NCBI GenBank assembly: GCA_965223295.1
Contig: CBDCWC010000003.1
Coordinates: 192,001 to 256,000 of the forward strand
Length of the DNA: 64,000 bases
DNA from: Nitrospirales bacterium
GTDB taxonomy: Bacteria; Nitrospirota; Nitrospiria; Nitrospirales; UBA8639
Reading direction: 5' to 3'
Shown here: piece after piece, positions 1 through 64,000 of the stretch
How positions within the stretch are numbered: position 1 is the first letter of the stretch
How the letters are laid out: each line of letters starts with the position of its first letter
Program-made: the position numbers and the translations under genes
Notes under the pieces: model-generated
The model's database searches: none
What the model was told of the DNA's origin: nothing
The model's input: the letters and a program-made list of their open reading frames with translations, nothing else

Positions 1-213
1 ATTTCCCATTCAATTCCTAGTGTTTCATGGCCCATGTCAGCAAAGCCTTTTGAGAAAATCTCGCAACCTGGCTGCAACATTTACTATTCTGTATTATAAT
101 TGACCGGCAAGAACAAACAAGGTCCCACTTGGTTACTTGTCAGAAGACCGCTTGCTCCATGGCTCCTTACCCTTCTCCCTAGAGATCATCCTCTCGTCTT
201 GGAGGCGTTGTCC

Positions 214-834
214 ATGCCACTCCTGCCTGATACTCCACATGTTACATCAGCCCCAGACACAGATTCACTAAATTCCGACAGAGAGGATCAGGAATCGAAA
301 TATCGTGCACTCCTTCACCAGATGGCCTTGGGAAAAGAAGCCGCACTCACCGAGTTTTATCACACCTTCGAAGCAAAAATTTATGCATTTGTGAAAATTC
401 GTTTAAACGATTCACATGATGCAGCCGACTTACTCAATGACATCATGTGGGAAATTTGGCGGGGAGCCGGTAAATTTGAAGGTCGTTCTTCTGTCACCAC
501 TTGGGTGTTTGGAATTGCCCGTCACAAAGTGATTGATCGTATTCGCAATCGCGGAAAACACCCTGTGGAACCCTTGGAAGTGACCACTGAAAAAGAATCA
601 GACTATGATTTGGAGGGCATCATTGTACAAAAGGAAATGGGAGAACATCTTCAGCATTGTCTCCAGAAGCTCTCGCCGGACCATCATCAGACAGTCCATC
701 TGGCATTTTTTGAAGATTTGTCATATCGAGAAATTGGAGAAATTGTGGGCAGCCCGGAAGGTACCATCAAAGCGCGCATGTTTCATGCCAAGCAGGCACT
801 CAAACGCTGTTTAGCTAGACGCATTCGTGAGTAA
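214..834 (+). CDS. ECF RNA polymerase sigma-70 factor (paralog 1)
   Basis: Region 2 (DLLNDIMWEIWRGAGKFEGRSSVTTWVFGIARHKVIDRIR) and region 4 (LSYREIGEIVGSPEGTIKARMFHAK). Start placed at ATG 214 after GGAGG (201-205) instead of TTG 100. Confidence 0.93.
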   Translation: MPLLPDTPHVTSAPDTDSLNSDREDQESKYRALLHQMALGKEAALTEFYHTFEAKIYAFVKIRLNDSHDAADLLNDIMWEIWRGAGKFEGRSSVTTWVFGIARHKVIDRIRNRGKHPVEPLEVTTEKESDYDLEGIIVQKEMGEHLQHCLQKLSPDHHQTVHLAFFEDLSYREIGEIVGSPEGTIKARMFHAKQALKRCLARRIRE

Positions 835-846
835 CGAGAGGACTGT

Positions 847-1461
847 ATGAGTAAAACTTCAACAGACAAACAAGAGCACCCGGATAAATTGCTACCATGG
901 TTTGTCAACGAAACACTCTCAAGTAACGAACGAGATGATGTCGCGCAACATGTTCAAGCTTGCTCCCGATGTCAACAGGAAATTGCTCTGCTCCAACGAA
1001 TAAGGACACATATCAAAGAAACGCACACTCAATCTCCGGGAGAATTTGGCCTTAAGCGGCTCCTGTCCGAAATTCGAAAGGAACAGGCTGTCACCAAAGT
1101 AGAACGACTAAGACCTTCTGGATGGTGGCAAAAAGGATTTGCCATTGCGGCTTCGTTGATCATTTTTATCCAAGCTGGATTTCTCTTGGATGCCTGGTAT
1201 TTGTCCAAACCGATGGTTCCGCTAGCTGGTCCACAAACACATGAACAAGTCCTGCAGATCTCTTTTCAACCAACTGCGACAGAAGCACAAATACGAGAAG
1301 CGATGAGTCATATTCATGGAACATTTATCGATGGGCCAAGTTCTTTAGGCCTTTATCGAGTTCGTCTCAATACGGCAGCCTCTCCTGAAACACCCATCCG
1401 ACAAACCATTGAACAACTTCGCCAACAGACGACAATCATCCAACATGTTGCAGAAGACTAA
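847..1461 (+). CDS. Zinc-binding anti-sigma factor (zf-HC2/ZAS), single TM, periplasmic C-terminal domain
   Basis: HVQACSRC (HxxxCxxC) motif, hydrophobic helix FAIAASLIIFIQAGFLL, immediately downstream of the ECF sigma. Confidence 0.88.
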   Translation: MSKTSTDKQEHPDKLLPWFVNETLSSNERDDVAQHVQACSRCQQEIALLQRIRTHIKETHTQSPGEFGLKRLLSEIRKEQAVTKVERLRPSGWWQKGFAIAASLIIFIQAGFLLDAWYLSKPMVPLAGPQTHEQVLQISFQPTATEAQIREAMSHIHGTFIDGPSSLGLYRVRLNTAASPETPIRQTIEQLRQQTTIIQHVAED

Positions 1462-1477
1462 AGATGGAGGCAATGAT

Positions 1478-2854
1478 ATGCTGAGCCAATTTTTTCAACT
1501 TGCCGTAACATTGTCACTCATTCTTAGCTCAATCTCTGTAATCTCCTGTACCACCTCCACACCTCAGAGTCAATCGATTCAATCTCCCTCCGAACAACAG
1601 AAGCAGCTTGTCGGATCACGAATCAACAATCAAGACACCGCCCGTGCATTTGATCGTCTCCGAACCAGAGGCCTTCGAGATCACGAGGATATTGATCTGA
1701 ATAGGCTCGAGCCTGGGGAAGTGTGTGTGATAAATGTGAATGAAGCCGACGCCAGAAAATTAGATGAATTCGCACAAGCCAGAGGTTACACCAAGAAAAA
1801 ACGCCGGATACTCAACAACCTCGGGTTCGTGATGAGTATTTTCCACGCACCGCCCGGACAAAGTCTCCAGGAAGCAATCCTGGCGATCCAAGAAGCTTTT
1901 CCGTCACAAATCATCGACGCAAACCATCACTATTACCTACAGGAGCAGACCCTGCCGATCAATCCTCTTCTCTACGGACACCGACTAGTAGGGTGGACTG
2001 ATCACGCCATTGGTTGTGTCATCCATGAGATATCAATCGGAATGATTGACACCGCAGTGAATATGAGACGTCTCCCGGCAAAACAACGCACAATTCACAC
2101 CAAATCATTTATCCCTCCCAATGCATCAAAGCCTCAGGATTATCATGGAACAGCGGTGGCCACACTTCTCGTTGGGCAAGCTCACACAACAAACCATGCC
2201 TTACTTCCCCAAGCTTCGTTGTTCGTGGCAGAGGCATTTCGGCAAAAAGAAGCCGGCAAGGTCGAAGCAACTACTTGGAGTATCGTACGAGCGTTGGACT
2301 GGCTCGTAGAACAACATGTACAAGTCATTAATCTTAGTTTAGGGGGTCCACCGAATGCCTTGCTTTCCTATGCCATCACCACGACCCTAAACCAGAGCAT
2401 ACCAATTGTTGCTGCTGGAGGAAATGCAGGCCCTGACGGACATCCCATCTATCCAGCCGCACAACCTGGCGTCATTGCCGTAACAGCATTAGACGCAAAA
2501 CTTCATCCGTATCGTTACGCCAACAGAGGGTCTTACATTTCGTTTTCTGCTCCAGGCGTCGACATATGGATCCCTCAAGAAGGTGGGACCGGGGCCTTTC
2601 AATCTGGAACATCATTTGCGACTCCATTTGTCACAACGGCAACCGCTGCAGTCAAACAATTAAACCCGCATTGGACTCCAGATCAAATTGTATACCAACT
2701 AGCTCGTACGGCTGTGGACTTGGGAACCACAGGCAAGGATGAAACCTTTGGTTGGGGACTCATCCAAATTCCACACACTTGTCCAAATACCTCGTCATCT
2801 CTTCACACTCAATCCTCTAGCATGAATCCTGATTCAAAAAGAGTGAAGCATTGA
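1478..2854 (+). CDS. S8 subtilisin-like serine protease, probable lipoprotein
   Basis: Triad motifs IGMIDTAV, YHGTAVA, SGTSFATP; oxyanion AAGGN; signal/lipobox ISVISC; GGAGG before ATG 1478. Confidence 0.9.
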   Translation: MLSQFFQLAVTLSLILSSISVISCTTSTPQSQSIQSPSEQQKQLVGSRINNQDTARAFDRLRTRGLRDHEDIDLNRLEPGEVCVINVNEADARKLDEFAQARGYTKKKRRILNNLGFVMSIFHAPPGQSLQEAILAIQEAFPSQIIDANHHYYLQEQTLPINPLLYGHRLVGWTDHAIGCVIHEISIGMIDTAVNMRRLPAKQRTIHTKSFIPPNASKPQDYHGTAVATLLVGQAHTTNHALLPQASLFVAEAFRQKEAGKVEATTWSIVRALDWLVEQHVQVINLSLGGPPNALLSYAITTTLNQSIPIVAAGGNAGPDGHPIYPAAQPGVIAVTALDAKLHPYRYANRGSYISFSAPGVDIWIPQEGGTGAFQSGTSFATPFVTTATAAVKQLNPHWTPDQIVYQLARTAVDLGTTGKDETFGWGLIQIPHTCPNTSSSLHTQSSSMNPDSKRVKH

Positions 2855-3015
2855 TAGCAAAAAATCACTAACTTTTCGAACGATACTGCCCTTAGTTCCC
2901 CTTCCCCAGAGACTCCAAAAGCGTGAAGTGACCTAGCGAAAATAGATTGATTCCAACAGAAGTGCTCACTTTTAGAATAGATCCGTGCCCATCCTTCAAT
3001 TTTGCTCAAAATAAT

Positions 3016-3047
3016 TACAACCATTTTCCTTCACACTACCACTTACC
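3016..3047 (+). promoter_or_regulatory. Putative ECF-sigma promoter (-35/-10), copy A
   Basis: TACAACC-N16-CCACTTACC; same bipartite motif and spacing recur at 3836, 8172 (minus) and 19168. Confidence 0.6.
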
Positions 3048-3144
3048 CTACAACACCCTTTGACAGAGTAGTCATTGAACAGGTTTCGACAGCACCCCAA
3101 TATTTTGGTCTGCATTCATTATCAAAGGGGCGAGTGAGGAGGCC

Positions 3145-3741
3145 ATGATGCCAAAATTTATTATATATCTATATCTCTTGCTATCTTTCGGACTCACTAG
3201 TTCAATCTCACCGATCCATGCCGAGGTTCGTCTCATTCACAACACCCTCACAGTTGATAGCCACAATAAGACCTTGAAGGATGTTCTGGATGACCTACGA
3301 CAACAAGGAAATTTCAACATTGTCGCCTTTGAAGAAACAATAATCGGCAATGTGAGAATATCCAAACAATTCTGGAACCTCCCACTTGAAAAAGGTTTAG
3401 ATCGACTTCTCAGTGGCTGGAATTACGGAATCAACCGTGATGGATCAACAGGCAAAATTACCGTACTGTATCTTGTTTCTCAGCGGAAAGGCCCAGCACC
3501 TTTCTCTCGTGTTCTATCGGCCTCCATAGCACAACCATCAAGTTACAATGCCTATGAGGCACAAACTTGGCCAACGGGTTTGAGCGAAACCCATAACGCG
3601 CAATCCACCGATTCTGACGATGAAGAAGAGGACAAAGAGTTTACAAGCGAATTAGATTCCCTCAGCGAGCATGAGCTCAAAAATCTCCCACCTGACCTCC
3701 GTAAACAAGCTATAAATTTGTACCGAAATGACCACTCTTAG
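3145..3741 (+). CDS. Hypothetical secreted protein, possible STN/secretin-N0-like domain with acidic tail
   Basis: Signal peptide ending IHA; LTVDSHNKTLKDVLDDL...LPLEKGLDRLL resembles N0/STN domains; GAGGAGG RBS. Confidence 0.6.
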   Translation: MMPKFIIYLYLLLSFGLTSSISPIHAEVRLIHNTLTVDSHNKTLKDVLDDLRQQGNFNIVAFEETIIGNVRISKQFWNLPLEKGLDRLLSGWNYGINRDGSTGKITVLYLVSQRKGPAPFSRVLSASIAQPSSYNAYEAQTWPTGLSETHNAQSTDSDDEEEDKEFTSELDSLSEHELKNLPPDLRKQAINLYRNDHS

Positions 3742-3835
3742 AATGGCCTCTATTCTTTTATCGTGTCTATTAGAGAACTCTTTACTCAAAATGAATAGGA
3801 TCAAATCATATCATGCAAGCTTTTTATGATAATGA

Positions 3836-3867
3836 TACAACCAAAATGCTCATGTTGACGACTTACC
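3836..3867 (+). promoter_or_regulatory. Putative ECF-sigma promoter, copy B
   Basis: TACAACC-N16-CGACTTACC, 46 nt before ATG 3914. Confidence 0.7.
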
Positions 3868-3913
3868 TCATGACACGTTCAAAAATAATCGACTTATTTA
3901 AAGGAATAACACA

Positions 3914-4612
3914 ATGAACATCACCTCGATCTTACACCAAATAATAAATGGGAATTATCTATGTAGAAGACAAACAATGAAGAATGAAGAACCATGGACT
4001 TCGACACAGGAGCGTTGGGAAAAGGAGGAACGATGCCAAGAGCTTGACGTGCACTTTAATTGTGTAGCCTCAAGCAAGCAGCCAGTGCTGCTATGGAAGT
4101 ACGAAGACACAGATACCTCGGAAGTTGCCAAGTTGTTGCACAAAAGGAGTCCCTTTTGCAAGCATCACCTTGTGACCGTATCTTGTCGAACCGACCCTTT
4201 CAAGACTTGGGGAATGGCTCTGTCTCAGCTTATCGTGCCACATCAACCCAGAACGGACGAACAACCTGCAGACCCAATTACCATGGTTCCTGGTGGAACG
4301 TTGTTTATCAATGATCTAGAGTTCTTGCCTTTTGAACTACAACGCCTGCTCTATGCGTTATTGGATCAAGATGGAGTCATTCGATTTATGGGTAAGAATG
4401 CCCACGGCGTTGAAATCAGAGTCATAGCCTCCACGACTACAGATATTTGGAAAAAATGCCAAGAAGGATTCTTTCACGCCAGTCTCTTGTATCAACTCAA
4501 TCGTTTAAACGTCCATGACCTCTCCTGTCCTATGCATTCACTACTCTCGTTCAAAAAAAGTGATCGCCTGTCTCCAGACGATATGCCCCCTCTCAAGCGC
4601 ATAATTCATTGA
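3914..4612 (+). CDS. Stand-alone degenerate sigma54-interaction (bEBP AAA+) domain protein 1
   Basis: Aligns to bEBP core (PVLLW...VTVSC...GGTLFIND...LPFELQRLL...IRVIAST...LLYQLN) but Walker A, GAFTGA and Walker B are altered; no HTH or sensor domain. Confidence 0.75.
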   Translation: MNITSILHQIINGNYLCRRQTMKNEEPWTSTQERWEKEERCQELDVHFNCVASSKQPVLLWKYEDTDTSEVAKLLHKRSPFCKHHLVTVSCRTDPFKTWGMALSQLIVPHQPRTDEQPADPITMVPGGTLFINDLEFLPFELQRLLYALLDQDGVIRFMGKNAHGVEIRVIASTTTDIWKKCQEGFFHASLLYQLNRLNVHDLSCPMHSLLSFKKSDRLSPDDMPPLKRIIH

Positions 4613-5295
4613 AAGATTCAAAAGCAGACCACTTCTCGGAAAGAGAAGCAACGTTCGCTTAGAAAAACAGTATTCCCCAAATAGGTGATCGATCTAGGGA
4701 CTTCCACGACCCCTATCGATCATTCATTTTTTCTCAAGCATGCATCGCTATCAAAGAAATCACGGCCGCATCGATGCTATACTTTTTTTATAGAACTCTC
4801 GAAGTTACACATCTACAAGGGCCTAGCGAGCCATCTCTAGCGACTCAAGATGAAAGACATTAAACACCATATTGCGAGAGCACCGGCTCACACGATTCAC
4901 TCTTGGGTATCAGAGCAACCTCTCAGAATCAGACGGCAACAGACATTTAACAAATACTTGAATCATCATCTTACCTTATACTAGCCTAATGTTCCGGAAG
5001 CCGTGATAATGCACACAAAAATAGAACCTGTTCAACATGATCATATTTTTTTGATTACGAATAGAGACCTGAACGAGAGATAAAATTCCTGAACCACAGG
5101 ATTATGATACGTATGATGAATCTACGGAAAAGCGAATTCCCGACCGTTTGGCATTTTGGGAAGCAAAAGTTGGTTTACGGACCGTGATGAAGCCGCGAAC
5201 CATAGAATGTCGCTTTTCATGAAGGAAGGTTGCTCTAAAAGATTTCTATCCGTTATAAAAAAAATATCAGTACAGATTCACTGAGATAACTTCAA

Positions 5296-5337
5296 GAGCT
5301 GTGGGCCTCCAAGTCACAACTTGGAGGCCCACAGCTC
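5296..5337 (-). terminator. Perfect 19-bp hairpin downstream of the cytochrome gene
   Basis: GAGCTGTGGGCCTCCAAGT-caca-ACTTGGAGGCCCACAGCTC, 26 nt after the stop at 5364; no clear U-tract. Confidence 0.6.
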
Positions 5338-5363
5338 ATGCAGCAATTTCTCACTGGCTCTTG

Positions 5364-7970
5364 TTACGGCGTACCCATAAAGAACTGATCAGTTTCTGAT
5401 TCAAAGGGTTCTGTCTCATCATCGATAGAATTCAAGAGGATGATCAGATCTTTCCTTTGCTGCTCACTGAGTGCGCCCTGAATAGTAGAATTTCCTAACT
5501 GGTGCACCGCAAACACTTCCTCAAAGTTTTGCGCACTCCCATCATGTAGGTACGGGGCACCAAAACGGATACCGAGTAACGAGGGCACATTAAAGGCGCC
5601 TTGTGCAGTTAAGGATGCGAATCCTTGTGTGGACTGCCCTGCAATGGCGCCTGCCCCGCGAATTTCAATCGGGCTGTTTGGGTCAAACGTGCCGACGTTC
5701 TCGACGAATCGGAGCGTGCGGTTGCCATCCGCAACAGCAACAATCTGGGGTCCAGCTACCATCAGAGCTGGATCTATTGGTGGAACACCATCAAAGAAAT
5801 TTATCCCTAATGGGTCCACATTGAAGGTGGGGTTATTCTGATACAAAGGACTGGTTCGGCTCTTTGTCCACTTACTCCCACCATGGCAGGACGCACAATT
5901 CGTGGCAAAGACGGTTCGCCCTGTATCAACATCCGCTGGATTCGGCATATTGGGAGACCGGATTGTGGCGATCCACTCGTGCATGGCGTCCAGCGCATCA
6001 CTAACGCCCACCACAGGCCCATGATTAAAGATTTCTGCCGCTTTGTTCTCGCCATTGACATCTGTGGCATGACCAATTCCACCCTGAACGCCCCGTGAGT
6101 TTTGATCAAAGTCCGTAGACGGCGACCCTCGCACCCCGTTCCAGTTCATGATCCGTTGATCAGTCAAATCATTTTTGGTAAATGAACCGGCCAGCTCGAT
6201 GGTTTGTCGCGGACCTGTCGGAAACAGCCAGGTGACCCCATCCATGTGACCATCCTCATGACAGGAAGAACAACTGCTCCAACCATCCTTTGAGGCCTTG
6301 CCCCGAAACTGCAGAGGCTCGATGTTGCGAAGGTCAATATCAAACAGCCCGTCGCCACTGATATCGTGCACATCGGGGATACCCAATGCAGTAAAGAAGA
6401 GCAACTTACCAACTAGGGTCCGATGTTCCGGACTTCCTGCGGGAGGCGGTGTGCTCGAGGGAATATCTCGATTCAACACCTGATTCGATCCTAGATCAAT
6501 TGAAGTCACGGATGTGTTGATCTCGTTGTTGGTATATGCCCGGGTCGCTCCTGAATCAATGACCACGCCACTGGGCATATTTCCAGTCTGCAAACGAATG
6601 ACGTTATCCGGAGCACCAATATCCAGCTTCCCAGAATTATCAAGCTCCGCAGGCAACAGCACGTTACCGCCGCGACTGAGGATAAAGAATTTCTTGCCCT
6701 GGCCATCCGCGTCCATCGCTACGACATCGTTCAGAAAAAGACGGTCCAAGTTTCCTGGCTCCTGAAGCGGTGGCGTTTCGCTGGCTACCTGCGTATTGAG
6801 ATTGAGCGTGAAGTCGTGCTCGCCGCCGTTTTTCTTGTTTTTCTTTCTATCAACTACGGAGACTAAGGCTTGGACATTGTTGTTAAAGATGACCGGAGGT
6901 TCCGGCTGTGCACCAACATTCAGCACATAGAGGTTGTCGCCACGAAGCAGGGCCGCATAGAGGAGGTTCGGATAGACCCCCTGCGGGTCGGAACCAATTG
7001 GCCCATCCGGAGAAGCATCATGGCTATTGGGATCAGGACAGAACACTTCATTGGCCAACAGAGCTGCACCGTCTCCTTGCCTATCTTTTCCACTACTGAA
7101 GAATACGACATCGCCATTATCCTGGAGAATTTGACGAGTCTTGAGACAGAATTGCCGACGGTCCGCCTTAAACCCTGAGTCACCGGGAGGCAAGGTCACT
7201 TGCTTAATCCGGCCCGAAAGGATGGATTGCAAAATCGGCGAGTCTTTTCCAAGCCTGTCCGCCAATCTTGCAGTCGTTAATCCATGAATGACCTTAAAGG
7301 AATCCACGACACCCTGCTTGGCATCGTCAAATCCATCGGGTCTGGCTGGATCGATGAGCTCGCTAAAAAACCGTGTGACATACACGCGTTCATCAATATC
7401 GACTCTGTTGCCATTGTCTGTAATGGCAATGGCCATGGGGTTACCACCTGTCGGCACAGCCCCGATAACCTTCAAGGATTTCATGTCGATAAGAGAGACA
7501 TCACCCGAAGTGTGATTTGCCACAAATGCAAACTGGCCATTTGGCGTCAGAGCAATCCCTCGTGGTTCCTCACCGACCTGAAGCGGGTTTCCATTAAGAG
7601 CCGGAGGGTGAGACATCAAATCAATAACCGAGACAGTGCCATCTCTTCCGTTCGTCACCAAAGCCTTTTTGTCGTCGGGACTAATAGCGACAAATCGGGG
7701 ATCTCGCCCTACTGCAATCTCAGCGATCAAATTCTCCACATCATTCCCATGTTCGTCCCGTACTTCAAGGATCGAGACACTGTCTGCTTGACGATTGACG
7801 ACAACTAAGCGCCGGTCATCAGAAGTCAGTGCGATAGTCGTCGACCGAGTTGGCATTGGCGGAGGCTTTTCAAATTTCCTCTCCATAGAATTCCCTGGAA
7901 TGGGTGTAATGAACTCTAGAGTGAGCCCAAGAACTAAAAGGGTCGAGAATACTCGCGTAAGCTTTCGCAT
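5364..7970 (-). CDS. Secreted YVTN/YncE beta-propeller fused to di-heme cytochrome c (bCcP/MauG superfamily-like)
   Basis: Signal peptide; propeller repeats (VGRDPRFVAISPD, VGEEPRGIALTPNG); heme motifs CSSCH and CASCH; C-terminal FNVPSLLG..APYLHDGS; AAGGAGG before ATG 7970. Confidence 0.85.
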   Translation of the reverse strand: MRKLTRVFSTLLVLGLTLEFITPIPGNSMERKFEKPPPMPTRSTTIALTSDDRRLVVVNRQADSVSILEVRDEHGNDVENLIAEIAVGRDPRFVAISPDDKKALVTNGRDGTVSVIDLMSHPPALNGNPLQVGEEPRGIALTPNGQFAFVANHTSGDVSLIDMKSLKVIGAVPTGGNPMAIAITDNGNRVDIDERVYVTRFFSELIDPARPDGFDDAKQGVVDSFKVIHGLTTARLADRLGKDSPILQSILSGRIKQVTLPPGDSGFKADRRQFCLKTRQILQDNGDVVFFSSGKDRQGDGAALLANEVFCPDPNSHDASPDGPIGSDPQGVYPNLLYAALLRGDNLYVLNVGAQPEPPVIFNNNVQALVSVVDRKKNKKNGGEHDFTLNLNTQVASETPPLQEPGNLDRLFLNDVVAMDADGQGKKFFILSRGGNVLLPAELDNSGKLDIGAPDNVIRLQTGNMPSGVVIDSGATRAYTNNEINTSVTSIDLGSNQVLNRDIPSSTPPPAGSPEHRTLVGKLLFFTALGIPDVHDISGDGLFDIDLRNIEPLQFRGKASKDGWSSCSSCHEDGHMDGVTWLFPTGPRQTIELAGSFTKNDLTDQRIMNWNGVRGSPSTDFDQNSRGVQGGIGHATDVNGENKAAEIFNHGPVVGVSDALDAMHEWIATIRSPNMPNPADVDTGRTVFATNCASCHGGSKWTKSRTSPLYQNNPTFNVDPLGINFFDGVPPIDPALMVAGPQIVAVADGNRTLRFVENVGTFDPNSPIEIRGAGAIAGQSTQGFASLTAQGAFNVPSLLGIRFGAPYLHDGSAQNFEEVFAVHQLGNSTIQGALSEQQRKDLIILLNSIDDETEPFESETDQFFMGTP

Positions 7971-8171
7971 GATGGCACCTCCTTGATCCATCTTGAAAAT
8001 TTCAGAAATACATGTTCTAGACGAAATGGCAGACAACTCGTGTTTCCTATTGTGCGCCTGCCAGAGAAGACAGAGTATTGTGGTGGAAACTACAAGAAAA
8101 ATACTTCATCATAAAGACCTCCTTATTGTGAAATAATGCTACCCATGCCTTTTGGCATTTAGTTCATACTT

Positions 8172-8203
8172 AGTGAGTCGTTTGAACAAAAGAATTGGTT
8201 GCA
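8172..8203 (-). promoter_or_regulatory. Putative ECF-sigma promoter, copy C
   Basis: Minus strand TGCAACC-N16-CGACTCACT, pointing at the cytochrome gene. Confidence 0.7.
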
Positions 8204-8332
8204 TGAAAAAATTGTTTCCATAGGCTCATCGAAGAAAGACGAAACCAAACGAACAACCTTCCTGGTCCATCCACGTCCTTTTTCTGTGAATGAACCTCTT
8301 GTGTAAACAACACACATTCATCCTGACCATCC

Positions 8333-8620
8333 TCAATCAAGCACATTCTTCGAAAAACCTAGGGAATGCGCGATGTTCGTCACGGCGGTGGGGCAGTTCA
8401 GCAAATAGACATTACTGCGCATATGCTCAAAGAGTTTTTCAACCCCCTTTTGCGTGACAATAACAAGATGACAAAATTCTATAATGAACTGCTTGTTCGT
8501 ATGCATAAAAAGAGACTCCAGCCAATTCGACCAATCATCAAGATCGCTCTCAACAATCTCTCCTTCTACCTTGAAAAGAACGGTTTGTTCATTTTCAAAA
8601 ATTTTTTTAATTCGAAACAT
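8333..8620 (-). CDS. STAS-like (anti-anti-sigma-like) small protein
   Basis: LFKVEGEI...FIIEFCHLVIVTQKGVEKL...VYLLNCPTAV follows the STAS pattern; GAGGAGG RBS before ATG 8620. Confidence 0.65.
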   Translation of the reverse strand: MFRIKKIFENEQTVLFKVEGEIVESDLDDWSNWLESLFMHTNKQFIIEFCHLVIVTQKGVEKLFEHMRSNVYLLNCPTAVTNIAHSLGFSKNVLD

Positions 8621-8666
8621 GGTCCCTCCTCGACAAACCACACCTTCATTTCAACGCATCACACGT

Positions 8667-8682
8667 TTCAATACACATGCCA
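8667..8682 (-). promoter_or_regulatory. Sigma54-like -24/-12 promoter (variant -12)
   Basis: TGGCATG-TGTA-TTGAA; GG-N10-GA rather than GC; 46 nt upstream of the STAS start. Confidence 0.5.
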
Positions 8683-8858
8683 ACCAGGTAACCCCCAAAG
8701 TAAAAGAGAAGCTCTGATCGCTCCAATGCAGAACATGAACGATAAGGCAGGAGCCCCCCAATACCACTCCATCAGCCTGTGATTCTAGTGAAGGTTGAAT
8801 ATTACAACGCACCAGAGGCAAATTTGCCCATAATGACGCCGGTTACCATGAGCCTCGT

Positions 8859-8970
8859 GGCTGTTTAAAAAAGTCCGCCTGCGCGAAGCCGCTTTCAGCT
8901 TTCGTAGCCACTGCGGCGAAGTAGGCCGGCAAAGGCAGGGAAGGCCGCTGGTGGTTTTTTCAACAGACCC
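8859..8970. repeat. Short variant copy of the MITE/REP-like family
   Basis: Ends GGCTGTTTAAAAAAGTCCG ... CCGCTGGTGGTTTTTTCAACAGACCC match the family termini; interior differs. Confidence 0.6.
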
Positions 8971-9111
8971 TTCTATGAGGACGGCACACTAGCAGTTGGG
9001 AATTGTGTCTGAGCGGACTAAGGCAAATTCCGAATGCTAGTGCCCCCCGGAATCGGACTAAAACTGTTCAAAATATTGAATGAGCCAACCAGTGATGAAC
9101 GGATGAATATT

Positions 9112-9148
9112 TGCTGATATGTCAGCAGCGTACTGAAATGTCAGTACG
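9112..9148. promoter_or_regulatory. Tandem palindromes, candidate bEBP enhancer (UAS)
   Basis: TGCTGATATGTCAGCA and CGTACTGAAATGTCAGTACG, shared core CTGAwATGTCAG. Confidence 0.45.
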
Positions 9149-9193
9149 TTGGACCAGAAAATTGTTGGGGAGAAGGGAGGAATGCTGTTGAAG

Positions 9194-11020
9194 CTATTTT
9201 TTAACGTCGATTCCCAGCTTTCGCATCCGCGACCACAGGGTTGAGCGGTTCATGCCGAGTAAAGCCGCTGCTCCTTTTGGACCCGCAAGGACTCCGCCGG
9301 TTTTATCAAGTGCATCAAGAATGAGGCTACGCTCGGCGACTTCTAAGGTAGGAGCCTTTGGAGGATTGACCTCCGGTCCGGTTAAAAAACCAATGTGCTC
9401 TTCCGTTAGCACTCGGCCTTGGCAGAGGATGACAGCTCGTTCGAGAATATTTGCCAGCTCACGGACATTCCCCGGCCAATCAAAACGTCGGAGCCTATCA
9501 AATGCCGAATCGCTGATACTCTTAATTGGCTTCCCCATTCTCCTGGAAAAATTTCGCACAAAATAGTTGGCCAACTGTGGGATATCATCCTTTCGTTCTT
9601 TCAGCGAAGGAATGAAAATAGGAAAAATATTTAATCGATAAAACAGATCTGAGCGAAACGAACCGCGCCGTACTTCTTCTTGCAAATCTTTATTGGTTGC
9701 AGCAATCACACGTACATCAACTTTAATGGTGTGCGAGCCACCGACACGCTCGAATTCCTGTTCCTGTAGCACCCGCAAGAGTTTAATCTGCGTGTCATGT
9801 GGCAGCTCACCGACTTCATCCAAAAATATCGTGCCATGATGGGCCAATTCAAACCGGCCTTTCTTCTGTGTACCCGCACCGGTAAATGCCCCCTTCTCAT
9901 GTCCGAACAACTCGCTTTCAACCAAGCCCGCTGGCAATGCTCCGCAGTTTACTTTGATCATGATACGGTCTTTTCGATGACTCGCACTGTGGATCGCCCG
10001 CGCGATCAGTTCTTTTCCGGTTCCAGTTTCCCCGAGCAACAGCACGGTCGAATCCGTCGCCGCGACCATTTCGATATGTTTAAACACTCGCTCCATGGAG
10101 GGCGAGGTCCCGATAATCTCGCCGAAATTGAGTTCGTCTCTAAGCTCCTCTTTCAAATAGACATTTTGGTGATGGAGCCGGTCGAGTTGTTCTTCAGCCT
10201 TCTTTCGCTCCTCTATATCACGTAAAATAATCGTCACCAGGCATTGGCCAGAAATAGTAACCATAGAAAGGGTGCCCTCGATAGGAAACTCTTCTCCATC
10301 ACCTCGAACGGCGGTCTGTCCTTCCGGAACCCAGAGTGGAGTTTTTTTCTTCTGCCGCTTCATGTCATGAACATAGTTTTGAAGCAACCCTCGCAATTCT
10401 TCAGACAGAAACGACTCGAGTGACCGGCCTTCAACCGCTTCACGGTCACACCGAAACATCTTTTCGGCGGACTCATTGTAAAGAACAATTCTTAAGTCTT
10501 CATCCACCGTAATGATCGCATCCATGGCCGTAGTAATGATGCCATTCAGTCGTTCACGACTCTCATAAAGCGCCCGTTCCACTTTTTTTCGTTCAGTCAC
10601 ATCCACCAAAAACGACTGAGTGTGGATAAGCACATGATTCTCATCAAACTTGCCATGTGCAGACAACAACACATCGATGATCTCACCGTTCTTTTTAATG
10701 AACTGCAACTCGAGATTCGTGGCTAAGCCAGTTTTGAGAAACCTTTCTCTAAAGTGATAATCGATCGCATATGCTCCAGATGGCTTCGTCTGAAAGTCAG
10801 TGACCGGCCGGCCAAGAACCTCTTCCCGTCTATAGCCAAGGACATTCAGCCAATGCTGATTCACGCTCACCAGTTTCGCCTCTTTGTTCAAAGAATGCAT
10901 CATGACGGGGGTATGTTCATAGAGGAAACGATGCCGCTCTTCACTTTCTTTCAGCTCAGCCGTGCGTTCTTCAACTCGCCTTTCAAGTTCAGCCGCATCT
11001 CGTTTGCTAAATGAGGACAT
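9194..11020 (-). CDS. PAS-PAS sigma54-dependent transcriptional activator (FhlA/NtrC-family bEBP)
   Basis: Two PAS/PAC domains; Walker [38 protein letters not shown]; Fis-type HTH. Confidence 0.95.
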
Positions 11021-11474
11021 AAATCGTTTCGCTTATCTTCTATTACCGTATGCGCATGACCCCTGCGCCGAGCGGCACCCATGGGAGATACGGCCCAGTT
11101 CAGATTGAATGGTATGGTTTGACCTGAAAGGCGTGAAGATCCGAGGCAGAAGAATCTGTTGCCGTTTGTGGGCGCTACCGAAGAATAGATGTCTGGTGCT
11201 GTGACGTTGCATCACCTCACTCATGAGAATGTGGGCTGGCTAGGTGCTCTGGGGGGAGATACGTGATGCTCAGTGGAGATATGCCATCAGCCAGCCCTCC
11301 TGAGAATAGGAAGGCAATAAGTAAATCTTGTAGAAAACCAAACGGTACCAAGGAGGCCAGAAAAAGGTCAATCGACGTAAAAATCTTTCCAATTTTTCAA
11401 CAAAGCTCAAATCATCCTAAAAACGGCGGTTGGATCACTCTCTCCTTCGATCAAGCGACAGGTAAATCTGCTTA

Positions 11475-11490
11475 TGGCATTCATATTGCT
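11475..11490 (+). promoter_or_regulatory. Sigma54 -24/-12 promoter upstream of ECF paralog 2
   Basis: TGGCATT-CATA-TTGCT (GG-N10-GC), 69 nt before ATG 11560, divergent from the bEBP gene. Confidence 0.8.
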
Positions 11491-11559
11491 ATTTATCTCA
11501 TGAAATTGGCTAAAAGAGTGGAGAAAGATTCTTTATCAAGACGGAAGAAGGCCTCACCC

Positions 11560-12186
11560 ATGCTAGCCCCTCATCATCCCACATCAGCCCTAAACAAAGA
11601 CTCCTTGCGCAAACAAATGGAACACACACGAAGCAAGGACAATGATCATCACCAAGCGCTCATAACGAAAATGGCGAGAGGGAGTGAAGAGGCCTTATCG
11701 GAATTTTACCGGATCTTTGAGAAAAAGATTTATGCGTTCGTGCAAATCCGTTTAAACGATTCTCATGATGCCACCGACTTACTGAATGAAATCATGTGGG
11801 AGGTTTGGAAGGGCGCTGCGCGGTTTGAAGGTCGTTCAGCGGTCACAAGCTGGGTCTTTGGAATCGCTCATCACAAAATCGTTGATCGCATACGAAGCAA
11901 AACTCGGCATCCCACGGAACAACTTGAAACCATCGAATCTTATGAATCAGATCTCGATCTTGAAACCCTTGTAGGAAAGAGGCAGTTAGGGAGCCATATT
12001 CAACATTGCATGGAGAAGTTATCTCATGAACAGCGGCAGGTTGTACATTTCGCGTTCTTTGAAGACTTCTCGTATCGGGAGATCAGTGAGATCGTTGGGA
12101 GTCCAGAAGGCACGATTAAGGCACGAATGTTTCATGCCAAGCAAGCACTCAAACGCTGCCTAGCAAGACGGCTCAAAGCAGATTGA
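11560..12186 (+). CDS. ECF RNA polymerase sigma-70 factor (paralog 2, no adjacent anti-sigma)
   Basis: Close paralog of 214..834, with identical EIVGSPEGTIKARMFHAKQALKRCLARR. Start at ATG 11560 (or 11617), downstream of the sigma54 promoter. Confidence 0.93.
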   Translation: MLAPHHPTSALNKDSLRKQMEHTRSKDNDHHQALITKMARGSEEALSEFYRIFEKKIYAFVQIRLNDSHDATDLLNEIMWEVWKGAARFEGRSAVTSWVFGIAHHKIVDRIRSKTRHPTEQLETIESYESDLDLETLVGKRQLGSHIQHCMEKLSHEQRQVVHFAFFEDFSYREISEIVGSPEGTIKARMFHAKQALKRCLARRLKAD

Positions 12187-12268
12187 GAGGTTTTTAGTTG
12201 AAATAATCGAGCAAAATAAAGGTAGCGCACAAAAACAATACCGAGAGCAATCAAGAAAGGAGAATATC

Positions 12269-13240
12269 ATGGTGGCAAAATATCGGAATAACCTACCACA
12301 ACTATCCGATGAAATATTTCTTACTGATGGTGGCATGGAAACGACGCTTGTATTCCATGAGGGGTTGGATCTTCCTGCCTTCGCGGCCTTTACGTTGCTT
12401 AAAGCAGAAGAGGGACGACAAGCCATGCGTGAGTATTTTGATCGCTATATTCCACTCGCCACTAAAAACGAGCTGGGGTTTGTGCTGGAAAGCCCTACAT
12501 GGCGAGCGAATCCAGACTGGGCCGCGAAAATTGGGTATGGGCCAGAGGATTTGCATGCGGCGAATCGCGAGGGAATTTCTTTTATAGAAGAAATTCGTGG
12601 TCGCCATGAAACAACGCAGTCTAAAATGCCAATAAGCGGCTGCATCGGCCCCCAGGGCGATGGATATAATCCCTCCTGTTTTATGAGTGCAGAAGAAGCC
12701 GAACAATACCATCAGTCGCAAATTGATACGTTCAAGGATACAGCTGCTGACTTTGTCACGTCCTTTACGATCTGCTATGCGGAGGAAGCTATTGGTATCA
12801 CGCGGGCCGCCCAGAATGCGGGTATACCCGTCACTATAGGCTTTACCCTTGAGACAGATGGAAGGCTTCCAAGTGGGCAATCTCTCAAAGATGCCATTGA
12901 GCAAGTCGATGGCGAAACGGGAAATCTTCCCATTTACTACATGGTCAATTGTGCTCACCCTACGCATTTTATGAATGTGTTCGTGGGCGAACCTTGGGCA
13001 GAACGTATCCGCGCGATCCGTGCCAACTCTTCAAAAATGAGCCATGCAGAGCTAGATAATGCTGAAAAGTTGGATGAAGGCAACCCGCAAGAGTTTGGGC
13101 AGGAATATCTTCTGTTACGTTCAAAACTCCCAAACCTAAATATACTTGGCGGTTGCTGCGGCACAGACCATCGTCATGTGGAAAGTGTGTGCCAGATATG
13201 GCTGAGAGATAGCCATGAAGTTTTGGCCGGGCAAAACTAA
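12269..13240 (+). CDS. Homocysteine S-methyltransferase family protein
   Basis: LTDGGMETTL, VNCAHP and ILGGCCGTD zinc-binding motifs. Confidence 0.92.
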   Translation: MVAKYRNNLPQLSDEIFLTDGGMETTLVFHEGLDLPAFAAFTLLKAEEGRQAMREYFDRYIPLATKNELGFVLESPTWRANPDWAAKIGYGPEDLHAANREGISFIEEIRGRHETTQSKMPISGCIGPQGDGYNPSCFMSAEEAEQYHQSQIDTFKDTAADFVTSFTICYAEEAIGITRAAQNAGIPVTIGFTLETDGRLPSGQSLKDAIEQVDGETGNLPIYYMVNCAHPTHFMNVFVGEPWAERIRAIRANSSKMSHAELDNAEKLDEGNPQEFGQEYLLLRSKLPNLNILGGCCGTDHRHVESVCQIWLRDSHEVLAGQN

Positions 13241-13352
13241 TCTGATACGGAGGGAAATAGTGAAGGAGCTAGATAATTCCCGAATGTTTCCTGCCAAGCA
13301 AGCGCTCAACCGCTGTTTGTCCAGAAAGATCAAATAATCTTGAGGAGTTTGC

Positions 13353-14102
13353 ATGAGTTCTAGATCTTTACAGAAATCGACAACCAGCTACCAACACCAA
13401 ATTGTCCTAGCAATGGCAGCATGGGCAATCTGGTTCATGATGACAGGGTCTGTACTCAGTTACGGGGCAGACAACGACATACAGGTCTTCCAACACGGTG
13501 ATGACAATCAAGCCACCTTGACGAACACCGGGCAATCGAATCGAGCGGTGGTGACACTAGGGGGTAACCATAGCGAAGTACGCATTGAACAGGTCGGTGA
13601 GAACCATCAGGCTGAACTGACGCAAGATGGAGAAGACAATCTCCTCACCGTTTATCAAGAGGGAGAGGACCATACAGCAAATATGACGCAAGGGTTGAAC
13701 ACAGTGGGCAACACCATCAGCTTGGAGCAAATCGGCATGGCCCATACGGCTACGGCCATCCAAGAAGGGGCTTTGAACTTGATCGCGCAACAGCAACAGG
13801 GATTTGATAACCAACTGGAAGCCTACCAAGATGGCGACAACAACCAGATCAAGCAAGAACAAGAGGGGTCTGGTAACCGAGCGACGGCCCGCCAAGTTGG
13901 AGACGGAAACAGCATTGCCCAAACACAAATGGGAAATGACAATCAGTCAGACGCTCTACAATTCGGTCAGGATAACAGCATCACCCATACACAAGTCGGC
14001 GATGGGTTAGCCTATTCGGTGGTGCAAGAGGGACATGGGATGGAGATCACGATCACGCAAGACATGTTGGGCACCGTGGTCACACCTCCCCCCGGGCAGT
14101 GA
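13353..14102 (+). CDS. Curlin-repeat protein (minor curlin/CsgB-like)
   Basis: Signal peptide followed by repeated Q-x-G-x-x-N-x-A-x-x-x-Q units. Confidence 0.85.
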   Translation: MSSRSLQKSTTSYQHQIVLAMAAWAIWFMMTGSVLSYGADNDIQVFQHGDDNQATLTNTGQSNRAVVTLGGNHSEVRIEQVGENHQAELTQDGEDNLLTVYQEGEDHTANMTQGLNTVGNTISLEQIGMAHTATAIQEGALNLIAQQQQGFDNQLEAYQDGDNNQIKQEQEGSGNRATARQVGDGNSIAQTQMGNDNQSDALQFGQDNSITHTQVGDGLAYSVVQEGHGMEITITQDMLGTVVTPPPGQ

Positions 14103-14108
14103 CACTTC

Positions 14109-14196
14109 GTCATTCCCGCGTGGGCGGGAATCTAAATTCGCCAGTCACGAAGCTGGTGAAGAAAGGTGGATACCCGCCACATTCTGCGGGTATGAC
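14109..14196. repeat. REP-type inverted pair
   Basis: GTCATTCCCGCGTGGGCGGGAATCTA ... TGGATACCCGCCACATTCTGCGGGTATGAC; a degenerate second repeat family follows (~14218-14275). Confidence 0.7.
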
Positions 14197-14464
14197 AAGA
14201 TTTGGGATTAGGACACATGGTTCGAACAGGTTCACATGACACGTATCGAAACCTCATTCTGAGTTCGTCGAAAAATGGTTTAACAGGGACATCTTAGATG
14301 GGTGACATATAAAACATTCTGCTAGCGTTTAAGGGAAGAAACGCTAGAACCATTCTACGCAGCAGGGCAACGCGCGAGTCCGCAAGCGAAGGATGAAAAA
14401 GAAGGCTTCCCAAATAAAAAGTATTGTTCACCAACACATTTCATGTTTAACAAGGAGAATGATC

Positions 14465-15103
14465 ATGAACCATCGATCACTTATACACACATCAGTAAGC
14501 AGTTTATTCATGCTTGCATTGCTCACTGCCGGGACTGGGGTCTCGGCACAAGATAACGTTGCGGACTTCTTGCAGGAGGGCGACGACAATGTCGCGACCA
14601 TTGTCCAAGTCCCGGACGCTGAGGGAGTGGAAGCCTTTATTAGTCAAGCCGGCGATGACAACACGGCGGAAATCGTCCAAAACCAGAACTCCTCACACAA
14701 TCTGGCTATCATCGACCAAAGCGGCGATGGAAACAACACGGATATTAACCAATTTGGAGGCTCATCCAACAACGTGGCTATGATCGACCAAAGCGGCGAT
14801 GACAATAATGCGCTAATCCAGCAAAATCTAAACTCCGTCGACAATGTGGCCACCGTCGACCAAAGCGGCAATGACAACTCCGCATTTCTCGAACAAATCA
14901 ATGGTACTGAAAACAATACAGCCTCCATTGATCAAAGCGGCGATGACAATTCGGCCGCCATTTTCCAACTTGGCACGAACAACGTCGCCAGCGTGGATCA
15001 ATCGGGAGATGACAATGAGGCCAATGTGAACATGATTGACAATTTCGACATGGTGTCTGTGGTGCAATCTGGCAATGGTAACGTAGCCAATTACAACCCA
15101 TGA
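14465..15103 (+). CDS. Curlin (CsgA-like), about 8 repeats
   Basis: Signal peptide ending VSA; repeats N-x-A-x-I-D-Q-S-G-D-x-N-x-A-x-I-x-Q; AAGGAGA before ATG 14465. Confidence 0.88.
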   Translation: MNHRSLIHTSVSSLFMLALLTAGTGVSAQDNVADFLQEGDDNVATIVQVPDAEGVEAFISQAGDDNTAEIVQNQNSSHNLAIIDQSGDGNNTDINQFGGSSNNVAMIDQSGDDNNALIQQNLNSVDNVATVDQSGNDNSAFLEQINGTENNTASIDQSGDDNSAAIFQLGTNNVASVDQSGDDNEANVNMIDNFDMVSVVQSGNGNVANYNP

Positions 15104-15240
15104 ATTGAAGAGTTCATGGATGGATAAGGGCCTGGGGAGGGAGATAACCCTCCCTCCACAGCCAAAGAAGAATAGTACATGGACCACAATTAACCACTCA
15201 TTTTCAGCCTAGCTGGTAATGTTGACGAAAGAGGATTGAA

Positions 15241-16467
15241 ATGAAACATCGATCATTCAGACATACATCAATCACCAGTCTATTCGTGCTTGCATTGCTC
15301 ACTGCCGGAACCGAGGTCTCGGCACAAGATAACGTGGCGGACTTCCTACAGGAAGGAGATAACAATGTAGCCACCATACTTCAAGTCCCGGATGCTGAAG
15401 GAGTCGAGGCTATTATTAGTCAAGCCGGAAATGACAACGAGGCGGAAATTGAGCAAGCGGGGGAGGATATTGCCCACCTTGTTGTTTCTATCAACCAAAG
15501 CGGCGATGGAAACGACGCGGATATCCTCCAAGAAAATGACTCCTCGAACAACGTAGCCTCTATCAACCAAAGTGGCAATGGGAACGATGGGGAGATCAAC
15601 CAAGAGTTGAACTCTTCCAACAACGAGGCCACCATCGACCAAAGTGGCGATGGGAACAATGCGGATGTCCTCCATGAGATAGACTCGTTTGACAACGTTG
15701 GCTCCGTCGATCAAAGCGGAAATGACAACCTTGCAGATATTACCCAAGATTTTGACTCCGCGAACAACGTAGCCTCTATCGACCAAAGTGGCGATGGGAA
15801 CACGGCCGATATTAACCAGAACGAGGATTCTGAAAACAATACAGCCTCCATTGATCAAAGTGGCGATGACAATGTAGCGGAAATCAACCAAAGTCTGGAA
15901 GCCGGAAACAATGAAGCAAACATCACTCAAGATGGGGACGGCAACTTTGCGAAAGTTGAACAAGATGAAGCAGCCGAAGGCAATGTAGGTTCTATCGACC
16001 AGAGTGGCGACAACAACGAGGCGGGCATTACTCAAGACGATGTCTCGGAAAACAATGTTGCCAACATCAATCAGAGTGGGAATAACAACTTTGCGGAGCT
16101 TGAGCAGCAAATCACTTCTTCCCACAACACAGCCTCCATCGTCCAAAGCGGAGATGGCAATGAGGCAACTCTCGAACAGCTACTCACTTCTTCCCACAAC
16201 ACAGCCTCTATCGTCCAAAGCGGTAACACGAATGCAGCTAACATAAATCAAAGTCTTAACTCTGAAAACAATGAAGCCACGATTGACCAAAGTGGCAATG
16301 ACAACTTGGCAAGTATTAATCAGAGTGTTGACAGTATGAACAATGTAGCCAGTGTGGACCAATCCGGCGACAATAACGAAGCCTTAATTAATATGACCGG
16401 TCAAGAATTTGATGTGGTGAATGTTGTACAGTCAGGGAATGGCAATGAGGCCTTTTATAACCCATGA
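15241..16467 (+). CDS. Long curlin (CsgA-like), 16 repeats of about 24 aa
   Basis: Signal peptide nearly identical to the preceding gene; 16 QxG-x-x-N repeats with a 72-nt period; strongly acidic. Confidence 0.9.
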   Translation: MKHRSFRHTSITSLFVLALLTAGTEVSAQDNVADFLQEGDNNVATILQVPDAEGVEAIISQAGNDNEAEIEQAGEDIAHLVVSINQSGDGNDADILQENDSSNNVASINQSGNGNDGEINQELNSSNNEATIDQSGDGNNADVLHEIDSFDNVGSVDQSGNDNLADITQDFDSANNVASIDQSGDGNTADINQNEDSENNTASIDQSGDDNVAEINQSLEAGNNEANITQDGDGNFAKVEQDEAAEGNVGSIDQSGDNNEAGITQDDVSENNVANINQSGNNNFAELEQQITSSHNTASIVQSGDGNEATLEQLLTSSHNTASIVQSGNTNAANINQSLNSENNEATIDQSGNDNLASINQSVDSMNNVASVDQSGDNNEALINMTGQEFDVVNVVQSGNGNEAFYNP

Positions 16468-16892
16468 ATCAAAGATCTCACAGAGGCTTTAGTGGCATGA
16501 TTACTTGGAGAGCGAGTGCCCACCTTCCTGGGTGGGTGCTCTGCCTAGGGGTTGGCCTCTGGTTATGTTTGGGACCAGTTGAGGCAGGGCAATCTTCTCT
16601 CCACACGGCAGATGAGGAAGCACAGATGGATACGAATCAGCAAATCATCATCCAAGAAGGCCAGAATAATCACAAAGCCATCACCCAGGATGGTGAGCAT
16701 CTGAAGCTGCGCCTGGAGCAGCGCGGAACCGATAACAAGTCAACCATTACTCAACAAGGTAATGACAATCAGGCGGAGTCGATTCAAGAGGGTGATCGCA
16801 ACAGTAGTCGCATTCGTCAAAAAGGTTCTGGCAACCGAGCCGCCATTCGACAGGATGGTTCTTCGCGAACCAAGAAGCGAGAGACCTCATGA
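16464..16892 (+). CDS. Short basic curlin-repeat protein (CsgB-like nucleator candidate)
   Basis: Signal peptide; QEGQNN, QRGTDN, QQGNDN, QKGSGN repeats; ATGA overlap with the preceding gene. Confidence 0.8.
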   Translation: MNQRSHRGFSGMITWRASAHLPGWVLCLGVGLWLCLGPVEAGQSSLHTADEEAQMDTNQQIIIQEGQNNHKAITQDGEHLKLRLEQRGTDNKSTITQQGNDNQAESIQEGDRNSSRIRQKGSGNRAAIRQDGSSRTKKRETS

Positions 16893-17332
16893 GAAACACG
16901 CTGCCCCGTTACATACTCTTGCAAGTCGGGCTACAAATGTGGTGTCTCGTTTTTATCATGGGCTTGCTCTCGCCCATGGCGACTCTGGCTGTGACGCCGC
17001 CCCGAGAAGATGAAACAGACGATACTTTCTTGGGGATTGCGGGCTTGGTCGTGGATGAAACACGCACGGTAGCGGGGCGACGATTTTTCGAAGGCCTCGC
17101 TTCTCAATTGACGGATCTTGGGGGACAGACAGAGAACATTGTGGTGACCGAGCTGGCAGATCCCCGCTTTGGCAGCCGCCTCTCAGTCAACGTGGGACCC
17201 GCACTCGTCTTTCGGCGATTTTTGGCCCCGCGGCTGGGAGATGTCGACAAGGAAGTGGAATTGGCGGTATCCAGAGTCCATCGAGTATTGAACATGGCAC
17301 ACCAGCTTCAGCAAGCATTGGAGATGTACTAA
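16889..17332 (+). CDS. csgE: Curli assembly protein CsgE
   Basis: GLVVDETRTVAGRRFFEG...IVVTELADPRFGS matches CsgE; position before csgF/csgG. Confidence 0.85.
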   Translation: MRNTLPRYILLQVGLQMWCLVFIMGLLSPMATLAVTPPREDETDDTFLGIAGLVVDETRTVAGRRFFEGLASQLTDLGGQTENIVVTELADPRFGSRLSVNVGPALVFRRFLAPRLGDVDKEVELAVSRVHRVLNMAHQLQQALEMY

Positions 17333-17399
17333 TGGGCCATGAGTGGCGACACCTTCGTCGTCAAAGCACACATTGGATAGGCCACAAGGGAGGGTTGAG

Positions 17400-17825
17400 A
17401 TGAAATGTTTTTTTATACTTCTTTCGCTAATATTTTCCTTTTTCACGTGGGATGGCAACGTGCATCAATCAGCAGCCTCGGAACTCCGGCATACCTTTAC
17501 GAATCCGAATTTTGGGGGCAACCCGTTTAATGGTCAACCTCTCTTAAATTCCGCTGTCTTACAGAATGATTTTGACGGAGAGGAGGACGACAGTCGGCCC
17601 GGAGTCCTTGAAGATTTTCAGACTCGCTTAGATCGGGCTATTTTCAATCGCCTGTCCCGCGAAATTGTGGCGGAAGCCTTCGGCGAGGACAGTGACCTCA
17701 CCCCAGGCACCTTTGATACAGGGGATTTTCAGATTGACATCTCCGAAGATGTCGACGGGGTGACGGTTGGCATCGTGGACAAGCTGACGGGGGATACCAC
17801 CACCATCCAAGTTCCGTTTTTTTAA
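17400..17825 (+). CDS. csgF: Curli assembly protein CsgF
   Basis: Mature N-terminus SELRHTFTNPNFGGNPFNGQPLLNSAVLQN and C-terminal TGDTTTIQVP. Confidence 0.93.
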   Translation: MKCFFILLSLIFSFFTWDGNVHQSAASELRHTFTNPNFGGNPFNGQPLLNSAVLQNDFDGEEDDSRPGVLEDFQTRLDRAIFNRLSREIVAEAFGEDSDLTPGTFDTGDFQIDISEDVDGVTVGIVDKLTGDTTTIQVPFF

Positions 17826-17867
17826 TGCCATGGCATTATTGTGATTTTGATAAGGAGATGTGTTGTC

Positions 17868-18785
17868 ATGAACGTACACCGGAAATTTCTTATTCTCGTT
17901 GGATACCTCGTCTGCGTATTCAGTGGCTGTTCCCCGATGATTCAGCCGATGAGCAGTGGCAAGGCCGTGGTTGGATATGAGTCGCACGTGTTCGAACAAT
18001 TGGCCGCCCTCCCACCCCCGTCCGAACCCATTGTGGTCTCAGTGTATAAATTTCGTGATCAGACGGGCCAGTACAAACCCAGTGACACCGTGCTGCAGTA
18101 TTCCACAGCCGTCACGCAAGGAGCCACCTCCCTCTTGATTAAAGCGTTGATGGATGCAGGACAAGGCACATGGTTTACGGTATTAGAGCGAGAAAACTTG
18201 TCAAGTCTGTTAAATGAACGGAAAATCATTCGCCAGACACGCAAGCAGTACACCAATGGAAACAGCACATTGCCGCCCTTACCGCCGCTCCTCTATGCCC
18301 CGATCATGTTGGATGGCGGGATTGTGGCCTATGAATCCAATTTGCTCAGCGGCGGCATGGGAGCTCGATATTTTGGAGCTGGAGGATTCACAGAATTTCG
18401 TCGCGATACGGTGACGGTCGATTTGCGAGCGATTTCTGTGAAGCGCGGGACGATTCTCAAAACCTTGCAAACCCGTAAAACGATCTTTTCTGCCAAATTA
18501 GAGGGAGGGTTATTTCGATTTGTGGATCCATTGCGTCTTTTTGAAGCAGAAATCGGGATATCAAGCAACGAACCACCGCAAATGGCAGTACGGGAAGCCA
18601 TTGAAATGGCCGTGTACGGCCTGATTTTGGATGGAGTCGGCAGCAATCTCTGGTCATTCGCAGATCCAGAAGCTGCCGCCCCAATCATCGCGGATTACCT
18701 TGAAGAAAAAGAAGAACAACTGGTTGCTCAATTGAATACCGCAAAAAACCAAACAGAAAGTTCTTCTTCAGAGTATGAATGGTAA
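17868..18785 (+). CDS. csgG: Curli secretion pore lipoprotein CsgG
   Basis: Lipobox FSGC; VSVYKFRDQTGQYKP, STAVTQGA, WFTVLERENL..LLNERKIIR, NEPPQMAVREAIE. Confidence 0.96.
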   Translation: MNVHRKFLILVGYLVCVFSGCSPMIQPMSSGKAVVGYESHVFEQLAALPPPSEPIVVSVYKFRDQTGQYKPSDTVLQYSTAVTQGATSLLIKALMDAGQGTWFTVLERENLSSLLNERKIIRQTRKQYTNGNSTLPPLPPLLYAPIMLDGGIVAYESNLLSGGMGARYFGAGGFTEFRRDTVTVDLRAISVKRGTILKTLQTRKTIFSAKLEGGLFRFVDPLRLFEAEIGISSNEPPQMAVREAIEMAVYGLILDGVGSNLWSFADPEAAAPIIADYLEEKEEQLVAQLNTAKNQTESSSSEYEW

Positions 18786-18919
18786 GCGATCATTCGCTTT
18801 GACCAATGGTTGCGTACAATTTTGTCGTTTCTCTCCTAAACCTCTTTCTCCGCTCATCCCCTCTCCCATCTCATGGAGCTAAGAAGTCTGGTCTACACTC
18901 ACACCCCTTTTATACTTTA

Positions 18920-19131
18920 GAGTCTGTTGAAAAAAACCGTCAGCGGCGTTCTCGCCATTTTTCCGTGCTCACGTAGGACCAGTCCGCTCTGTACGCAAAA
19001 ATGGCTGTGGCCTTTCTAGACGGACTCTTCGACAGACTCAGTGAATGCTTTTTGAACCAACCCGAGGCCGCTCATCGTCTACGGGTCCCTGACGAAATAT
19101 GCCCCTTGATATCTTCATTATTCAACACTCC
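18920..19131 (+). repeat. MITE/REP-like element copy
   Basis: CTGTTGAAAAAA..CAGCGGCGTTCTCGCCATTTTTCCGTGCTCACGTA ... ATTATTCAACACTC. Confidence 0.85.
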
Positions 19132-19167
19132 TTTTTATTATAAAATCATTCTCAAGTGTAAGTAATC

Positions 19168-19199
19168 TTCAACGATTACCCGTGTTCTTACGACTTACC
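19168..19199 (+). promoter_or_regulatory. Putative ECF-sigma promoter, copy D
   Basis: TTCAACG-N16-CGACTTACC just upstream of degenerate bEBP 2. Confidence 0.65.
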
Positions 19200-19233
19200 T
19201 ATTGATACGCTTAACGGCAACAGACTTCAAGAA

Positions 19234-19908
19234 GTGAGTCAAAAGATGAAGGGCTATGAAACCTGCAACCCTTACGATTGTAAGGCAACAATGTTCGAAT
19301 TGAGATTAGACATGGGGAAAAAGAGCGAAAACCATAGAAGGATTGCCTTACCATCACAACCCTGGAAGGCGGCTTGGGCCATCGACAAGAGTGAGGATCA
19401 ATTGGCCCATATTGCCGTGGTGGATCCACCTGTATTTTTATGGAAGAACCGAAACGCAGACACCATCACGAGAAATTTCGCTCGTGCTATTCACGAAAAA
19501 AGCCGATTTGCTAAGCAGCCATTTATGACGATCTCCTGTCAATCAAATCCACAGTCTTCCTGGAAACAAGCGATGGCGCAGTTGAAGTTCCGTAGTTCTT
19601 TTGACACGATGAGCATCTCACTGAAAAGTGAACTGGAAACCTGTATCCCCGGGGGCACCCTCTATCTAGATGAGGTCGCAGCCTTACCTTGGGAGCTACA
19701 GCGTGGGTTATTAGCGTTGATTGATCATGACGGGTTGATTCGGTTTGTACGCGCCGATAGACAAGAGGTGGAAGTTCGTATCATCTCAGCCTCAACGATG
19801 GAACTCTGGAACACAATTGCAAAGGGGACGTTGCGTGCAGACCTCTTTTTCCGGCTCAACGTGCTAGCGATGCGAGTCCCCTCCCAAACAGTGAACGTTC
19901 AGGCATAA
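19234..19908 (+). CDS. Stand-alone degenerate sigma54-interaction (bEBP AAA+) domain protein 2
   Basis: PVFLWKNRNADT replaces Walker A; GAFTGA absent; retains GGTLYLDEV and LRADLFFRLN; start uncertain. Confidence 0.78.
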   Translation: MSQKMKGYETCNPYDCKATMFELRLDMGKKSENHRRIALPSQPWKAAWAIDKSEDQLAHIAVVDPPVFLWKNRNADTITRNFARAIHEKSRFAKQPFMTISCQSNPQSSWKQAMAQLKFRSSFDTMSISLKSELETCIPGGTLYLDEVAALPWELQRGLLALIDHDGLIRFVRADRQEVEVRIISASTMELWNTIAKGTLRADLFFRLNVLAMRVPSQTVNVQA

Positions 19909-19931
19909 AAAACATGACGGACAAAAAATCA

Positions 19932-20954
19932 TCACGACTGCCCTAACGTTACGGAAATTGTGCGTTCTGTGTCTCCACGCTGCACTTGCAGAACAACTGT
20001 CTGGCCAGGCTCCGTTCGTTCGATAAGATAGTTTTTCAATTGGGCGGGGGTCGTAATGGGAAACTCATCAATGGCCAGTAAGATATCCCCTTTTCGAAAT
20101 CCAGCATGCCGTGAAGGACCCGTAGCTTTTGCCACGCCTAACACCCAACGGCTTCCTTCCTTAATCGTTTTAAGCTGAATGCCAAGGATAGAAAATCCTG
20201 GAGCTTTACCGTCTACCGCTGCATTGACGACGCGTTTGACTAATCGTCCAGGAAGCGCAAAGCCAAATCGGCTACATCCTCGTTCCGCCTGTAAGTTTTC
20301 CGTTTGAATAATGGCATGAATCAAACCAACCACTTGCCCATCCATATTGAGAAGACCGCCACCGGAGTTGCCACGGCAAGCTGAAAGATCCACTTGTACT
20401 AACCGACTCTGGACAGTCGGCAAGAAGGTGTTCGGATTTCCAACTTTTCCAAAAGACAGCGCGGGGCCTCGGCCCATCGGATAGCCCACGGTATACACGT
20501 TCTCGCCATAGGTTACATCCTGCTCAGCAAATTGCACGGCAGAGACTGGCCAATCCGATTCCTCTCCTTGCAATTGATACACAGCCACATCCATATAAGC
20601 GTTGGCTCCTTGACGAATAGCCGGTAACTCTCTCACATCATCGGTCAGGACATGAATCTCTTCAGGGACACCAACCTTTCCACCTTCTGAACGCTCAACA
20701 GCATGCCGCGCTGTCAGAATAATACCATTCCCTAAATGAATGCCCGTTCCTCGAATCTTAATGGGAACGCCATACCCTTGCTCCTCACTTTCCACGGCAT
20801 TGGCCTGAAGAATACCCACTGTTGCACGCTTCGAACGCTCAATGACCTCAGCCTGACCTTGAGACGATTGTCTCTCAGCAAAAGTTTCAGACAGCCCCAT
20901 GCTCAGATAAACAAGGAGTAAAAAGTAAATAGAGTGCCAAACTCTCATGCTCAA
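19932..20954 (-). CDS. HtrA/DegP-like trypsin serine protease with PDZ domain
   Basis: LTARHAV, DVAV, GNSGGGL triad motifs; C-terminal GFRKGDILLAID PDZ; signal peptide. Confidence 0.9.
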   Translation of the reverse strand: MSMRVWHSIYFLLLVYLSMGLSETFAERQSSQGQAEVIERSKRATVGILQANAVESEEQGYGVPIKIRGTGIHLGNGIILTARHAVERSEGGKVGVPEEIHVLTDDVRELPAIRQGANAYMDVAVYQLQGEESDWPVSAVQFAEQDVTYGENVYTVGYPMGRGPALSFGKVGNPNTFLPTVQSRLVQVDLSACRGNSGGGLLNMDGQVVGLIHAIIQTENLQAERGCSRFGFALPGRLVKRVVNAAVDGKAPGFSILGIQLKTIKEGSRWVLGVAKATGPSRHAGFRKGDILLAIDEFPITTPAQLKNYLIERTEPGQTVVLQVQRGDTERTISVTLGQS

Positions 20955-21014
20955 CCCTCATCAGATTTGGGTATCAAGAAAATGCCTGTTTTGTCTCAGA
21001 ACACTCAAAAACAT

Positions 21015-21593
21015 CTACTGGGCGGCAGCCTCAGTAGAGAGATGGAAGGAAAGGGATCGCAACTCACCAAACAATTCTTTCATCTTCTGAAAAGAATAGT
21101 GCGCATTTCGTCCACTTGGATTCGGCAACACAAAGACCGGAACTCCGGCCAACAGCTCTGAGTGTAGACCCGTCTGCATGGAATGTCGACCTACCCGCTT
21201 TTTGTCACTTCTCGGATGGTCTATGGGCCATAACACTCGGGCGACACTTATCCCCAACACTGCCACAAGTGCAGGCTGATACTGTCGAATTTTTGTGAGT
21301 AATACACGGCGTCCATTTTCAAAATCTTGCCTTGTTAAGTCAGAAATACCTGCCGTGGGCTTGGCAATGAGATTCGTGAGACCATACCCGTAGTCCAGTA
21401 GACGTACATCATCATTGGAAGTCATCATCTGTGGAACAAACCTGGCTTCAAATAGCAATTTCCAAAATCGATTTGAAGGTCCAGCAAAATGATGCCCCAC
21501 CTCAGAAGACCGAAGTCCAGGGTTGATACCAACAAAAAGAATGGACAGACCTGGGGCAAGGTAGTCTGGGAGTCCTCCACGAATACCAGACAT
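21015..21593 (-). CDS. mug: Mismatch-specific uracil/thymine DNA glycosylase
   Basis: LFVGINPG, HHFAGPSNRFWKLL, GLTNL, VLPNPSGRN. Confidence 0.92.
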   Translation of the reverse strand: MSGIRGGLPDYLAPGLSILFVGINPGLRSSEVGHHFAGPSNRFWKLLFEARFVPQMMTSNDDVRLLDYGYGLTNLIAKPTAGISDLTRQDFENGRRVLLTKIRQYQPALVAVLGISVARVLWPIDHPRSDKKRVGRHSMQTGLHSELLAGVPVFVLPNPSGRNAHYSFQKMKELFGELRSLSFHLSTEAAAQ

Positions 21594-21662
21594 AGAATGC
21601 TCTTAAATTGAAAATAACGAAAATTTAGAATGGGGAAACGATAGGAAAGCGAACACCAGAAT

Positions 21663-22313
21663 TTATTGAGCCATCAGTTGCGCTTGAATCTTAGAAAATG
21701 TTTCTTCCGCTTCGGGAAGTAGATCCTCTCGTTGCTGTTCTTTCGCTAACTCCAATGCGCGCTTAGAAAGTTCATAGGCTTCCTGATGTTGACCTCGTTC
21801 TGCACATTGACGAGCCACAACCATTCGAGCATTAATTGATTCTGGCTCTTCTTGAATGACTTGCCGCAACATGACTTCACCTTTCGCGTCATCACCTCCA
21901 AGAAATTCAGGCACCTCTATTAAAATCGTACCCTTAGAAGACAATGCGTCGAGGTGATTGGGGTTCAGGAGTAGGGTTTGATCCAAAGCTTCCATCATCC
22001 GTCCATATTCAAAGGGGGAGAAAAAGACCTCCCCTTCAGCCCTCATGCGTTCGCCAATACTACAAAACAAGGCAAAATGTGCATCGGCAGATTGTTCATC
22101 CATCGCAACGGCTTTTTCTGCTAACACACGCCCACGGTCAAAATGCACCTGCCGAATTTCCGCAGTTTTCGCGCGACGGCCTTTTTGACATTCCTCCATA
22201 GCCTGGGTCGTTAAAACCTGAACAGAATCTTGTGCCCACCCATCCGGCACGCCCACGACACACCACACACACATCACACACAGGCTTATGAATTCATATA
22301 GACCACGTCGCAT
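21663..22313 (-). CDS. Secreted TPR-like helical protein
   Basis: Signal peptide; TPR-like segments AEKAVAMDEQSADAHF, LDQTLLLNPNHLDAL. Confidence 0.65.
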   Translation of the reverse strand: MRRGLYEFISLCVMCVWCVVGVPDGWAQDSVQVLTTQAMEECQKGRRAKTAEIRQVHFDRGRVLAEKAVAMDEQSADAHFALFCSIGERMRAEGEVFFSPFEYGRMMEALDQTLLLNPNHLDALSSKGTILIEVPEFLGGDDAKGEVMLRQVIQEEPESINARMVVARQCAERGQHQEAYELSKRALELAKEQQREDLLPEAEETFSKIQAQLMAQ

Positions 22314-22687
22314 AAACCTCTCCTCAACAGTATCACTTACGGTCGTTACCTTCTCGGCTTTTTTGATGAAATTGTGAGTCCAGCGAGGGGGAAAACTCTG
22401 TGTTTATAGCATATATCCACCTTCTTTGCCAATATTGATGAATCAGCACCATTCCTTGAAATTCTTTGCCGTTTTTTCACAATCGTCGCATGAGGTTAGT
22501 TTTTCTAGTTATTTTTTCCATATGAAAAAGAATTTCTTTACCTTCAGTTCAGTCACAATTCAGTCGAAAAAGAGTCATTAAGCACACAATGCATGAGAAT
22601 GATATGTTCACTGAGAGTCGCTGAAAGTTCTAGCCGACCATCAAGCCCGCAATTCTACAAATTTTCTGCAGAAAGGAAAATCTCGGA

Positions 22688-22855
22688 ATGGAGCAGGAAG
22701 AAATCCGGCAATTATGGGCAGAAGGGGAAGACTGGGTGATTAAACTCCAAAACAATCAGTATTTCCATCGGCCAGATCAAAAGTATGGAGATTGGATCCC
22801 CGGCTTACCACAAGGCGTCTTTCCTTCAGACGTCGCCACGCTCTTCGAGGATTAA
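22688..22855 (+). CDS. Small hypothetical protein (55 aa), below the ORF-track cutoff
   Basis: MEQEEIRQLWAEGEDWVIKLQNNQYFHRPDQKYGDWIPGLPQGVFPSDVATLFED; GAAAGGA RBS; fills an intergenic gap. Confidence 0.65.
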   Translation: MEQEEIRQLWAEGEDWVIKLQNNQYFHRPDQKYGDWIPGLPQGVFPSDVATLFED

Positions 22856-22962
22856 CCACTGCCAGTGAATATCTGATCTCCAGAATCAGATTCCAGGCAC
22901 GAACCACACTCTGTTTTGCGACCCCTCTTCCCAAGTCTACATACTTCCAGCTACGCTGACCC

Positions 22963-23358
22963 ATGCGTTTGCCTGGACGAGTTATCGGTCTCCTCAAAGA
23001 ATACATGTATGATCTCGTGGAACAAGCCAAGCAAGAAGAGGCCGCTCAAGCGGCTTTTGGATTTTCCACACAACCATACCGTCCCGATCAGGCGATTTCC
23101 GACTTGTTAGCGATATTGGATGACCGCATTGAATCGGAAGGCGTCCAAGTGGGCCTCTCCGTGGATTTTCTTCATCAGATGTGGACCTTGTGCAATTCCG
23201 CCAACACAGAAATTTCCAACACCGTCTGGCTCAAGAAAAATATCGACGGAGGGAAAGGGTCAAAAGCGGAAGTACGAAAACAAACTTATCAGGCACTGAT
23301 CACCTATCTTGAATCCCTTCCTGAAGATCATCGGCCAGAAGGCTCCACCCCAAATTGA
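22963..23358 (+). CDS. Hypothetical protein
   Basis: 131-aa ORF with globular, helical composition; no recognised motif. Confidence 0.7.
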   Translation: MRLPGRVIGLLKEYMYDLVEQAKQEEAAQAAFGFSTQPYRPDQAISDLLAILDDRIESEGVQVGLSVDFLHQMWTLCNSANTEISNTVWLKKNIDGGKGSKAEVRKQTYQALITYLESLPEDHRPEGSTPN

Positions 23359-24191
23359 AGCGCGATCCATCCCTCTCTTTTTCTGACGGCGTACTGAACC
23401 CAACCATGAGTCATGAATTTTTCTACGACGTCAAATTGATCTTCTTCCAATAGGCCTGACAAAAACAATTGTGTTCTTGATGCCCGAAATCTTGAAAATT
23501 CAGGAGAGATCTCAAGAATGGTGTTTCGATCGATATTCGCCACAATGATCTCAAAGGCCTCACCAGGAAGTTCATCTATGCGGCAAACCCGTAAGTCAAG
23601 CTCATTCCCAAAACCATTCACAGCGGCATAGTCCCTTGCACAATCAATGGCCACAGCATCATGATCAATGCCTAAAGCCGACATGGCTCCTAGGCGCAAG
23701 GCCACCATACTCAAGAGACCACTTCCGGTGCCAATATCTAAGATTCGACAACCAGGGATAGGAAACAAATCTTCCAGCCATTCAAGAAGCAGGTGTGTTG
23801 TCGCATGATGTCCAGTTCCAAACGCTTGCTTGGGATCAAGCACAATTTCAATTCCATCTTCCGGTAAATCCACCATTGCCCAACTGGGCCATATGCTAAT
23901 TCGTGTGCCGATCCGAATCGGCTTCACTGATGCCGCCCACTGAGCATTCCAATCTTTCGAAGCAACGATGTGTTCTTGAATTTCCTTCTCCGTAATCTTC
24001 GTACCCAGTTGAGCAAGTGCTTCATGAATGTTATGAGCCCTATCGTTCCCACTCCCCTCCCAATACATGATCAGCGATTCATTCTCCTCCCATAGACCCA
24101 AAAACTCTGGACAGGCCAGGAGCCCCGATAGCTCACCGCCATCCACACAGGCAGGAATAGTCACTTGAAAAATTGAAGAAGACTTAAGCAT
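23328..24191 (-). CDS. prmA: Ribosomal protein L11 methyltransferase
   Basis: LDPKQAFGTGHHATT, ILDIGTGSGLL, IVANI, LFLSGLL. Confidence 0.92.
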   Translation of the reverse strand: MLKSSSIFQVTIPACVDGGELSGLLACPEFLGLWEENESLIMYWEGSGNDRAHNIHEALAQLGTKITEKEIQEHIVASKDWNAQWAASVKPIRIGTRISIWPSWAMVDLPEDGIEIVLDPKQAFGTGHHATTHLLLEWLEDLFPIPGCRILDIGTGSGLLSMVALRLGAMSALGIDHDAVAIDCARDYAAVNGFGNELDLRVCRIDELPGEAFEIIVANIDRNTILEISPEFSRFRASRTQLFLSGLLEEDQFDVVEKFMTHGWVQYAVRKREGWIALQFGVEPSGR

Positions 24192-24240
24192 GCAGATATT
24201 TGACGGAGATACTAATAGGGGCTAATGTCTCCAACTGGTA

Positions 24241-24426
24241 CTGTTGAATAATTCACTTTCAAGTTACAAAAAGGCCTTCAGAGCCATGATAACTTCAATT
24301 CGACGGAAATGGTCAAAAAAGTCCGTCCAGCAAGGCCGCAACTATTTTTGCGCGCGGAGCGTACTGGCACTACGTGAGCACGGAAAAATGGCGAGAACGC
24401 CGCTGGCGGCTTTTTTCACCATTCCC
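24241..24426 (-). repeat. MITE/REP-like element copy (reverse orientation)
   Basis: Reverse complement of the family core: AAAAAGTCCGTCCAGCAAGGCCGC...GAGAACGCCGCTGGCGGCTTTTTTCA. Confidence 0.85.
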
Positions 24427-24433
24427 TAACTGT

Positions 24434-26284
24434 ATGCATAGCCCACGGACTGACCAGCGAGAACAAGCTTTAACCCGACTCCTGCGTCGGGCTAATCGGT
24501 TAGTGATACAAGGAAAGGCCGCGAGTCAGCGATTCAGTCGTTGGAGGCTAACTATTTTTTTACTCGGCACAGCTGTCTGCATTGGCTTCTATCAATATGC
24601 ATGGTTTCATAGCGGTAATTTCGCATTATTGATTTTTCTGACAATTTTTCTCACAACCACTTGGTTCCATCAACAATTAAAATTCCGCCTACATCGTCTA
24701 GACCTTTGGATCACGATCAAAAAAGATGTGTTGGCGCGGTTGCAGTTGCATTGGGACAAAATGCACGTTCAGACCCATCAACCGCCACCTCACCACCCCT
24801 ATGCTTTAGATCTGGATCTTGCCGGCCCCCATTCTCTATTGAGTCTTCTTGATACCACATTTTCATCGAGTGGCCGCACCCAACTTCGAGACTGGATTTT
24901 TCAGGCAAACGATCCCCGACCCGACGAACTAAACTGGAAAGACCGGCAAACGTTCGTACGTGAACTGACACCGCTCTCTCGTTTGCGAGACCGATGTCTC
25001 CTCGCCACGCGCCTTATAAGCCAACACCCATTAGATGGTACCCGCATTCTTTCACTGCTCCAAGAACCCATCGCCATTCGCAATCTTGCCATGACCGTGG
25101 TAGCGACTTCCAGTCTCTGCGCCCTCACAATTATATTAGGTCTCTGGACGCTCTCTACCGGAGCACGAAATCTATGGGTATTGACCATCCTCATCTATGG
25201 CGGCTTGTATTTTTCTTTAGCCGGCTCAATAGGCCCGCTCTTTGGTCGAGTCCTGGCGCTTCATGTTGAACTGGAAAAACTCGCCAGCGTCATGACGATA
25301 CTTGAACAATCAACCTTTACTCATGCACCAACAATCCGGCAACAATGCCAAGAGCTCCTCACACATGCGCAGCGACCAACCACCTGTCTCAAGCAATTGG
25401 GGCGCATCTGCCAAGGGCTCAGTGTCAAAGCGCACCCGCTGATTCATCTGGCCTTGAACGCCCTTATTCCATGGGACCTTGTATTTGTCAGAAGATTAGA
25501 TCGACTCATCAAGAACTTGCAACATATACTTCCGACATGGTTAACGATTATCGGCAGATTAGATGCCGCGAGTGCGTTGGCCAGATTTGCCTACATCAAT
25601 CCTGACTATCAATGGCCTCACTTGGAAGTTGTCACGGAGACAGACCCACAACCTGGAATCACCACACAAGAACTTGGCCATCCACTCATTGCGCGTCAAC
25701 AGCGAACCGTTAACGATCTCACATTACGCGGAGAAGGCCATATTCTCTTGGTCACTGGGTCGAATATGGCAGGAAAAAGCACGTTCCTCCGAACTGTGGG
25801 CATCAACCTCTGCCTCGCCCAAGCCGGCGGGCCAGTCTGTGCCGCCACATTCTCATGGTCCTGGCTAGAACTCTATTGCTGTATCCGTGTGACAGATGCC
25901 TTGGATCAAGGGCTTTCGTACTTTTATGCTGAAGTCAAACGGCTGAAACTCATTTTAGATGCGGTACAAGCCATCACCACCCAACCAGTTTTGTTTCTCA
26001 TTGATGAAATTTACCGGGGGACCAACAATCGTGAACGACTGGCAGGCAGTGAAGCCTTCGTGAACGTGCTTCAACAAAGTCGTGGGCTCGGCATGATCTC
26101 AACGCACGATTTGGAACTCACTCGTCTTGCCGACAACAACGGCCACATTCGAAACGCACATTTTCAGGAATCAGTAGAAAATGGCACACTTCAATTTGAC
26201 TATAAATTACGCCCAGGCCCGTGTCCCACGACTAATGCTCTTCGCATCATGGCTCAAGAAGGCCTGCCCGTTCCGAAGGAATAG
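24434..26284 (+). CDS. Membrane-anchored MutS-family (domain V) ATPase
   Basis: N-terminal TMs; GHPLI, TGSNMAGKSTFLR, SYFYAEVKRL, FLIDEIYRGTN, STHDLEL. Confidence 0.88.
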   Translation: MHSPRTDQREQALTRLLRRANRLVIQGKAASQRFSRWRLTIFLLGTAVCIGFYQYAWFHSGNFALLIFLTIFLTTTWFHQQLKFRLHRLDLWITIKKDVLARLQLHWDKMHVQTHQPPPHHPYALDLDLAGPHSLLSLLDTTFSSSGRTQLRDWIFQANDPRPDELNWKDRQTFVRELTPLSRLRDRCLLATRLISQHPLDGTRILSLLQEPIAIRNLAMTVVATSSLCALTIILGLWTLSTGARNLWVLTILIYGGLYFSLAGSIGPLFGRVLALHVELEKLASVMTILEQSTFTHAPTIRQQCQELLTHAQRPTTCLKQLGRICQGLSVKAHPLIHLALNALIPWDLVFVRRLDRLIKNLQHILPTWLTIIGRLDAASALARFAYINPDYQWPHLEVVTETDPQPGITTQELGHPLIARQQRTVNDLTLRGEGHILLVTGSNMAGKSTFLRTVGINLCLAQAGGPVCAATFSWSWLELYCCIRVTDALDQGLSYFYAEVKRLKLILDAVQAITTQPVLFLIDEIYRGTNNRERLAGSEAFVNVLQQSRGLGMISTHDLELTRLADNNGHIRNAHFQESVENGTLQFDYKLRPGPCPTTNALRIMAQEGLPVPKE

Positions 26285-26406
26285 TGAAAAGTTAGAAGTA
26301 AAAAGAGGGGTGACGAAAAAACGAAAAGCAATAAGAAGGCTTGAGATTTCAGACACAAACCTAGTCTTTGGCGCAGCAAAAAGTACTACTACCTTTTTAC
26401 TTTTTC

Positions 26407-26679
26407 TTACGGCGCAATCAGCCCGCCACTCTGGGCTTGATCAGTTTTTGAACCAGTCGACGTCCCACATTGCGCACAAATATATTCGTAGAGATTCCCA
26501 CTGGGCAGGACCAACAGCAACCGCTCGCGAGCAGGAGTGGCCGTCTGACATTTGGGACAAAACAGCAACGAAGCCCGAAGCGAGTCAAACTGCTTGGGAT
26601 CATCTTCAGGCGCTGGAGGACGGCGGGGCCGCATTCCATGAGTGGGACGTGAACCGCCAGGAAATGGAGGCATCGGCAT
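26407..26679 (-). CDS. Small zinc-ribbon protein
   Basis: CPKC...YICAQCG pair; start uncertain (26679, 26673 or 26634). Confidence 0.65.
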   Translation of the reverse strand: MPMPPFPGGSRPTHGMRPRRPPAPEDDPKQFDSLRASLLFCPKCQTATPARERLLLVLPSGNLYEYICAQCGTSTGSKTDQAQSGGLIAP

Positions 26680-26732
26680 GGCTGTGATCTTATCCAAGCA
26701 ATCCCCATGGGTCAAGAATATCGCACATCATG

Positions 26733-27175
26733 CCTCATCTCACCTCTGTTCTACTCCTCTCCCTAGCAGTGAGAGGATAAAGGTGAGGGTGGAGAGTTTC
26801 AACAATCGATGAGCATCAATTGAAAGTCTCCAGGCCTTTTAATGCCTTACCCCTCATCCCAACCTTTTCCCTACTGGGGAGAAGAAGAACAAAGAAAAAT
26901 GGACGTCTTTGGCACACCGAAATCCTAGGGTATTGTCACTTTCAACTGGGAGCTCTCAAAATTCCTTCTCCTTGAGTTTCACCAGGCAACAGACCGTTCC
27001 AACTTTGACGAGCTCAGCATGAATGGTTTGAAGGAGCATCAGCTGTTGTGCAACATGCAGCAGGACCAGCTTCCGTAGGGGGTCGACCCAAGGAGTCGGT
27101 CTCAAGTACCTGCTATTTCTTGGAATCAATATTCAATACTCTCATCGGGTAGATTGACCGATAGGTGCCCGACGC
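26733..27175. repeat. Cluster of degenerate palindromic REP-like repeats
   Basis: CTCTCCCTAGCAGTGAGAGG..GGTGAGGG; CCCTCATCCCAACCTTTTCCCTACTGGGGAGAAG; TTTGACGAGCTCAGCATGA; GTAGGGGGTCGACC. Confidence 0.5.
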
Positions 27176-27230
27176 AATAGATTATAATCCTTGACTATAG
27201 TCCTCATGTTTATGAACGAAGATAGATATT

Positions 27231-27473
27231 ATGGAAACCGTTCCAATTTCCAAATTTAAAGCCACGTGCCTGGCGCTGTTAGATAAGGGCAAGCGTACTG
27301 GACAGCCAATCCTTGTCACTCGGAAAGGTGATCCTATCGTCCAAGTCAGTCCTCCGACTCCATCTCCTCCAACCAAACCCTGGCTCGGTTCAATGAAAGA
27401 GACGGGGGAAATCCATGATGATATCGTGGCGCCACCAACCGATTAGGCAGAGTGGGACGCTCTGAAACTTTGA
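27231..27473 (+). pseudogene. Phd/YefM antitoxin, probably C-terminally truncated
   Basis: ISKFKATCLALLD...ILVTRKGDPIVQV; TAG at 27444-27446, read-through gives AEWDALKL-TGA overlapping the toxin start. Confidence 0.7.
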
Positions 27474-27868
27474 ATCTGTTACTTGATACGCATATTTTTT
27501 TGTGAGCGCTGCTCGAACCTTCTCGACTCAGTTCACAGGTCAGAATCGAACTGGAAAACCCAAACAATAGTCTGAGGCTCTCTGCACTCACGACATGGGA
27601 AATCTTCGTCTTGTCCGACAAACGAAAGATTACCTTGACGTGCAATCCTCTTGATTGGATTCAAGACGCCTACAAACGAATTCCTTGTCATGAAGCTCCA
27701 CTCAATCGTGAAGTGGCCATCCAATGTCGCAAGCTCATTCTCTCTCACCAAGACACCGTCGATCGTTTTCTGGGTGCAACAGCCCAGGTATATGGGCTCA
27801 CTCTCGTCACCGCCGACAAATGGTTACTGCAATCGCACGAGTTTGCTACGCTTTCTAATTCCGCATAG
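27470..27868 (+). pseudogene. VapC/PIN toxin with in-frame stop
   Basis: MNLLLDTHIFL*ALLEP...WEI...HQDTVDRFL...LTLVTAD; TGA at 27503-27505 at the conserved Trp position. Confidence 0.85.
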
Positions 27869-27950
27869 CGCCTTCTATCAACTTGCCTAGTGTTGTCGTT
27901 TCACAGCGCAACGAGGCCTCTACCTTCACCCAAGTCCACCTAAAAACCGT

Positions 27951-28187
27951 TTATCGTTCATCACCAGGGAGCGGCCTGCGATTCGGCACCTTTGCCAAAA
28001 TTTTCTTGAGGGATTTGGTTTTGGCGCGACTAGCTCGTTCTTTGAGATAATCTTCAGTCATAATGGCGGAAATTTTTTCCGTCACTGCAGTTGAAATGAA
28101 CTGATTAATCGAGACACCTTCTTTTTTTGCAACCTCTTTGATATGTCGATGGATAGAATCTGGGAGTCGTAAATTTAACGCACTCAT
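27951..28187 (-). CDS. Ribbon-helix-helix (HicB-like) antitoxin
   Basis: LNLRLPDSIHRHIKEVAKKEGVSINQFISTAV. Confidence 0.85.
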   Translation of the reverse strand: MSALNLRLPDSIHRHIKEVAKKEGVSINQFISTAVTEKISAIMTEDYLKERASRAKTKSLKKILAKVPNRRPLPGDER

Positions 28188-28541
28188 TTTTGAGCCTCCA
28201 ATATTTTTTGGGGAGTGATCGCCTTAATTCCAAATTGCCGAATATCCTCAAAATCTTTTACATTGTGGGTAATGATGGTTGAGGATTGAGATGCCACAGC
28301 CAACTCCAACACATGATCGTCTTTCAGATCTGGCAATACGGTCGCCATAAAAAAAGATAGGAAAATGATCGCTTATGTTACACAAGGTATCGAGGAACTC
28401 CTCTATTTCTCCTATACGTAAATTCAACTGCGCCTTATTCCTCTTTAAAACATCTTCATATTCAAATAATAGTACCGTGGAAAGGCTTATACGTAAGATT
28501 CCCTTCTCAACCAACCGCAGAACCTGAAATCTCCTTAGCAA
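28184..28541 (-). pseudogene. PIN-family toxin, 5'-truncated and frameshifted
   Basis: LLFEYEDVL..IFF / LWRPY / LPDLKDDHVLELAVAS..ITHNVKDF split over three frames near 28335-28355; stop overlaps the antitoxin ATG. Confidence 0.8.
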
Positions 28542-28610
28542 AACGCTCTCTACCTAAGAACCTGGCCTTTTAAACAAAAACGTACTTTTCTTGAATATGA
28601 TCAAAATCAC

Positions 28611-29663
28611 GTGTATTTCATGCCTTTGTTGGCAAAGGCCTTTTCTGCATTAACAGTAGCATTCGATATTCAATCCTGGCATATTTTTTTCATGAAATCT
28701 TCTCGGACCCGAACTTGGGCCATCAAAATCCTTAGCGTTCTTCTTCCTCTCCTTCTTGTGCTCACGTTTCTAGAAATTCTGGTTCGCTTTATTCCTCCAG
28801 ACCTCATGGTTCTTCGAAAACTCGTGACGGTAGTCCCCGATACCAGGCCCTATGTCCTAAGATCCAATATGAATATCCTGTTTTCTGGAATGTTCACTCG
28901 CATTTCTCCACCCGTCGAATGGCGAACCAATGCTCAAGGCCTTCGAGAAGACCAAGAGATCTCTCCACACTCAACTCGCTTTCGAATCGCTACCTATGGA
29001 GACAGCGAAGCCTTTGGGTGGTCTGTCAAATCGGAGGATACTTTTCAGAAACAAATGGAAGCTATTGATCCGAGAGTCGAAGTAATCAATTTTGGTGTGC
29101 CAGGATACAATGCCACGAACATCGCCGATCATATGGCAAAGACAGTTTCTCTCTATCATCCTGATCTCATTATTTACTTAGTGCATAAGAATGACTTGGA
29201 TGATTCCATAACAATTAGCCAGATGTTTGGATATTCTCATCTCCTGCTCAAGCTGCGTCTTGCGTATCAACAATGGGTTCTGAAACCGGAACAAAAAAGA
29301 AGGCGCGCATCTCCTGAACGACAAGCATTCTTTGCTCATGAAGTGGAGCGAATGATTGACATCAGCCAGCAAGACCGCATCCCTTTCATGTTAGCTTTTC
29401 TTCACACTCAAAATGAGAATGCATTACAAAAATTTGGCAACGACCAACTATTTAACGATCGAAACAGGTCATCGGAGAGTTCCAGGCCTTTTCCGCCGCC
29501 TCAACTGATTAGGCTCAAACCACTGCTTAAATCACTCCCCAAACTCGACCATCACCTCTCTCCAGAGGCTTTCCGTCAAATAGCGCAACGCCTCTGCCAG
29601 GTTCTTTCCTCGTCAGGAGAAAACCAATGTGTGCCACCCCAATGGTCTCCATCGCCTCCATAA
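28611..29663 (+). CDS. Membrane-anchored SGNH/GDSL hydrolase
   Basis: YGDSEAFG, INFGVPGYN, KND, DHHLS blocks; N-terminal TM; start may be 28692. Confidence 0.85.
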   Translation: MYFMPLLAKAFSALTVAFDIQSWHIFFMKSSRTRTWAIKILSVLLPLLLVLTFLEILVRFIPPDLMVLRKLVTVVPDTRPYVLRSNMNILFSGMFTRISPPVEWRTNAQGLREDQEISPHSTRFRIATYGDSEAFGWSVKSEDTFQKQMEAIDPRVEVINFGVPGYNATNIADHMAKTVSLYHPDLIIYLVHKNDLDDSITISQMFGYSHLLLKLRLAYQQWVLKPEQKRRRASPERQAFFAHEVERMIDISQQDRIPFMLAFLHTQNENALQKFGNDQLFNDRNRSSESSRPFPPPQLIRLKPLLKSLPKLDHHLSPEAFRQIAQRLCQVLSSSGENQCVPPQWSPSPP

Positions 29664-29679
29664 GGTTATGTATAACTAA

Positions 29680-29857
29680 GGTTTTTTGAAAAAAGCCGCC
29701 AGCGACGTTGTCGCTATTTTTCCGTGCTCACATACTGCCAGTATGCTCCGCGCGCAAAAAGAGCTGCGGCCTTGCTGAACAGTTGAACAAACCCGAGGCC
29801 CCTGTGACCCCTCAGACACGAAATGTGGCCGAGGATATCATCATTATTCGACAGTCC
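29680..29857 (+). repeat. MITE/REP-like element copy
   Basis: TTGAAAAAAGCCGCCAGCG...CCGCGCGCAAAAAGAGCTGCGGCCTTGCTG...ATTATTCGACA. Confidence 0.82.
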
Positions 29858-29892
29858 AAACTAAGACAAGGGGGCAATTTGAGTGACGCAGT

Positions 29893-32800
29893 TTAGGCCA
29901 AACTTAGAAGGTGGGGACCTTCTAAAACCTGCCTACCGTCAAGAAACAGAATGGGCTGAGACGTATGGGAGGCAATACGTTCTCCTGGAAGGAGAATCCC
30001 CACAAGATTCAGAGGGTCGGCAGGAGAAAGCCGTAGATCTTGCACTCCGGCTTGAGCATCTCGGCGGACAGCTCGTAACGCTTCAACCGCTTCAGGAAGC
30101 GCAAATTGCTCTCCGGTAAACCCTTCGACGAAACGCCCGCCGCGCATTTCTCCGCGCCATTCCATTTTCCGGTACTGGATAAGCAATTCCCGCCATGTCA
30201 CAGGCAAAGATTCCCGTTTCAGCATGTCGCGAAACACCACTCCATAACGATGAGCCAATTGTTTTGCCCACAACTCATGAGGATGGCCTGACAATGTCGA
30301 GCCTTCTTCAGGCTCCTCGACGGACTCTTCAAGTAGTGCCCAACGTCCGACGCTATGCCGGGCGCGGCGGGCTCGATCTTTTCCGGCCGCTCGTCGTCGT
30401 CGAGGATCTAACAACGCGCGCAAGGGATCAAACCCATCTGCCGTAACCAACCCTGCCGCGACCAGTTCCCACAACGCCTGTTCCACTTCAGCAGCAACAT
30501 GCCCAGTTCGATTCATGAGATCGGCAAAAAAACAAGCCCCTCGGTTCTCAAAACACTCATACAACGCGAGCGCGACACCACTCAACCGCAACCGAACGTC
30601 AAACGGCCCAGAGGCTTCTCCAGGGCGAACGATCTTGAGCATCCATGCAAGGTCGTCTCGACGAATAAAGCTGATAGGAGCCATACTGTTGGGGGTAATG
30701 CGCCGAAATGATTCACCTTCTGCAACTGGCCGAAGATGCGGTTTCAGCTCTGGCGGTCTCAATCGACCCCATGCCACTTCCCCCCGCAAACAGAGATTAT
30801 CCAGCCATTCAGGTTTATAATGAGCCACGCGAGATTTCAATAGAGATGATTCCCAGGCAGAAGCTGAAACTTCATACCCGGCTAACTGGCTCAGCACTTC
30901 ACGCAGTCCGGCTTTGCCATGCAATTGCGACCCCGTCGCACAATGCTGCCACCGGAACAAAAACCGCATAAAATCTGAAGCCGTCACTGGTTCAATTTCT
31001 CGACGTAACGCGGTGACTGTTCTCCGATGAATGCGAGCGAGAAGACTGCGATCACACCATTCATCGTCTAGGCTCACTAATGCATTCCCCTTCGCTCCAC
31101 CCTCTCCCTCAAGGTGGAAAGGGCTTGAAAGAGAACCGAGCTCATTATCCGAGGACTCACCCTGGCCTTGTCTTCTCTTCAAGGCCAAGCCCTTAAAGGA
31201 AGAGGGATTTTTATTTAGAACGGATCGGAAGTGGCCGCGCAATACTTGGCCTTGGGCTTCTAATTGGAGCAATGCCTGAGAAACCTGAGAAGTTGCCATG
31301 CCTAAGCGATTGGCTAACTGCTTGGCCGTAACCGGGCCTATATATGGCATCCATCCTTGGACCACATACTGAGCAGCTATTTCAGGGGTTGGTATTTCTT
31401 CATCATTCAGTGCAGAGGGCTCACTCGTTCCAGCCAGAACTTCCACTTTCGCAAATAATGATTGGACACGAGTCAGATGATCCCTTGTGGTCCATCCATC
31501 AACAGAGTTTGTATTCGATGTTTCATCAGATTGGACGCGAAGCACAAGGACACGGCCTTTCGCCACAAGAACTTCCAATTCCTCCCGCCAGGCTTCTCCC
31601 TCTTTGGCAGGCACCCATCCCATCACCTGCAACACATCAAAGAGCTCATCGGCATCACGCACCGTCGGCCAGACTTCCTCACACACAGCCTCAATGGCAG
31701 CAATGTCTAATGTTCCAATTTTTCCATCAAACGTGGAAGGTAAGGTACGCCTGAGATTGACAGCCCGAGCCCGGCGTTCCTCCAGCGGCGCATCATCTAA
31801 AAACGCATAGGGGTTCGCATTCAAAATTTCATGGGCAAAGGGTGACGGCACCGGCGACTCAACCGTTCGCACCTCTATGGTTTGAGAGGCAACATGTTTC
31901 AACACATGCCGAAGGCCATCGATGTCCATGGCTTCAGACAAACAATCCTGAATGGTTTCCTGCACGAGTGGATGGTTCGGCACAGGAATATCGCCCACAT
32001 GGTTGTCACCACAGGCAGCGGCCATTGGAAACGCCGCCGCGAGTAAATCCTCCGCACGCATACGTTGAAGATGAACGGGAACCCGTTTGCCATTTTGAAA
32101 CCGCAGCATTGCCAGAGATCGGCTGACATTCCAACGCCATCGTGTGAGAAACAACGGCGTGGCTAATGTGGCTTGAATCAAAACCTCCCGCACGGTTTTG
32201 GGCTGAAGGAACTGAAAAATCGTGTCCAGAGGAAAACTATGTTGTTCGCCAAGCGATAACACGACCCCATCATCCGTCGCGGCGGCTTGCAGTTCAAAAT
32301 CAAAATTCAGACAAAACCGTTTACGCAACGCCAACCCCCATGCGCGATTGAGCCTCCCGCCATACGGCGCATGCAGCACTAGCTGCATCCCTCCTGCTTC
32401 GTCAAAAAAACGTTCGGCAATAATACAATCTTGTGTGGGCACGCTCCCTAAAATCTGCACACCACCGGCCACATAGGCCAACAATTGATCGGCTCCTGCT
32501 GCATCAACGCCACATTCCTTGAGTAACTGTTGTCGGGCTGCAGCATCTCCTGTTGTCGCTCCAGACTTGATCATCTGATGAATGGTATTCCGTAAAGACC
32601 CAACAGCCTGCGAAAGCTCTCGTGATCGCGATGGCGCTTCGCCGCGCCAAAAAGGAATATTAGGTGGTTGTCCGTGGGCATCTTTGACTCGAACCTTTCC
32701 AGTTTCAATCCCTTTGATACGCCACGATGTGGTACCAAGCAACATGATATCACCCACTAAACTCTCAATGGCAAAATCTTCGTCGACCGTGCCTACGACC

Positions 32801-34362
32801 GTCCCATCGGGTTCGGCGACCACCGAATAGGTAGCGGTGTCAGGGATGGCGCCTCCTGAAGTTAAGGCCGCTAACCGCCCACCCCGTCGAGGCCTCACAC
32901 GGCCTTCCCGCCGGTCATAACTCACAAAGGCATATAACTGGCGGCGGCCAGGCACAAAACCATCAGCAATGAGTTGGATCAATGATTCAAAGGCTTCCCA
33001 GGAAAGATCTCGATAGGGATAAGCCGACCGGCATAAATTGTACAACGCTTGGACATCCCATTCCTGCGCAGCCACTTCTGCAATAATATGCTGAATCAAA
33101 ATATCTATCGGAGCGGTCGGGATTTGAATCGTTTCTAATTGCCCCTGGCGAATTGCTCGAACCACCGCCGCACATTCCATCAACTCATCACGGGTGGTAC
33201 AAAACAAACGTCCCTTGGGAACAGCGCCGACCCTGTGACCTGCCCGCCCCACACGCTGCAGACACGTCGCAATGGCGCGTGGCGATCCAATTTGGCACAC
33301 CACATCAATGAACCCAATATCAATTCCCAGCTCTAATGAAGCCGTGGCTACCATGGTTCGAATTTGCCCAGTCTTGAGTCGCTCTTCCGCAGAAAGCCGC
33401 AGTTTTTTAGACAAACTCCCATGATGCGATGCCACCTGATCTTCACCTAATCGCTCACTCAAATGATGGGCAATGCGTTCGGCCAGACGGCGCGTATTCA
33501 CAAACACCAACGTCGAACGATGCTGCTCCGCTATAGCTGCAAGACGGTCATAGACCTCCGACCAAATCGCATTCGTGGCAATGGCCCCTAATTCATCATT
33601 AGGCACTTCAACTTGCAAATCCAACTTCCGACGATGTCCCACATCAACGATGTGACAGTCCGTCGATGCAAACAGCGACGCTTGCTGGTCCTTTTTTCGA
33701 TGTGTCGATTCACCAACCAAAAACTTCGCAACCTGCTCCAATGGCTTTTGGGTGGCAGATAGTCCAATACGGACTAACCGTTTTTTGGTTAAGGCATCCA
33801 ATCGCTCCAAGGACAGTGCTAAATGAGCGCCCCGCTTGTTCGGCGCCAGCGCATGAATCTCATCAACGATCACCGTATGCACACCTGTCAACAATTCACG
33901 GCTTCGTTTGGCCGTCACCATGAGGAACAAGGTTTCTGGAGTTGTAACTAAAATATGTGGAGGATGTTTGAGTAGGCGTTGCCGTTGCGCAGACGGCGTA
34001 TCCCCTGTCCGGACCTCTACCCGGATATTGGGACTCAGCAAACCAGCAGACAGCGCCCGTTGACTAATCTCGTCGAGCGGCTGTTGCAGATTTTTGTGAA
34101 TATCATGACTGAGTGCACGAAGGGGAGAGGCATACACAACTTGAATGCCATCAACCAATTCACCCTGAATCGCCTGATGTAACAGATGATCAATACATGT
34201 CAAAAATGCCGAGAGGGTTTTTCCAGAACCGGTAGGGGCCGAAATCAGGGCATGTCTCCCCGATTGAATCGCTGGCCAACTGGCTTGCTGCACATCCGTC
34301 GGTTCCCCCAAAGTCGAGGAGAACCATTCTTGAATCACTGGATGGAAAGATTGCAGGGGCAT
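29893..34362 (-). CDS. lhr: Lhr-family ATP-dependent DEAD/DEAH-box helicase
   Basis: APTGSGKT, TTPET, DEIH, GLSAT, SLELGID, QRVGRAGH; long Lhr C-terminal region. Confidence 0.92.
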   Translation of the reverse strand: MPLQSFHPVIQEWFSSTLGEPTDVQQASWPAIQSGRHALISAPTGSGKTLSAFLTCIDHLLHQAIQGELVDGIQVVYASPLRALSHDIHKNLQQPLDEISQRALSAGLLSPNIRVEVRTGDTPSAQRQRLLKHPPHILVTTPETLFLMVTAKRSRELLTGVHTVIVDEIHALAPNKRGAHLALSLERLDALTKKRLVRIGLSATQKPLEQVAKFLVGESTHRKKDQQASLFASTDCHIVDVGHRRKLDLQVEVPNDELGAIATNAIWSEVYDRLAAIAEQHRSTLVFVNTRRLAERIAHHLSERLGEDQVASHHGSLSKKLRLSAEERLKTGQIRTMVATASLELGIDIGFIDVVCQIGSPRAIATCLQRVGRAGHRVGAVPKGRLFCTTRDELMECAAVVRAIRQGQLETIQIPTAPIDILIQHIIAEVAAQEWDVQALYNLCRSAYPYRDLSWEAFESLIQLIADGFVPGRRQLYAFVSYDRREGRVRPRRGGRLAALTSGGAIPDTATYSVVAEPDGTVVGTVDEDFAIESLVGDIMLLGTTSWRIKGIETGKVRVKDAHGQPPNIPFWRGEAPSRSRELSQAVGSLRNTIHQMIKSGATTGDAAARQQLLKECGVDAAGADQLLAYVAGGVQILGSVPTQDCIIAERFFDEAGGMQLVLHAPYGGRLNRAWGLALRKRFCLNFDFELQAAATDDGVVLSLGEQHSFPLDTIFQFLQPKTVREVLIQATLATPLFLTRWRWNVSRSLAMLRFQNGKRVPVHLQRMRAEDLLAAAFPMAAACGDNHVGDIPVPNHPLVQETIQDCLSEAMDIDGLRHVLKHVASQTIEVRTVESPVPSPFAHEILNANPYAFLDDAPLEERRARAVNLRRTLPSTFDGKIGTLDIAAIEAVCEEVWPTVRDADELFDVLQVMGWVPAKEGEAWREELEVLVAKGRVLVLRVQSDETSNTNSVDGWTTRDHLTRVQSLFAKVEVLAGTSEPSALNDEEIPTPEIAAQYVVQGWMPYIGPVTAKQLANRLGMATSQVSQALLQLEAQGQVLRGHFRSVLNKNPSSFKGLALKRRQGQGESSDNELGSLSSPFHLEGEGGAKGNALVSLDDEWCDRSLLARIHRRTVTALRREIEPVTASDFMRFLFRWQHCATGSQLHGKAGLREVLSQLAGYEVSASAWESSLLKSRVAHYKPEWLDNLCLRGEVAWGRLRPPELKPHLRPVAEGESFRRITPNSMAPISFIRRDDLAWMLKIVRPGEASGPFDVRLRLSGVALALYECFENRGACFFADLMNRTGHVAAEVEQALWELVAAGLVTADGFDPLRALLDPRRRRAAGKDRARRARHSVGRWALLEESVEEPEEGSTLSGHPHELWAKQLAHRYGVVFRDMLKRESLPVTWRELLIQYRKMEWRGEMRGGRFVEGFTGEQFALPEAVEALRAVRRDAQAGVQDLRLSPADPLNLVGILLPGERIASHTSQPILFLDGRQVLEGPHLLSLA
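31087..31206. repeat. Two degenerate REP-like palindromes inserted in-frame in lhr
   Basis: CCCCTTCGCTCCACCCTCTCCCTCAAGGTGGAAAGGG and CTCACCCTGGCC...AAAGGAAGAGGG; same family as the repeats at 26733-26885 and 34629. Confidence 0.55.
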
Positions 34363-34387
34363 AGGTCAATGCCTCATCTCTTAGAAA

Positions 34388-34576
34388 GGGTCTGTTGAAA
34401 AAAGCCGCCAGCGGCGTTCTCACTCTTTTTCCGTGCTCACGTAGTGCCAGTACGCTCCGCGCGCAAAAAGAGCTGCGGCCTTGCTGGTCGGACTTTTTTG
34501 AACCGACCCGAGGCTGTTGATCGCCAAGGGCTTACTGTCGAAATATGGCCTTTAATATCTTCATTATTCAACACTC
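34388..34576 (+). repeat. MITE/REP-like element copy
   Basis: GGGTCTGTTGAAAAAAGCCGCCAGCGGCGTTCTC...GGACTTTTTTGAAC...ATTATTCAACACTC. Confidence 0.88.
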
Positions 34577-34628
34577 GCAGAGAAGGGATCTAGAGATTGT
34601 AACAAGTATCTGACCGAAATCCATCATT

Positions 34629-34666
34629 ACCCCCTCCTTTGTAAGGAGGGGACTAAGGGGAGGTAG
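34629..34666. repeat. REP-like palindrome
   Basis: CCCCTCCTTTGTAAGGAGGGGACTAAGGGGAGGT. Confidence 0.55.
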
Positions 34667-34700
34667 AATCTCAGGCTAGACGGAAAAATTCATATGTACC

Positions 34701-35606
34701 TCACCGATACACAGATAAATACACCTCGTCAGATTGTTTCTTGATCCACGGAAATCGGAATAACGTCCTGGTCTGGCTGGAATATTGCCCAATATTGACC
34801 TGCTGCCATATCCCTCGTTTGAAATCAGCTCTCCCGGTTCCCTCGCTCAAGAATCCAGCATATCGGACATCGGTAAAAAAACTCACTCCCCAACTATTGG
34901 TCCAGGAAGGTTGACATTTCTTTACATAGTCGTCCACCTGAAAAAGAAGTGCGTGAATTTTTGCAAGATCAACCATGACCGATTCTGACGTTAGGAGAAA
35001 CAACACGGAATGCCCATCAGGTATTTTGATAAGGCCGATGGTCTTTTCTAACTTCTTACAGACAGCCGCATCAATAGAATACGTATCTGGTTTACCCTCA
35101 TCACCTTTGGGAATAGCTAGAGTTTTCGGAGACTTCTTGTGACAGACAAATTTTAAATCAGCTGGTGGACAGTCCCAACGCAATTGCACACCAAATTGCT
35201 CAATGTCATCGAGCAATGACGGCAGCCGAGGATTTAAGATCATCGTATCTTGAATCGATTCACCAGGAACCAGTTTAATCACTTGTGAGCCAAGCTTCCA
35301 ATCTTGAACAGGTTGTTTAACCTTACTCCCTTCCTCATCCATACGAACTACCGAGAACCATTTTGAATCATTCGGAGGATTCCAAGGCAAATCCCGAATA
35401 TTCACCGTCGTCACCTCGTCGCTGATATTCGTTACATGCACATGTAGCGCATACACCTGCACTTGAGGTTTTTTTAAAAACACCTCCATTGCCAACGGCA
35501 AACGTGGCTCTTCTTCATTATCAATAGCAAAGCTGCTTGTTGGATCAAGGCTCGCAAGCAATGCCCAGACACAACAGACGAATCGAAAACCCGCAACTGG
35601 CTTCAT
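34701..35606 (-). CDS. Hypothetical secreted protein
   Basis: Signal peptide ending SFA; paired cysteines; no recognised family. Confidence 0.7.
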   Translation of the reverse strand: MKPVAGFRFVCCVWALLASLDPTSSFAIDNEEEPRLPLAMEVFLKKPQVQVYALHVHVTNISDEVTTVNIRDLPWNPPNDSKWFSVVRMDEEGSKVKQPVQDWKLGSQVIKLVPGESIQDTMILNPRLPSLLDDIEQFGVQLRWDCPPADLKFVCHKKSPKTLAIPKGDEGKPDTYSIDAAVCKKLEKTIGLIKIPDGHSVLFLLTSESVMVDLAKIHALLFQVDDYVKKCQPSWTNSWGVSFFTDVRYAGFLSEGTGRADFKRGIWQQVNIGQYSSQTRTLFRFPWIKKQSDEVYLSVYR

Positions 35607-35989
35607 GGAATCAACCAACAAAATAGAGCGGCTAGATCGTTCTTCTCGGTTTTCTCGTTCATCATGGAAAAGAGTAGGAACATAAGCCTAATGTAAGGAA
35701 ATGGTCAAATCCTCATAGGTTTATCAAAGAAGTTAAGGATCTCAATATCTTATGACCTCACTCCTTCGGCAACACCCTAAGTCCATCTCTTACAGCCATT
35801 TTAATAGAGCATATTGAATAGGCTTCATTCCGGTTTTAAACGTATCTTTTTAGATACAAATTTTATCCAAAGAGATACATTTTTCAGAATAAATAATTCA
35901 CTCTGCTAAGCAACGTTATTATGCTGTACACAACATTCTTATAAAAGAAATTAGCGGTCAAGAATCTGTGACCGTAACAAAAAGGCACA

Positions 35990-36005
35990 TGGTATAGCTC
36001 TTGCT
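35990..36005 (+). promoter_or_regulatory. Sigma54 -24/-12 promoter candidate
   Basis: TGGTATA-GCTC-TTGCT (GG-N10-GC) in the AT-rich intergenic region before the tyrosinase locus. Confidence 0.6.
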
Positions 36006-36357
36006 TCAATTTTAATCATTCTAGACTCAAGTACACTCATTAACCATTCAAGAAACTTCCGAGATAACAGAGCAGTCTGGAGCCATTCCTTCCTAAGACA
36101 ACAGCCGTGTATTTTTCATTCTAGAGGAAATATTTTAATATCCCAATTCATTAACAAAAACACCCTGAACCTTGTCGGAGTTTTTATTGATCACGTTCTT
36201 TCTCAATTGAATAAAATAGAGAAATGGCGTACCGTGAGCACAGCAAAGTACTTTCATGATTAACATGACAGCTTCGAGAAGTATGCGAAAAGTAAGCTAG
36301 GCCAGCAATACCCGTACACCATTATTCGAATATAAGACGCGACAAAGGAGAGCTTCC

Positions 36358-36834
36358 ATGAAAGTATGCGGTTTCATTCTTATATGTCTTGTCATTCTTG
36401 TAGGCACAGACCTACCTGCTATGTCGTCAAAACCCTCCAGTCTTGCAAATATGACCTGCCATATCTCTACCCCAGATACGAAGGGCTGCACTGGAATCCC
36501 AACACTTCGCTCTGGGACATTGCATATTCAAGAGGATAATGCATTTGAACTCACGGCCCATTACGACGGATGTTTTTTTATGGAAGATGTAAGAAAAACT
36601 GGGAAATTTCAAGTCTCCCATTTCAACAACACAATGAGCCTTGAACTCTTGACCACTCAAACCAAAGGCGTAAAAGACACAACGAGCGATTTCCCAAGAA
36701 CGCTGGGGTTTGCCAATTTGAACAACGACAAGCTGGATGGGTATTTCGTCGACATCTCTGCAGTGATCCGAGGGCGCGGGCGCGAAACCAAAGACGTCAT
36801 TACTTCAACATTACAATGCAAGGCGTATGAATAA
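36358..36834 (+). CDS. Hypothetical secreted protein, beta-rich with four mature Cys
   Basis: Signal peptide; AAGGAGA RBS. Confidence 0.7.
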   Translation: MKVCGFILICLVILVGTDLPAMSSKPSSLANMTCHISTPDTKGCTGIPTLRSGTLHIQEDNAFELTAHYDGCFFMEDVRKTGKFQVSHFNNTMSLELLTTQTKGVKDTTSDFPRTLGFANLNNDKLDGYFVDISAVIRGRGRETKDVITSTLQCKAYE

Positions 36835-36911
36835 GTAAACGATCTCAATGCAAATATTTTTCAAAACTACAGTCTTTCTCTTTACCCTCATTTCACAAAA
36901 GGAGTTCCATC

Positions 36912-37127
36912 ATGGCAAATCATAAGGAAACACTTGAAGGTTGCGTGATTGAGATTACAAACGAAAAGACGTTGACCATCAACGGAAAGGAAATCGATTA
37001 CGAACAAGATGTCACCCAAAATAAATGGTCAACAAAGTACTTACCTTATACGAAATTTAATTCATTACTGGAAATGGCCAGAGCAATTGTGAAAGACACG
37101 GTTGAATTTTCTACCGCACATCAATAG
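36912..37127 (+). CDS. Tyrosinase caddie/co-factor (MelC1-like) core without signal peptide
   Basis: LTINGKEI...WSTKYLPYTKFNSLLEMARAIV resembles the MelC1/caddie C-terminal fold; directly upstream of the tyrosinase. Confidence 0.65.
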   Translation: MANHKETLEGCVIEITNEKTLTINGKEIDYEQDVTQNKWSTKYLPYTKFNSLLEMARAIVKDTVEFSTAHQ

Positions 37128-37160
37128 TCAACATGAAGAGAAGCATACAAGGAGGTTCTT

Positions 37161-38633
37161 ATGGCTATTCGAAAAGATGCCAACACTCTCACGACTGCTG
37201 AACGAGAAGAATTCGTGGCAGCCGTCAAGGCTGTAAAAGCAGAAGGTCTCTACGACCAGTTTGTGCTTCGTCATGCCAATGCAATCATGAACGCTATTCA
37301 TCGGTCGCCAGCCTTTCTTCCTTGGCACCGCCGTTTTATTTATGATCTTGAGTTAGAACTTCAACGTGTTTCTGGAAATCCGGATCTGGGGATACCCTAT
37401 TGGAACTGGCCATCTGGAGGAGCAAGTGCCTCGATGTGGAATGACGACTTACTTGGTGGAGATGGAGACGCAGGGGGAGTCGTACGGACTGGTCCCTTCC
37501 GAGCGGGCGAATGGACAATAGTAAACTCTAGCGGCGTATCGGCTGGCCCACTGCTTCGCACACTTGGGCAACAGACACCCAATCTGCCTACCCAAGCAGA
37601 AATTAATCAAGTCCTAGCCGTTACTCCTTACGATGTGGCGCCCTGGAATACAAGCAGCAATCCCAGTTTTCGCAATCAACTCGAAGGCTGGATCGGCCCC
37701 AATCTGCATAATCGCGGACATGTCTGGGTTGGTGGGTCAATGCTGCCCATGACCTCGCCGAACGATCCAGTTTTTTACATGAATCACTGTATGGTGGATA
37801 AGGTCTGGCATGATTGGCAAGTGCAGTTCCCTAATCAAGGATACCTTCCCGAAACCGGTGGCCCATTTGGACAAAACTTAAACGATCCAATGGATAGCAC
37901 TCCGTCTGGTCTTATAGGACCACGTCCCATCGATGTCTTAGATAGTGCTGCCCTAGGTATCGAATATGATGACGGTGGAATCAGCATACCGGAACCAACC
38001 CTCATTGTCGTTGGCGACAATCCGACACCTGCAGAGATTGGCGCCCCAGGAGAAACTGATGTTTACCGGTTTGAGGTCACTGAATTCGGCCAGTATACCA
38101 TGTTTACCACCGGACCATCGGATACCTTTATGTCTCTCTTTGGCCCCAACGATCCAACTGCTCAGGTGGCCTCAAATGATGACGGCGGTGAAAATTTCAA
38201 CTCACAAATAAGCCTCAATCTCTCGGCCGGAACGTATTTTTTACACGTCCGCCTCTTTAGTCCGAGCACAACAGGAGACTATATGGTGAGGGTACGTGCC
38301 GACAGCAATATCCCCAATCCTATTCCTGAACTCATTGTGGATGGGGCGAACGTCAATGCAGCCATCTCTGCCGGAAATGAAAGCGATCTCTACCGATTTC
38401 AAATTACCGCGGAGGCTACGTACAGTATTCTGACGAATGGAACAACAGATACCTTTCTCACTCTGCATGGTCCGAACAGTCAGATTCCAGAAATTGCTAG
38501 CAATGACGATGGAGGTGCTTCGTTCAATGCCCATATCCGCCAGCAGTTGGCACCAGGTGAATATTTTGCACGTGTACGACACTTTTCGCCTTTTGGAACT
38601 GGCCCCTATTCCATCCGCGTAACCCGCGATTGA
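37161..38633 (+). CDS. Tyrosinase (type-3 copper) fused to two PPC-like domains
   Basis: CuA His: LRH, IHRSPAFLPWHR; CuB His: NLHNRGHVWVGG, SPNDPVFYMNHC; two D(V/L)YRF...DTF...ASNDDGG..FN..I...L.(A/P)G.YF repeats. Confidence 0.93.
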   Translation: MAIRKDANTLTTAEREEFVAAVKAVKAEGLYDQFVLRHANAIMNAIHRSPAFLPWHRRFIYDLELELQRVSGNPDLGIPYWNWPSGGASASMWNDDLLGGDGDAGGVVRTGPFRAGEWTIVNSSGVSAGPLLRTLGQQTPNLPTQAEINQVLAVTPYDVAPWNTSSNPSFRNQLEGWIGPNLHNRGHVWVGGSMLPMTSPNDPVFYMNHCMVDKVWHDWQVQFPNQGYLPETGGPFGQNLNDPMDSTPSGLIGPRPIDVLDSAALGIEYDDGGISIPEPTLIVVGDNPTPAEIGAPGETDVYRFEVTEFGQYTMFTTGPSDTFMSLFGPNDPTAQVASNDDGGENFNSQISLNLSAGTYFLHVRLFSPSTTGDYMVRVRADSNIPNPIPELIVDGANVNAAISAGNESDLYRFQITAEATYSILTNGTTDTFLTLHGPNSQIPEIASNDDGGASFNAHIRQQLAPGEYFARVRHFSPFGTGPYSIRVTRD

Positions 38634-38639
38634 GGCTAA

Positions 38640-38672
38640 AAACCGGCATGCTGTGTGACAGCATGCCGGTTT
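38640..38672 (+). terminator. Intrinsic terminator after the tyrosinase
   Basis: AAACCGGCATGCTGT-gtg-ACAGCATGCCGGTTT. Confidence 0.75.
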
Positions 38673-38725
38673 CTACTACTTCTCAGGCTCAAAGGGTCAT
38701 AAGCCAGCTATTCAAATCTAGGTAT

Positions 38726-38916
38726 GGGGCTGTTGAAAAAAGCCATCAGCGGCGTTCTCGCCATTTTTCCGTGCTCACGTAGTACCAGTACGCTCCGCGC
38801 GCAAAAATGGCTGCGGCCTTGCTGGATGTACTTTTTTGAACCGCCCCGAAGCTGTTGGTATCCTACGTGATCATAAGCAAATTTGTCTCTCGTGTTTTGT
38901 ATTATTCAACAATCCC
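38726..38916 (+). repeat. MITE/REP-like element copy
   Basis: GGGGCTGTTGAAAAAAGCC...ATTATTCAACAATCCC. Confidence 0.88.
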
Positions 38917-39054
38917 GGTATCATCGATGAAATCACTCTTGCGATCTCTTGGTGGAGTTGAGTGCGCTAGCTCAAGAGTAGTAAGCGCTCCCTAGGCCAT
39001 AGGGCTTTTGGCTTAGAGACCAAACTAGGCCTGATTTGATACCTTGCACTTCGC

Positions 39055-40125
39055 ATGGAAATTGGTATCGTCGGCCTGCCCAACGTTGGCAAATCAACTA
39101 TCTTTAATGCTTTGACCTCCGGAGGCGCAGCTGCCTCTAATTATCCCTTTACCACCATTGAACCAAATGTTGGCGTCGTAGCTGTACCTGACCTGCGCCT
39201 AGCTCGCCTCACCGAACTCTTCCAACCCAAAAAGACTATCCCCGCCTCCTGCCGGTTTGTCGATATTGCAGGACTCGTGAAAGGCGCTGCCCAAGGAGAA
39301 GGGCTCGGAAATAAATTTCTAGCCAATATCCGTGAAGTAGATGCCATCCTCCATATGGTCCGCCTGTTTGAAGATGCCGATGTGGTCCATACCATGGGCA
39401 GTGTCAATTCCAAGCGTGATATTGAAATTATTGAAATGGAACTGATGCTGGCAGACTTGGACAGCCTGAGTCGCCAATTTGATAAGGTCTCTGGCAAGGC
39501 CAAATCAGGAGATACAGCTTCGAAAGAGACGCTAGCAATTTTGGAAACACTCAAAGCTGGACTCGAAGAAGGCAAGCCTGCTCGCGCACTTGGAATTGAG
39601 CCAGATATTTTGAAAGGCTATTTTCTCCTCACAGCCAAGCCAATATTCTATGTAGGGAACATCGACGAAAATCCTGACTCAGCTGTGATCTCTGAATTCC
39701 AAACCTTCGCAAAATCCCGTGGCTCTGAATCAGTCGTCATCTGTGGCAAACTGGAAAGCGAAATTGCTGAGCTCTCCGGTGAAGACCGTGAACTATTCAT
39801 GAAAGATCTCGGGATGGAACAAAGTGGCTTAGAGAAAGTGATTGTCGGCGCCTATGCCACACTGGGCCTGTGTTCATACTTTACCTGTGGTCCACAGGAA
39901 GTTCGCGCTTGGACCATTCCTCTGAATGCTAAGGCGCCTCAAGCCGCAGGCGTAATCCATACCGATTTTGAAAAAGGCTTTATCAAAGCTGACATTTATA
40001 GCTTCACGGATATCGATCAACATCGTTCCGAAACCCAATTACGCGAAAAGGGCTTGATCCGCTCCGAAGGCAAGGAATACATCGTCAAAGATGGCGATGT
40101 CTGTCACTTTAAATTTAACGTCTGA
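39055..40125 (+). CDS. ychF: Redox-regulated ATPase YchF
   Basis: GIVGLPNVGKST, NYPFTTIEPN, VDIAGLV, GEGLGNKFL, EGKEYIVKDGD. Confidence 0.97.
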   Translation: MEIGIVGLPNVGKSTIFNALTSGGAAASNYPFTTIEPNVGVVAVPDLRLARLTELFQPKKTIPASCRFVDIAGLVKGAAQGEGLGNKFLANIREVDAILHMVRLFEDADVVHTMGSVNSKRDIEIIEMELMLADLDSLSRQFDKVSGKAKSGDTASKETLAILETLKAGLEEGKPARALGIEPDILKGYFLLTAKPIFYVGNIDENPDSAVISEFQTFAKSRGSESVVICGKLESEIAELSGEDRELFMKDLGMEQSGLEKVIVGAYATLGLCSYFTCGPQEVRAWTIPLNAKAPQAAGVIHTDFEKGFIKADIYSFTDIDQHRSETQLREKGLIRSEGKEYIVKDGDVCHFKFNV

Positions 40126-40374
40126 TCCATGGATCTGCTATTCTATGAGTTTTTTCATTAGCCTCTAGCGAATTCATAGTTTTGTATTTTTTTGACCCTG
40201 CATGAATGATAAAGTTAGGATACTTAGCCTGCCTTCGGCATTAGACTTAAAAAATCCTCTCAAAATTTTTAGAACAACCCTACTCCTCCTTCTCGGTGAA
40301 CCAATTGACAATAACCCTCTCTATTTATCCTGTATTTTTGGTAAGTTAGTGAACAGATTTCGAGAAGAATATCT

Positions 40375-41628
40375 ATGTCAGCTCGCGTCGTAATTACAGG
40401 CATGGGGGTTGTTTCCCCTATTGGCATCGGGATTTCTCAATTTTGGGAGGCTGCCCTTCGTGGCGAATCCGGCATTACCCCTATTGAATCATTTGGGACT
40501 TTCCCCATCGAGGGCTACCGGTCACAAATAGCTGGGCAGGTCACAACCTTTCAACCACCAGATCCTGATGATGACAAATTTTGCTCCCGCGTTGATCGTT
40601 ACGCTCAAATGGCCTTGATAGCCACTCAAGAAGCCGTTCAGCATAGTGGACTCTGTTTAGAACGTGAACGGGCTGAACGGCTGGGTGTCATTGCTGGTGT
40701 TGGCATGGGCGGCATGATGATGGGTGAACGTGAGTTGACGAACTTATACGAATCTCAGAAGCCTCATCGTGTCCATCCTAACTTTATTCCAACGATTACC
40801 CTGAACTCGGCTTCAGGTATTGTCGCCTTAGCCTTAGGCGCCAGAGGTCCTAATTTAACAGTCTCTACCGCCTGTTCATCCAGCATCCACGCCATTGGAC
40901 AGGCCATGCAGTGCATTCGTCAGGGGCAAGCTGATATGATGATCGCAACTGGAGCAGATGCCAGTATTACACCCCTCGTGTTTGCGGGCTTTTGCTCCTT
41001 ACGGGCCTTGTCTACAAGGTATCATGATCAACCCGGGCAAGCCTCACGCCCATTTGATCGCGGACGAGATGGCTTTGTGATGGGAGAAGGCGCTGGCACA
41101 TTAGTTTTAGAATCACTTCAACATGCCACTCGCCGGAAAGCACGGATTTATGCTGAAGTGGTAGGATATGGTTGCACGAGTGAAGCCTACCATATGGTGA
41201 TACCCAAAGAAGATGGTCTCGATATCGCTCGAACCATGACACTGGCACTCAACGATGCGAAACTTGAGTCCAAACACGTCGACTATGTCAACGCCCATGC
41301 CACCTCCACGGTTGTGGGCGATGAAGTAGAAGTGAAAGGCTTGCGCACGGTCTTTGGAAAACGCATGAATCATATTCTTGTGAATGCCACAAAGTCATTG
41401 ATCGGACATACATTAGGAGCTGCAGGAGCCATCGCCACCATTGCTACCACGCTGTCCATTCACAAAAAGATGGTTCATCCAACCGTAAACTATACCGATC
41501 CAGATCCTCACTGTGCCTTACCTGGGCTTTCCACAGAAGTTCAAAAGAAACCTATACGCGTGGCCCTGGTGAATGCCTTTGGATTCGGGAGCAACAATGC
41601 AGTCCTGGTTCTCAAGAAATATTCATGA
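40375..41628 (+). CDS. fabF: Beta-ketoacyl-ACP synthase II
   Basis: TACSS, RPFDRGRDGFVMGEGAG, NAHATST, TKSLIGH, AFGFG. Confidence 0.92.
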   Translation: MSARVVITGMGVVSPIGIGISQFWEAALRGESGITPIESFGTFPIEGYRSQIAGQVTTFQPPDPDDDKFCSRVDRYAQMALIATQEAVQHSGLCLERERAERLGVIAGVGMGGMMMGERELTNLYESQKPHRVHPNFIPTITLNSASGIVALALGARGPNLTVSTACSSSIHAIGQAMQCIRQGQADMMIATGADASITPLVFAGFCSLRALSTRYHDQPGQASRPFDRGRDGFVMGEGAGTLVLESLQHATRRKARIYAEVVGYGCTSEAYHMVIPKEDGLDIARTMTLALNDAKLESKHVDYVNAHATSTVVGDEVEVKGLRTVFGKRMNHILVNATKSLIGHTLGAAGAIATIATTLSIHKKMVHPTVNYTDPDPHCALPGLSTEVQKKPIRVALVNAFGFGSNNAVLVLKKYS

Positions 41629-41993
41629 CGATGCCACTTTCCTCTTCCAACGGTCTTCATCAACAAGTCTATGATACTTTGGCGGATTACCTTCGCTGCG
41701 ACTCCACAACTCTGCACCCCGAAGATTCGCTTCGAGATGATTTAGGGCTGGATTCCTTACAAACCATCGAACTGGTCTATCAGGTCGAGTCTGTTTTTGA
41801 TATACAAATTCCAGATGAAGATTTCGGACGACTACGCACTATAGGTGAGGTCGTCACCTACCTTGGTGAACGAACCGGTCACCCACAGAATCATATTTCA
41901 CCTCTGACTAACTCCATCCAAAGCACCAGGCCAACAACCAATTCAACATCTCAATCAAAATCTCGCTCGCAATCAAAGACGTCACGTTCATGA
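41625..41993 (+). CDS. Acyl carrier protein with Ser/Thr-rich C-terminal tail
   Basis: DLGLDSL phosphopantetheine site; ATGA overlaps with both neighbours. Confidence 0.9.
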
Positions 41994-43051
41994 GCCACCA
42001 TCACCCCTCTTCAACCAGTCCTATCCCTCTTCAAGAACTGGCTCAGTGCATTCAGGTGCCCATTCAAGGTTCATCAGACATATTAATTTCTGGTTTATCC
42101 CATTTGGAAGGTGCCAGTTGCGGCGATCTTTCATTTGTCCTAAAACCCAAATTTCATGATACTGCCAGAAACTCGCAGGCGGCAGCATTCTTGACAACTC
42201 AGCCGATTCCCGATGATCCGCGTCCTCAGTTAATTACACCCAACCCTCTGCTCGCAGTCGCAACTCTTGCACACACCTATTTTCTGCCCGCTTCCCCGCA
42301 ACGAGGCATTGATCCTACTGCAGTTAGGGGGATCGACGTACGTATTGGCCCGGAGGTCTCAATCGGACCACTTGTCACAATTGGAAATCGAGCAGAAATC
42401 GGTGCAGGCGTCACGATTCATCCAGGAGTACACATAGGCGAGGATACCCGAATTGGAGACAATTGCATTTTGTACCCTCATGTCTCGTTATTGGCCAATT
42501 GTATTCTTGGTGCTCGTGTCATCCTGCATAGTGGCACAGTGATTGGAAGCGATGGTTTTGGCTACGCACAGCATGAAGGTTGTCACCAGAAAATCCCGCA
42601 GTTGGGGAATGTCATTATCGAAGATGACGTGGAATTAGGCGCGAATGTCACTATTGACAGGGCCACTTTTGGCAGTACCATTATCAAGCAAGGTACGAAG
42701 ATTGACAATCAAGTCCAAATTGCACATAACGTGATAATTGGAGAACATTGTATTATCGTTGCACAGGTGGGCATTGCCGGAAGCACACGCCTTGGGCACC
42801 ATGTGATGATTGGAGGACAAGCAGGATTAGTTGACCATCTCACGATTGGCGATCAGGTAAGAATTGCCTCAGGGGCAGGAGTTACTAATCATGTCGAGTC
42901 ACATCAAACAGTCGGCGGCCGTCCGGCCGTGGCTCATACCACCTGGCGCAAAGCACAAGTCTTACAATACCAACTACCTGATATGCGCAATGAACTGCGG
43001 GCACTGAGAAAAGAAGTTGAAGACCTGAAAAAACGCCTGCAAGAGTCCTGA
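41990..43051 (+). CDS. lpxD: UDP-3-O-(3-hydroxyacyl)glucosamine N-acyltransferase
   Basis: [35 protein letters not shown], hexapeptide repeats. Confidence 0.93.
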
Positions 43052-43118
43052 AACAACTCTCCACGGACTTTCTGAATAGACTTTCGCAGCATAAAGCATC
43101 CCTATAGCAGACGTTCCT

Positions 43119-43307
43119 GGGAGTGTTGAATCATGAAGACAGCAAAGGCCATATTTCGCCAGGAAGCCCTTGGTGATCAGCTGCGTCGGGTCGGCTCAAA
43201 AAGTCCGTCTAGCAAGGCCGCAGCCATTTTTGCGCGCGGAACGTACTAGCACGACGTGAGACGGAAAAAGGGCGAGAACGCCGTTGGTGGCTTTTTTCAA
43301 TAGACCC
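43119..43307 (-). repeat. MITE/REP-like element copy (reverse orientation)
   Basis: GGGAGTGTTGAATCATGAAG...AAAAAGTCCGTC..GCAAGGCCGCAGCC...CTTTTTTCAATAGACCC. Confidence 0.85.
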
Positions 43308-43312
43308 TTTCT

Positions 43313-43846
43313 TTATTTCTTTGACGGAGGTAGAACTAACCCTTTCCAAAAAAACATCTTTGCCCAAAAATACCCTGCCCATGGCAACGCAAATGCTGCC
43401 ACTGGATCCATAAATCCCGTCCATACACAGATTCCTGACAGAATCACCAAAGCCATCATTCCCAAGAAGTACCACAACGGAACCAATCCTCGCCCTCGAT
43501 GTTCAATCGTTACTTCGGTCGCGGCTTTCTTGGCTTTCCGCACAGACCGTTGCGTGAAGGCTTTCATACGATTGGCAAAATAGCCTGGAAATTCCCGCAG
43601 GAGATATTGTTGATACTTCGTCTGCGCTAATCCAAAAAGCACCCCCGCAACAAGCAAGGCGGAGCTATAGGTAAAGGTCTCCCATCCATATCTTCCCATA
43701 TACAATTGATACCCTAACGCCACGACTCCCACTAAAATACAAATAAGTCCTAGGAGGCTTGCCGGAAATAAAATATAGGTTCGTACAAATTCTTGCGCCT
43801 TTTCCGTTTCATCTCCCTGGCGTCTGTTTGTAATAACTTTAGGCAT
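43313..43846 (-). CDS. Hypothetical inner-membrane protein
   Basis: About four hydrophobic helices. Confidence 0.7.
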   Translation of the reverse strand: MPKVITNRRQGDETEKAQEFVRTYILFPASLLGLICILVGVVALGYQLYMGRYGWETFTYSSALLVAGVLFGLAQTKYQQYLLREFPGYFANRMKAFTQRSVRKAKKAATEVTIEHRGRGLVPLWYFLGMMALVILSGICVWTGFMDPVAAFALPWAGYFWAKMFFWKGLVLPPSKK

Positions 43847-44102
43847 AGGGGTTTTTTAAAAAAATTTAAAATGAATATTCAATTGAGAGAGGAGTCATGA
43901 TTCGGTTCTATGGCATCCTCTGGATCGGTACTTTCATCAAGGGGAATACGATAGCGTTCTCCAAACTAGCCCTGCAAATCGACGAGTTGGCAACGCTCAG
44001 AGCAAAAAGGCCGAAAGACATTCCCTTCCCAAGAAACGACTTTCCCGCAGATTGAACAGGTGCTTTTCCTCTCACTCATTCCACCAAACCTCAACGCACC
44101 AA

Positions 44103-45827
44103 TCAGACATGAAATTGAGCATCATACAAACCCGCATACAGCCCACCTTTCGCCAGCAACGTAGCATGATCGCCTTCTTCAAGAATATTGCCTTGATCAA
44201 TCACCACAATACGATCCACGGCCTGTAAGGTAGAGAGCCGATGGGCAATAATAAACGTGGTTCGTCCTAGCATCAACTCATCCATTGCAATTCGGATTTC
44301 CACTTCGGTCTCGGTATCAATATTCGAAGTGGCTTCATCCATGACGACTATAGGTGGATCTTTAAGAAGCACCCGCGCAATGGCCATACGTTGTTTCTGT
44401 CCAACTGACAACTTCACGCCCCGCTCGCCAATCCACGTATCGTAACCATCGGGAAGTGCTTGAATAAATTCATGAGCCTGCGCAGCTCTCGCTACGGCTT
44501 TGATCTGCTCAAAAGAAGCTACGAGATCCCCATAGGCCAAATTGTCTCTTACCGTCCCGTTAAATAAGAAAGGTTCCTGCTGAACAAACCCAATGTGTTC
44601 GCGCACAACCGATAACGGGAGCTCTCGAATATCATAGCCATCCAACTCAATCGCTCCAGCGTCAACATCATAAAAGCGAAAGAGCAGTTTCATCATCGTA
44701 CTTTTTCCAACGCCACTAGGACCTACCAGCGCGACATGCTCACCAGGCTCCACACGTAACGAGATCGCTGTAAAAACGGGGGTCTCCTCGCGATACGCAA
44801 AGCTCACATCTTTCCATTCAACTCTTCCCGACAATCGAGGGTTTTCAGGAATGAGGGTTCCTTGATCCGGCACAGCGGGCTTGGCATCCAGCACATCAAA
44901 GACTCGCTCGCTCGCAGCCAAGGCATGCTGGAGCAAATGATTCACCGAATGAATTTGATTCACCGGTGTATAAAACTGAGACAAATACATTAAAAATGCA
45001 ACAAGTTCGCCAGGCTTCAATGTCCCGGAAAATACCTCGCTCGCACCATAACCGATAACGAGGACTGTCCCCAGGTCTCCAATGAAGGTCATGCCTGGAG
45101 AGTACACAGACCATAACGACATCGCTTTCAAATTCGCTTGGCCGTACTTCTTAGACATGTCTTTGAAACGAGATTGTTCGTAGGGTTGACGATTAAAGCC
45201 CATAGTTTCCCGTATGCCTGAAAGGGCATCCTGTAAGTAGCCATTAAGTTCAGCCGCTTGTTGGCGAATCTCATGATAATATCCATGAACTCGATGGGTG
45301 AAAAAGACACCTCCAACGATAAGGATGGGAATGGGAAGAAGAACAAGCAATGCAAGTTTCCAATTTAGGACAAATAAAAGAGTCGTAATGCCAACCAGCG
45401 TCAGAGAAGCTGTCAGCATTCCCTCAAAACCATCAATGAAGATACGCTGAACATGTTCCGTATCATTCACCACACGAGACATAATTTCACCGGTTGACCG
45501 ATTCTCATAATAGTTCAAGGACAATCTCTGTAGAGCTCCAAAGACTTCCCGGCGAAGGCGGTGCACTACCCGTTGTTCAAGCATGTTATTAAATCGTATG
45601 CGAAGCGAATTGCTGAGGTTTTTCAAGCCATACGCGAGAATAAGTCCGCCAAGAATCCAGTACAATAGGCCTTCTTTTTGACTAGGAAGCACTTCATCAA
45701 TCACGATTTTTATGAGCCAAGGCGGGACTAGTCCAAACCCAGTCGTTAATGCCGCAAAGAGAAAGGTTAAACCAACCATGCTCCGATCTGGAGCAAGATA
45801 AACTAAAACTCGGAGAAGTGCTTTCAC
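44103..45827 (-). CDS. ABC exporter, fused permease/ATPase (MsbA/MdlB-like)
   Basis: TM domain; [29 protein letters not shown]. Confidence 0.93.
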
Positions 45828-45952
45828 AGCAGAACTACAAATGTATTATTTCTGTAAAAAGACAATCCGGAAAGTCGTAGGAAATTTCCAGATCGTGTAT
45901 GCGGAGGTGACAGTTCAGATGTCATTCGGTAGAGAGTTTTGATCCTACACCC

Positions 45953-46483
45953 TTAAATCACTGAGGAAGATTCTTCTTTCCAATAGGCATCAAACTCTTC
46001 TAGCTGAGTGAGTGTCGACATATCGGTCATACGATCAATAAATAATTTTCCGAGCAAGTGATCCATTTCATGTTGAATACAGACGGCATACAATCCATTG
46101 GCCTCAATATCTTGGAGCACTCCATGTCGATCATAGGCTTGCACACGCACCATGGAAGGCCTGACCACTTTCCCTCGCATATTATCGATACTCAAACACC
46201 CCTCCCACATTTCAGTTTGGGTGGGGCCATAAAACACAATTTTCGGATTAATAAGTACCGTTTTAGGAATACCATCGCTTCCACCACATTCCATCACCAC
46301 TACCTGTTCAGACTGAGCGACTTGCGGAGCAGCCAATCCAATCCCTTCGTAATGCACCATCGTGTCGAACATATCATCAATAAATTTCTGAAACCTCGGA
46401 CTCTCAATCGTCGCCGGATCAACTGCCTTGGCAACTTGACGAAGAATTGGATTGCCGACTTTTGCTATGTGTAACACAGCCAT
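45953..46483 (-). CDS. def: Peptide deformylase
   Basis: GIGLAAPQ, EGCLS, QHEMDHL. Confidence 0.96.
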   Translation of the reverse strand: MAVLHIAKVGNPILRQVAKAVDPATIESPRFQKFIDDMFDTMVHYEGIGLAAPQVAQSEQVVVMECGGSDGIPKTVLINPKIVFYGPTQTEMWEGCLSIDNMRGKVVRPSMVRVQAYDRHGVLQDIEANGLYAVCIQHEMDHLLGKLFIDRMTDMSTLTQLEEFDAYWKEESSSVI

Positions 46484-46582
46484 CTAACCTGACTCCTTAT
46501 GTTAACCTTCACGTGTGAGTTGCGACAAAACCTGTACAATATTCACGACATCTGAACATGTGCCCTAGTCACAAGTCTCCTA

Positions 46583-47410
46583 CTAACTTATATCCAAATT
46601 AGCTGGCGATTCGGGTGAAGGCGCTGGCGAAGACGGTCCATCAAATCGATGCTTGTTGGTCTCCCACCATTCCCACCATTCCTTAGCCCATTCTTTTCGA
46701 TTTTCTTGAGTCGATACTTCCCAATCATGAATGGCTCCGCTAAACCGGGTCAGAGTCCAAAATGAATCCCGCGCGGTGATTGAGACAAATCGTTCAGGAT
46801 CAGGAATCGCGCTAATAATGAGGGGAAGGACTTCTTTTCGATGGACAAACCGGGCTTCAAACACCGCAGTGTTACGGATCGTAGAATTAGGATCTTTCAC
46901 CATCACTTCGATAGCCGGAATGACTTGATTAGGATCCAGCCGAGTGGCAACCCGAAGCGCATGTGATCGTATTTTGGACTCCTCATTGGGTTCCATGGCG
47001 ACTTCGACTAAAGCGGGTGCAGCAGAGGGATCTTTAATGATCGACAAGGTTTCAACGGCATTAAATCGCACTCGAGGCCCAGGCATCTTTAACGCTTTCA
47101 CTAAATGGGGAACCGAATGTTTCCCAAAATGCACAAATTCACCGATCGCCCAGAGCTCCTGCTTCCCATCCAAGAGAGGAAGAAGCGACGCCAAACGCTC
47201 TTGGCCTTGTGCATCTAATGTTTCAGGAGCAGGAGTCGCATCTTCTGCGGGCGTATAATCAGGCTGTGAAGGCGGCTCATAAGGTAACTGTACGAACCAT
47301 GTCTCTGGAATGCGGTCATGGTGACCAGCCCAAACGAAGCTGGATCCCAGAAAAAAAACTAGAGCCAGGCAGCGCAAAAATTTGCCTTTAGGCCTTATTT
47401 GCCGAATCAT
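46583..47410 (-). CDS. Secreted HEAT-repeat protein
   Basis: Signal peptide; HEAT-like units VPHLVKAL..PRVRFNAVETL, DPNSTIRNTAV. Confidence 0.75.
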   Translation of the reverse strand: MIRQIRPKGKFLRCLALVFFLGSSFVWAGHHDRIPETWFVQLPYEPPSQPDYTPAEDATPAPETLDAQGQERLASLLPLLDGKQELWAIGEFVHFGKHSVPHLVKALKMPGPRVRFNAVETLSIIKDPSAAPALVEVAMEPNEESKIRSHALRVATRLDPNQVIPAIEVMVKDPNSTIRNTAVFEARFVHRKEVLPLIISAIPDPERFVSITARDSFWTLTRFSGAIHDWEVSTQENRKEWAKEWWEWWETNKHRFDGPSSPAPSPESPANLDIS

Positions 47411-47553
47411 TAGAATCCTTTTCGTCAGTCTTTCATCAAATACATAAAAGCTTATTTAGTCTAGTGGCAGATGGCTAAAACGGTCAAGCCAACATCCCTG
47501 CCCCAATTCTATTCAAGGACATCATCAAGGTGAGACGAGCACCGACAATTCCA

Positions 47554-48615
47554 TCAGTGGACTTTCAGCTCAGTCCAAGCTCGATCATAGTCACGAATGG
47601 CCTCTTGAACATCCTCTATCCACTCCATTCGTGAAAGCACATCATCTGGCGGATAGACAGCCACATTGTTACGTATTTCAGGCGGTAATTGGTTTCGGAC
47701 ATGCCGGTTCGCAGAAGCAAATAACAATCGCTGAGACGTCAACAAGGCAACCTGTTCATCTAATAGATAGTTAATAAAATCCATAGCTAGTTCTTTCTGT
47801 TCCGAACTTGCCAACACCGCTAAACAATCTGTCCAAATGGTGCCCCCTTCTTGAGGAATTGCAAACTGGATTGAGGGTTGTTCTCGCATAGCCCGAGCCA
47901 CAGGGCCGCCCCAGGCATGGGCCACCACCACATCACCGGACACTAGCAGATGATCAAATTGCTCACTCGTATAGGCTTTGACCAACGGTTTTTGAACAAT
48001 CAGATGATTTTTGGCCTCTTGAATCTTTCCTGCATCTCGACTATTGAGAGAATACCCCAGAGATCGCAAGGCCAGTCCAAAGACTTCCCGTTGGTCATTT
48101 AACATACTGATACGCCCAGAATATTGTGGATCCCACAACACATCCCAACTGGTTGGAATATCCGCCACAACATCCGCGTTGTATCCGATTCCGACGGTTC
48201 CCCATAAATATGGGATGGCAAATTTTTGCGTCGGATCAAACGGCAATTGAGTCAAATGCGGTTCCAAGTCTTGGACATGGGGAATTTGAGCAAGATTCAG
48301 TTCCGCCAACAGCCCAAGCCGCCCCATGATGCCGGCCATGAAATCGGAAGGCACCACGACATCATATCCCGTCATCCCCGTTTGAACTTTTGCCAATAAC
48401 TCTTCATTGCTGCTGAACGTGTCAATAACAACACGGGCGCCCCGACTGGCCTCAAATGCCTTCATTAGTTCCGGATCAACATAATCCGACCAGGTGTAAT
48501 AATGGAGCGTCGAAGACCCAGACTTTCCTGATTGCGGGGGCACCGACGGATCAGTACATCCTGCAAACACAAAGAGCAAGCCCGAACAGCAAAGACCTGT
48601 CCACATTATCTTCAT
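47554..48615 (-). CDS. potD: Spermidine/putrescine ABC substrate-binding lipoprotein
   Basis: Lipobox FAGC; YTWSDYVD, SNEELLAK, YDVVVPSD, PYLWGT, PQEGG. Confidence 0.9.
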   Translation of the reverse strand: MKIMWTGLCCSGLLFVFAGCTDPSVPPQSGKSGSSTLHYYTWSDYVDPELMKAFEASRGARVVIDTFSSNEELLAKVQTGMTGYDVVVPSDFMAGIMGRLGLLAELNLAQIPHVQDLEPHLTQLPFDPTQKFAIPYLWGTVGIGYNADVVADIPTSWDVLWDPQYSGRISMLNDQREVFGLALRSLGYSLNSRDAGKIQEAKNHLIVQKPLVKAYTSEQFDHLLVSGDVVVAHAWGGPVARAMREQPSIQFAIPQEGGTIWTDCLAVLASSEQKELAMDFINYLLDEQVALLTSQRLLFASANRHVRNQLPPEIRNNVAVYPPDDVLSRMEWIEDVQEAIRDYDRAWTELKVH

Positions 48616-48619
48616 GGAT

Positions 48620-49423
48620 TTACTTCGAGAGAGTCACAATTGGAGAATAGGTAGGAGCGCGTTGCTGAAACATCCAAGACAAGCCGATGCACACCATCGA
48701 GACGACAACCATGATAGCTGACAAGGCATTTACCTCTGGAGTCAATCCCGTTTTGATCATGGAAAAGACTTTAAGCGGTAAGGTGGTAGTCCCTGGACCT
48801 GCCACGAAAAATGTTACCACAAAATCATCCAGTGACACCGTAAAACTCAGAAGTGCGGCTCCCACTATAGCTGGGCGTAACATGGGAAGAGTAATATGAG
48901 TGAAGATCTTCCACGAGTCTGCTCCAAGATCCCGGGCCGCATCCTCCCATGCCGGATCCAGTTTCTGGAGTCGAGCTCGGAGAATCACCACGGTCAAGGG
49001 AACATTAAACACCATATGCCCAATGATAATAGAACCAAATCCCAGGGGAATCTGAAGCAGCACAAACATCAGCAGTAAGGCCACTCCCAGCAAGATTTCC
49101 GGAATCACCAAAGGCAATACCAGTAGAGTTGGTAACCATTTCATACGACGATGGTATCCCTTCTCCAGTCCAACAGCCGTACCGATACCCAATAACAATG
49201 AGAAGACCGTGGACATACAGGCGATAATCAAGCTATTGACCGTGGCATCGATCATTGATGGATCTGCAAACAATCTCTCATACCAATGTAAAGAAAATCC
49301 TTTCCATTCCACACCCATTGATGAAGCATTGAAAGAAAGGCTGATCAGAATGATGACTGGCAGGTACAAAAAAATGATGACCATCACACCTGCAATACGA
49401 ACTGATATCGGCACTTGATTCAT
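48620..49423 (-). CDS. potC: Polyamine ABC permease
   Basis: FLYLP, EDAARDLGA, SLDDFVVTFF, TTLPL; start at ATG 49423. Confidence 0.9.
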   Translation of the reverse strand: MNQVPISVRIAGVMVIIFLYLPVIILISLSFNASSMGVEWKGFSLHWYERLFADPSMIDATVNSLIIACMSTVFSLLLGIGTAVGLEKGYHRRMKWLPTLLVLPLVIPEILLGVALLLMFVLLQIPLGFGSIIIGHMVFNVPLTVVILRARLQKLDPAWEDAARDLGADSWKIFTHITLPMLRPAIVGAALLSFTVSLDDFVVTFFVAGPGTTTLPLKVFSMIKTGLTPEVNALSAIMVVVSMVCIGLSWMFQQRAPTYSPIVTLSK

Positions 49424-50280
49424 GGAATATTGCTCCCAATGGTCTTTCGACTTAACACAAACCATAGCATCAGTGCCGTCCCCACTAATCCAAACGACAG
49501 CGCTGAGCCAAATGGCCAATCACGTGCGACAAGAAACTCTTGCTGTATAAGGGTCCCGATCATCATATTTTTCCCTCCACCCAACAGATAGGGCGTGATA
49601 AATGCCCCAAGGGAAGGAATGAAGACAAGAACACCACCCGCGATAAACCCTGGTTTGCTGAGAGGGATGATGACATAACGAATCATAGAACCGAATGAAG
49701 CATACAAGTCATACGCTGCTTCTTCTAACTCTGGAGCAATGCGTTCAATGGCCACAATCAAGGGCAGAACCATAAATGGAAGGTAACCATAAACCAAACC
49801 CAGGACGATTGCTAAATCAGTAAAAAGTAAGGAAAGAGGCTCTGCTTGGAACCCTAGTTGAAGGAGTAAGGAATTGAAGACACCATCGGCTCGTAAGATT
49901 AAGACCCAGGCATATGTGCGAACTAAAAAATTCGTCCAGAATGGAACCATGACTACGATAAGCCATATAACTTGCCAGCGAGGAGAGGCTCGAGCAACGC
50001 AGTAGGCCAAGGGAAAACCCACGACTGCACACACTAGAGTCGTTACACTTGCAAACAGCATTGATCGAAGAAAGATCATACCAATTAGCGGATCGGCTAA
50101 CCGTCGATAATTCTCTAACGTGCCGATCCATTCCACTCCACCATACATGCCCCTACTCGCCAAACTCACGCCAAGCACGATGGCCAACGGAACAAGAAAG
50201 AAAAGGACGAAAAACAGCCCGGCTGCCCAGAGTGAACCGATAATCGGCCACGAGAATGCATGAATAGGTGCTTTTGTCAC
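49420..50280 (-). CDS. potB: Polyamine ABC permease
   Basis: PFWTNFLVRTYAW, YLPFMVLP, EEAAYDL, RDWPFGSA. Confidence 0.9.
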   Translation of the reverse strand: MTKAPIHAFSWPIIGSLWAAGLFFVLFFLVPLAIVLGVSLASRGMYGGVEWIGTLENYRRLADPLIGMIFLRSMLFASVTTLVCAVVGFPLAYCVARASPRWQVIWLIVVMVPFWTNFLVRTYAWVLILRADGVFNSLLLQLGFQAEPLSLLFTDLAIVLGLVYGYLPFMVLPLIVAIERIAPELEEAAYDLYASFGSMIRYVIIPLSKPGFIAGGVLVFIPSLGAFITPYLLGGGKNMMIGTLIQQEFLVARDWPFGSALSFGLVGTALMLWFVLSRKTIGSNIP

Positions 50281-50303
50281 AAGAAGAATATAGAGAACGA
50301 GGA

Positions 50304-51389
50304 TTAGGACATCAAAGCCAACCCTTCATCAACTGCCCATTGAAGATACACAGTTTGTCCAACATCCAAAGAACCTTTGTGAGTCTCATGTATCGGCACT
50401 CGAGCGGTCCAGAGATGATCATTTTGAAGCTGAAATTGATAGACAAATTCATTACCCTGAAACACAACTGATTTCACACAAGCAGAGAGAGCATTGTCGT
50501 ATTTCTTGAGCCGGAGATCTGTCGCAATATGTAGCCGTTCGGGCCGAACCATTATTGTCACGGATTCTTGTTCAAGACCTTCTCCAAGGCATGCTGCCAT
50601 CAAAACCGGACACCCTTCAGGCTCAACCCAACATATCCCCTTCTCAACGCGCAGAATCCTTCCAGACAAGGAATTCGACAGGCCAACAAATTTGGCTACG
50701 GTCAACGATGTGGGCCGTCCATAGACCTCTTGAGGGGTCCCGACTTGCAGAAGTTTTCCACGATGCATGACCCCGATTCGATCAGAAAGCATCAAGGCTT
50801 CATCCTGTTGATGCGTCACACAAACAAAGGTTCCGGCGACCTCTCGCTGTACTCGTTTCAGTTCTTCTTGCATTTCCTGTCGTAACTGCTGATCTAACGC
50901 CGCTAAAGGTTCATCCAACAACAAGACAGCAGGGCTATTGACAAGCGCACGAGCTAACGCCACGCGCTGTTGTTCCCCGCCAGATAGTTGCGCTGGCAGC
51001 CGGTGGGTTTTCCCCTCCAAACGCACCAAAGCTGTCATGCGTTCGACAGCCGTTCGAATATCATTTTTTGTTTGTCCCCGCATGGTTAAGCCAAAGGCAA
51101 TATTGTCAAAAACGGTCATATGGGGGAAAAGCGCATACTGCTGAAATACCATATTCACAGGACGGGCATGAGGAGGATCAGCGTTAACCACCCGCTGTTC
51201 TAGAGTAATCGTTCCAGAATCAGGAACATCCAATCCGGCGATCAATCGAAGGATCGAGGTCTTTCCAGACCCACTAGGACCGAGTACTGAAAAGAATTCC
51301 CCCCGTTTGATATTCAGCGACACATGATCCACGGCGACCACCGAACCATGGATTTTCACCACCTTTTCAAACTTAACGATGGGGATCAC
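50304..51389 (-). CDS. potA: Polyamine ABC ATP-binding protein
   Basis: GPSGSGKT, LSGGEQQRVALARAL, LLLDEP, TOBE-like C-terminus. Confidence 0.9.
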   Translation of the reverse strand: MIPIVKFEKVVKIHGSVVAVDHVSLNIKRGEFFSVLGPSGSGKTSILRLIAGLDVPDSGTITLEQRVVNADPPHARPVNMVFQQYALFPHMTVFDNIAFGLTMRGQTKNDIRTAVERMTALVRLEGKTHRLPAQLSGGEQQRVALARALVNSPAVLLLDEPLAALDQQLRQEMQEELKRVQREVAGTFVCVTHQQDEALMLSDRIGVMHRGKLLQVGTPQEVYGRPTSLTVAKFVGLSNSLSGRILRVEKGICWVEPEGCPVLMAACLGEGLEQESVTIMVRPERLHIATDLRLKKYDNALSACVKSVVFQGNEFVYQFQLQNDHLWTARVPIHETHKGSLDVGQTVYLQWAVDEGLALMS

Positions 51390-51580
51390 AAAGGAATGCC
51401 GTTCTTATGGGGTTTGGACCATCAGAATGGATGGCACTGGATTTTATGGAGGGAGGAAAAAGGAAGTCAATGCAAGACCAGACAACAACTAGGTGCCTGA
51501 CGTCTCCAGCAAACTTCCTTTCTTAGGGACAAAAAATTTTCTCAGTAAGGAAATCAGGGAAGAATCGCCTCAGAAGCCCT

Positions 51581-51814
51581 TTACTCGTTCTTGACACTCA
51601 TCCGCATCAACGATTGCAGCACGGCTTCTTGCACAGTCGAACAGGGGTCTTCAAGGGCAGTCGTCAATGCTTCAAGTGCTAATCGCTGATCAGAGACTCC
51701 AGCCGTCTCCCCACCCAGCTGAATGGCAGCATCAAACCGTGTATCTGGATCTTGATGGAACAACAAGGCGTGGGACGACCCGTCAACGTTTTTAGGGCCA
51801 GTTTTTATATACAT
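51581..51814 (-). CDS. Small HEAT-repeat protein
   Basis: HQDPDTRFDAAIQLG...ALEDPCSTVQEAVLQSL; AAGGAGA RBS. Confidence 0.7.
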   Translation of the reverse strand: MYIKTGPKNVDGSSHALLFHQDPDTRFDAAIQLGGETAGVSDQRLALEALTTALEDPCSTVQEAVLQSLMRMSVKNE

Positions 51815-51947
51815 TACGTGTCTCCTTGTCTCACATGCTCAAGGCTTTATATGCCAATCGGGGATTTTTATGGAATTCTTGAGGATCTTTTTGTGGTCTG
51901 TTGAAGAATGTTGTCGTGTATTTGTGGCAGTTCTGTACAATTACTCC

Positions 51948-52283
51948 CTAGAGGATAGCTTCTTCTAGTGAATCATAGATTGGCACGAGCTTGGAAAAAT
52001 TGACAAATTCCAGCATTTCCCGAACTCTGGGTCGAGGGTTCGCCATACTAAGACGAATATTCTGACGGTTAAGATGATGGTAGGTCAAAAATAATTTCCC
52101 CAACCCTCGGCTATCAATAGTTTTCAAGCTTTGAAGATTCAGAAGAATATGCTGCCTTCGAGCCTCTTGAGCCTGACACACCGCAGACTCTAAAGCATGC
52201 TCAGCTTGAGTATCTAAACAGGCTCCAAGGGTAATGATATGCATCGCTGAATGAAGGGCAGGTTTCGTAGAATGCTCACTCAT
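51948..52283 (-). CDS. STAS anti-anti-sigma factor
   Basis: LLNLQSLKTIDSRGLG with phosphoacceptor Ser; start uncertain. Confidence 0.85.
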   Translation of the reverse strand: MSEHSTKPALHSAMHIITLGACLDTQAEHALESAVCQAQEARRQHILLNLQSLKTIDSRGLGKLFLTYHHLNRQNIRLSMANPRPRVREMLEFVNFSKLVPIYDSLEEAIL

Positions 52284-52352
52284 CACTGGCCAATCTTTTC
52301 GGTTTGTCTTTTTCCCAACTTGAGGAATGAACGAATGCCTCTCCAAGCACAG

Positions 52353-52685
52353 CTAGGCCACGGAACGGACTGGCGGTTTTTGCTGCACAATCGGAATAAC
52401 GGTCGAAAAATTCACGAGTTGAAGCAGGGCTTCGACGGAGGGCTTAGGGTTCTTAACCGTTAAAGCTATCCCTTTTTTTCGCAGAGAATAATAGAGGAGC
52501 AACATTTTACCAATCCCGGCACTATCTATTGACGACACTTTTGAAAAATCAAGAATCACCTGTGTACATGGACGCCCCTCTCCCGCAGCTAACGCCGTTT
52601 CAACAGGGACACGGGCAGCTTTATCAAACCGCCCTGACAACAACAATATCCGAGTCTTTTTGTCCCATCGTGCCATCACTAACAT
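52353..52685 (-). CDS. STAS anti-anti-sigma factor
   Basis: LSGRFD, ILDFSKVSSIDSAGIG; GGGAGG RBS. Confidence 0.88.
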   Translation of the reverse strand: MLVMARWDKKTRILLLSGRFDKAARVPVETALAAGEGRPCTQVILDFSKVSSIDSAGIGKMLLLYYSLRKKGIALTVKNPKPSVEALLQLVNFSTVIPIVQQKPPVRSVA

Positions 52686-52762
52686 CTGCTGTTCCCTCCC
52701 GCCATGTGCCAATATCTAACGTGTTCTTCGGAACCACCTGCATCTTTCTCATTAATATCCTC

Positions 52763-52778
52763 AGCAACCCATGTGCCA
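52763..52778 (-). promoter_or_regulatory. Sigma54 -24/-12 promoter for the STAS pair
   Basis: TGGCACA-TGGG-TTGCT, near-consensus. Confidence 0.8.
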
Positions 52779-53362
52779 TTTTTACGATTCGAGCAAAACC
52801 CTATTGAACCCTGAAAATGCTCCTGAAAAAGACGCAATTTCTGAGAGGCAGTAGAAACAATGACTAGATGAAAATGCTGGCGAACGATGCACGACGATGC
52901 AGACCTTACCCCATAGGAAAAAATGTTCTATGGCTCACAGACTTCTGACCTTCCCGCATAGGAACTTGGGCAATTTCTAAGAAACCATAGCTCTTTTGAC
53001 TAGAAGGGCTGGCGTACCTTAAGTAAATCTGAAACTGCGCCATCGAAATATTCGTTATTGCACGTTTTTTGAAACCCTTTTAACCTTTAGCGACTGACTC
53101 AATGCTGACACCAGCCCCATTAAGGACACTTTAGTATTTGGTCTATTTCCACAATACTCCTTCTCAAGGTACCTGTCGTTGTTCTTGGGGCCCAGACTTT
53201 GTTTAAAAGAGCTGGTAAAGTCGCTGTTTGAATGGTTGAAAGTTTTTTCAAGCCCAAGTATAAGATAAGAAGATCATTTCTCGGGTAGGCCGGGGACTGA
53301 ATGCAAATCAATCGGAATACATCGCGAAAAGGCCCGATCCAACGAACTATGGAGGGATACAC

Positions 53363-54418
53363 ATGAGAATTCTTGTCACAGGTCATAAAGGGTACATTGG
53401 CACCGTCATGGTGCCCATGCTCATTCAGGAAGGGCATGATGTGGTTGGATTAGACAGCGATCTGTTTGCAGCTTGCGCTTTTGGGGAGCCGATGCAAACA
53501 ATTCCTGATATTCAAAAAGATATCCGTGATATTAAACCCTCAGATGTAGAGGGCTTTGATGCAATCATTCATCTTGCTGGCCTCTCCAATGATCCACTAG
53601 GGAATTTAGATCCACAATTGACCTACGAAATCAATCATGAGGCATCAGTCCGACTAGCAAAACTAGCGAAAGAAGTGGGGGTACCGCGGTTTCTTTTTTC
53701 GTCTTCCTGCAGCAATTATGGGGCCGGAGGAGAAGACTTGCTCAATGAAGAGTCGGCTTTCAATCCTGTCACTCCCTATGGGGAATCCAAGGTCCGTGTA
53801 GAACAGGACGTCTCCAAGTTGGCAGATTCATCCTTTACGCCAACCTTTCTGCGTAACGCCACCGTGTATGGGGTTTCACCCAGGCTTCGCTTTGATCTAG
53901 TCTTGAACAACCTCGTCGCATGGGCCTACACCAGCGGACGAGTGTATATGAAGAGTGACGGAACACCGTGGCGACCTATCGCACACATCGATGACATCTC
54001 ACGGGCCTTCGTTGCCGTCCTCCATGCCCCACTTGAGCTTGTCCATAATGAGGCTTTCAACGTTGGAGTGTCAGAAGAAAACTACCGGATTAGAGAATTA
54101 GCAGACATCGTGAAAGATACGGTACCAGGCTGTGAGATTGAATATGCAAAAGACGGAGGTCCAGATACACGTTGCTATCGTGTGGATTTCAGTAAGATTA
54201 AGCGCGTGCTACCCGATTTTCGCCCACAATGGAATGCCCGGGATGCTGCGAAACAATTGTACGAGACATACAAAAGAGTAGGACTTCGCCTTGAAGATTT
54301 TGAAGGTATCCGCTACAAGCGAATCGATCACATTAAGCATCTCTTAGAAACAAAAAAGCTGAATAATTCATTGCGATGGGAAACAACCACTGCTGACAAT
54401 GAGAAAAGCAAGGCGTAA
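53363..54418 (+). CDS. NAD-dependent sugar epimerase/dehydratase (extended SDR)
   Basis: ILVTGHKGYIG, SSCSNYG, YGESK. Confidence 0.92.
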   Translation: MRILVTGHKGYIGTVMVPMLIQEGHDVVGLDSDLFAACAFGEPMQTIPDIQKDIRDIKPSDVEGFDAIIHLAGLSNDPLGNLDPQLTYEINHEASVRLAKLAKEVGVPRFLFSSSCSNYGAGGEDLLNEESAFNPVTPYGESKVRVEQDVSKLADSSFTPTFLRNATVYGVSPRLRFDLVLNNLVAWAYTSGRVYMKSDGTPWRPIAHIDDISRAFVAVLHAPLELVHNEAFNVGVSEENYRIRELADIVKDTVPGCEIEYAKDGGPDTRCYRVDFSKIKRVLPDFRPQWNARDAAKQLYETYKRVGLRLEDFEGIRYKRIDHIKHLLETKKLNNSLRWETTTADNEKSKA

Positions 54419-54479
54419 TTCACTTCTAGGCGGGAATGTTTTGCGTCATTTCCAATAACGGTAACGAGCGAAAAGCTTA

Positions 54480-55688
54480 GTGAGAATTCAAGAATCATCG
54501 AAAAGGTTGGAGATCGCGAAAACCTGCTTTAACTGTGGGTCAGACAGCTTGTCTCCCTTTTATGATATCCAAAATGTTCCAGGGCACAGTTGTCTGCTTA
54601 TCGACAATCGTGATGAAGCATTGGCCTATCCTAAAGGAGATTTACAGTTAGCCTACTGTCAACACTGCGGGTTTATTGAAAATACCCTTTTCGATCCCGC
54701 TATGCATGAATATTCATCTCGCTATGAAGAAACACAAGGCTTTTCGTCTAAGTTTCAGGAATTCGCTACAAATCTTGCCAACCGACTTATTAAAAAGTAC
54801 AACATTCGAGAGAAACATATTCTGGAAATTGGCTGTGGAAAAGGAGAATTTTTGGTCCTGCTCTGCGAATTGGGCATGAACCACGGGACAGGAATTGATC
54901 CAGGATACATTCCTGAGCGAACGCAAAGTGACGCAGCCTCACGAATTACTTTTACCAGCGATTTCTATTCTGAAAAATATTCACACCTCGCCGCCGATTT
55001 CGTTGTCTGCCGCCATACACTGGAACACATACAAACGACATCCGACTTTCTTCACATGGTTCGAGGCTGTATCGGAGACCGACATGAAACGATTGTCTAC
55101 TTTGAAGTTCCCGACATGTCTCGAATACTCAAAGAACAAGCGTTTTGGGATATCTACTATGAACATTGTTCGTATTTCACTTTAGGTTCCTTAGAATATC
55201 TCTTTCGCTCATGTGGCTTTGACATTCTTAACTCTCAAAAAGACTTCAATGACCAGTATTTACTGATTGAAGCCCGCCCAAACAGTTGTTCTGAGAAAGC
55301 CATCTCTATGGACAATCATGATTTAGAGGAACTAGTTCACGACGTCGAGGCATTCAAAAAGACCGTGCCTCTAAAAATGGAAAGATGGAAGGAAACTCTT
55401 CAGTCTGCCATAGCCCAAGGAAAGCGAATTGTCATCTGGGGATCCGGATCGAAAGCTGTAGCCTATCTCACAACGTTGGGAATCGACCAAGAACTCGATT
55501 ATATCGTGGACATTAACCCACATAAACATGGGAAGTTTTCTGCAGGTACCGGACATGAGATTGTCCCGCCAGCCTTTCTTAAAGACTACAAGCCCGACCT
55601 TGTAGTTGCCATGAACCCCGTGTATTGTGATGAAATCTGTTCAGATTTGAAACAGATGGGGGTTGACGCTGACCTCATTGCAGTCTGA
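54480..55688 (+). CDS. NDP-sugar C-methyltransferase-like SAM enzyme
   Basis: CFNC..CQHC zinc site, LEIGCGKG, YYEHCSYF, VDINPHKHG. Confidence 0.82.
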   Translation: MRIQESSKRLEIAKTCFNCGSDSLSPFYDIQNVPGHSCLLIDNRDEALAYPKGDLQLAYCQHCGFIENTLFDPAMHEYSSRYEETQGFSSKFQEFATNLANRLIKKYNIREKHILEIGCGKGEFLVLLCELGMNHGTGIDPGYIPERTQSDAASRITFTSDFYSEKYSHLAADFVVCRHTLEHIQTTSDFLHMVRGCIGDRHETIVYFEVPDMSRILKEQAFWDIYYEHCSYFTLGSLEYLFRSCGFDILNSQKDFNDQYLLIEARPNSCSEKAISMDNHDLEELVHDVEAFKKTVPLKMERWKETLQSAIAQGKRIVIWGSGSKAVAYLTTLGIDQELDYIVDINPHKHGKFSAGTGHEIVPPAFLKDYKPDLVVAMNPVYCDEICSDLKQMGVDADLIAV

Positions 55689-55719
55689 CACAGAGACACT
55701 GACAAGGAGCACAACGAGT

Positions 55720-56925
55720 ATGCAGAAAGATGACACTGAGGGAAATGGCCAACAGATACGTTGTCCTGTCTGTCAACAGGAGCATGTATCAGTATTTTTT
55801 GAGACCGAAGGACTTCCCGTTCATAGCACAGCCATCTGGCCAAGCAGAGAACAAGCCTTGAGGGCCCCTAAGGGAGATATGCGACTAGGCTTCTGTCGTA
55901 CCTGTGGAATGATGTACAACGTGGCATTTGACCCCTCCCTGATGCGATACACACAGCAGTACGAGAACTGTCTGCATTTCTCGCCACACTTTCAAGGATA
56001 CGCGAGAGACTTGGCAAACCAGCTCATCAAAAAGCACCATCTCCAGGGGAAAACCATTATCGAGATTGGGTGCGGGAGTGGTGAATTCTTGGCGATGTTG
56101 TGTGACGGCGGACAAAATCGTGGCATCGGCTTTGATCCTAGTTATGATGGGAAAAGACCAGACAGCTTACTGTTGGATCACCTCACCTTTATCAAGGGAT
56201 ATTATTCTGAGGCCTATGAAGAATATCAAGCAGACTTTATCTGTTCCAGGCATGTCTTAGAGCATGTCGAGTCTCCATCAGAATTTTTGTCACGGCTACG
56301 AAAGGCGATTGGTGATCGCCAGGATTGCATGGTGTTCTTTGAAGTGCCTACCGCCCTCTATTTGCTTCGTGATCTCAGCATTTGGGACATCATGTACGAG
56401 CATTGTTCCTACTTCTGCGAAAATTCTCTCGCATGGGTATTTGCTGAAAATGGGTTTCATGTTCAACATATATCTGAGGCCTTTTCTGGGCAAGTCTTGT
56501 GTCTTGAGGCAACACCGGCAAACGGCTCATCTCCTTCACCTGCTGAACAAGACAGTCGCCCAACAGAGATTCAGTATTTGGTAGAGGTATTTACAGATAA
56601 TTATCAAGAAAAGCTCAACACATGGAAAAAGAATTTTCAGGAATTCACCCGCAATGGTCAAAAAGCCGTCTTATGGGGTGCAGGAGCCAGAGGCTCTAGC
56701 TTTCTAAACATGCTCGACACCATCGATCATATTGAATATGCCGTGGATATCAGTCCTCGAAAACACGGGCAATACATGGGAGGAACTGGCCAACAAATCG
56801 TGGCGCCAAAAGATCTAGCACAAATTAAACCTGATGTGATTGTCCTAACGAATCCCATTTATGAAACGGAAATTAAGGACTTTGTCAACAGTATCGGCTT
56901 AGAGAGCAAGTTTCTTATAGCGTAA
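55720..56925 (+). CDS. NDP-sugar C-methyltransferase-like SAM enzyme
   Basis: CPVC..CRTC, IEIGCGSG, MYEHCSYF, VDISPRKHG. Confidence 0.82.
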   Translation: MQKDDTEGNGQQIRCPVCQQEHVSVFFETEGLPVHSTAIWPSREQALRAPKGDMRLGFCRTCGMMYNVAFDPSLMRYTQQYENCLHFSPHFQGYARDLANQLIKKHHLQGKTIIEIGCGSGEFLAMLCDGGQNRGIGFDPSYDGKRPDSLLLDHLTFIKGYYSEAYEEYQADFICSRHVLEHVESPSEFLSRLRKAIGDRQDCMVFFEVPTALYLLRDLSIWDIMYEHCSYFCENSLAWVFAENGFHVQHISEAFSGQVLCLEATPANGSSPSPAEQDSRPTEIQYLVEVFTDNYQEKLNTWKKNFQEFTRNGQKAVLWGAGARGSSFLNMLDTIDHIEYAVDISPRKHGQYMGGTGQQIVAPKDLAQIKPDVIVLTNPIYETEIKDFVNSIGLESKFLIA

Positions 56926-56969
56926 CTTTTCATCGATAAGATCACCAGACGAGGACAGAAGGACACCAC

Positions 56970-58247
56970 ATGACTCAGAACTCCGAAACATTGCATCGAA
57001 CACAGGACATGCTCTCAAAAAAAGGGAGCTGCCGTTTTTGTGGCACCCCTTTGAAGCGAACGTTTGTCGACTTAGGGATGTCGCCGCCTTGTGAGAGCTA
57101 CCTAGACGAAACGCAGCTCAACCAAATGGAGCCATTTTATCCCCTTCATGCCTATGTCTGCCAAAAATGTTTGCTCGTCCAGCTTGAAGAGTATGTAAAA
57201 CCGGAACATATCTTTACGGAATACGCCTATTTTTCATCCTACTCAGATTCCTGGCTGACCCATGCGAAAGCCTATACGGAGATGGCTATCGAGCGCTTTA
57301 AGTTAGATGCCAAAAGCCTCGTGGTTGAACTCGCAAGCAACGATGGCTATTTGCTGCAGTACTTCGTTGAAAAAGACATACCTGTTCTTGGTATCGAACC
57401 AGCCGCCAACATTGCGAAAGTCGCCAACGAAAAAGGCATCAAGACCGTTGTTCAGTTTTTCGGCGAGGAAAGCGCACAGGAGATGGCACAAAAAGGCCAG
57501 CAAGCCGATCTCGTCATAGGCAACAACGTGTTAGCGCAAGTGCCGGATCTCAATGGGTTTGTAAAAGGTATGAAGATCATCCTTAAGCCACAAGGGGTGA
57601 TCACCATGGAGTTCCCACATCTCTCGCGGTTAATGGAAGAGTCTCAGTTCGACACCATTTACCATGAGCATTTTTCATATTTTTCTTTTCTGACAGTTGA
57701 GAAAATTTTTCAGGAACACGGTCTGGCCATCTTCGATGTTGAAGAACTCTGGACCCATGGAGGCTCATTACGAATCTTTGCCTGTCACAGTGACAACACG
57801 TCGAAGGAAATGAGTCAGCGAACGGCAGATCTCAGGGCCACTGAAACGGCCGCCGGCTTCGGTGAGCTTGACGCTCACCTGACCTTTGAACCGAAGGTTC
57901 GATCCATTAAGTGGAGAATACTGGATTTTCTCATTTCTGCTAAACGGGAAGGGAAATCTGTTGCTGGCTACGGTGCACCTGGGAAAGGCAATACATTGCT
58001 CAACTATTGTGGGATACGCACAGACTTTCTCGACTATACCGTCGACAGGAATCCCTACAAACAAGGCAAGTTTCTTCCCGGCACGCACATTCCCATTTTA
58101 CACCCGGACAAAATCAAAGAGACAAAGCCGGATTACCTTTTTGTCTTACCGTGGAATTTCAAGGACGAAATCATTGAACAGATGTCCCCTATACGCGAAT
58201 GGGGAGGAAAATTTCTGGTTCCCATCCCTGATGTCAAGATCTATTAA
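56970..58247 (+). CDS. NDP-hexose C-3 methyltransferase (canonical type)
   Basis: CRFC..CQKC, ELASNDG, FDTIYHEHFSYF, HGGSLR, YGAPGKG, PWNF. Confidence 0.88.
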   Translation: MTQNSETLHRTQDMLSKKGSCRFCGTPLKRTFVDLGMSPPCESYLDETQLNQMEPFYPLHAYVCQKCLLVQLEEYVKPEHIFTEYAYFSSYSDSWLTHAKAYTEMAIERFKLDAKSLVVELASNDGYLLQYFVEKDIPVLGIEPAANIAKVANEKGIKTVVQFFGEESAQEMAQKGQQADLVIGNNVLAQVPDLNGFVKGMKIILKPQGVITMEFPHLSRLMEESQFDTIYHEHFSYFSFLTVEKIFQEHGLAIFDVEELWTHGGSLRIFACHSDNTSKEMSQRTADLRATETAAGFGELDAHLTFEPKVRSIKWRILDFLISAKREGKSVAGYGAPGKGNTLLNYCGIRTDFLDYTVDRNPYKQGKFLPGTHIPILHPDKIKETKPDYLFVLPWNFKDEIIEQMSPIREWGGKFLVPIPDVKIY

Positions 58248-58301
58248 GAGCCGAACGTTGCCAACTGGTTGGACTCCATTGGTTGAGAGTAGGAGGTCCT
58301 C

Positions 58302-59102
58302 ATGAAAGTGGTTCTGTTTTGTGGCGGATTAGGAATGCGGTTACGGGAGTACTCCGAATCGATTCCCAAACCGATGGTGAATATTGGCTATAGACCGATA
58401 CTTTGGCATGTCATGAAATACTACGCGCATTATGGACATAAAGACTTCATTCTCTGTCTTGGCTACCGAGCCGATGTGATTAAAGAATATTTTTTGCAAT
58501 ATAACGAATGCCTCTCAAATAATTTCACCATAAAAAATGGCGGAAAATCCCTGGAACTCCTGAATACCGACACCCAAGACTGGAACATCACATTCGTGGA
58601 CACCGGTCTAAAATCTAATATCGGGCAGCGCTTGAAAGCCGTCGAATCCTACATCGGGGAGGATGAGGTGTTTTTAGCAAACTATAGTGACAGCCTGACA
58701 GATTGTCCCCTACCCGACATTCTTGACCATTTCTCACAAAGCCAGAAAACAGCAAGCTTTCTCTGTGTGCGACCACCGCATAGCTTTCATGTTGTCCACA
58801 TGAAAGGCGACGGGCAAGTCACAGACGTCCGTCATGTTGGTGATTCTGGCCTATGGATTAACGGTGGGTTTTTTGTGCTTCGAAGAGAAATTTTTCAATA
58901 TATGAACGAGGGTGAAGAGTTGGTCTGTGAACCTTTTGGGCGACTTGTCGAACAAGATAAGCTCGCAGCATATCGATATAACGGATTTTGGGCAACCATG
59001 GATACGTTTAAAGAAAAGCAACATCTAGACGAACTAGATGCAAGCGGAGAGGCTCCGTGGGAACTCTGGAGGGCCTCTGGTCCAAAGCACAATCATGCTT
59101 AG
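58302..59102 (+). CDS. rfbF: Glucose-1-phosphate cytidylyltransferase
   Basis: CGGLGMRL, PKPMV, WINGGFF, GFWATMDT..E. Confidence 0.88.
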   Translation: MKVVLFCGGLGMRLREYSESIPKPMVNIGYRPILWHVMKYYAHYGHKDFILCLGYRADVIKEYFLQYNECLSNNFTIKNGGKSLELLNTDTQDWNITFVDTGLKSNIGQRLKAVESYIGEDEVFLANYSDSLTDCPLPDILDHFSQSQKTASFLCVRPPHSFHVVHMKGDGQVTDVRHVGDSGLWINGGFFVLRREIFQYMNEGEELVCEPFGRLVEQDKLAAYRYNGFWATMDTFKEKQHLDELDASGEAPWELWRASGPKHNHA

Positions 59103-59748
59103 TTTGCATTTCAATACGAAACAGGACTCGCCGTTTAACGTGTTGTGTCTTGGTGCCCATGCTGACGACATAGAAATAGGATGCGGAGCAACCATCCTTA
59201 AATTGATCCAAGACTACGAGAATGTCAATTTTTACTGGGTCGTCTTCAGCGCGGATCACATAAGAGCTGAAGAAGCACGAGCAAGCGCTGACCTGTTTCT
59301 CAAAGATGCCCAGAGCCACCATGTTGTCGTGAAAACATTTCGAGAATCGTTTTTTAATTTCATCGGTGCCGAAATTAAAGAATATTTCGAGCGACTCCGT
59401 AAAGAATTTGAGCCCGATCTGATTTTGACTCATTATCGCAACGACCTCCATCAGGATCATCGAACAATTTCTGAACTGACATGGAATACCTATCGAGACC
59501 ACACAATTTTAGAGTACGAAATTCCTAAATACGATGGAGATTTAGGGAAACCAAATGTGTTTATGTCTCTGAATGAGAAGCAGTGCAAAAAAAAAGTAAG
59601 CTATATTATGAACACCTTCAAGTCCCAACAGGATAAAGGATGGTTTACAGAGGACACATTTCTCTCAATCATGAGACTTCGCGGTATTGAATCCAACGCA
59701 TCAAGTCACCACGCCGAATCATTCTATAGCCGCAAGCTTGTTCTTTAA
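59095..59748 (+). CDS. PIG-L family deacetylase
   Basis: GAHADDIEIG, DLHQDH motifs. Confidence 0.88.
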   Translation: MLSLHFNTKQDSPFNVLCLGAHADDIEIGCGATILKLIQDYENVNFYWVVFSADHIRAEEARASADLFLKDAQSHHVVVKTFRESFFNFIGAEIKEYFERLRKEFEPDLILTHYRNDLHQDHRTISELTWNTYRDHTILEYEIPKYDGDLGKPNVFMSLNEKQCKKKVSYIMNTFKSQQDKGWFTEDTFLSIMRLRGIESNASSHHAESFYSRKLVL

Positions 59749-59827
59749 AAGGCGTAGAGAGGATTGCCCTAATGAAACACTTCGAAATGAAATGGATTAT
59801 CAGCATTAGGCACGGCTCCTCACAATT

Positions 59828-61330
59828 ATGCGTCTAAAGACATTCCGGTCTGGACTCGCAGTCACGGCGTCCAACACCATTCTTAGTCTTTTCCAAGCAC
59901 TCACAGCAATTTTTTTAGCAAGACTTCTGGACCCTCAGGACTTCGGTCTGATGAGTTTAGGCGGTGCATTGGTTGGAATCTGCGGGTTACTGTCTGGGAT
60001 GGGTATGAAGGCCGCTGTCATCGCTTCAGCAGAGGAAACCAACAAAGTTGCCTTTCATGCTCTTCTCATCACCACAACGATCGGATGCCTTCTGACAGGA
60101 CTGATTATTAGTTTCGCTCCCCAATATGCCTGGTTTTTTGGCGGGAGCGACCTAATAGGAATCTGCCAGTGGATGGCCGTCATCGTCCTATTCAATGCTA
60201 TGGGCCTCATACCAGATGCTATCCTATCGAAGGGTATGATGTTCGGTCGGCGGATTATTCCAGCGACAGTGAGCTCTCTTAGCTATATGATCACCTCTGT
60301 AGGGCTAGCGTACGCTGGCTTTGGAGTATGGAGCCTCGTCTATGGCCGTCTGGTCAAATCATTTACGGCTCTAAGCGTGAACCTCCTTGTCTGTCCGACG
60401 TTGCGGTGGCTGGTACCACACAAATGGGACCCCATTGTCGCCACAACTCTAACTAAATTTGGCACAGCGACTCTAGGGACTGGCCTCGTACAGTATGGCT
60501 ATGAATATGGCGACAAACTTATTGTGGGTAAACTTTTGGGAACTACCCAGCTCGGCTTCTATAGTCAAGCCTATACGATCTCAGCGCTCACCGTCGGTCA
60601 AATTTCCATGGTTACAAACTCTGTCTTGTTTCCCGCTTACGCAACCATAAGGGAAGATAAGGCACGCCTAGCAAAGGCATTCCTTGACAGCCTTCAAATG
60701 CTATCGACTATTACCATCCCCCTTTCGATGGGACTGTTTACCTTAGCACCTGAATTGGTGATTTTTCTTATTGGAGAAAAATGGCGTGACTCAATACCGC
60801 TTCTTCAAATCTTTGCCTTTCTTGGCCTTATCCGCCCACTCTCTGGAGCGGCCTCTCCATTGTTTTTAGCTATCAACCGACCCCAATATAATTTTGGAGG
60901 CGCGATAATTCAAAGCACCGCTATGGTCATTCTTGTTATTCTACTCGTACCCTGGAAGGTTGAGGGCATTGCTCTTGCTCTTGTCAGCGCTTTTGCTATT
61001 GGTCTAATTTACAATTCGTTCATGGTATGTCGGAAAACAGCACTCCCAATCACATTGCAAGACTATCTTGTTCAAATTTCACCTGCGATTGTTGGGACAA
61101 GTATAATGATGGGAGTAGTGTGGACCTTAAAAGAGCCACTACTGAATGTGGTTGATGGCACACACAATTTCCTCTCTCTCGCAATCCTGATTATAGCCGG
61201 AGTGTTGAGTTATAGCCTGACTCTCTATGCCATCAAACCAAGCATAATTTTTGAAATGATAAATCTGGCCTTATCAGGAATTGGATTACGCGGCGAAAGT
61301 CATAACGGGAAGAGGGCAGAAAAGTCATAA
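59828..61330 (+). CDS. wzx: Polysaccharide flippase (Wzx/WzxC-like)
   Basis: LARLLDPQDFG, GFGVWSLV, DKLIVGKLLG..LGFYS, multiple TMs. Confidence 0.88.
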   Translation: MRLKTFRSGLAVTASNTILSLFQALTAIFLARLLDPQDFGLMSLGGALVGICGLLSGMGMKAAVIASAEETNKVAFHALLITTTIGCLLTGLIISFAPQYAWFFGGSDLIGICQWMAVIVLFNAMGLIPDAILSKGMMFGRRIIPATVSSLSYMITSVGLAYAGFGVWSLVYGRLVKSFTALSVNLLVCPTLRWLVPHKWDPIVATTLTKFGTATLGTGLVQYGYEYGDKLIVGKLLGTTQLGFYSQAYTISALTVGQISMVTNSVLFPAYATIREDKARLAKAFLDSLQMLSTITIPLSMGLFTLAPELVIFLIGEKWRDSIPLLQIFAFLGLIRPLSGAASPLFLAINRPQYNFGGAIIQSTAMVILVILLVPWKVEGIALALVSAFAIGLIYNSFMVCRKTALPITLQDYLVQISPAIVGTSIMMGVVWTLKEPLLNVVDGTHNFLSLAILIIAGVLSYSLTLYAIKPSIIFEMINLALSGIGLRGESHNGKRAEKS

Positions 61331-61493
61331 TCCCTCGAACCGTCACAACCAAAGGAAAAAACTGTAAGACCTAAGAGTTTGTTCTCCTTCCCAAAAGTTA
61401 GACCAAGTCCTGACCTCTCCCCCAAAATCGACGACAGCTTAAAACTGGAGTACGATGGCCGTTTCGGCAGTCCGAACGGAAAGGAGGGGGGCC

Positions 61494-61760
61494 ATGAAGC
61501 GGTCCAAATTCTCGGAGGAGCAAGTCATCTATGCCCTTCGGCAAAGCGAAGGGGGCACACCTGTAGGCGACGTCTGTCGCCAACTGGGCGTCAGTGAGGC
61601 CACATTGTATGCCTGGAAAAAGAAGTATGCGCATCTCGGAGTGACGGAACTCCGCCGGTTGCGGCAGTTGGAGGAAGAAAACACGCGATTGAAGCGCTTG
61701 GTGGCCGATCTCTCATTGGATAAACATATGCTGTCGGAGGCCTTACGAAAAAAAGCCTGA
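61494..61760 (+). CDS. IS3 transposase OrfA
   Basis: MKRSKFSEEQV..CRQLGVSEATLYAWKKKY..LEEENTRLKRLVADL; AAAAAAAG at 61748-61755. Confidence 0.92.
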   Translation: MKRSKFSEEQVIYALRQSEGGTPVGDVCRQLGVSEATLYAWKKKYAHLGVTELRRLRQLEEENTRLKRLVADLSLDKHMLSEALRKKA

Positions 61761-62613
61761 GGCCCGCCCGCCGCCGAGAATTGGCCCAGTGGTTTCAGCA
61801 GACATTCTCGGTGAGTGGTGTGCGGGCCTGTCGCTTAGCGCAGCTTACTCGATCGGCCTGGTATCGACGAAGCCAGGCGAAAGACCAATCCGCCTTACGT
61901 CTCCGTATTCGTGATCTCGCACATGCCCGTCCACGGTTTGGGTACCTGCGGATTTGGGTCCTCTTGCGGCGGGAAGGGTGGGTCGTGAATCGGAAGCGCG
62001 TGCGGCGCCTCTATCGTCTGGAAGGGTTACAACTTCGGATGCGGGTCCGCCGACGCAAACACATGGCGTTGCACCGCGGGCCGGCACCCACTCCGGTACA
62101 ACCGAATGAGCGCTGGAGTATGGATTTTGTGCATGATACGCTGGGCGATGGCCGCCCATTTCGGATGCTCACGGTCGTCGACAACTGGAGTCGGCACGCA
62201 CCCGTACTTGAGGCGGGTTTTCGAATGTCAGGCGAGAGCGTTGGGCAGGCGCTTGATCGAGTCGTCGGCGCTAGTGCTCGACCGCGTTCATCACGGTAGA
62301 TCATGGCACCGAATTCCAATCGCGAGCGTTGGAAGAGTGGGCGTATCGGCAAGGGGTTCAGCTCGACTTCATTCGCCCCGGCAAACCAGTCGAAAACGCC
62401 TTCATTGAATCGTTTAACGGGCGATTGCGAGACGAGTGTCTCAACGTCCACCAGTTCCGGTCACTCGATGACGCGCGAGCGATCATTGAAGTCTGGCGGC
62501 TGGACTATAATCAACACCGTCCCCATAGCTCACTCGGGCATCTGACACCGAATGAGTTTTTGAACCAACATCAGGAGAGCCAGGCAGCTGAAGTCACCAT
62601 CTATTCTGGTTAA
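61757..62613 (+). pseudogene. IS3 transposase OrfB (DDE) broken by a frameshift
   Basis: WSMDF in one frame; TVDHGTEF and AFIESFNG in another; apparent 1-nt deletion near 62289. Confidence 0.85.
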
Positions 62614-62692
62614 GATCTGTCTCAAAACGGGGGCAACGTCGGACAGCCGAAAACTCTACTTTACAACTGTCCGCTTGACGGGGAAGCGTACA

Positions 62693-64000
62693 ATGTCACA
62701 ACTATTCATACTAAGACTACTTTGCTATTTACTGCCCGTAGCCGCATTTTTAACCCTATGGTTCCCTTTCTTTGCACATTACTATGTATCCGACGTTACG
62801 TTAAGTTACAAAACAGTGAACGAGGCTCGAAAGTTAGCTCCAGATTCAATTCTGAAAGAATTAAAGACAATGTCGCTTTTCCTCGCTGAACAAAAAACCA
62901 GTAAAGACGTGGCTCAGTCTGCCGCCAAATTATTAAAAGGGGAGACGCAAATCGTAGGAAAGCCTCCAATGAAAGTTGGCTCTCCTCTTTTTGAGCCAAG
63001 TGATTTAACAGACGGACCTCTTGCCCAAAAACTTGGAATTGCCGTATTGATGATACCCGACCTACTCATCGATGCATATGAGTTGACTAATCATGACGAA
63101 TTTCTTGTTGCAGCTAGAAATTATATTGTGAAATTTGCGTTATACGAGAAGAGCAATTGGCTCCCGAAAGGATTACTCTGGAATGATCATGCCATTGCTG
63201 AACGTATTTTTGTGCTGACTAAATTTTGGTATCACTACCGAAAGCATACACTTTACAACCAAGAAATTGCTCATCATATATTACAATTAGTCTCTCGTAG
63301 TGGTCAGTTTCTGGCGAAGGATTCTCATTTCACGTTTGAAACAAACCATGGAATTTTGCAAAACTTGGCCCTCTGGCATCTTTCCATTGCCTTTCCCACC
63401 ATTCCTAATACTGAAGGCTATAAGAAAACAGCTCGAAAGAGAATGACTGAACAGATGGCATACTATATTAACGAAAACGGAGTCATCCTTGAACACTCGG
63501 CAGGATATCACAAAGTTGGGCTTCGCCTTATCGGTATGGCGATGAGATATTTGACTTTGTTAAACGAAAACTTGCCTACTGAATGGATCCTAAAATATGA
63601 GAAGGCAAAGAATGTGTACAAACAATTGAGACGTTTTGATGGAACATTGCCCATCTTCGGAGATAGTGCCACCGGCCTTCCAGACGAGCTTGGACCACTC
63701 GTATCCAACATCGACCAACAAAAACGTATGGGCTCGCTACGCCACAAAAAAGTTTGGGGAGCTCCACAACCCTATAACCTTTTTCCAGTCGCAGGATATG
63801 CTGTATGGTGGGATGGATTAAGACACTGGCCAAAAGTGAAAAAGACAAATCAGACTGTATTGATCTGGTCCCATTTTCCTGGTCATGCCCACAAACATGC
63901 AGATGAAATGAGTATCATCATGTGGGCCGGTGGGCAAAGGTGGTGGACAAACATAGGATATTGGCCATTTGGAGATCCAGGGCGCCTTAAGGCCTTATCA
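62693..64000 (+). CDS. Heparinase II/III-family protein (partial, runs off window)
   Basis: Open frame from ATG 62693 to the end: N-terminal TM, WNDHA, TNHG, EHSAGYH, DGTLPIFGDS, GHAHKHADEMS; absent from the ORF track because no stop is reached. Confidence 0.82.
   Translation, partial: MSQLFILRLLCYLLPVAAFLTLWFPFFAHYYVSDVTLSYKTVNEARKLAPDSILKELKTMSLFLAEQKTSKDVAQSAAKLLKGETQIVGKPPMKVGSPLFEPSDLTDGPLAQKLGIAVLMIPDLLIDAYELTNHDEFLVAARNYIVKFALYEKSNWLPKGLLWNDHAIAERIFVLTKFWYHYRKHTLYNQEIAHHILQLVSRSGQFLAKDSHFTFETNHGILQNLALWHLSIAFPTIPNTEGYKKTARKRMTEQMAYYINENGVILEHSAGYHKVGLRLIGMAMRYLTLLNENLPTEWILKYEKAKNVYKQLRRFDGTLPIFGDSATGLPDELGPLVSNIDQQKRMGSLRHKKVWGAPQPYNLFPVAGYAVWWDGLRHWPKVKKTNQTVLIWSHFPGHAHKHADEMSIIMWAGGQRWWTNIGYWPFGDPGRLKALS

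What the first reader, a model, noticed from the sequence alone, without database searches (positions are those of the whole stretch)
214..19908. Candidate undescribed regulatory circuit: sigma54 activator -> orphan ECF sigma -> catalytically dead bEBP modules, wrapped around a curli locus
Seen: an intact PAS-PAS bEBP (9194-11020) lies divergent from a consensus sigma54 promoter (11475-11490). That promoter precedes an ECF sigma and, co-directionally, the curli genes. A shared ECF-type promoter motif precedes two stand-alone bEBP AAA+ modules lacking Walker A and GAFTGA, plus two secreted-protein genes. A near-identical ECF with its own anti-sigma and protease sits at the left end. Known: bEBPs work as AAA+ hexamers and need Walker A and GAFTGA; enterobacterial curli is controlled by CsgD, which is absent here. 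Inference: bEBP/sigma54 turns on ECF2 and curli; the ECFs induce the dead AAA+ subunits, which could co-oligomerise with the bEBP and poison or tune it. ECF1 would give a second, envelope-sensing input.
Basis: partly seen in the sequence, partly recalled or inferred. Interest (0 to 1): 0.9.

Follow-up and report, generated by a model that had tools for sequence, protein, structure and literature searches.

The report
Dead activator subunits in sigma cascade
In a few Nitrospirales bacteria, a two-step gene switch also turns on conserved, enzymatically dead copies of an activator's motor domain, which probably jam the activator as a built-in brake; the curli (biofilm fibre) genes here are a swappable payload, not part of the core.

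Summary
Genes and motifs are real. The dead AAA+ modules form a small family under purifying selection (dN/dS about 0.2); none of 13 has Walker A, GAFTGA or the lid. Activator, sigma54 site, ECF2, methyltransferase and dead2 recur in a second genus without curli: curli is an insert. Corrections: the ECFs are 64% identical; a third dead module lies elsewhere; the activator's likely binding sites sit 2.3 kb from the ECF2 promoter. New: a second ECF promoter inside the sigma gene, with fixed synonymous codons, faces the anti-sigma (ECF1) or methyltransferase-curli (ECF2). A model docks dead2 on the activator at the ring interface (0.84, best control 0.35), possibly from likeness to solved rings. 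Best reading: HrpRS-HrpL-HrpV-like feedback with a pseudo-ATPase cap as brake (0.4). No expression or binding data. The scan noted an unrelated dead module on other DNA (e1-2190258).

The parts
214..834 (+). ECF1 sigma factor
   Evidence: Pfam Sigma70_r2/r4_2; orthologues in 10 of 251 genomes
405..433 (+). intragenic ECF-type promoter in ecf1 (AAACG-N16-CGACTTAC), facing anti-sigma and subtilase
   Evidence: PWM rank 6 genome-wide; synonymous codons fixed
847..1461 (+). anti-sigma factor (zinc-finger type, probable single TM)
   Evidence: zf-HC2 at cut-off, NCBIfam antisigma below cut-off; +1 to the ECF in all 10 genomes
1478..2854 (+). subtilase (S8)
   Evidence: +2 to ECF1 in all 10 genomes
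3018..3046 (+). ECF promoter (CCAC variant of the -10)
   Evidence: PWM rank 1; perfect site after the subtilase in G015, G021, G147, G156, G201
3145..3741 (+). exported protein, no family
   Evidence: no Pfam/NCBIfam hit; homologue at the same place in 6 other genomes
3838..3866 (+). ECF promoter of dead1
3914..4612 (+). dead1: lidless pseudo-ATPase bEBP module; P-loop, GAFTGA and arginine fingers lost
5364..7970 (-). exported beta-propeller + c-type haem protein (MbnH/peroxidase-like, below cut-offs)
   Evidence: absent from the G134 locus
8173..8201 (-). ECF promoter of the propeller-haem gene
   Evidence: PWM rank 2
8333..8620 (-). 95-aa protein, STAS-like by eye (recalled; no family hit)
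   Evidence: 65% identical in G134; no hit
8667..8683 (-). sigma54-like promoter with GA at -12, before the 95-aa gene
   Evidence: conserved in G134; 8 such strings in the genome
9114..9144 (.). tandem palindromes CTGA(C/T)AT(A/T)TCAG, candidate bEBP binding sites
   Evidence: conserved with the same spacing in G134; 1 of 2 such pairs in the genome and the only intergenic one
9194..11020 (-). intact PAS-PAS-AAA+-HTH enhancer-binding protein (FhlA-like)
   Evidence: orthologue only in G134 of 250 others
11475..11490 (+). sigma54 promoter of ecf2-hmt(-curli)
11560..12186 (+). ECF2 sigma factor, no adjacent anti-sigma
   Evidence: clade of 3 sequences
11754..11782 (+). intragenic ECF-type promoter in ecf2, facing hmt and curli
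   Evidence: PWM rank 5
12269..13240 (+). homocysteine S-methyltransferase family protein
   Evidence: 84% identical in G134
13353..16892 (+). four curlin-repeat genes (13353-14102, 14393-15103, 15241-16467, 16464-16892); inserted block
   Evidence: block about 13259-19167 missing from the G134 locus
16889..18785 (+). csgE, csgF, csgG
   Evidence: 52-86% identical in G016 in another context
19170..19198 (+). ECF promoter of dead2
   Evidence: conserved in G134
19234..19908 (+). dead2: lidless pseudo-ATPase bEBP module; P-loop and GAFTGA lost, both arginine fingers kept

Best explanation
A widespread-in-family ECF switch (sigma, membrane anti-sigma, subtilase) transcribes exported-protein genes from CAAC(C/G)-N16-CGACTTAC promoters. 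A few lineages added a second input: a sigma54 promoter driving a paralogue, ECF2, that lost its anti-sigma, activated most likely by the neighbouring PAS-PAS bEBP. The ECFs also transcribe truncated AAA+ cores. These keep the arginine-finger (donor) face but have no P-loop, GAFTGA loop or lid, so one can dock on an active bEBP protomer but cannot accept the next: a ring-capping anti-activator that closes a negative loop, the job HrpV does in HrpRS-HrpL. Curli genes were inserted behind hmt and are probably read from the sigma54 promoter and from the promoter inside ecf2. Shown (sequence/comparative): genes, motif, selection, co-occurrence, motif loss. Inferred: that the motif is used by these ECFs (0.85), that this bEBP fires the ecf2 promoter (0.6), that dead modules bind bEBP AAA+ domains (0.55), that the net effect is inhibition of this bEBP (0.4), that curli is expressed through the cassette (0.6).
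For: Motif in 10 of 10 ECF genomes vs 21 of 241 others; 8 of 8 without the two genomes used to derive it. Sites I inspected in ECF genomes are intergenic and precede exported or secretion genes (Lcl_C, PEP-CTERM, RTX-repeat, Hcp, VgrG, PAAR), while the 3 inspected hits in ECF-less genomes lie inside ORFs. dead2 vs its G134 orthologue: dN 0.24, dS 1.22. 0 of 13 family members keep Walker A or GAFTGA; the second P-loop glycine is D/E in 12 of 13; 4 of 4 dead2-clade members keep both arginines, 9 of 9 dead1-clade members have Q for the second. bEBP orthologue, ECF2 and dead family each found only in G000 and G134 among 251; 8 ECF1-only genomes have no dead module. Complex model: 0.84 vs best control 0.35, runs agree in at least 71% of contacts, partner pLDDT at least 79; the mark was reached by 116 of 157 solved complexes and 2 of 215 mismatches; dead2 202-214 touches the bEBP P-loop (332-333) and sensor II/lid (517-532).
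Against: The model pass can come from memory of solved bEBP rings and does not say which of 21 intact bEBPs is the partner. Interface residues are no more conserved in the family than the rest (0.66 vs 0.64, p 0.33). The tree does not tie the dead family to the neighbouring bEBP. Co-occurrence rests on two genomes plus indirect contig matches and may be one event. No palindrome match (up to 2 mismatches) lies between the bEBP and the ecf2 promoter in either genome; the candidate sites are 2.3 kb away. dead3 and the G134 dead1-like gene lie outside the cassette. The intragenic promoter has A for C at the first -35 position and is lost in 2-3 of 13 ECF copies. No transcript or binding data.
Confidence: 0.4

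Rival explanations
1. The dead modules are ECF-induced anti-activators of other bEBPs (cross-talk that shuts down other sigma54 programmes when the export programme is on), not of the neighbour.
For: 21 intact bEBPs in the genome, none specially related to the family; three copies in two clades; dead1-clade proteins appear with ECF1-type sigmas on equal-length contigs (P0006/P0317, P0122/P0333, indirect).
Against: dead2 stays in the bEBP-ECF2 cassette in G134 and probably on the P0311 contig; none of 8 ECF1-only genomes has the family.
Confidence: 0.2
2. The modules no longer touch bEBPs; the fold was repurposed to bind something else (for example the orphan ECF2 as a soluble anti-sigma, or the 95-aa protein).
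For: Family-specific invariant tryptophans and a long branch; donor-face residues differ from the bEBP consensus at most positions (mean 0.28); ECF2 lacks its own anti-sigma.
Against: Both arginines and the following NxL are kept in the dead2 clade; the two invariant tryptophans lie in the modelled bEBP interface. Binding to ECF2 was not modelled.
Confidence: 0.22
3. dead2 is a FleT-like co-activator or tuner that lends arginine fingers in trans and stimulates the bEBP (positive loop), with dead1 as the inhibitory version.
For: 4 of 4 dead2-clade members keep both arginines and 3 of 4 keep Walker B DE; FleQ/FleT act together (PMC9542535, PMC7277832, passages).
Against: No lid, P-loop or GAFTGA, so the ring cannot continue past it; in HrpRS Walker A integrity of both partners is needed (PMC3105312, passage).
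Confidence: 0.12
4. The modules are decaying relics and the cluster is a chance pile-up at an insertion hotspot.
For: Very narrow range (2 of 251 genomes); the region is an insert relative to G015/G021; repeated palindromic elements in the spacers.
Against: Open frames of 196-235 aa in all 13 aligned members, dN/dS about 0.2, conserved promoter before all 5 genes read, same motif losses in both clades.
Confidence: 0.04

Closest known systems
HrpRS - sigma54 - HrpL - HrpV of Pseudomonas syringae
   Same: bEBP and sigma54 transcribe an ECF without anti-sigma; the ECF regulon encodes secreted functions and a protein that inhibits the bEBP (PMC5263251, passages: hrpV depends on HrpL and HrpV inhibits HrpS).
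   Different: Single PAS-PAS activator; the putative brake is a dead AAA+ paralogue, not HrpV; a second, anti-sigma-gated ECF shares the regulon; cargo is curli and other exported proteins.
FleT/FleQ (Rhodobacter sphaeroides), VnfA1/VnfA3, RedR1/RedR2 hetero-oligomeric bEBPs
   Same: A second AAA+ protein acts through a bEBP ring; FleT has neither sensor nor DNA-binding domain and is called the only known such bEBP (PMC7175178, passage).
   Different: Those are co-activators; these lack P-loop, GAFTGA and lid.
ECF33 subgroups s2/s3 (Casas-Pastor et al., PMC7826278 supplement, passages)
   Same: Zinc-finger single-TM anti-sigma at +1, subtilase at +2, AC in the -10.
   Different: ECF33 is listed as 100% Proteobacteria with -35 TGAACCTTT; here consensus TTGCAACCATTTT and a Nitrospirales host; no group HMM was available.
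Curli (csg) systems
   Same: Curlins, CsgE, CsgF, CsgG in one direction, no adjacent csgD, as in many non-enteric operons (PMC3521004, passages).
   Different: Placed behind a sigma54/ECF cassette; the same genes sit under other regulators in G016.

Membership tests
Active bEBP (9194-11020) | Walker A, Walker B, GAFTGA, arginine fingers, sensor II, HTH | tested here: met
Active bEBP (dead1, dead2) | AAA+ alpha/beta core of the sigma54-activator clade | tested here: met
   Pfam PF00158; models pLDDT 78 and 85 with best Foldseek hits FleQ, NtrC1, PspF, VpsR at E about 1e-10; the folding alignments held 50 ordinary bEBPs, which leans the model
Active bEBP (dead1, dead2) | Walker A GxxGxGK | tested here: not met
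   0 of 13
Active bEBP (dead1, dead2) | GAFTGA loop | tested here: not met
   0 of 13
Active bEBP (dead1, dead2) | lid subdomain with sensor II | tested here: not met
   all 13 end shortly after the arginine-finger strand; no AAA_lid_14 hit
FleT-type co-activator | no sensor or DNA-binding domain | tested here: met
FleT-type co-activator | needed for activation together with a partner bEBP | not testable with these tools
   needs reporter assay
HrpRS-HrpL-HrpV-type circuit | sigma54 promoter before an ECF lacking anti-sigma | tested here: met
   G134 keeps a 58-aa anti-sigma-like remnant after hmt
HrpRS-HrpL-HrpV-type circuit | ECF-induced protein inhibits the bEBP | tested here: inconclusive
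   promoter supported; binding only modelled
ECF33 | zinc-finger TM anti-sigma at +1 and subtilase at +2 | tested here: met
ECF33 | -35 TGAACCTTT and proteobacterial range | tested here: not met
   consensus from 22 sites vs passage
ECF33 | score against the group HMM | not testable with these tools
   no ECF group models held
Curli system | curlin repeats plus CsgE, CsgF, CsgG | tested here: met
   all above Pfam cut-offs

The most novel reading that the evidence does not exclude
Bacteria have evolved natural dominant-negative caps for sigma54 activators: lidless, P-loop-dead AAA+ cores that dock by the arginine-finger face and end ring assembly. Here they are the feedback arm of a sigma54-to-ECF cascade, in two flavours (arginine fingers kept or replaced), and the ECF also carries its own promoter inside its coding sequence so that it induces its anti-sigma or curli without inducing itself. 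Short stand-alone sigma54-interaction proteins seen in the ESM Atlas (13 hits, top three 158-169 aa, mostly Acidobacteriota) may be a much larger unrecognised class of the same kind.
Probability: 0.3. Interest if true: 0.85.

Novelty: new variant of a known kind. Interest (0 to 1): 0.62.

Why it matters
Known inhibitors of bEBPs are unrelated proteins (HrpV; PspA and NifL recalled) and known stand-alone AAA+ partners are co-activators. A conserved pseudo-ATPase subunit that caps the ring would be a new way to regulate sigma54 transcription and a ready probe of how subunits talk to each other in the hexamer; every link can be tested in E. coli. The work also defines the promoter and regulon of an uncharacterised Nitrospirales ECF that controls exported proteins (curli here; Hcp, VgrG and PAAR genes in G004), and a sigma promoter hidden in the sigma's own gene.

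Tried and rejected
Curli as core of the circuit: rejected. Relic hypothesis: rejected. Shared upstream motif as a leader peptide: considered from the sequence, dropped because dead2 has no start codon in that frame. Raw motif count in the genome vs shuffles: not enriched. Interface conservation test: negative. Descent of the dead family from the neighbouring bEBP: not shown. Top long hits of the representative search as fusions of a dead module with an active one: they are multi-AAA proteins with summed weak scores, not family members (part of the output was cut). JGI metagenome scan: 38 loci, best E 2e-12, none looked like family members by score; not examined further. sigma70/terminator scan: at chance level. 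Plasmid search for a characterised ECF relative: best 33% identity, uninformative. ECF motif upstream of ecf1, ecf2 or the curlin genes: none (best PWM scores negative). Binding of dead modules to ECF2 or of dead1 to the bEBP was not modelled. Literature searches listed no paper on this family, cassette or promoter; the library lacks most subscription papers, and the PMC7826278 supplement was cut when stored.
Full report
Host and data. The window is G000:C3:192001-256000 of a 3.78-Mb genome. A same-family, different-genus genome (G134; also reached as G074, record OZ245013.1, titled Nitrospirales bacterium; same coordinates) is the main comparison.

Observation. The bEBP has both Walker motifs, GAFTGA, lid and HTH. 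A sigma54 consensus lies at 11475-11490, one of 34 strict matches in the genome; it is conserved in G134 while the DNA upstream of it is not. rpoN is present in both genomes. The two ECFs are 64% identical. A methyltransferase gene sits between ecf2 and the curlins. tblastn shows a third dead module elsewhere, between proteasome and Pup-ligase-like genes (labels recalled from the translations).

The dead modules are a real family. A profile of the three copies finds ten database proteins at E 7e-63 or better, three of them this genome's copies or near-copies, then a drop to ordinary bEBPs at 3e-20; later searches add P0122 and P0271. Among 251 genomes of the order only G000 (3) and G134 (2) have them; the 8 other hits are weak matches in long frames (at most 12 candidates per genome were scored). 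In 13 aligned members none has GxxGxGK or GAFTGA and all stop before the lid. Losses are uniform: first P-loop glycine to K in 11 of 13, last to D/E in 12 of 13, switch Asn to Ser in 12 of 13, sensor I Asn to Thr/Ser in 13 of 13; Walker B DE survives in 6 of 13. There are two clades: dead2-type (4) keeps both arginine fingers, dead1-type (9) has Gln for the second. dN/dS for dead2 against its G134 orthologue is 0.20 at dS 1.2, like the anti-sigma (0.21); dead1 comparisons give 0.17-0.20 near saturation, and one pair was saturated. Models fold as the bEBP alpha/beta core, helped by ordinary bEBPs in the alignments.

The ECF promoter. Aligning DNA upstream of the dead genes gave CAAC-N17-CGACT(T/C)A (18 for dead3). 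In G000 alone the loose pattern is at chance (12 hits vs 15, 9, 5). In G134, 8 of 16 hits lie in or near the ECF cluster or before the distant dead gene (one of the 8 is inside an ORF), and four precede exported-protein genes not used to derive it. The strict pattern occurs in 10 of 10 genomes with a close ECF (27 sites) and in 21 of 241 without (one site each); leaving out G000 and G134, 8 of 8 (Fisher p 1e-8, overstated because kin are not independent). G209's single site is far from its ECF and, like one G201 site, was not inspected. Targets are mostly exported proteins: Lcl_C, PEP-CTERM, RTX-repeat, and in G004 Hcp, VgrG, PAAR.

Unexpected: ranks 5 and 6 are inside ecf2 (11754) and ecf1 (405). 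Across 13 ECF copies the -35-like TTA AAC GAT is fixed in 11 and the -10 C GAC TTA C in 10, although genome usage of TTA, AAC and GAC is 18%, 33% and 31% and the spacer codons vary. Codon identity at invariant residues is 0.82 in the segment vs 0.58 elsewhere (6 vs 73 positions, 12 sequences after dropping G021 as a near-copy of G015; p 0.003; segment chosen after seeing it). I read this as an intragenic promoter that lets the sigma induce its anti-sigma and protease (ecf1) or hmt and curli (ecf2). The first -35 base is A rather than C, and another constraint such as RNA structure is not excluded.

Synteny. G134 has ECF1-anti-sigma-subtilase-exported genes, then the 95-aa gene and bEBP (83%), sigma54 site, ECF2 (77%), hmt (84%) and dead2 (63%), with no curli there and no curlin in the genome (0 of 5 genomes searched). 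At the point where curli begins in the window, G134 has a 58-aa ORF starting like the anti-sigma, suggesting ecf2 is a duplicate whose anti-sigma decayed. Curli was found in 1 of 49 other genus members, G016, beside winged-helix/AAA/TPR regulators and with no close ECF. In G015 and G021 the ECF1 operon sits at the same chromosomal place without the 15-kb middle. The bEBP orthologue and ECF2 are confined to G000 and G134 among 251.

Which activator? Two conserved palindromes at 9114-9144, the only intergenic pair of the kind in the genome, lie just 3' of the bEBP, about 430 bp from a conserved sigma54-like site before the 95-aa gene and 2.3 kb from the ecf2 promoter; nothing similar lies upstream of ecf2. 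Enhancers can act over kilobases and serve two promoters (RocR, recalled), but the link from this bEBP to ecf2 is inferred from conserved adjacency only, with 21 intact bEBPs available.

Binding. ESMFold2 placed dead2 (42-220) on the bEBP AAA+ domain (296-552) with ATP and Mg at 0.84, best of three controls 0.35; runs agree in at least 71% of contacts, partner pLDDT at least 79; calibration 116 of 157 solved and 2 of 215 mismatched pairs reach the mark, and holds only roughly here. The interface is the ordinary ring one: dead2's arginine-finger face on the activator's P-loop, sensor II and lid. Such rings are solved, so the pass shows likeness, not binding. Both family-invariant tryptophans named in the interface (W70, W192) are suggestive, but interface residues as a set are not more conserved (p 0.33).

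Mechanism. A subunit with a donor face but no acceptor face should cap a growing ring; dead1 would also deny the neighbour its arginine finger. Being ECF-induced, this gives negative feedback. The topology equals HrpRS-sigma54-HrpL-HrpV (PMC5263251 and PMC9542535, passages). FleT is described as the only bEBP lacking both sensor and DNA-binding domains (PMC7175178, passages) and is a co-activator (PMC7277832, passage). Papers were seen as passages only (also PMC3105312, PMC3521004, PMC8999054, and the supplement of PMC7826278); others only as search listings. Eight searches listed no description of this family or promoter. The ESM Atlas gives 13 hits among short sigma54-interaction clusters, top three 158-169 aa and mostly Acidobacteriota (sequences not seen), and the scan noted an unrelated dead module in Verrucomicrobia (unchecked), so dead bEBP cores may be a broader class.

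Verdict. Observation confirmed; interpretation partly supported. A new variant of a known circuit, with an undescribed pseudo-ATPase family and an intragenic sigma promoter as the new elements, and curli as replaceable cargo. Interest 0.62; 0.85 if capping is shown.

Noticed in passing
L117:1351-6806 and L123:3336-3863 (G004): The same ECF promoter precedes VgrG, PAAR-M23 and two Hcp-like genes: this ECF may control type VI secretion parts in G004.
   Followed up: partly
L038:9570-9746 (G134): 58-aa ORF after hmt whose start resembles the anti-sigma's first helix; remnant or soluble mini anti-sigma for ECF2.
   Followed up: partly
L038:10685-16945 (G134): Array of small exported proteins after dead2, three Lcl_C paralogues and one unknown each with its own ECF promoter.
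   Followed up: partly
L001:7571-8565 (G000:C3:587571-588565): dead3 sits in the proteasome/Pup-ligase gene cluster and is followed by a partial repeat of the preceding gene's 3' end, suggesting insertion there; in G006 (L121) the two flanking genes are adjacent.
   Followed up: partly
window 8851-8980 and 18901-19140: Palindromic repeat elements with many genome copies (63 and 280 blastn hits).
   Followed up: partly
window 14103-14200: Long hairpin between the first and second curlin genes, single copy in the genome; possible transcript stabiliser or attenuator.
   Followed up: partly
G000:C3:867999-868903: Second homocysteine S-methyltransferase homologue matched in two pieces (possible frameshift).
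   Followed up: no
L117:10062-10646 (G004): The ECF match was listed with one internal TAG, apparently near its start; not examined.
   Followed up: no
L035:6632-19660 (G016): Curli operon flanked by two near-duplicate 975-980 aa winged-helix/AAA/TPR regulators.
   Followed up: partly
window 37161-38633: Tyrosinase-like protein with C-terminal repeats (recalled from the translation, not scanned).
   Followed up: no
window 61781-62451: IS3-like transposase frames inside a polysaccharide gene cluster (recalled, not scanned).
   Followed up: no
P0123-P0138, P0143, P0147: Proteins with two or three tandem sigma54-activator AAA+ domains, some with one degenerate domain.
   Followed up: partly

Follow-up and report, generated by a model that had tools for sequence, protein, structure and literature searches.

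bEBPs are modular proteins, and variants without a sensor or without a DNA-binding domain are known. FleT and FleQ form hetero-oligomers, and ring partners of the FleT and HrpR/HrpS type are full AAA+ domains carrying both the ATPase motifs and GAFTGA. Within a different AAA+ clade, the clamp-loader subunit delta-prime is a pseudo-ATPase that binds no nucleotide and sits in the ring as an obligate subunit, keeping its lid and collar domains as well as its arginine-finger segment. A circuit built like the one considered here is that of the Hrp genes, in which hrpV is under the control of HrpL. In Pseudomonas syringae, according to PMC4145663, sigma-54 bEBPs drive the gene of an ECF sigma factor (HrpR/HrpS to HrpL) and the small protein HrpV binds and represses HrpS. 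According to the same paper, HrpR and HrpS form a hetero-hexamer, whereas the isolated HrpS AAA+ domain is dimerisation-defective and the C-terminal parts are indispensable for self-assembly (PMC4145663). FleT with FleQ and HrpR with HrpS exemplify bEBPs that have no DNA-binding domain or are co-dependent, such paralogs being active only when they share a mixed ring with a second bEBP. Another departure from the classical type is found in homologs of the VpsR/TyrR type, which function independently of sigma-54; VpsR, in the wording of the abstract of PMC6158489, "lacks conserved residues needed to" serve as a bEBP of the classical kind. Searching full texts for bEBP modules that are degenerate or pseudo-ATPases, we came across no account of an alpha/beta half that stands alone, is under selection, and has no ATPase motif.

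We analyzed a 64,000-nucleotide stretch of a Nitrospirales genome (the window; source genome G000, 3.78 Mb in 3 contigs) encoding members of a protein family that we call pseudo-bEBPs and that falls into subfamilies A and B. With the AAA+ domain of bEBPs (PF00158; PspF, NtrC1, FleQ) the family shares a homologous and colinear alpha/beta subdomain, but it is without Walker A, GAFTGA, the sensor I Asn, the lid with sensor II, and the HTH; subfamily A is also without the arginine finger (0 of 9 members) and mostly without the Walker B DE (kept in 3 of 9). The atypical bEBPs of the VpsR/TyrR type are likewise bEBP-derived AAA+ proteins without the sigma-54-contact residues, but in them the lid and HTH are still present, together with a sensor or receiver at the N terminus, and they activate while bound to DNA; the pseudo-bEBPs have none of these parts. 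Unlike partners of the FleT and HrpR/HrpS type, they have neither the ATPase motifs nor GAFTGA, and as in delta-prime, subfamily B retains the arginine-finger segment. The circuit logic that we infer for the pseudo-bEBPs is that of HrpV acting on HrpR/HrpS and thereby HrpL, but HrpV is described only as an HrpS-binding negative regulator, with no mention of an origin from a bEBP, whereas the inhibitor proposed here would be a stripped bEBP domain.

Results

A Stand-Alone AAA+ Alpha/Beta Subdomain

The features of the locus are collected in Table 1. The first-pass annotation of this DNA had described ORF 3914–4612, on the plus strand, as an uninterrupted reading frame with an RBS that encodes a stand-alone pseudo-ATPase module, and the frame is indeed open over its 232 aa, with AAGGA 8 nt ahead of the ATG. 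In Pfam, the protein matches PF00158 (Sigma54_activat) with residues 38–200 (E value 1.7e-14, 54.3 bits, profile positions 5–167 of 168), a weak match for nearly the full length of the profile when compared with the 244.9 bits of the intact bEBP at 9194–11020. Pfam found neither the AAA lid with sensor II (AAA_lid_14, PF25601) nor the Fis-type HTH (HTH_8, PF02954) in ORF 3914–4612, which stops about 30 residues past the alpha/beta subdomain; both domains are present in the intact bEBP, in agreement with the earlier statement that the helical subdomain and the HTH are missing. Searches with Pfam and NCBIfam for an HTH and a sensor or receiver around a degenerate AAA+ domain, the VpsR/TyrR arrangement, returned only the alpha/beta part, and no NCBIfam model was matched at its cut-off, all matches lying far below. 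The composition gives no sign of recent transfer, the GC content of 0.449 falling within the 5–95% range of the genome (0.419–0.520).

Table 1. Positions (in the window) and strands of the genes and motifs discussed
Positions	Strand	Feature	Remarks
100..834	+	ECF sigma factor 1 (ECF1)	Pfam Sigma70_r2/r4; NCBIfam ECF models
847..1461	+	zf-HC2 anti-sigma factor	Pfam, NCBIfam
3018..3046	+	Weaker copy of the bipartite motif	Upstream of the secreted 198-aa protein gene; PWM score 23.3, untrained site
3145..3741	+	198-aa protein, putative N-terminal hydrophobic leader (by eye)	No Pfam/NCBIfam family; member of older ECF cluster
3838..3866	+	Bipartite motif CAACC-N16-CGACTTAC	48 nt ahead of the ATG of ORF 3914–4612
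3901..3905	+	RBS-like AAGGA	5' of the ATG of ORF 3914–4612
3914..4612	+	Subfamily A pseudo-bEBP, 232 aa	Comprises just the alpha/beta subdomain of AAA+; ATPase and sigma-54-contact motifs all replaced
8667..8682	-	Sigma-54-type motif TGGCAT-N5-TTGAA	Upstream of 102-aa ORF 8333–8641
9194..11020	-	Intact PAS-PAS-AAA+-lid-HTH bEBP	Candidate partner or target; Pfam
11263..12186	+	ECF sigma factor 2 (ECF2)	Pfam, NCBIfam; 64% identical to its paralog ECF1; no anti-sigma gene beside it
11475..11490	+	Candidate sigma-54-type promoter TGGCAT-N5-TTGC	~70 nt ahead of 11560; one mismatch to consensus
19170..19198	+	Bipartite motif, upstream of paralog 2	Same distance kept in G057
19234..19908	+	Paralog 2, a pseudo-bEBP of subfamily B; 224 aa if started at the listed GTG	Walker A and GAFTGA absent; keeps RADLFFRLN and the Walker B DE

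In a three-way alignment with the intact bEBP and paralog 2, ORF 3914–4612 has KYEDTDTS for GETGTGKE at Walker A, FINDL for FLDEV at Walker B, ASTT for AATN in the sensor I segment, and HASLLYQLN for RSDLFYRLN in the arginine-finger segment, and its GAFTGA (L1) loop is replaced and variable; every motif replacement that the first-pass annotation had listed is present in this alignment. We do not class ORF 3914–4612 as a bEBP because six of the seven defining features tested are missing, the PF00158-type alpha/beta subdomain being the only one found. Judged from these replacements and the missing domains, the pseudo-bEBP is predicted, with good support, to be without P-loop ATP binding, hydrolysis, sigma-54 contact through GAFTGA, and DNA binding.

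The fold was predicted from an 84-row alignment that included bEBPs. The model had a pLDDT of 83.1, with residues ~41–205 mostly above 90 and low values in the loop at 111–125 that replaces GAFTGA, and its strands and helices follow one another as they do in an AAA+ alpha/beta subdomain. Its best PDB matches in Foldseek were PspF, VpsR, FleQ, DmpR, NtrC1, and FlrC, VpsR being second-best, and the profile of the family is colinear with the AAA+ domains of FleQ and NtrC over 168 residues with no indels. A model from a family-only alignment of 10 sequences was poor (pLDDT 50.6). Structure prediction, which the first-pass annotation had suggested together with a search for homologs, thus agrees with a bEBP AAA+ alpha/beta fold, although the model shows compatibility with that fold and is no independent proof of it, because the deep alignment leans on its bEBP rows.

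Size and Distribution of the Family

The source genome holds three short copies, with open frames of 236, 239, and 248 aa; its other 20 matches are long, with frames of 465–864 aa, and are ordinary bEBPs. A scripted count gave 3 short and 23 long copies. Paralog 2 matches PF00158 with an E value of 4.1e-22, and paralog 3 (L013, 10571–11278) is situated in the Pup-proteasome operon, with prcA on one side of it and pafA on the other. Together with two copies in another genome, G057, and eight metagenomic proteins, the three paralogs make up the 13 known sequences of the family. A protein search with ORF 3914–4612 gave five more relatives at 57–88% identity (P0002–P0006) and one with paralog 2 gave two at 64–65% (P0008, P0009), all other matches of the latter being intact bEBPs with E values of at least 1.2e-14. 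In a profile search against 1.84 billion representatives, two family clusters were found (P0009 and P0088, a new divergent member), followed by a gap in E value from 2e-70 to 5e-41. Five of the six long matches with E values up to 1e-30 beyond this gap (P0089–P0092 and P0094) were examined with Pfam and rejected as relatives, as they carry intact AAA+ domains in tandem, the scores of which add up. Clusters of 154–219-aa Sigma54_activat-only proteins from other phyla in the Atlas resemble ORF 3914–4612; they may be contig-end fragments or analogous stand-alone modules.

True members of the family (E value < 1e-80) occur in 2 of the 115 genomes of the taxonomic family, three in G000 and two in G057, the next best match having an E value of 1.4e-27, and the same two genomes were the only ones with members in a 401-genome sample of the phylum. 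A scan of a collection of species genomes for more DNA copies returned G057 alone, and the 38 loci found in a collection of metagenome contigs were all ordinary bEBPs at 22–38% identity, with zero family members. The distribution is patchy because at least 19 genomes are closer to G000 than G057 is by YchF identity (86–90% vs. 85%) and all are without the family. In G057, tblastn detected no trace of a subfamily A gene in the syntenic gap (lowest E value 0.59).

The homolog search resulted in a single clade. In a tree of the 13 members and 23 intact bEBP domains (22 from G000 and the neighboring bEBP of G057), the family is supported at 100/100, as are both subfamily A (nine members, including ORF 3914–4612 and paralog 3) and subfamily B (four members, including paralog 2). 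The family sits on a long branch, is not placed beside the neighboring bEBP, and has no parent bEBP resolved in this tree. Both subfamilies are represented in G000 as well as in G057 and, judging from the sequences, have been kept since before the split of the two genomes.

The two subfamilies differ in what they have lost. Walker A and GAFTGA are found in 0 of 13 members each, the Walker B DE in 6 of 13 (A, 3 of 9; B, 3 of 4), and the second Arg of RxDLxxRL in 4 of 13 (A, 0 of 9, with Gln in all nine; B, 4 of 4). The first-pass annotation had all catalytic motifs lost; this is true of ORF 3914–4612 and of subfamily A, the Walker B DE of three members aside, but not of subfamily B, in which the arginine-finger segment is kept throughout and the Walker B DE in all but one. 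The bEBP core residues kept in the family are the H and S of A..IH..S, the C of NC, GGT, the Q of LQ, and the R of the ERVG and VRVIA segments. The features that had been called derived, PVxLWK, SC..P..W, PGGTL, and LP.ELQ..L.AL.D.DG.IRF, are all common to ORF 3914–4612 and paralog 2, but GGTL and part of LP..LQ..LL belong to the bEBP consensus and are therefore ancestral.

Evidence for Maintenance

The loss of all catalytic motifs from ORF 3914–4612 and the rare and patchy occurrence of the family (2/115 and 2/401 genomes) are what a decaying, functionless remnant of a duplicated bEBP would leave. The frames of the five DNA copies in G000 and G057 are nevertheless all open and stop-free. We computed substitution rates from these five copies (Nei–Gojobori): paralog 2, the one orthologous pair with unsaturated dS, has a pN of 0.215, a pS of 0.612, and a dN/dS of 0.20 between G000 and G057, and pairs within subfamily A have a pN of 0.33–0.35 against a pS of 0.71–0.72, the dN/dS values being rough because dS is near saturation (1.27 or more). 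For the neighboring genes of the same two genomes, dN/dS was 0.083 (bEBP), 0.084 (ECF1), and 0.205 (anti-sigma factor); the direction of this comparison is clear, the constraint on the family being weaker than that on the intact bEBP and similar to that on the anti-sigma factor.

At the protein level, 25 columns are invariant across the 13 sequences, some as low as 29% identical. The invariant residues include three tryptophans specific to the family, W61, W99, and W179, which the consensus of bEBPs does not have, and W61 occupies the position of the first Walker A glycine. With every copy open, pN far below pS, this many invariant columns in such divergent sequences, both subfamilies older than the split of the two genomes, and a private promoter motif kept while its flanks diverged (below), we consider the decay of a functionless remnant very improbable. 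The first-pass annotation had argued for a maintained family and had named dN/dS near 1 with frequent disruption in relatives as the result that would speak against it; a dN/dS of ~0.2, intact frames, and a single fully supported clade bear out its view.

A Promoter-Like Motif Shared with an ECF Regulon

The main new result is a private promoter-like motif that ties the pseudo-bEBP family to an ECF regulon. The regions upstream of the five DNA copies are diverged except for one element, CAAC[C/G]-N15–17-CGACTTA[C/T], which ends ~36–63 nt ahead of the family start codons. A candidate promoter had been noted for ORF 3914–4612, but none of the sigma-70 type is found on the plus strand (a scan of 2800–5400 gave four sites, all on the minus strand, vs. 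4.5 expected); the candidate that we find instead is the bipartite motif at 3838–3866. The strict motif has two matches in the window, compared with 0.07 expected, and three in the whole of G000, each directly upstream of one of the three paralogs.

The pattern extends to other genes in the relatives. The 11 matches in G057 compare with 5 for a reversed-pattern control, and 9 of the 11 are in or beside the syntenic island, where, from a reading of the ORF list, they precede both family genes and six genes whose products are small or contain repeats and have putative hydrophobic leaders. Most sites in G057 are 50–65 nt ahead of starts, and one of the motif-preceded leader-protein genes lies directly 5' of ECF1. 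Two genomes without the family, G055 and G080, have the cluster of ECF1, anti-sigma factor, S8 protease, 341-aa protein, and 198-aa protein with the motif ahead of the 341-aa gene, and in G055 the motif is also found ahead of a PEP-like gene that heads the operon of ECF1, anti-sigma factor, and S8 protease. The ECF1-type sigma gene and homologs of the 198-aa gene were each found in 12 of the 115 genomes of the taxonomic family.

We also built a PWM from 11 motif instances chosen by coordinates and scanned it over G000. Training sites aside, the site at 3018–3046 outscores all sites of the genome outside the island. The only other sites not outscored by it are at window positions 405 and 11754, inside the two ECF sigma ORFs, and we take these two to be a by-product of paralogous coding sequence. 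No copy of the motif was found upstream of ECF1 in G000. The start listed for ECF1 probably lies too far upstream. ECF promoters typically have an AAC-containing −35 element, a CG-containing −10 element, and a fixed spacer, and are present at the sigma factor's own operon. A shared promoter of this type is seen at five of the five family genes, at secreted-protein genes, and, in G057 and G055, at the operon holding ECF1. As the motif also precedes the ECF1 operon and secreted-protein genes in the relatives, we read it as a promoter of the neighboring ECF sigma factor(s), and either ECF1 or ECF2 would be the one to recognize it.

Being conserved under selection and having an alternative-sigma-type promoter of its own, ORF 3914–4612 looks like a working regulator and not a dead gene, and we are confident that it is a non-catalytic, maintained, and regulated module. 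That the pseudo-bEBP represents a selected and transcribed-looking bEBP derivative, reduced entirely to the Rossmann-type alpha/beta half of an AAA+ domain, is well supported.

As all copies share one promoter type, A and B copies would be co-expressed. Co-expression, and the presence of both subfamilies in either genome, would suit a model in which A and B form an oligomer of their own, mixed or self, that has gained a new ligand-sensing role, for example for a second messenger as in FleQ and VpsR; c-di-GMP-binding FleQ and VpsR are indeed among the best sequence and structure matches. FleQ, however, uses the R-N after Walker A for c-di-GMP, a position occupied by K-L or E-L in subfamily A and by R-A, R-I, or R-V in subfamily B, and it makes further contacts through its lid, which the family does not have. 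The family is also without a DNA-binding output, and we regard a sensing oligomer of this kind as distinctly improbable.

A Second ECF Sigma Factor beside an Intact bEBP

The intact bEBP at 9194–11020 is divergent from ECF2. An ortholog of its sensor half was found only in G057, at 81% identity (next best 35%), and so was an ortholog of ECF2 (74%), every other genome having a single ECF1-type copy at no more than 66%. The long ORF listed for ECF2 is probably an artefact, the likely true start being the conserved position 11560. The sigma-54-type motif upstream of this start, at 11475–11490, is kept in G057 inside an otherwise poorly conserved spacer, and the one on the other side of the bEBP, at 8667–8682, is kept there amid otherwise diverged sequence. 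Over the whole window, motifs of this type are not enriched (39 vs. 34.4 expected), and the weight of the two sites thus lies on their conservation and position. None was found ahead of the family genes. Both G000 and G057 have rpoN.

The bEBP ortholog, ECF2, and both subfamilies are found together only in G000 and G057, a co-occurrence that is effectively one observation, as the two genomes share one island. We read the arrangement as an older ECF1 regulon that would later have been joined by a module of bEBP, ECF2, and pseudo-bEBPs. The family may, on the other hand, consist of non-catalytic adaptors whose partner is not a bEBP at all, the fold serving as a scaffold for, e.g., ECF2 or another product of the ECF regulon. 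This would be in line with the motif-defined regulon that the family genes share with secreted proteins, with ECF2 having no neighboring anti-sigma factor and co-occurring with the family only in these two genomes, and with the three invariant Trp residues, which are new in comparison with bEBPs and suggest that a surface or the core has changed. What the family has in common with bEBPs, however, is core strands and helices, which say nothing about a new partner, and no AAA+ remnant that binds an ECF sigma factor is known to us; an adaptor of this kind seems to us rather unlikely.

A Possible Feedback on Sigma-54 Activation

The reading that we favor, though tentatively, is that of a non-catalytic decoy subunit that would be induced by an ECF sigma factor, bind to bEBP rings, and exert feedback on sigma-54 activation. 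In this scheme, the bEBP and sigma-54 would turn on ECF2 through the sigma-54-type promoter at 11475–11490, and the ECF sigma factor(s) would then transcribe the pseudo-bEBPs from the bipartite motif. The lidless module would dock with its retained alpha/beta surface on one protomer of an intact bEBP, the simplest candidate being the neighbor at 9194–11020, and present neither a lid nor a working ATP site to the next protomer. Because the docked module is without these parts, ring assembly would be capped or poisoned and sigma-54 activation damped, closing a negative feedback loop like that of HrpV on the HrpRS-to-HrpL cascade. Subfamilies A and B could act at different faces of the ring, as B still offers an arginine finger and A does not. 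A lidless module may, however, bind rings weakly, given that the isolated AAA+ domain of HrpS dimerises poorly and that HrpS needs its C-terminal parts to self-assemble (PMC4145663). The fully specified version, with natural poison subunits in which lidless, ATP-blind copies of the bEBP core are made under a bEBP/sigma-54-induced ECF sigma factor, cap the activator ring, and stop the cascade, is doubtful.

Discussion

Our analysis leads us to infer a lineage-restricted, bEBP-derived pseudo-ATPase family that forms part of an ECF/sigma-54 circuit. Rarity limits the reach of the finding, as the family is known from two genomes and eight metagenomic proteins. If the capping of bEBP rings is true, the pseudo-bEBPs would show a simple way in which nature turns off sigma-54 activators and would illustrate how a pseudoenzyme can arise from an AAA+ motor. 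Poison subunits, if real, would make up a new class of anti-activators obtained by stripping the activator itself, and would provide direct wiring between the ECF and sigma-54 systems. For the uncultured Nitrospirales, the locus offers a small and testable circuit, in which a bEBP with sigma-54 would act on an ECF sigma factor, and this in turn on secreted proteins and pseudo-bEBPs.

Promoter-Like Sites and Possible Stand-Alone Domains

The promoter weight matrix, built from 11 motif instances, also scores sites within the reading frames of both ECF sigma factors, at 25.3 for ECF sigma 1 and 21.2 for ECF sigma 2. The two sites fall on paralogous codons for LNDSHDA.DLL, and the matches are probably a coincidence of coding sequence, although a promoter internal to each ORF is a possible alternative. 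For the sigma-54 consensus TGGCAC-N5-TTGCW, the window holds a single perfect match, on the reverse strand. Elsewhere in the window, a 172-aa ORF looks by eye like the integrase core of an IS3-type transposase.

Clusters of 50–128 short proteins (154–219 aa) with Sigma54_activat as their only domain were found in the ESM Atlas, mainly from Acidobacteriota and other phyla. These proteins may be fragments from contig ends or independent stand-alone modules.

Genomic Context of Paralogs 2 and 3

In the source genome (G000), a curli-type cluster encoding three Curlin_rpt proteins, CsgF and CsgG is flanked by a homocysteine methyltransferase gene and paralog 2, the subfamily B member of the pseudo-bEBP family. 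Because the same flanking genes directly adjoin each other in G057, another genome with the family, and the cluster is missing between them, it was either inserted in G000 or lost in G057. Read from its listed start, which may not be the true one, paralog 2 begins with about 27 extra residues, two of them cysteines (TCNPYDCK/TCECIECK); this extension is common to G000 and G057 and missing in the metagenomic proteins P0008 and P0009.

One copy of an interspersed repeat sits in the spacer before paralog 2; the repeat unit is about 108 bp long, looks MITE- or REP-like and has at least 252 matches in the G000 genome at 79–91% identity (blastn). Further copies lie in the Mpa–Dop spacer and ahead of paralog 3, a subfamily A member placed between prcA and pafA in the Pup-proteasome operon of G000 (locus L013). 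Ahead of paralog 3 lies a fragment similar to the 3' end of a 341-aa gene from the ECF cluster of G057, and after the paralog comes a second, diverged copy of about 300 bp from the end of prcA (its 3' part). The region looks like a segmental insertion in which gene and promoter moved together.

Positions of the sites, repeats and gene segments discussed
Feature	Position
Matrix site in ECF sigma 1	window 405-433
Matrix site in ECF sigma 2	window 11754-11782
Curli-type cluster	window 13353-18785
Repeat before paralog 2	window 18922-19030
Further repeat copies in window	near 24429 and 38730
Paralog 2 N-terminal extension, G000	window 19234-19320
Paralog 2 N-terminal extension, G057	L044 13349-13430
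Sigma-54 consensus match	window 52763-52778 (-)
172-aa ORF	window 61781-62299
Repeat, Mpa–Dop spacer	L013 6585-6696
Paralog 3 putative insertion region	L013 9454-11705 (G000:C3 about 586450-588700)
prcA 3' end	L013 9454-9758
Fragment before paralog 3	L013 9940-10092
Repeat ahead of paralog 3	L013 10081-10191
prcA 3' duplicate	L013 11405-11705
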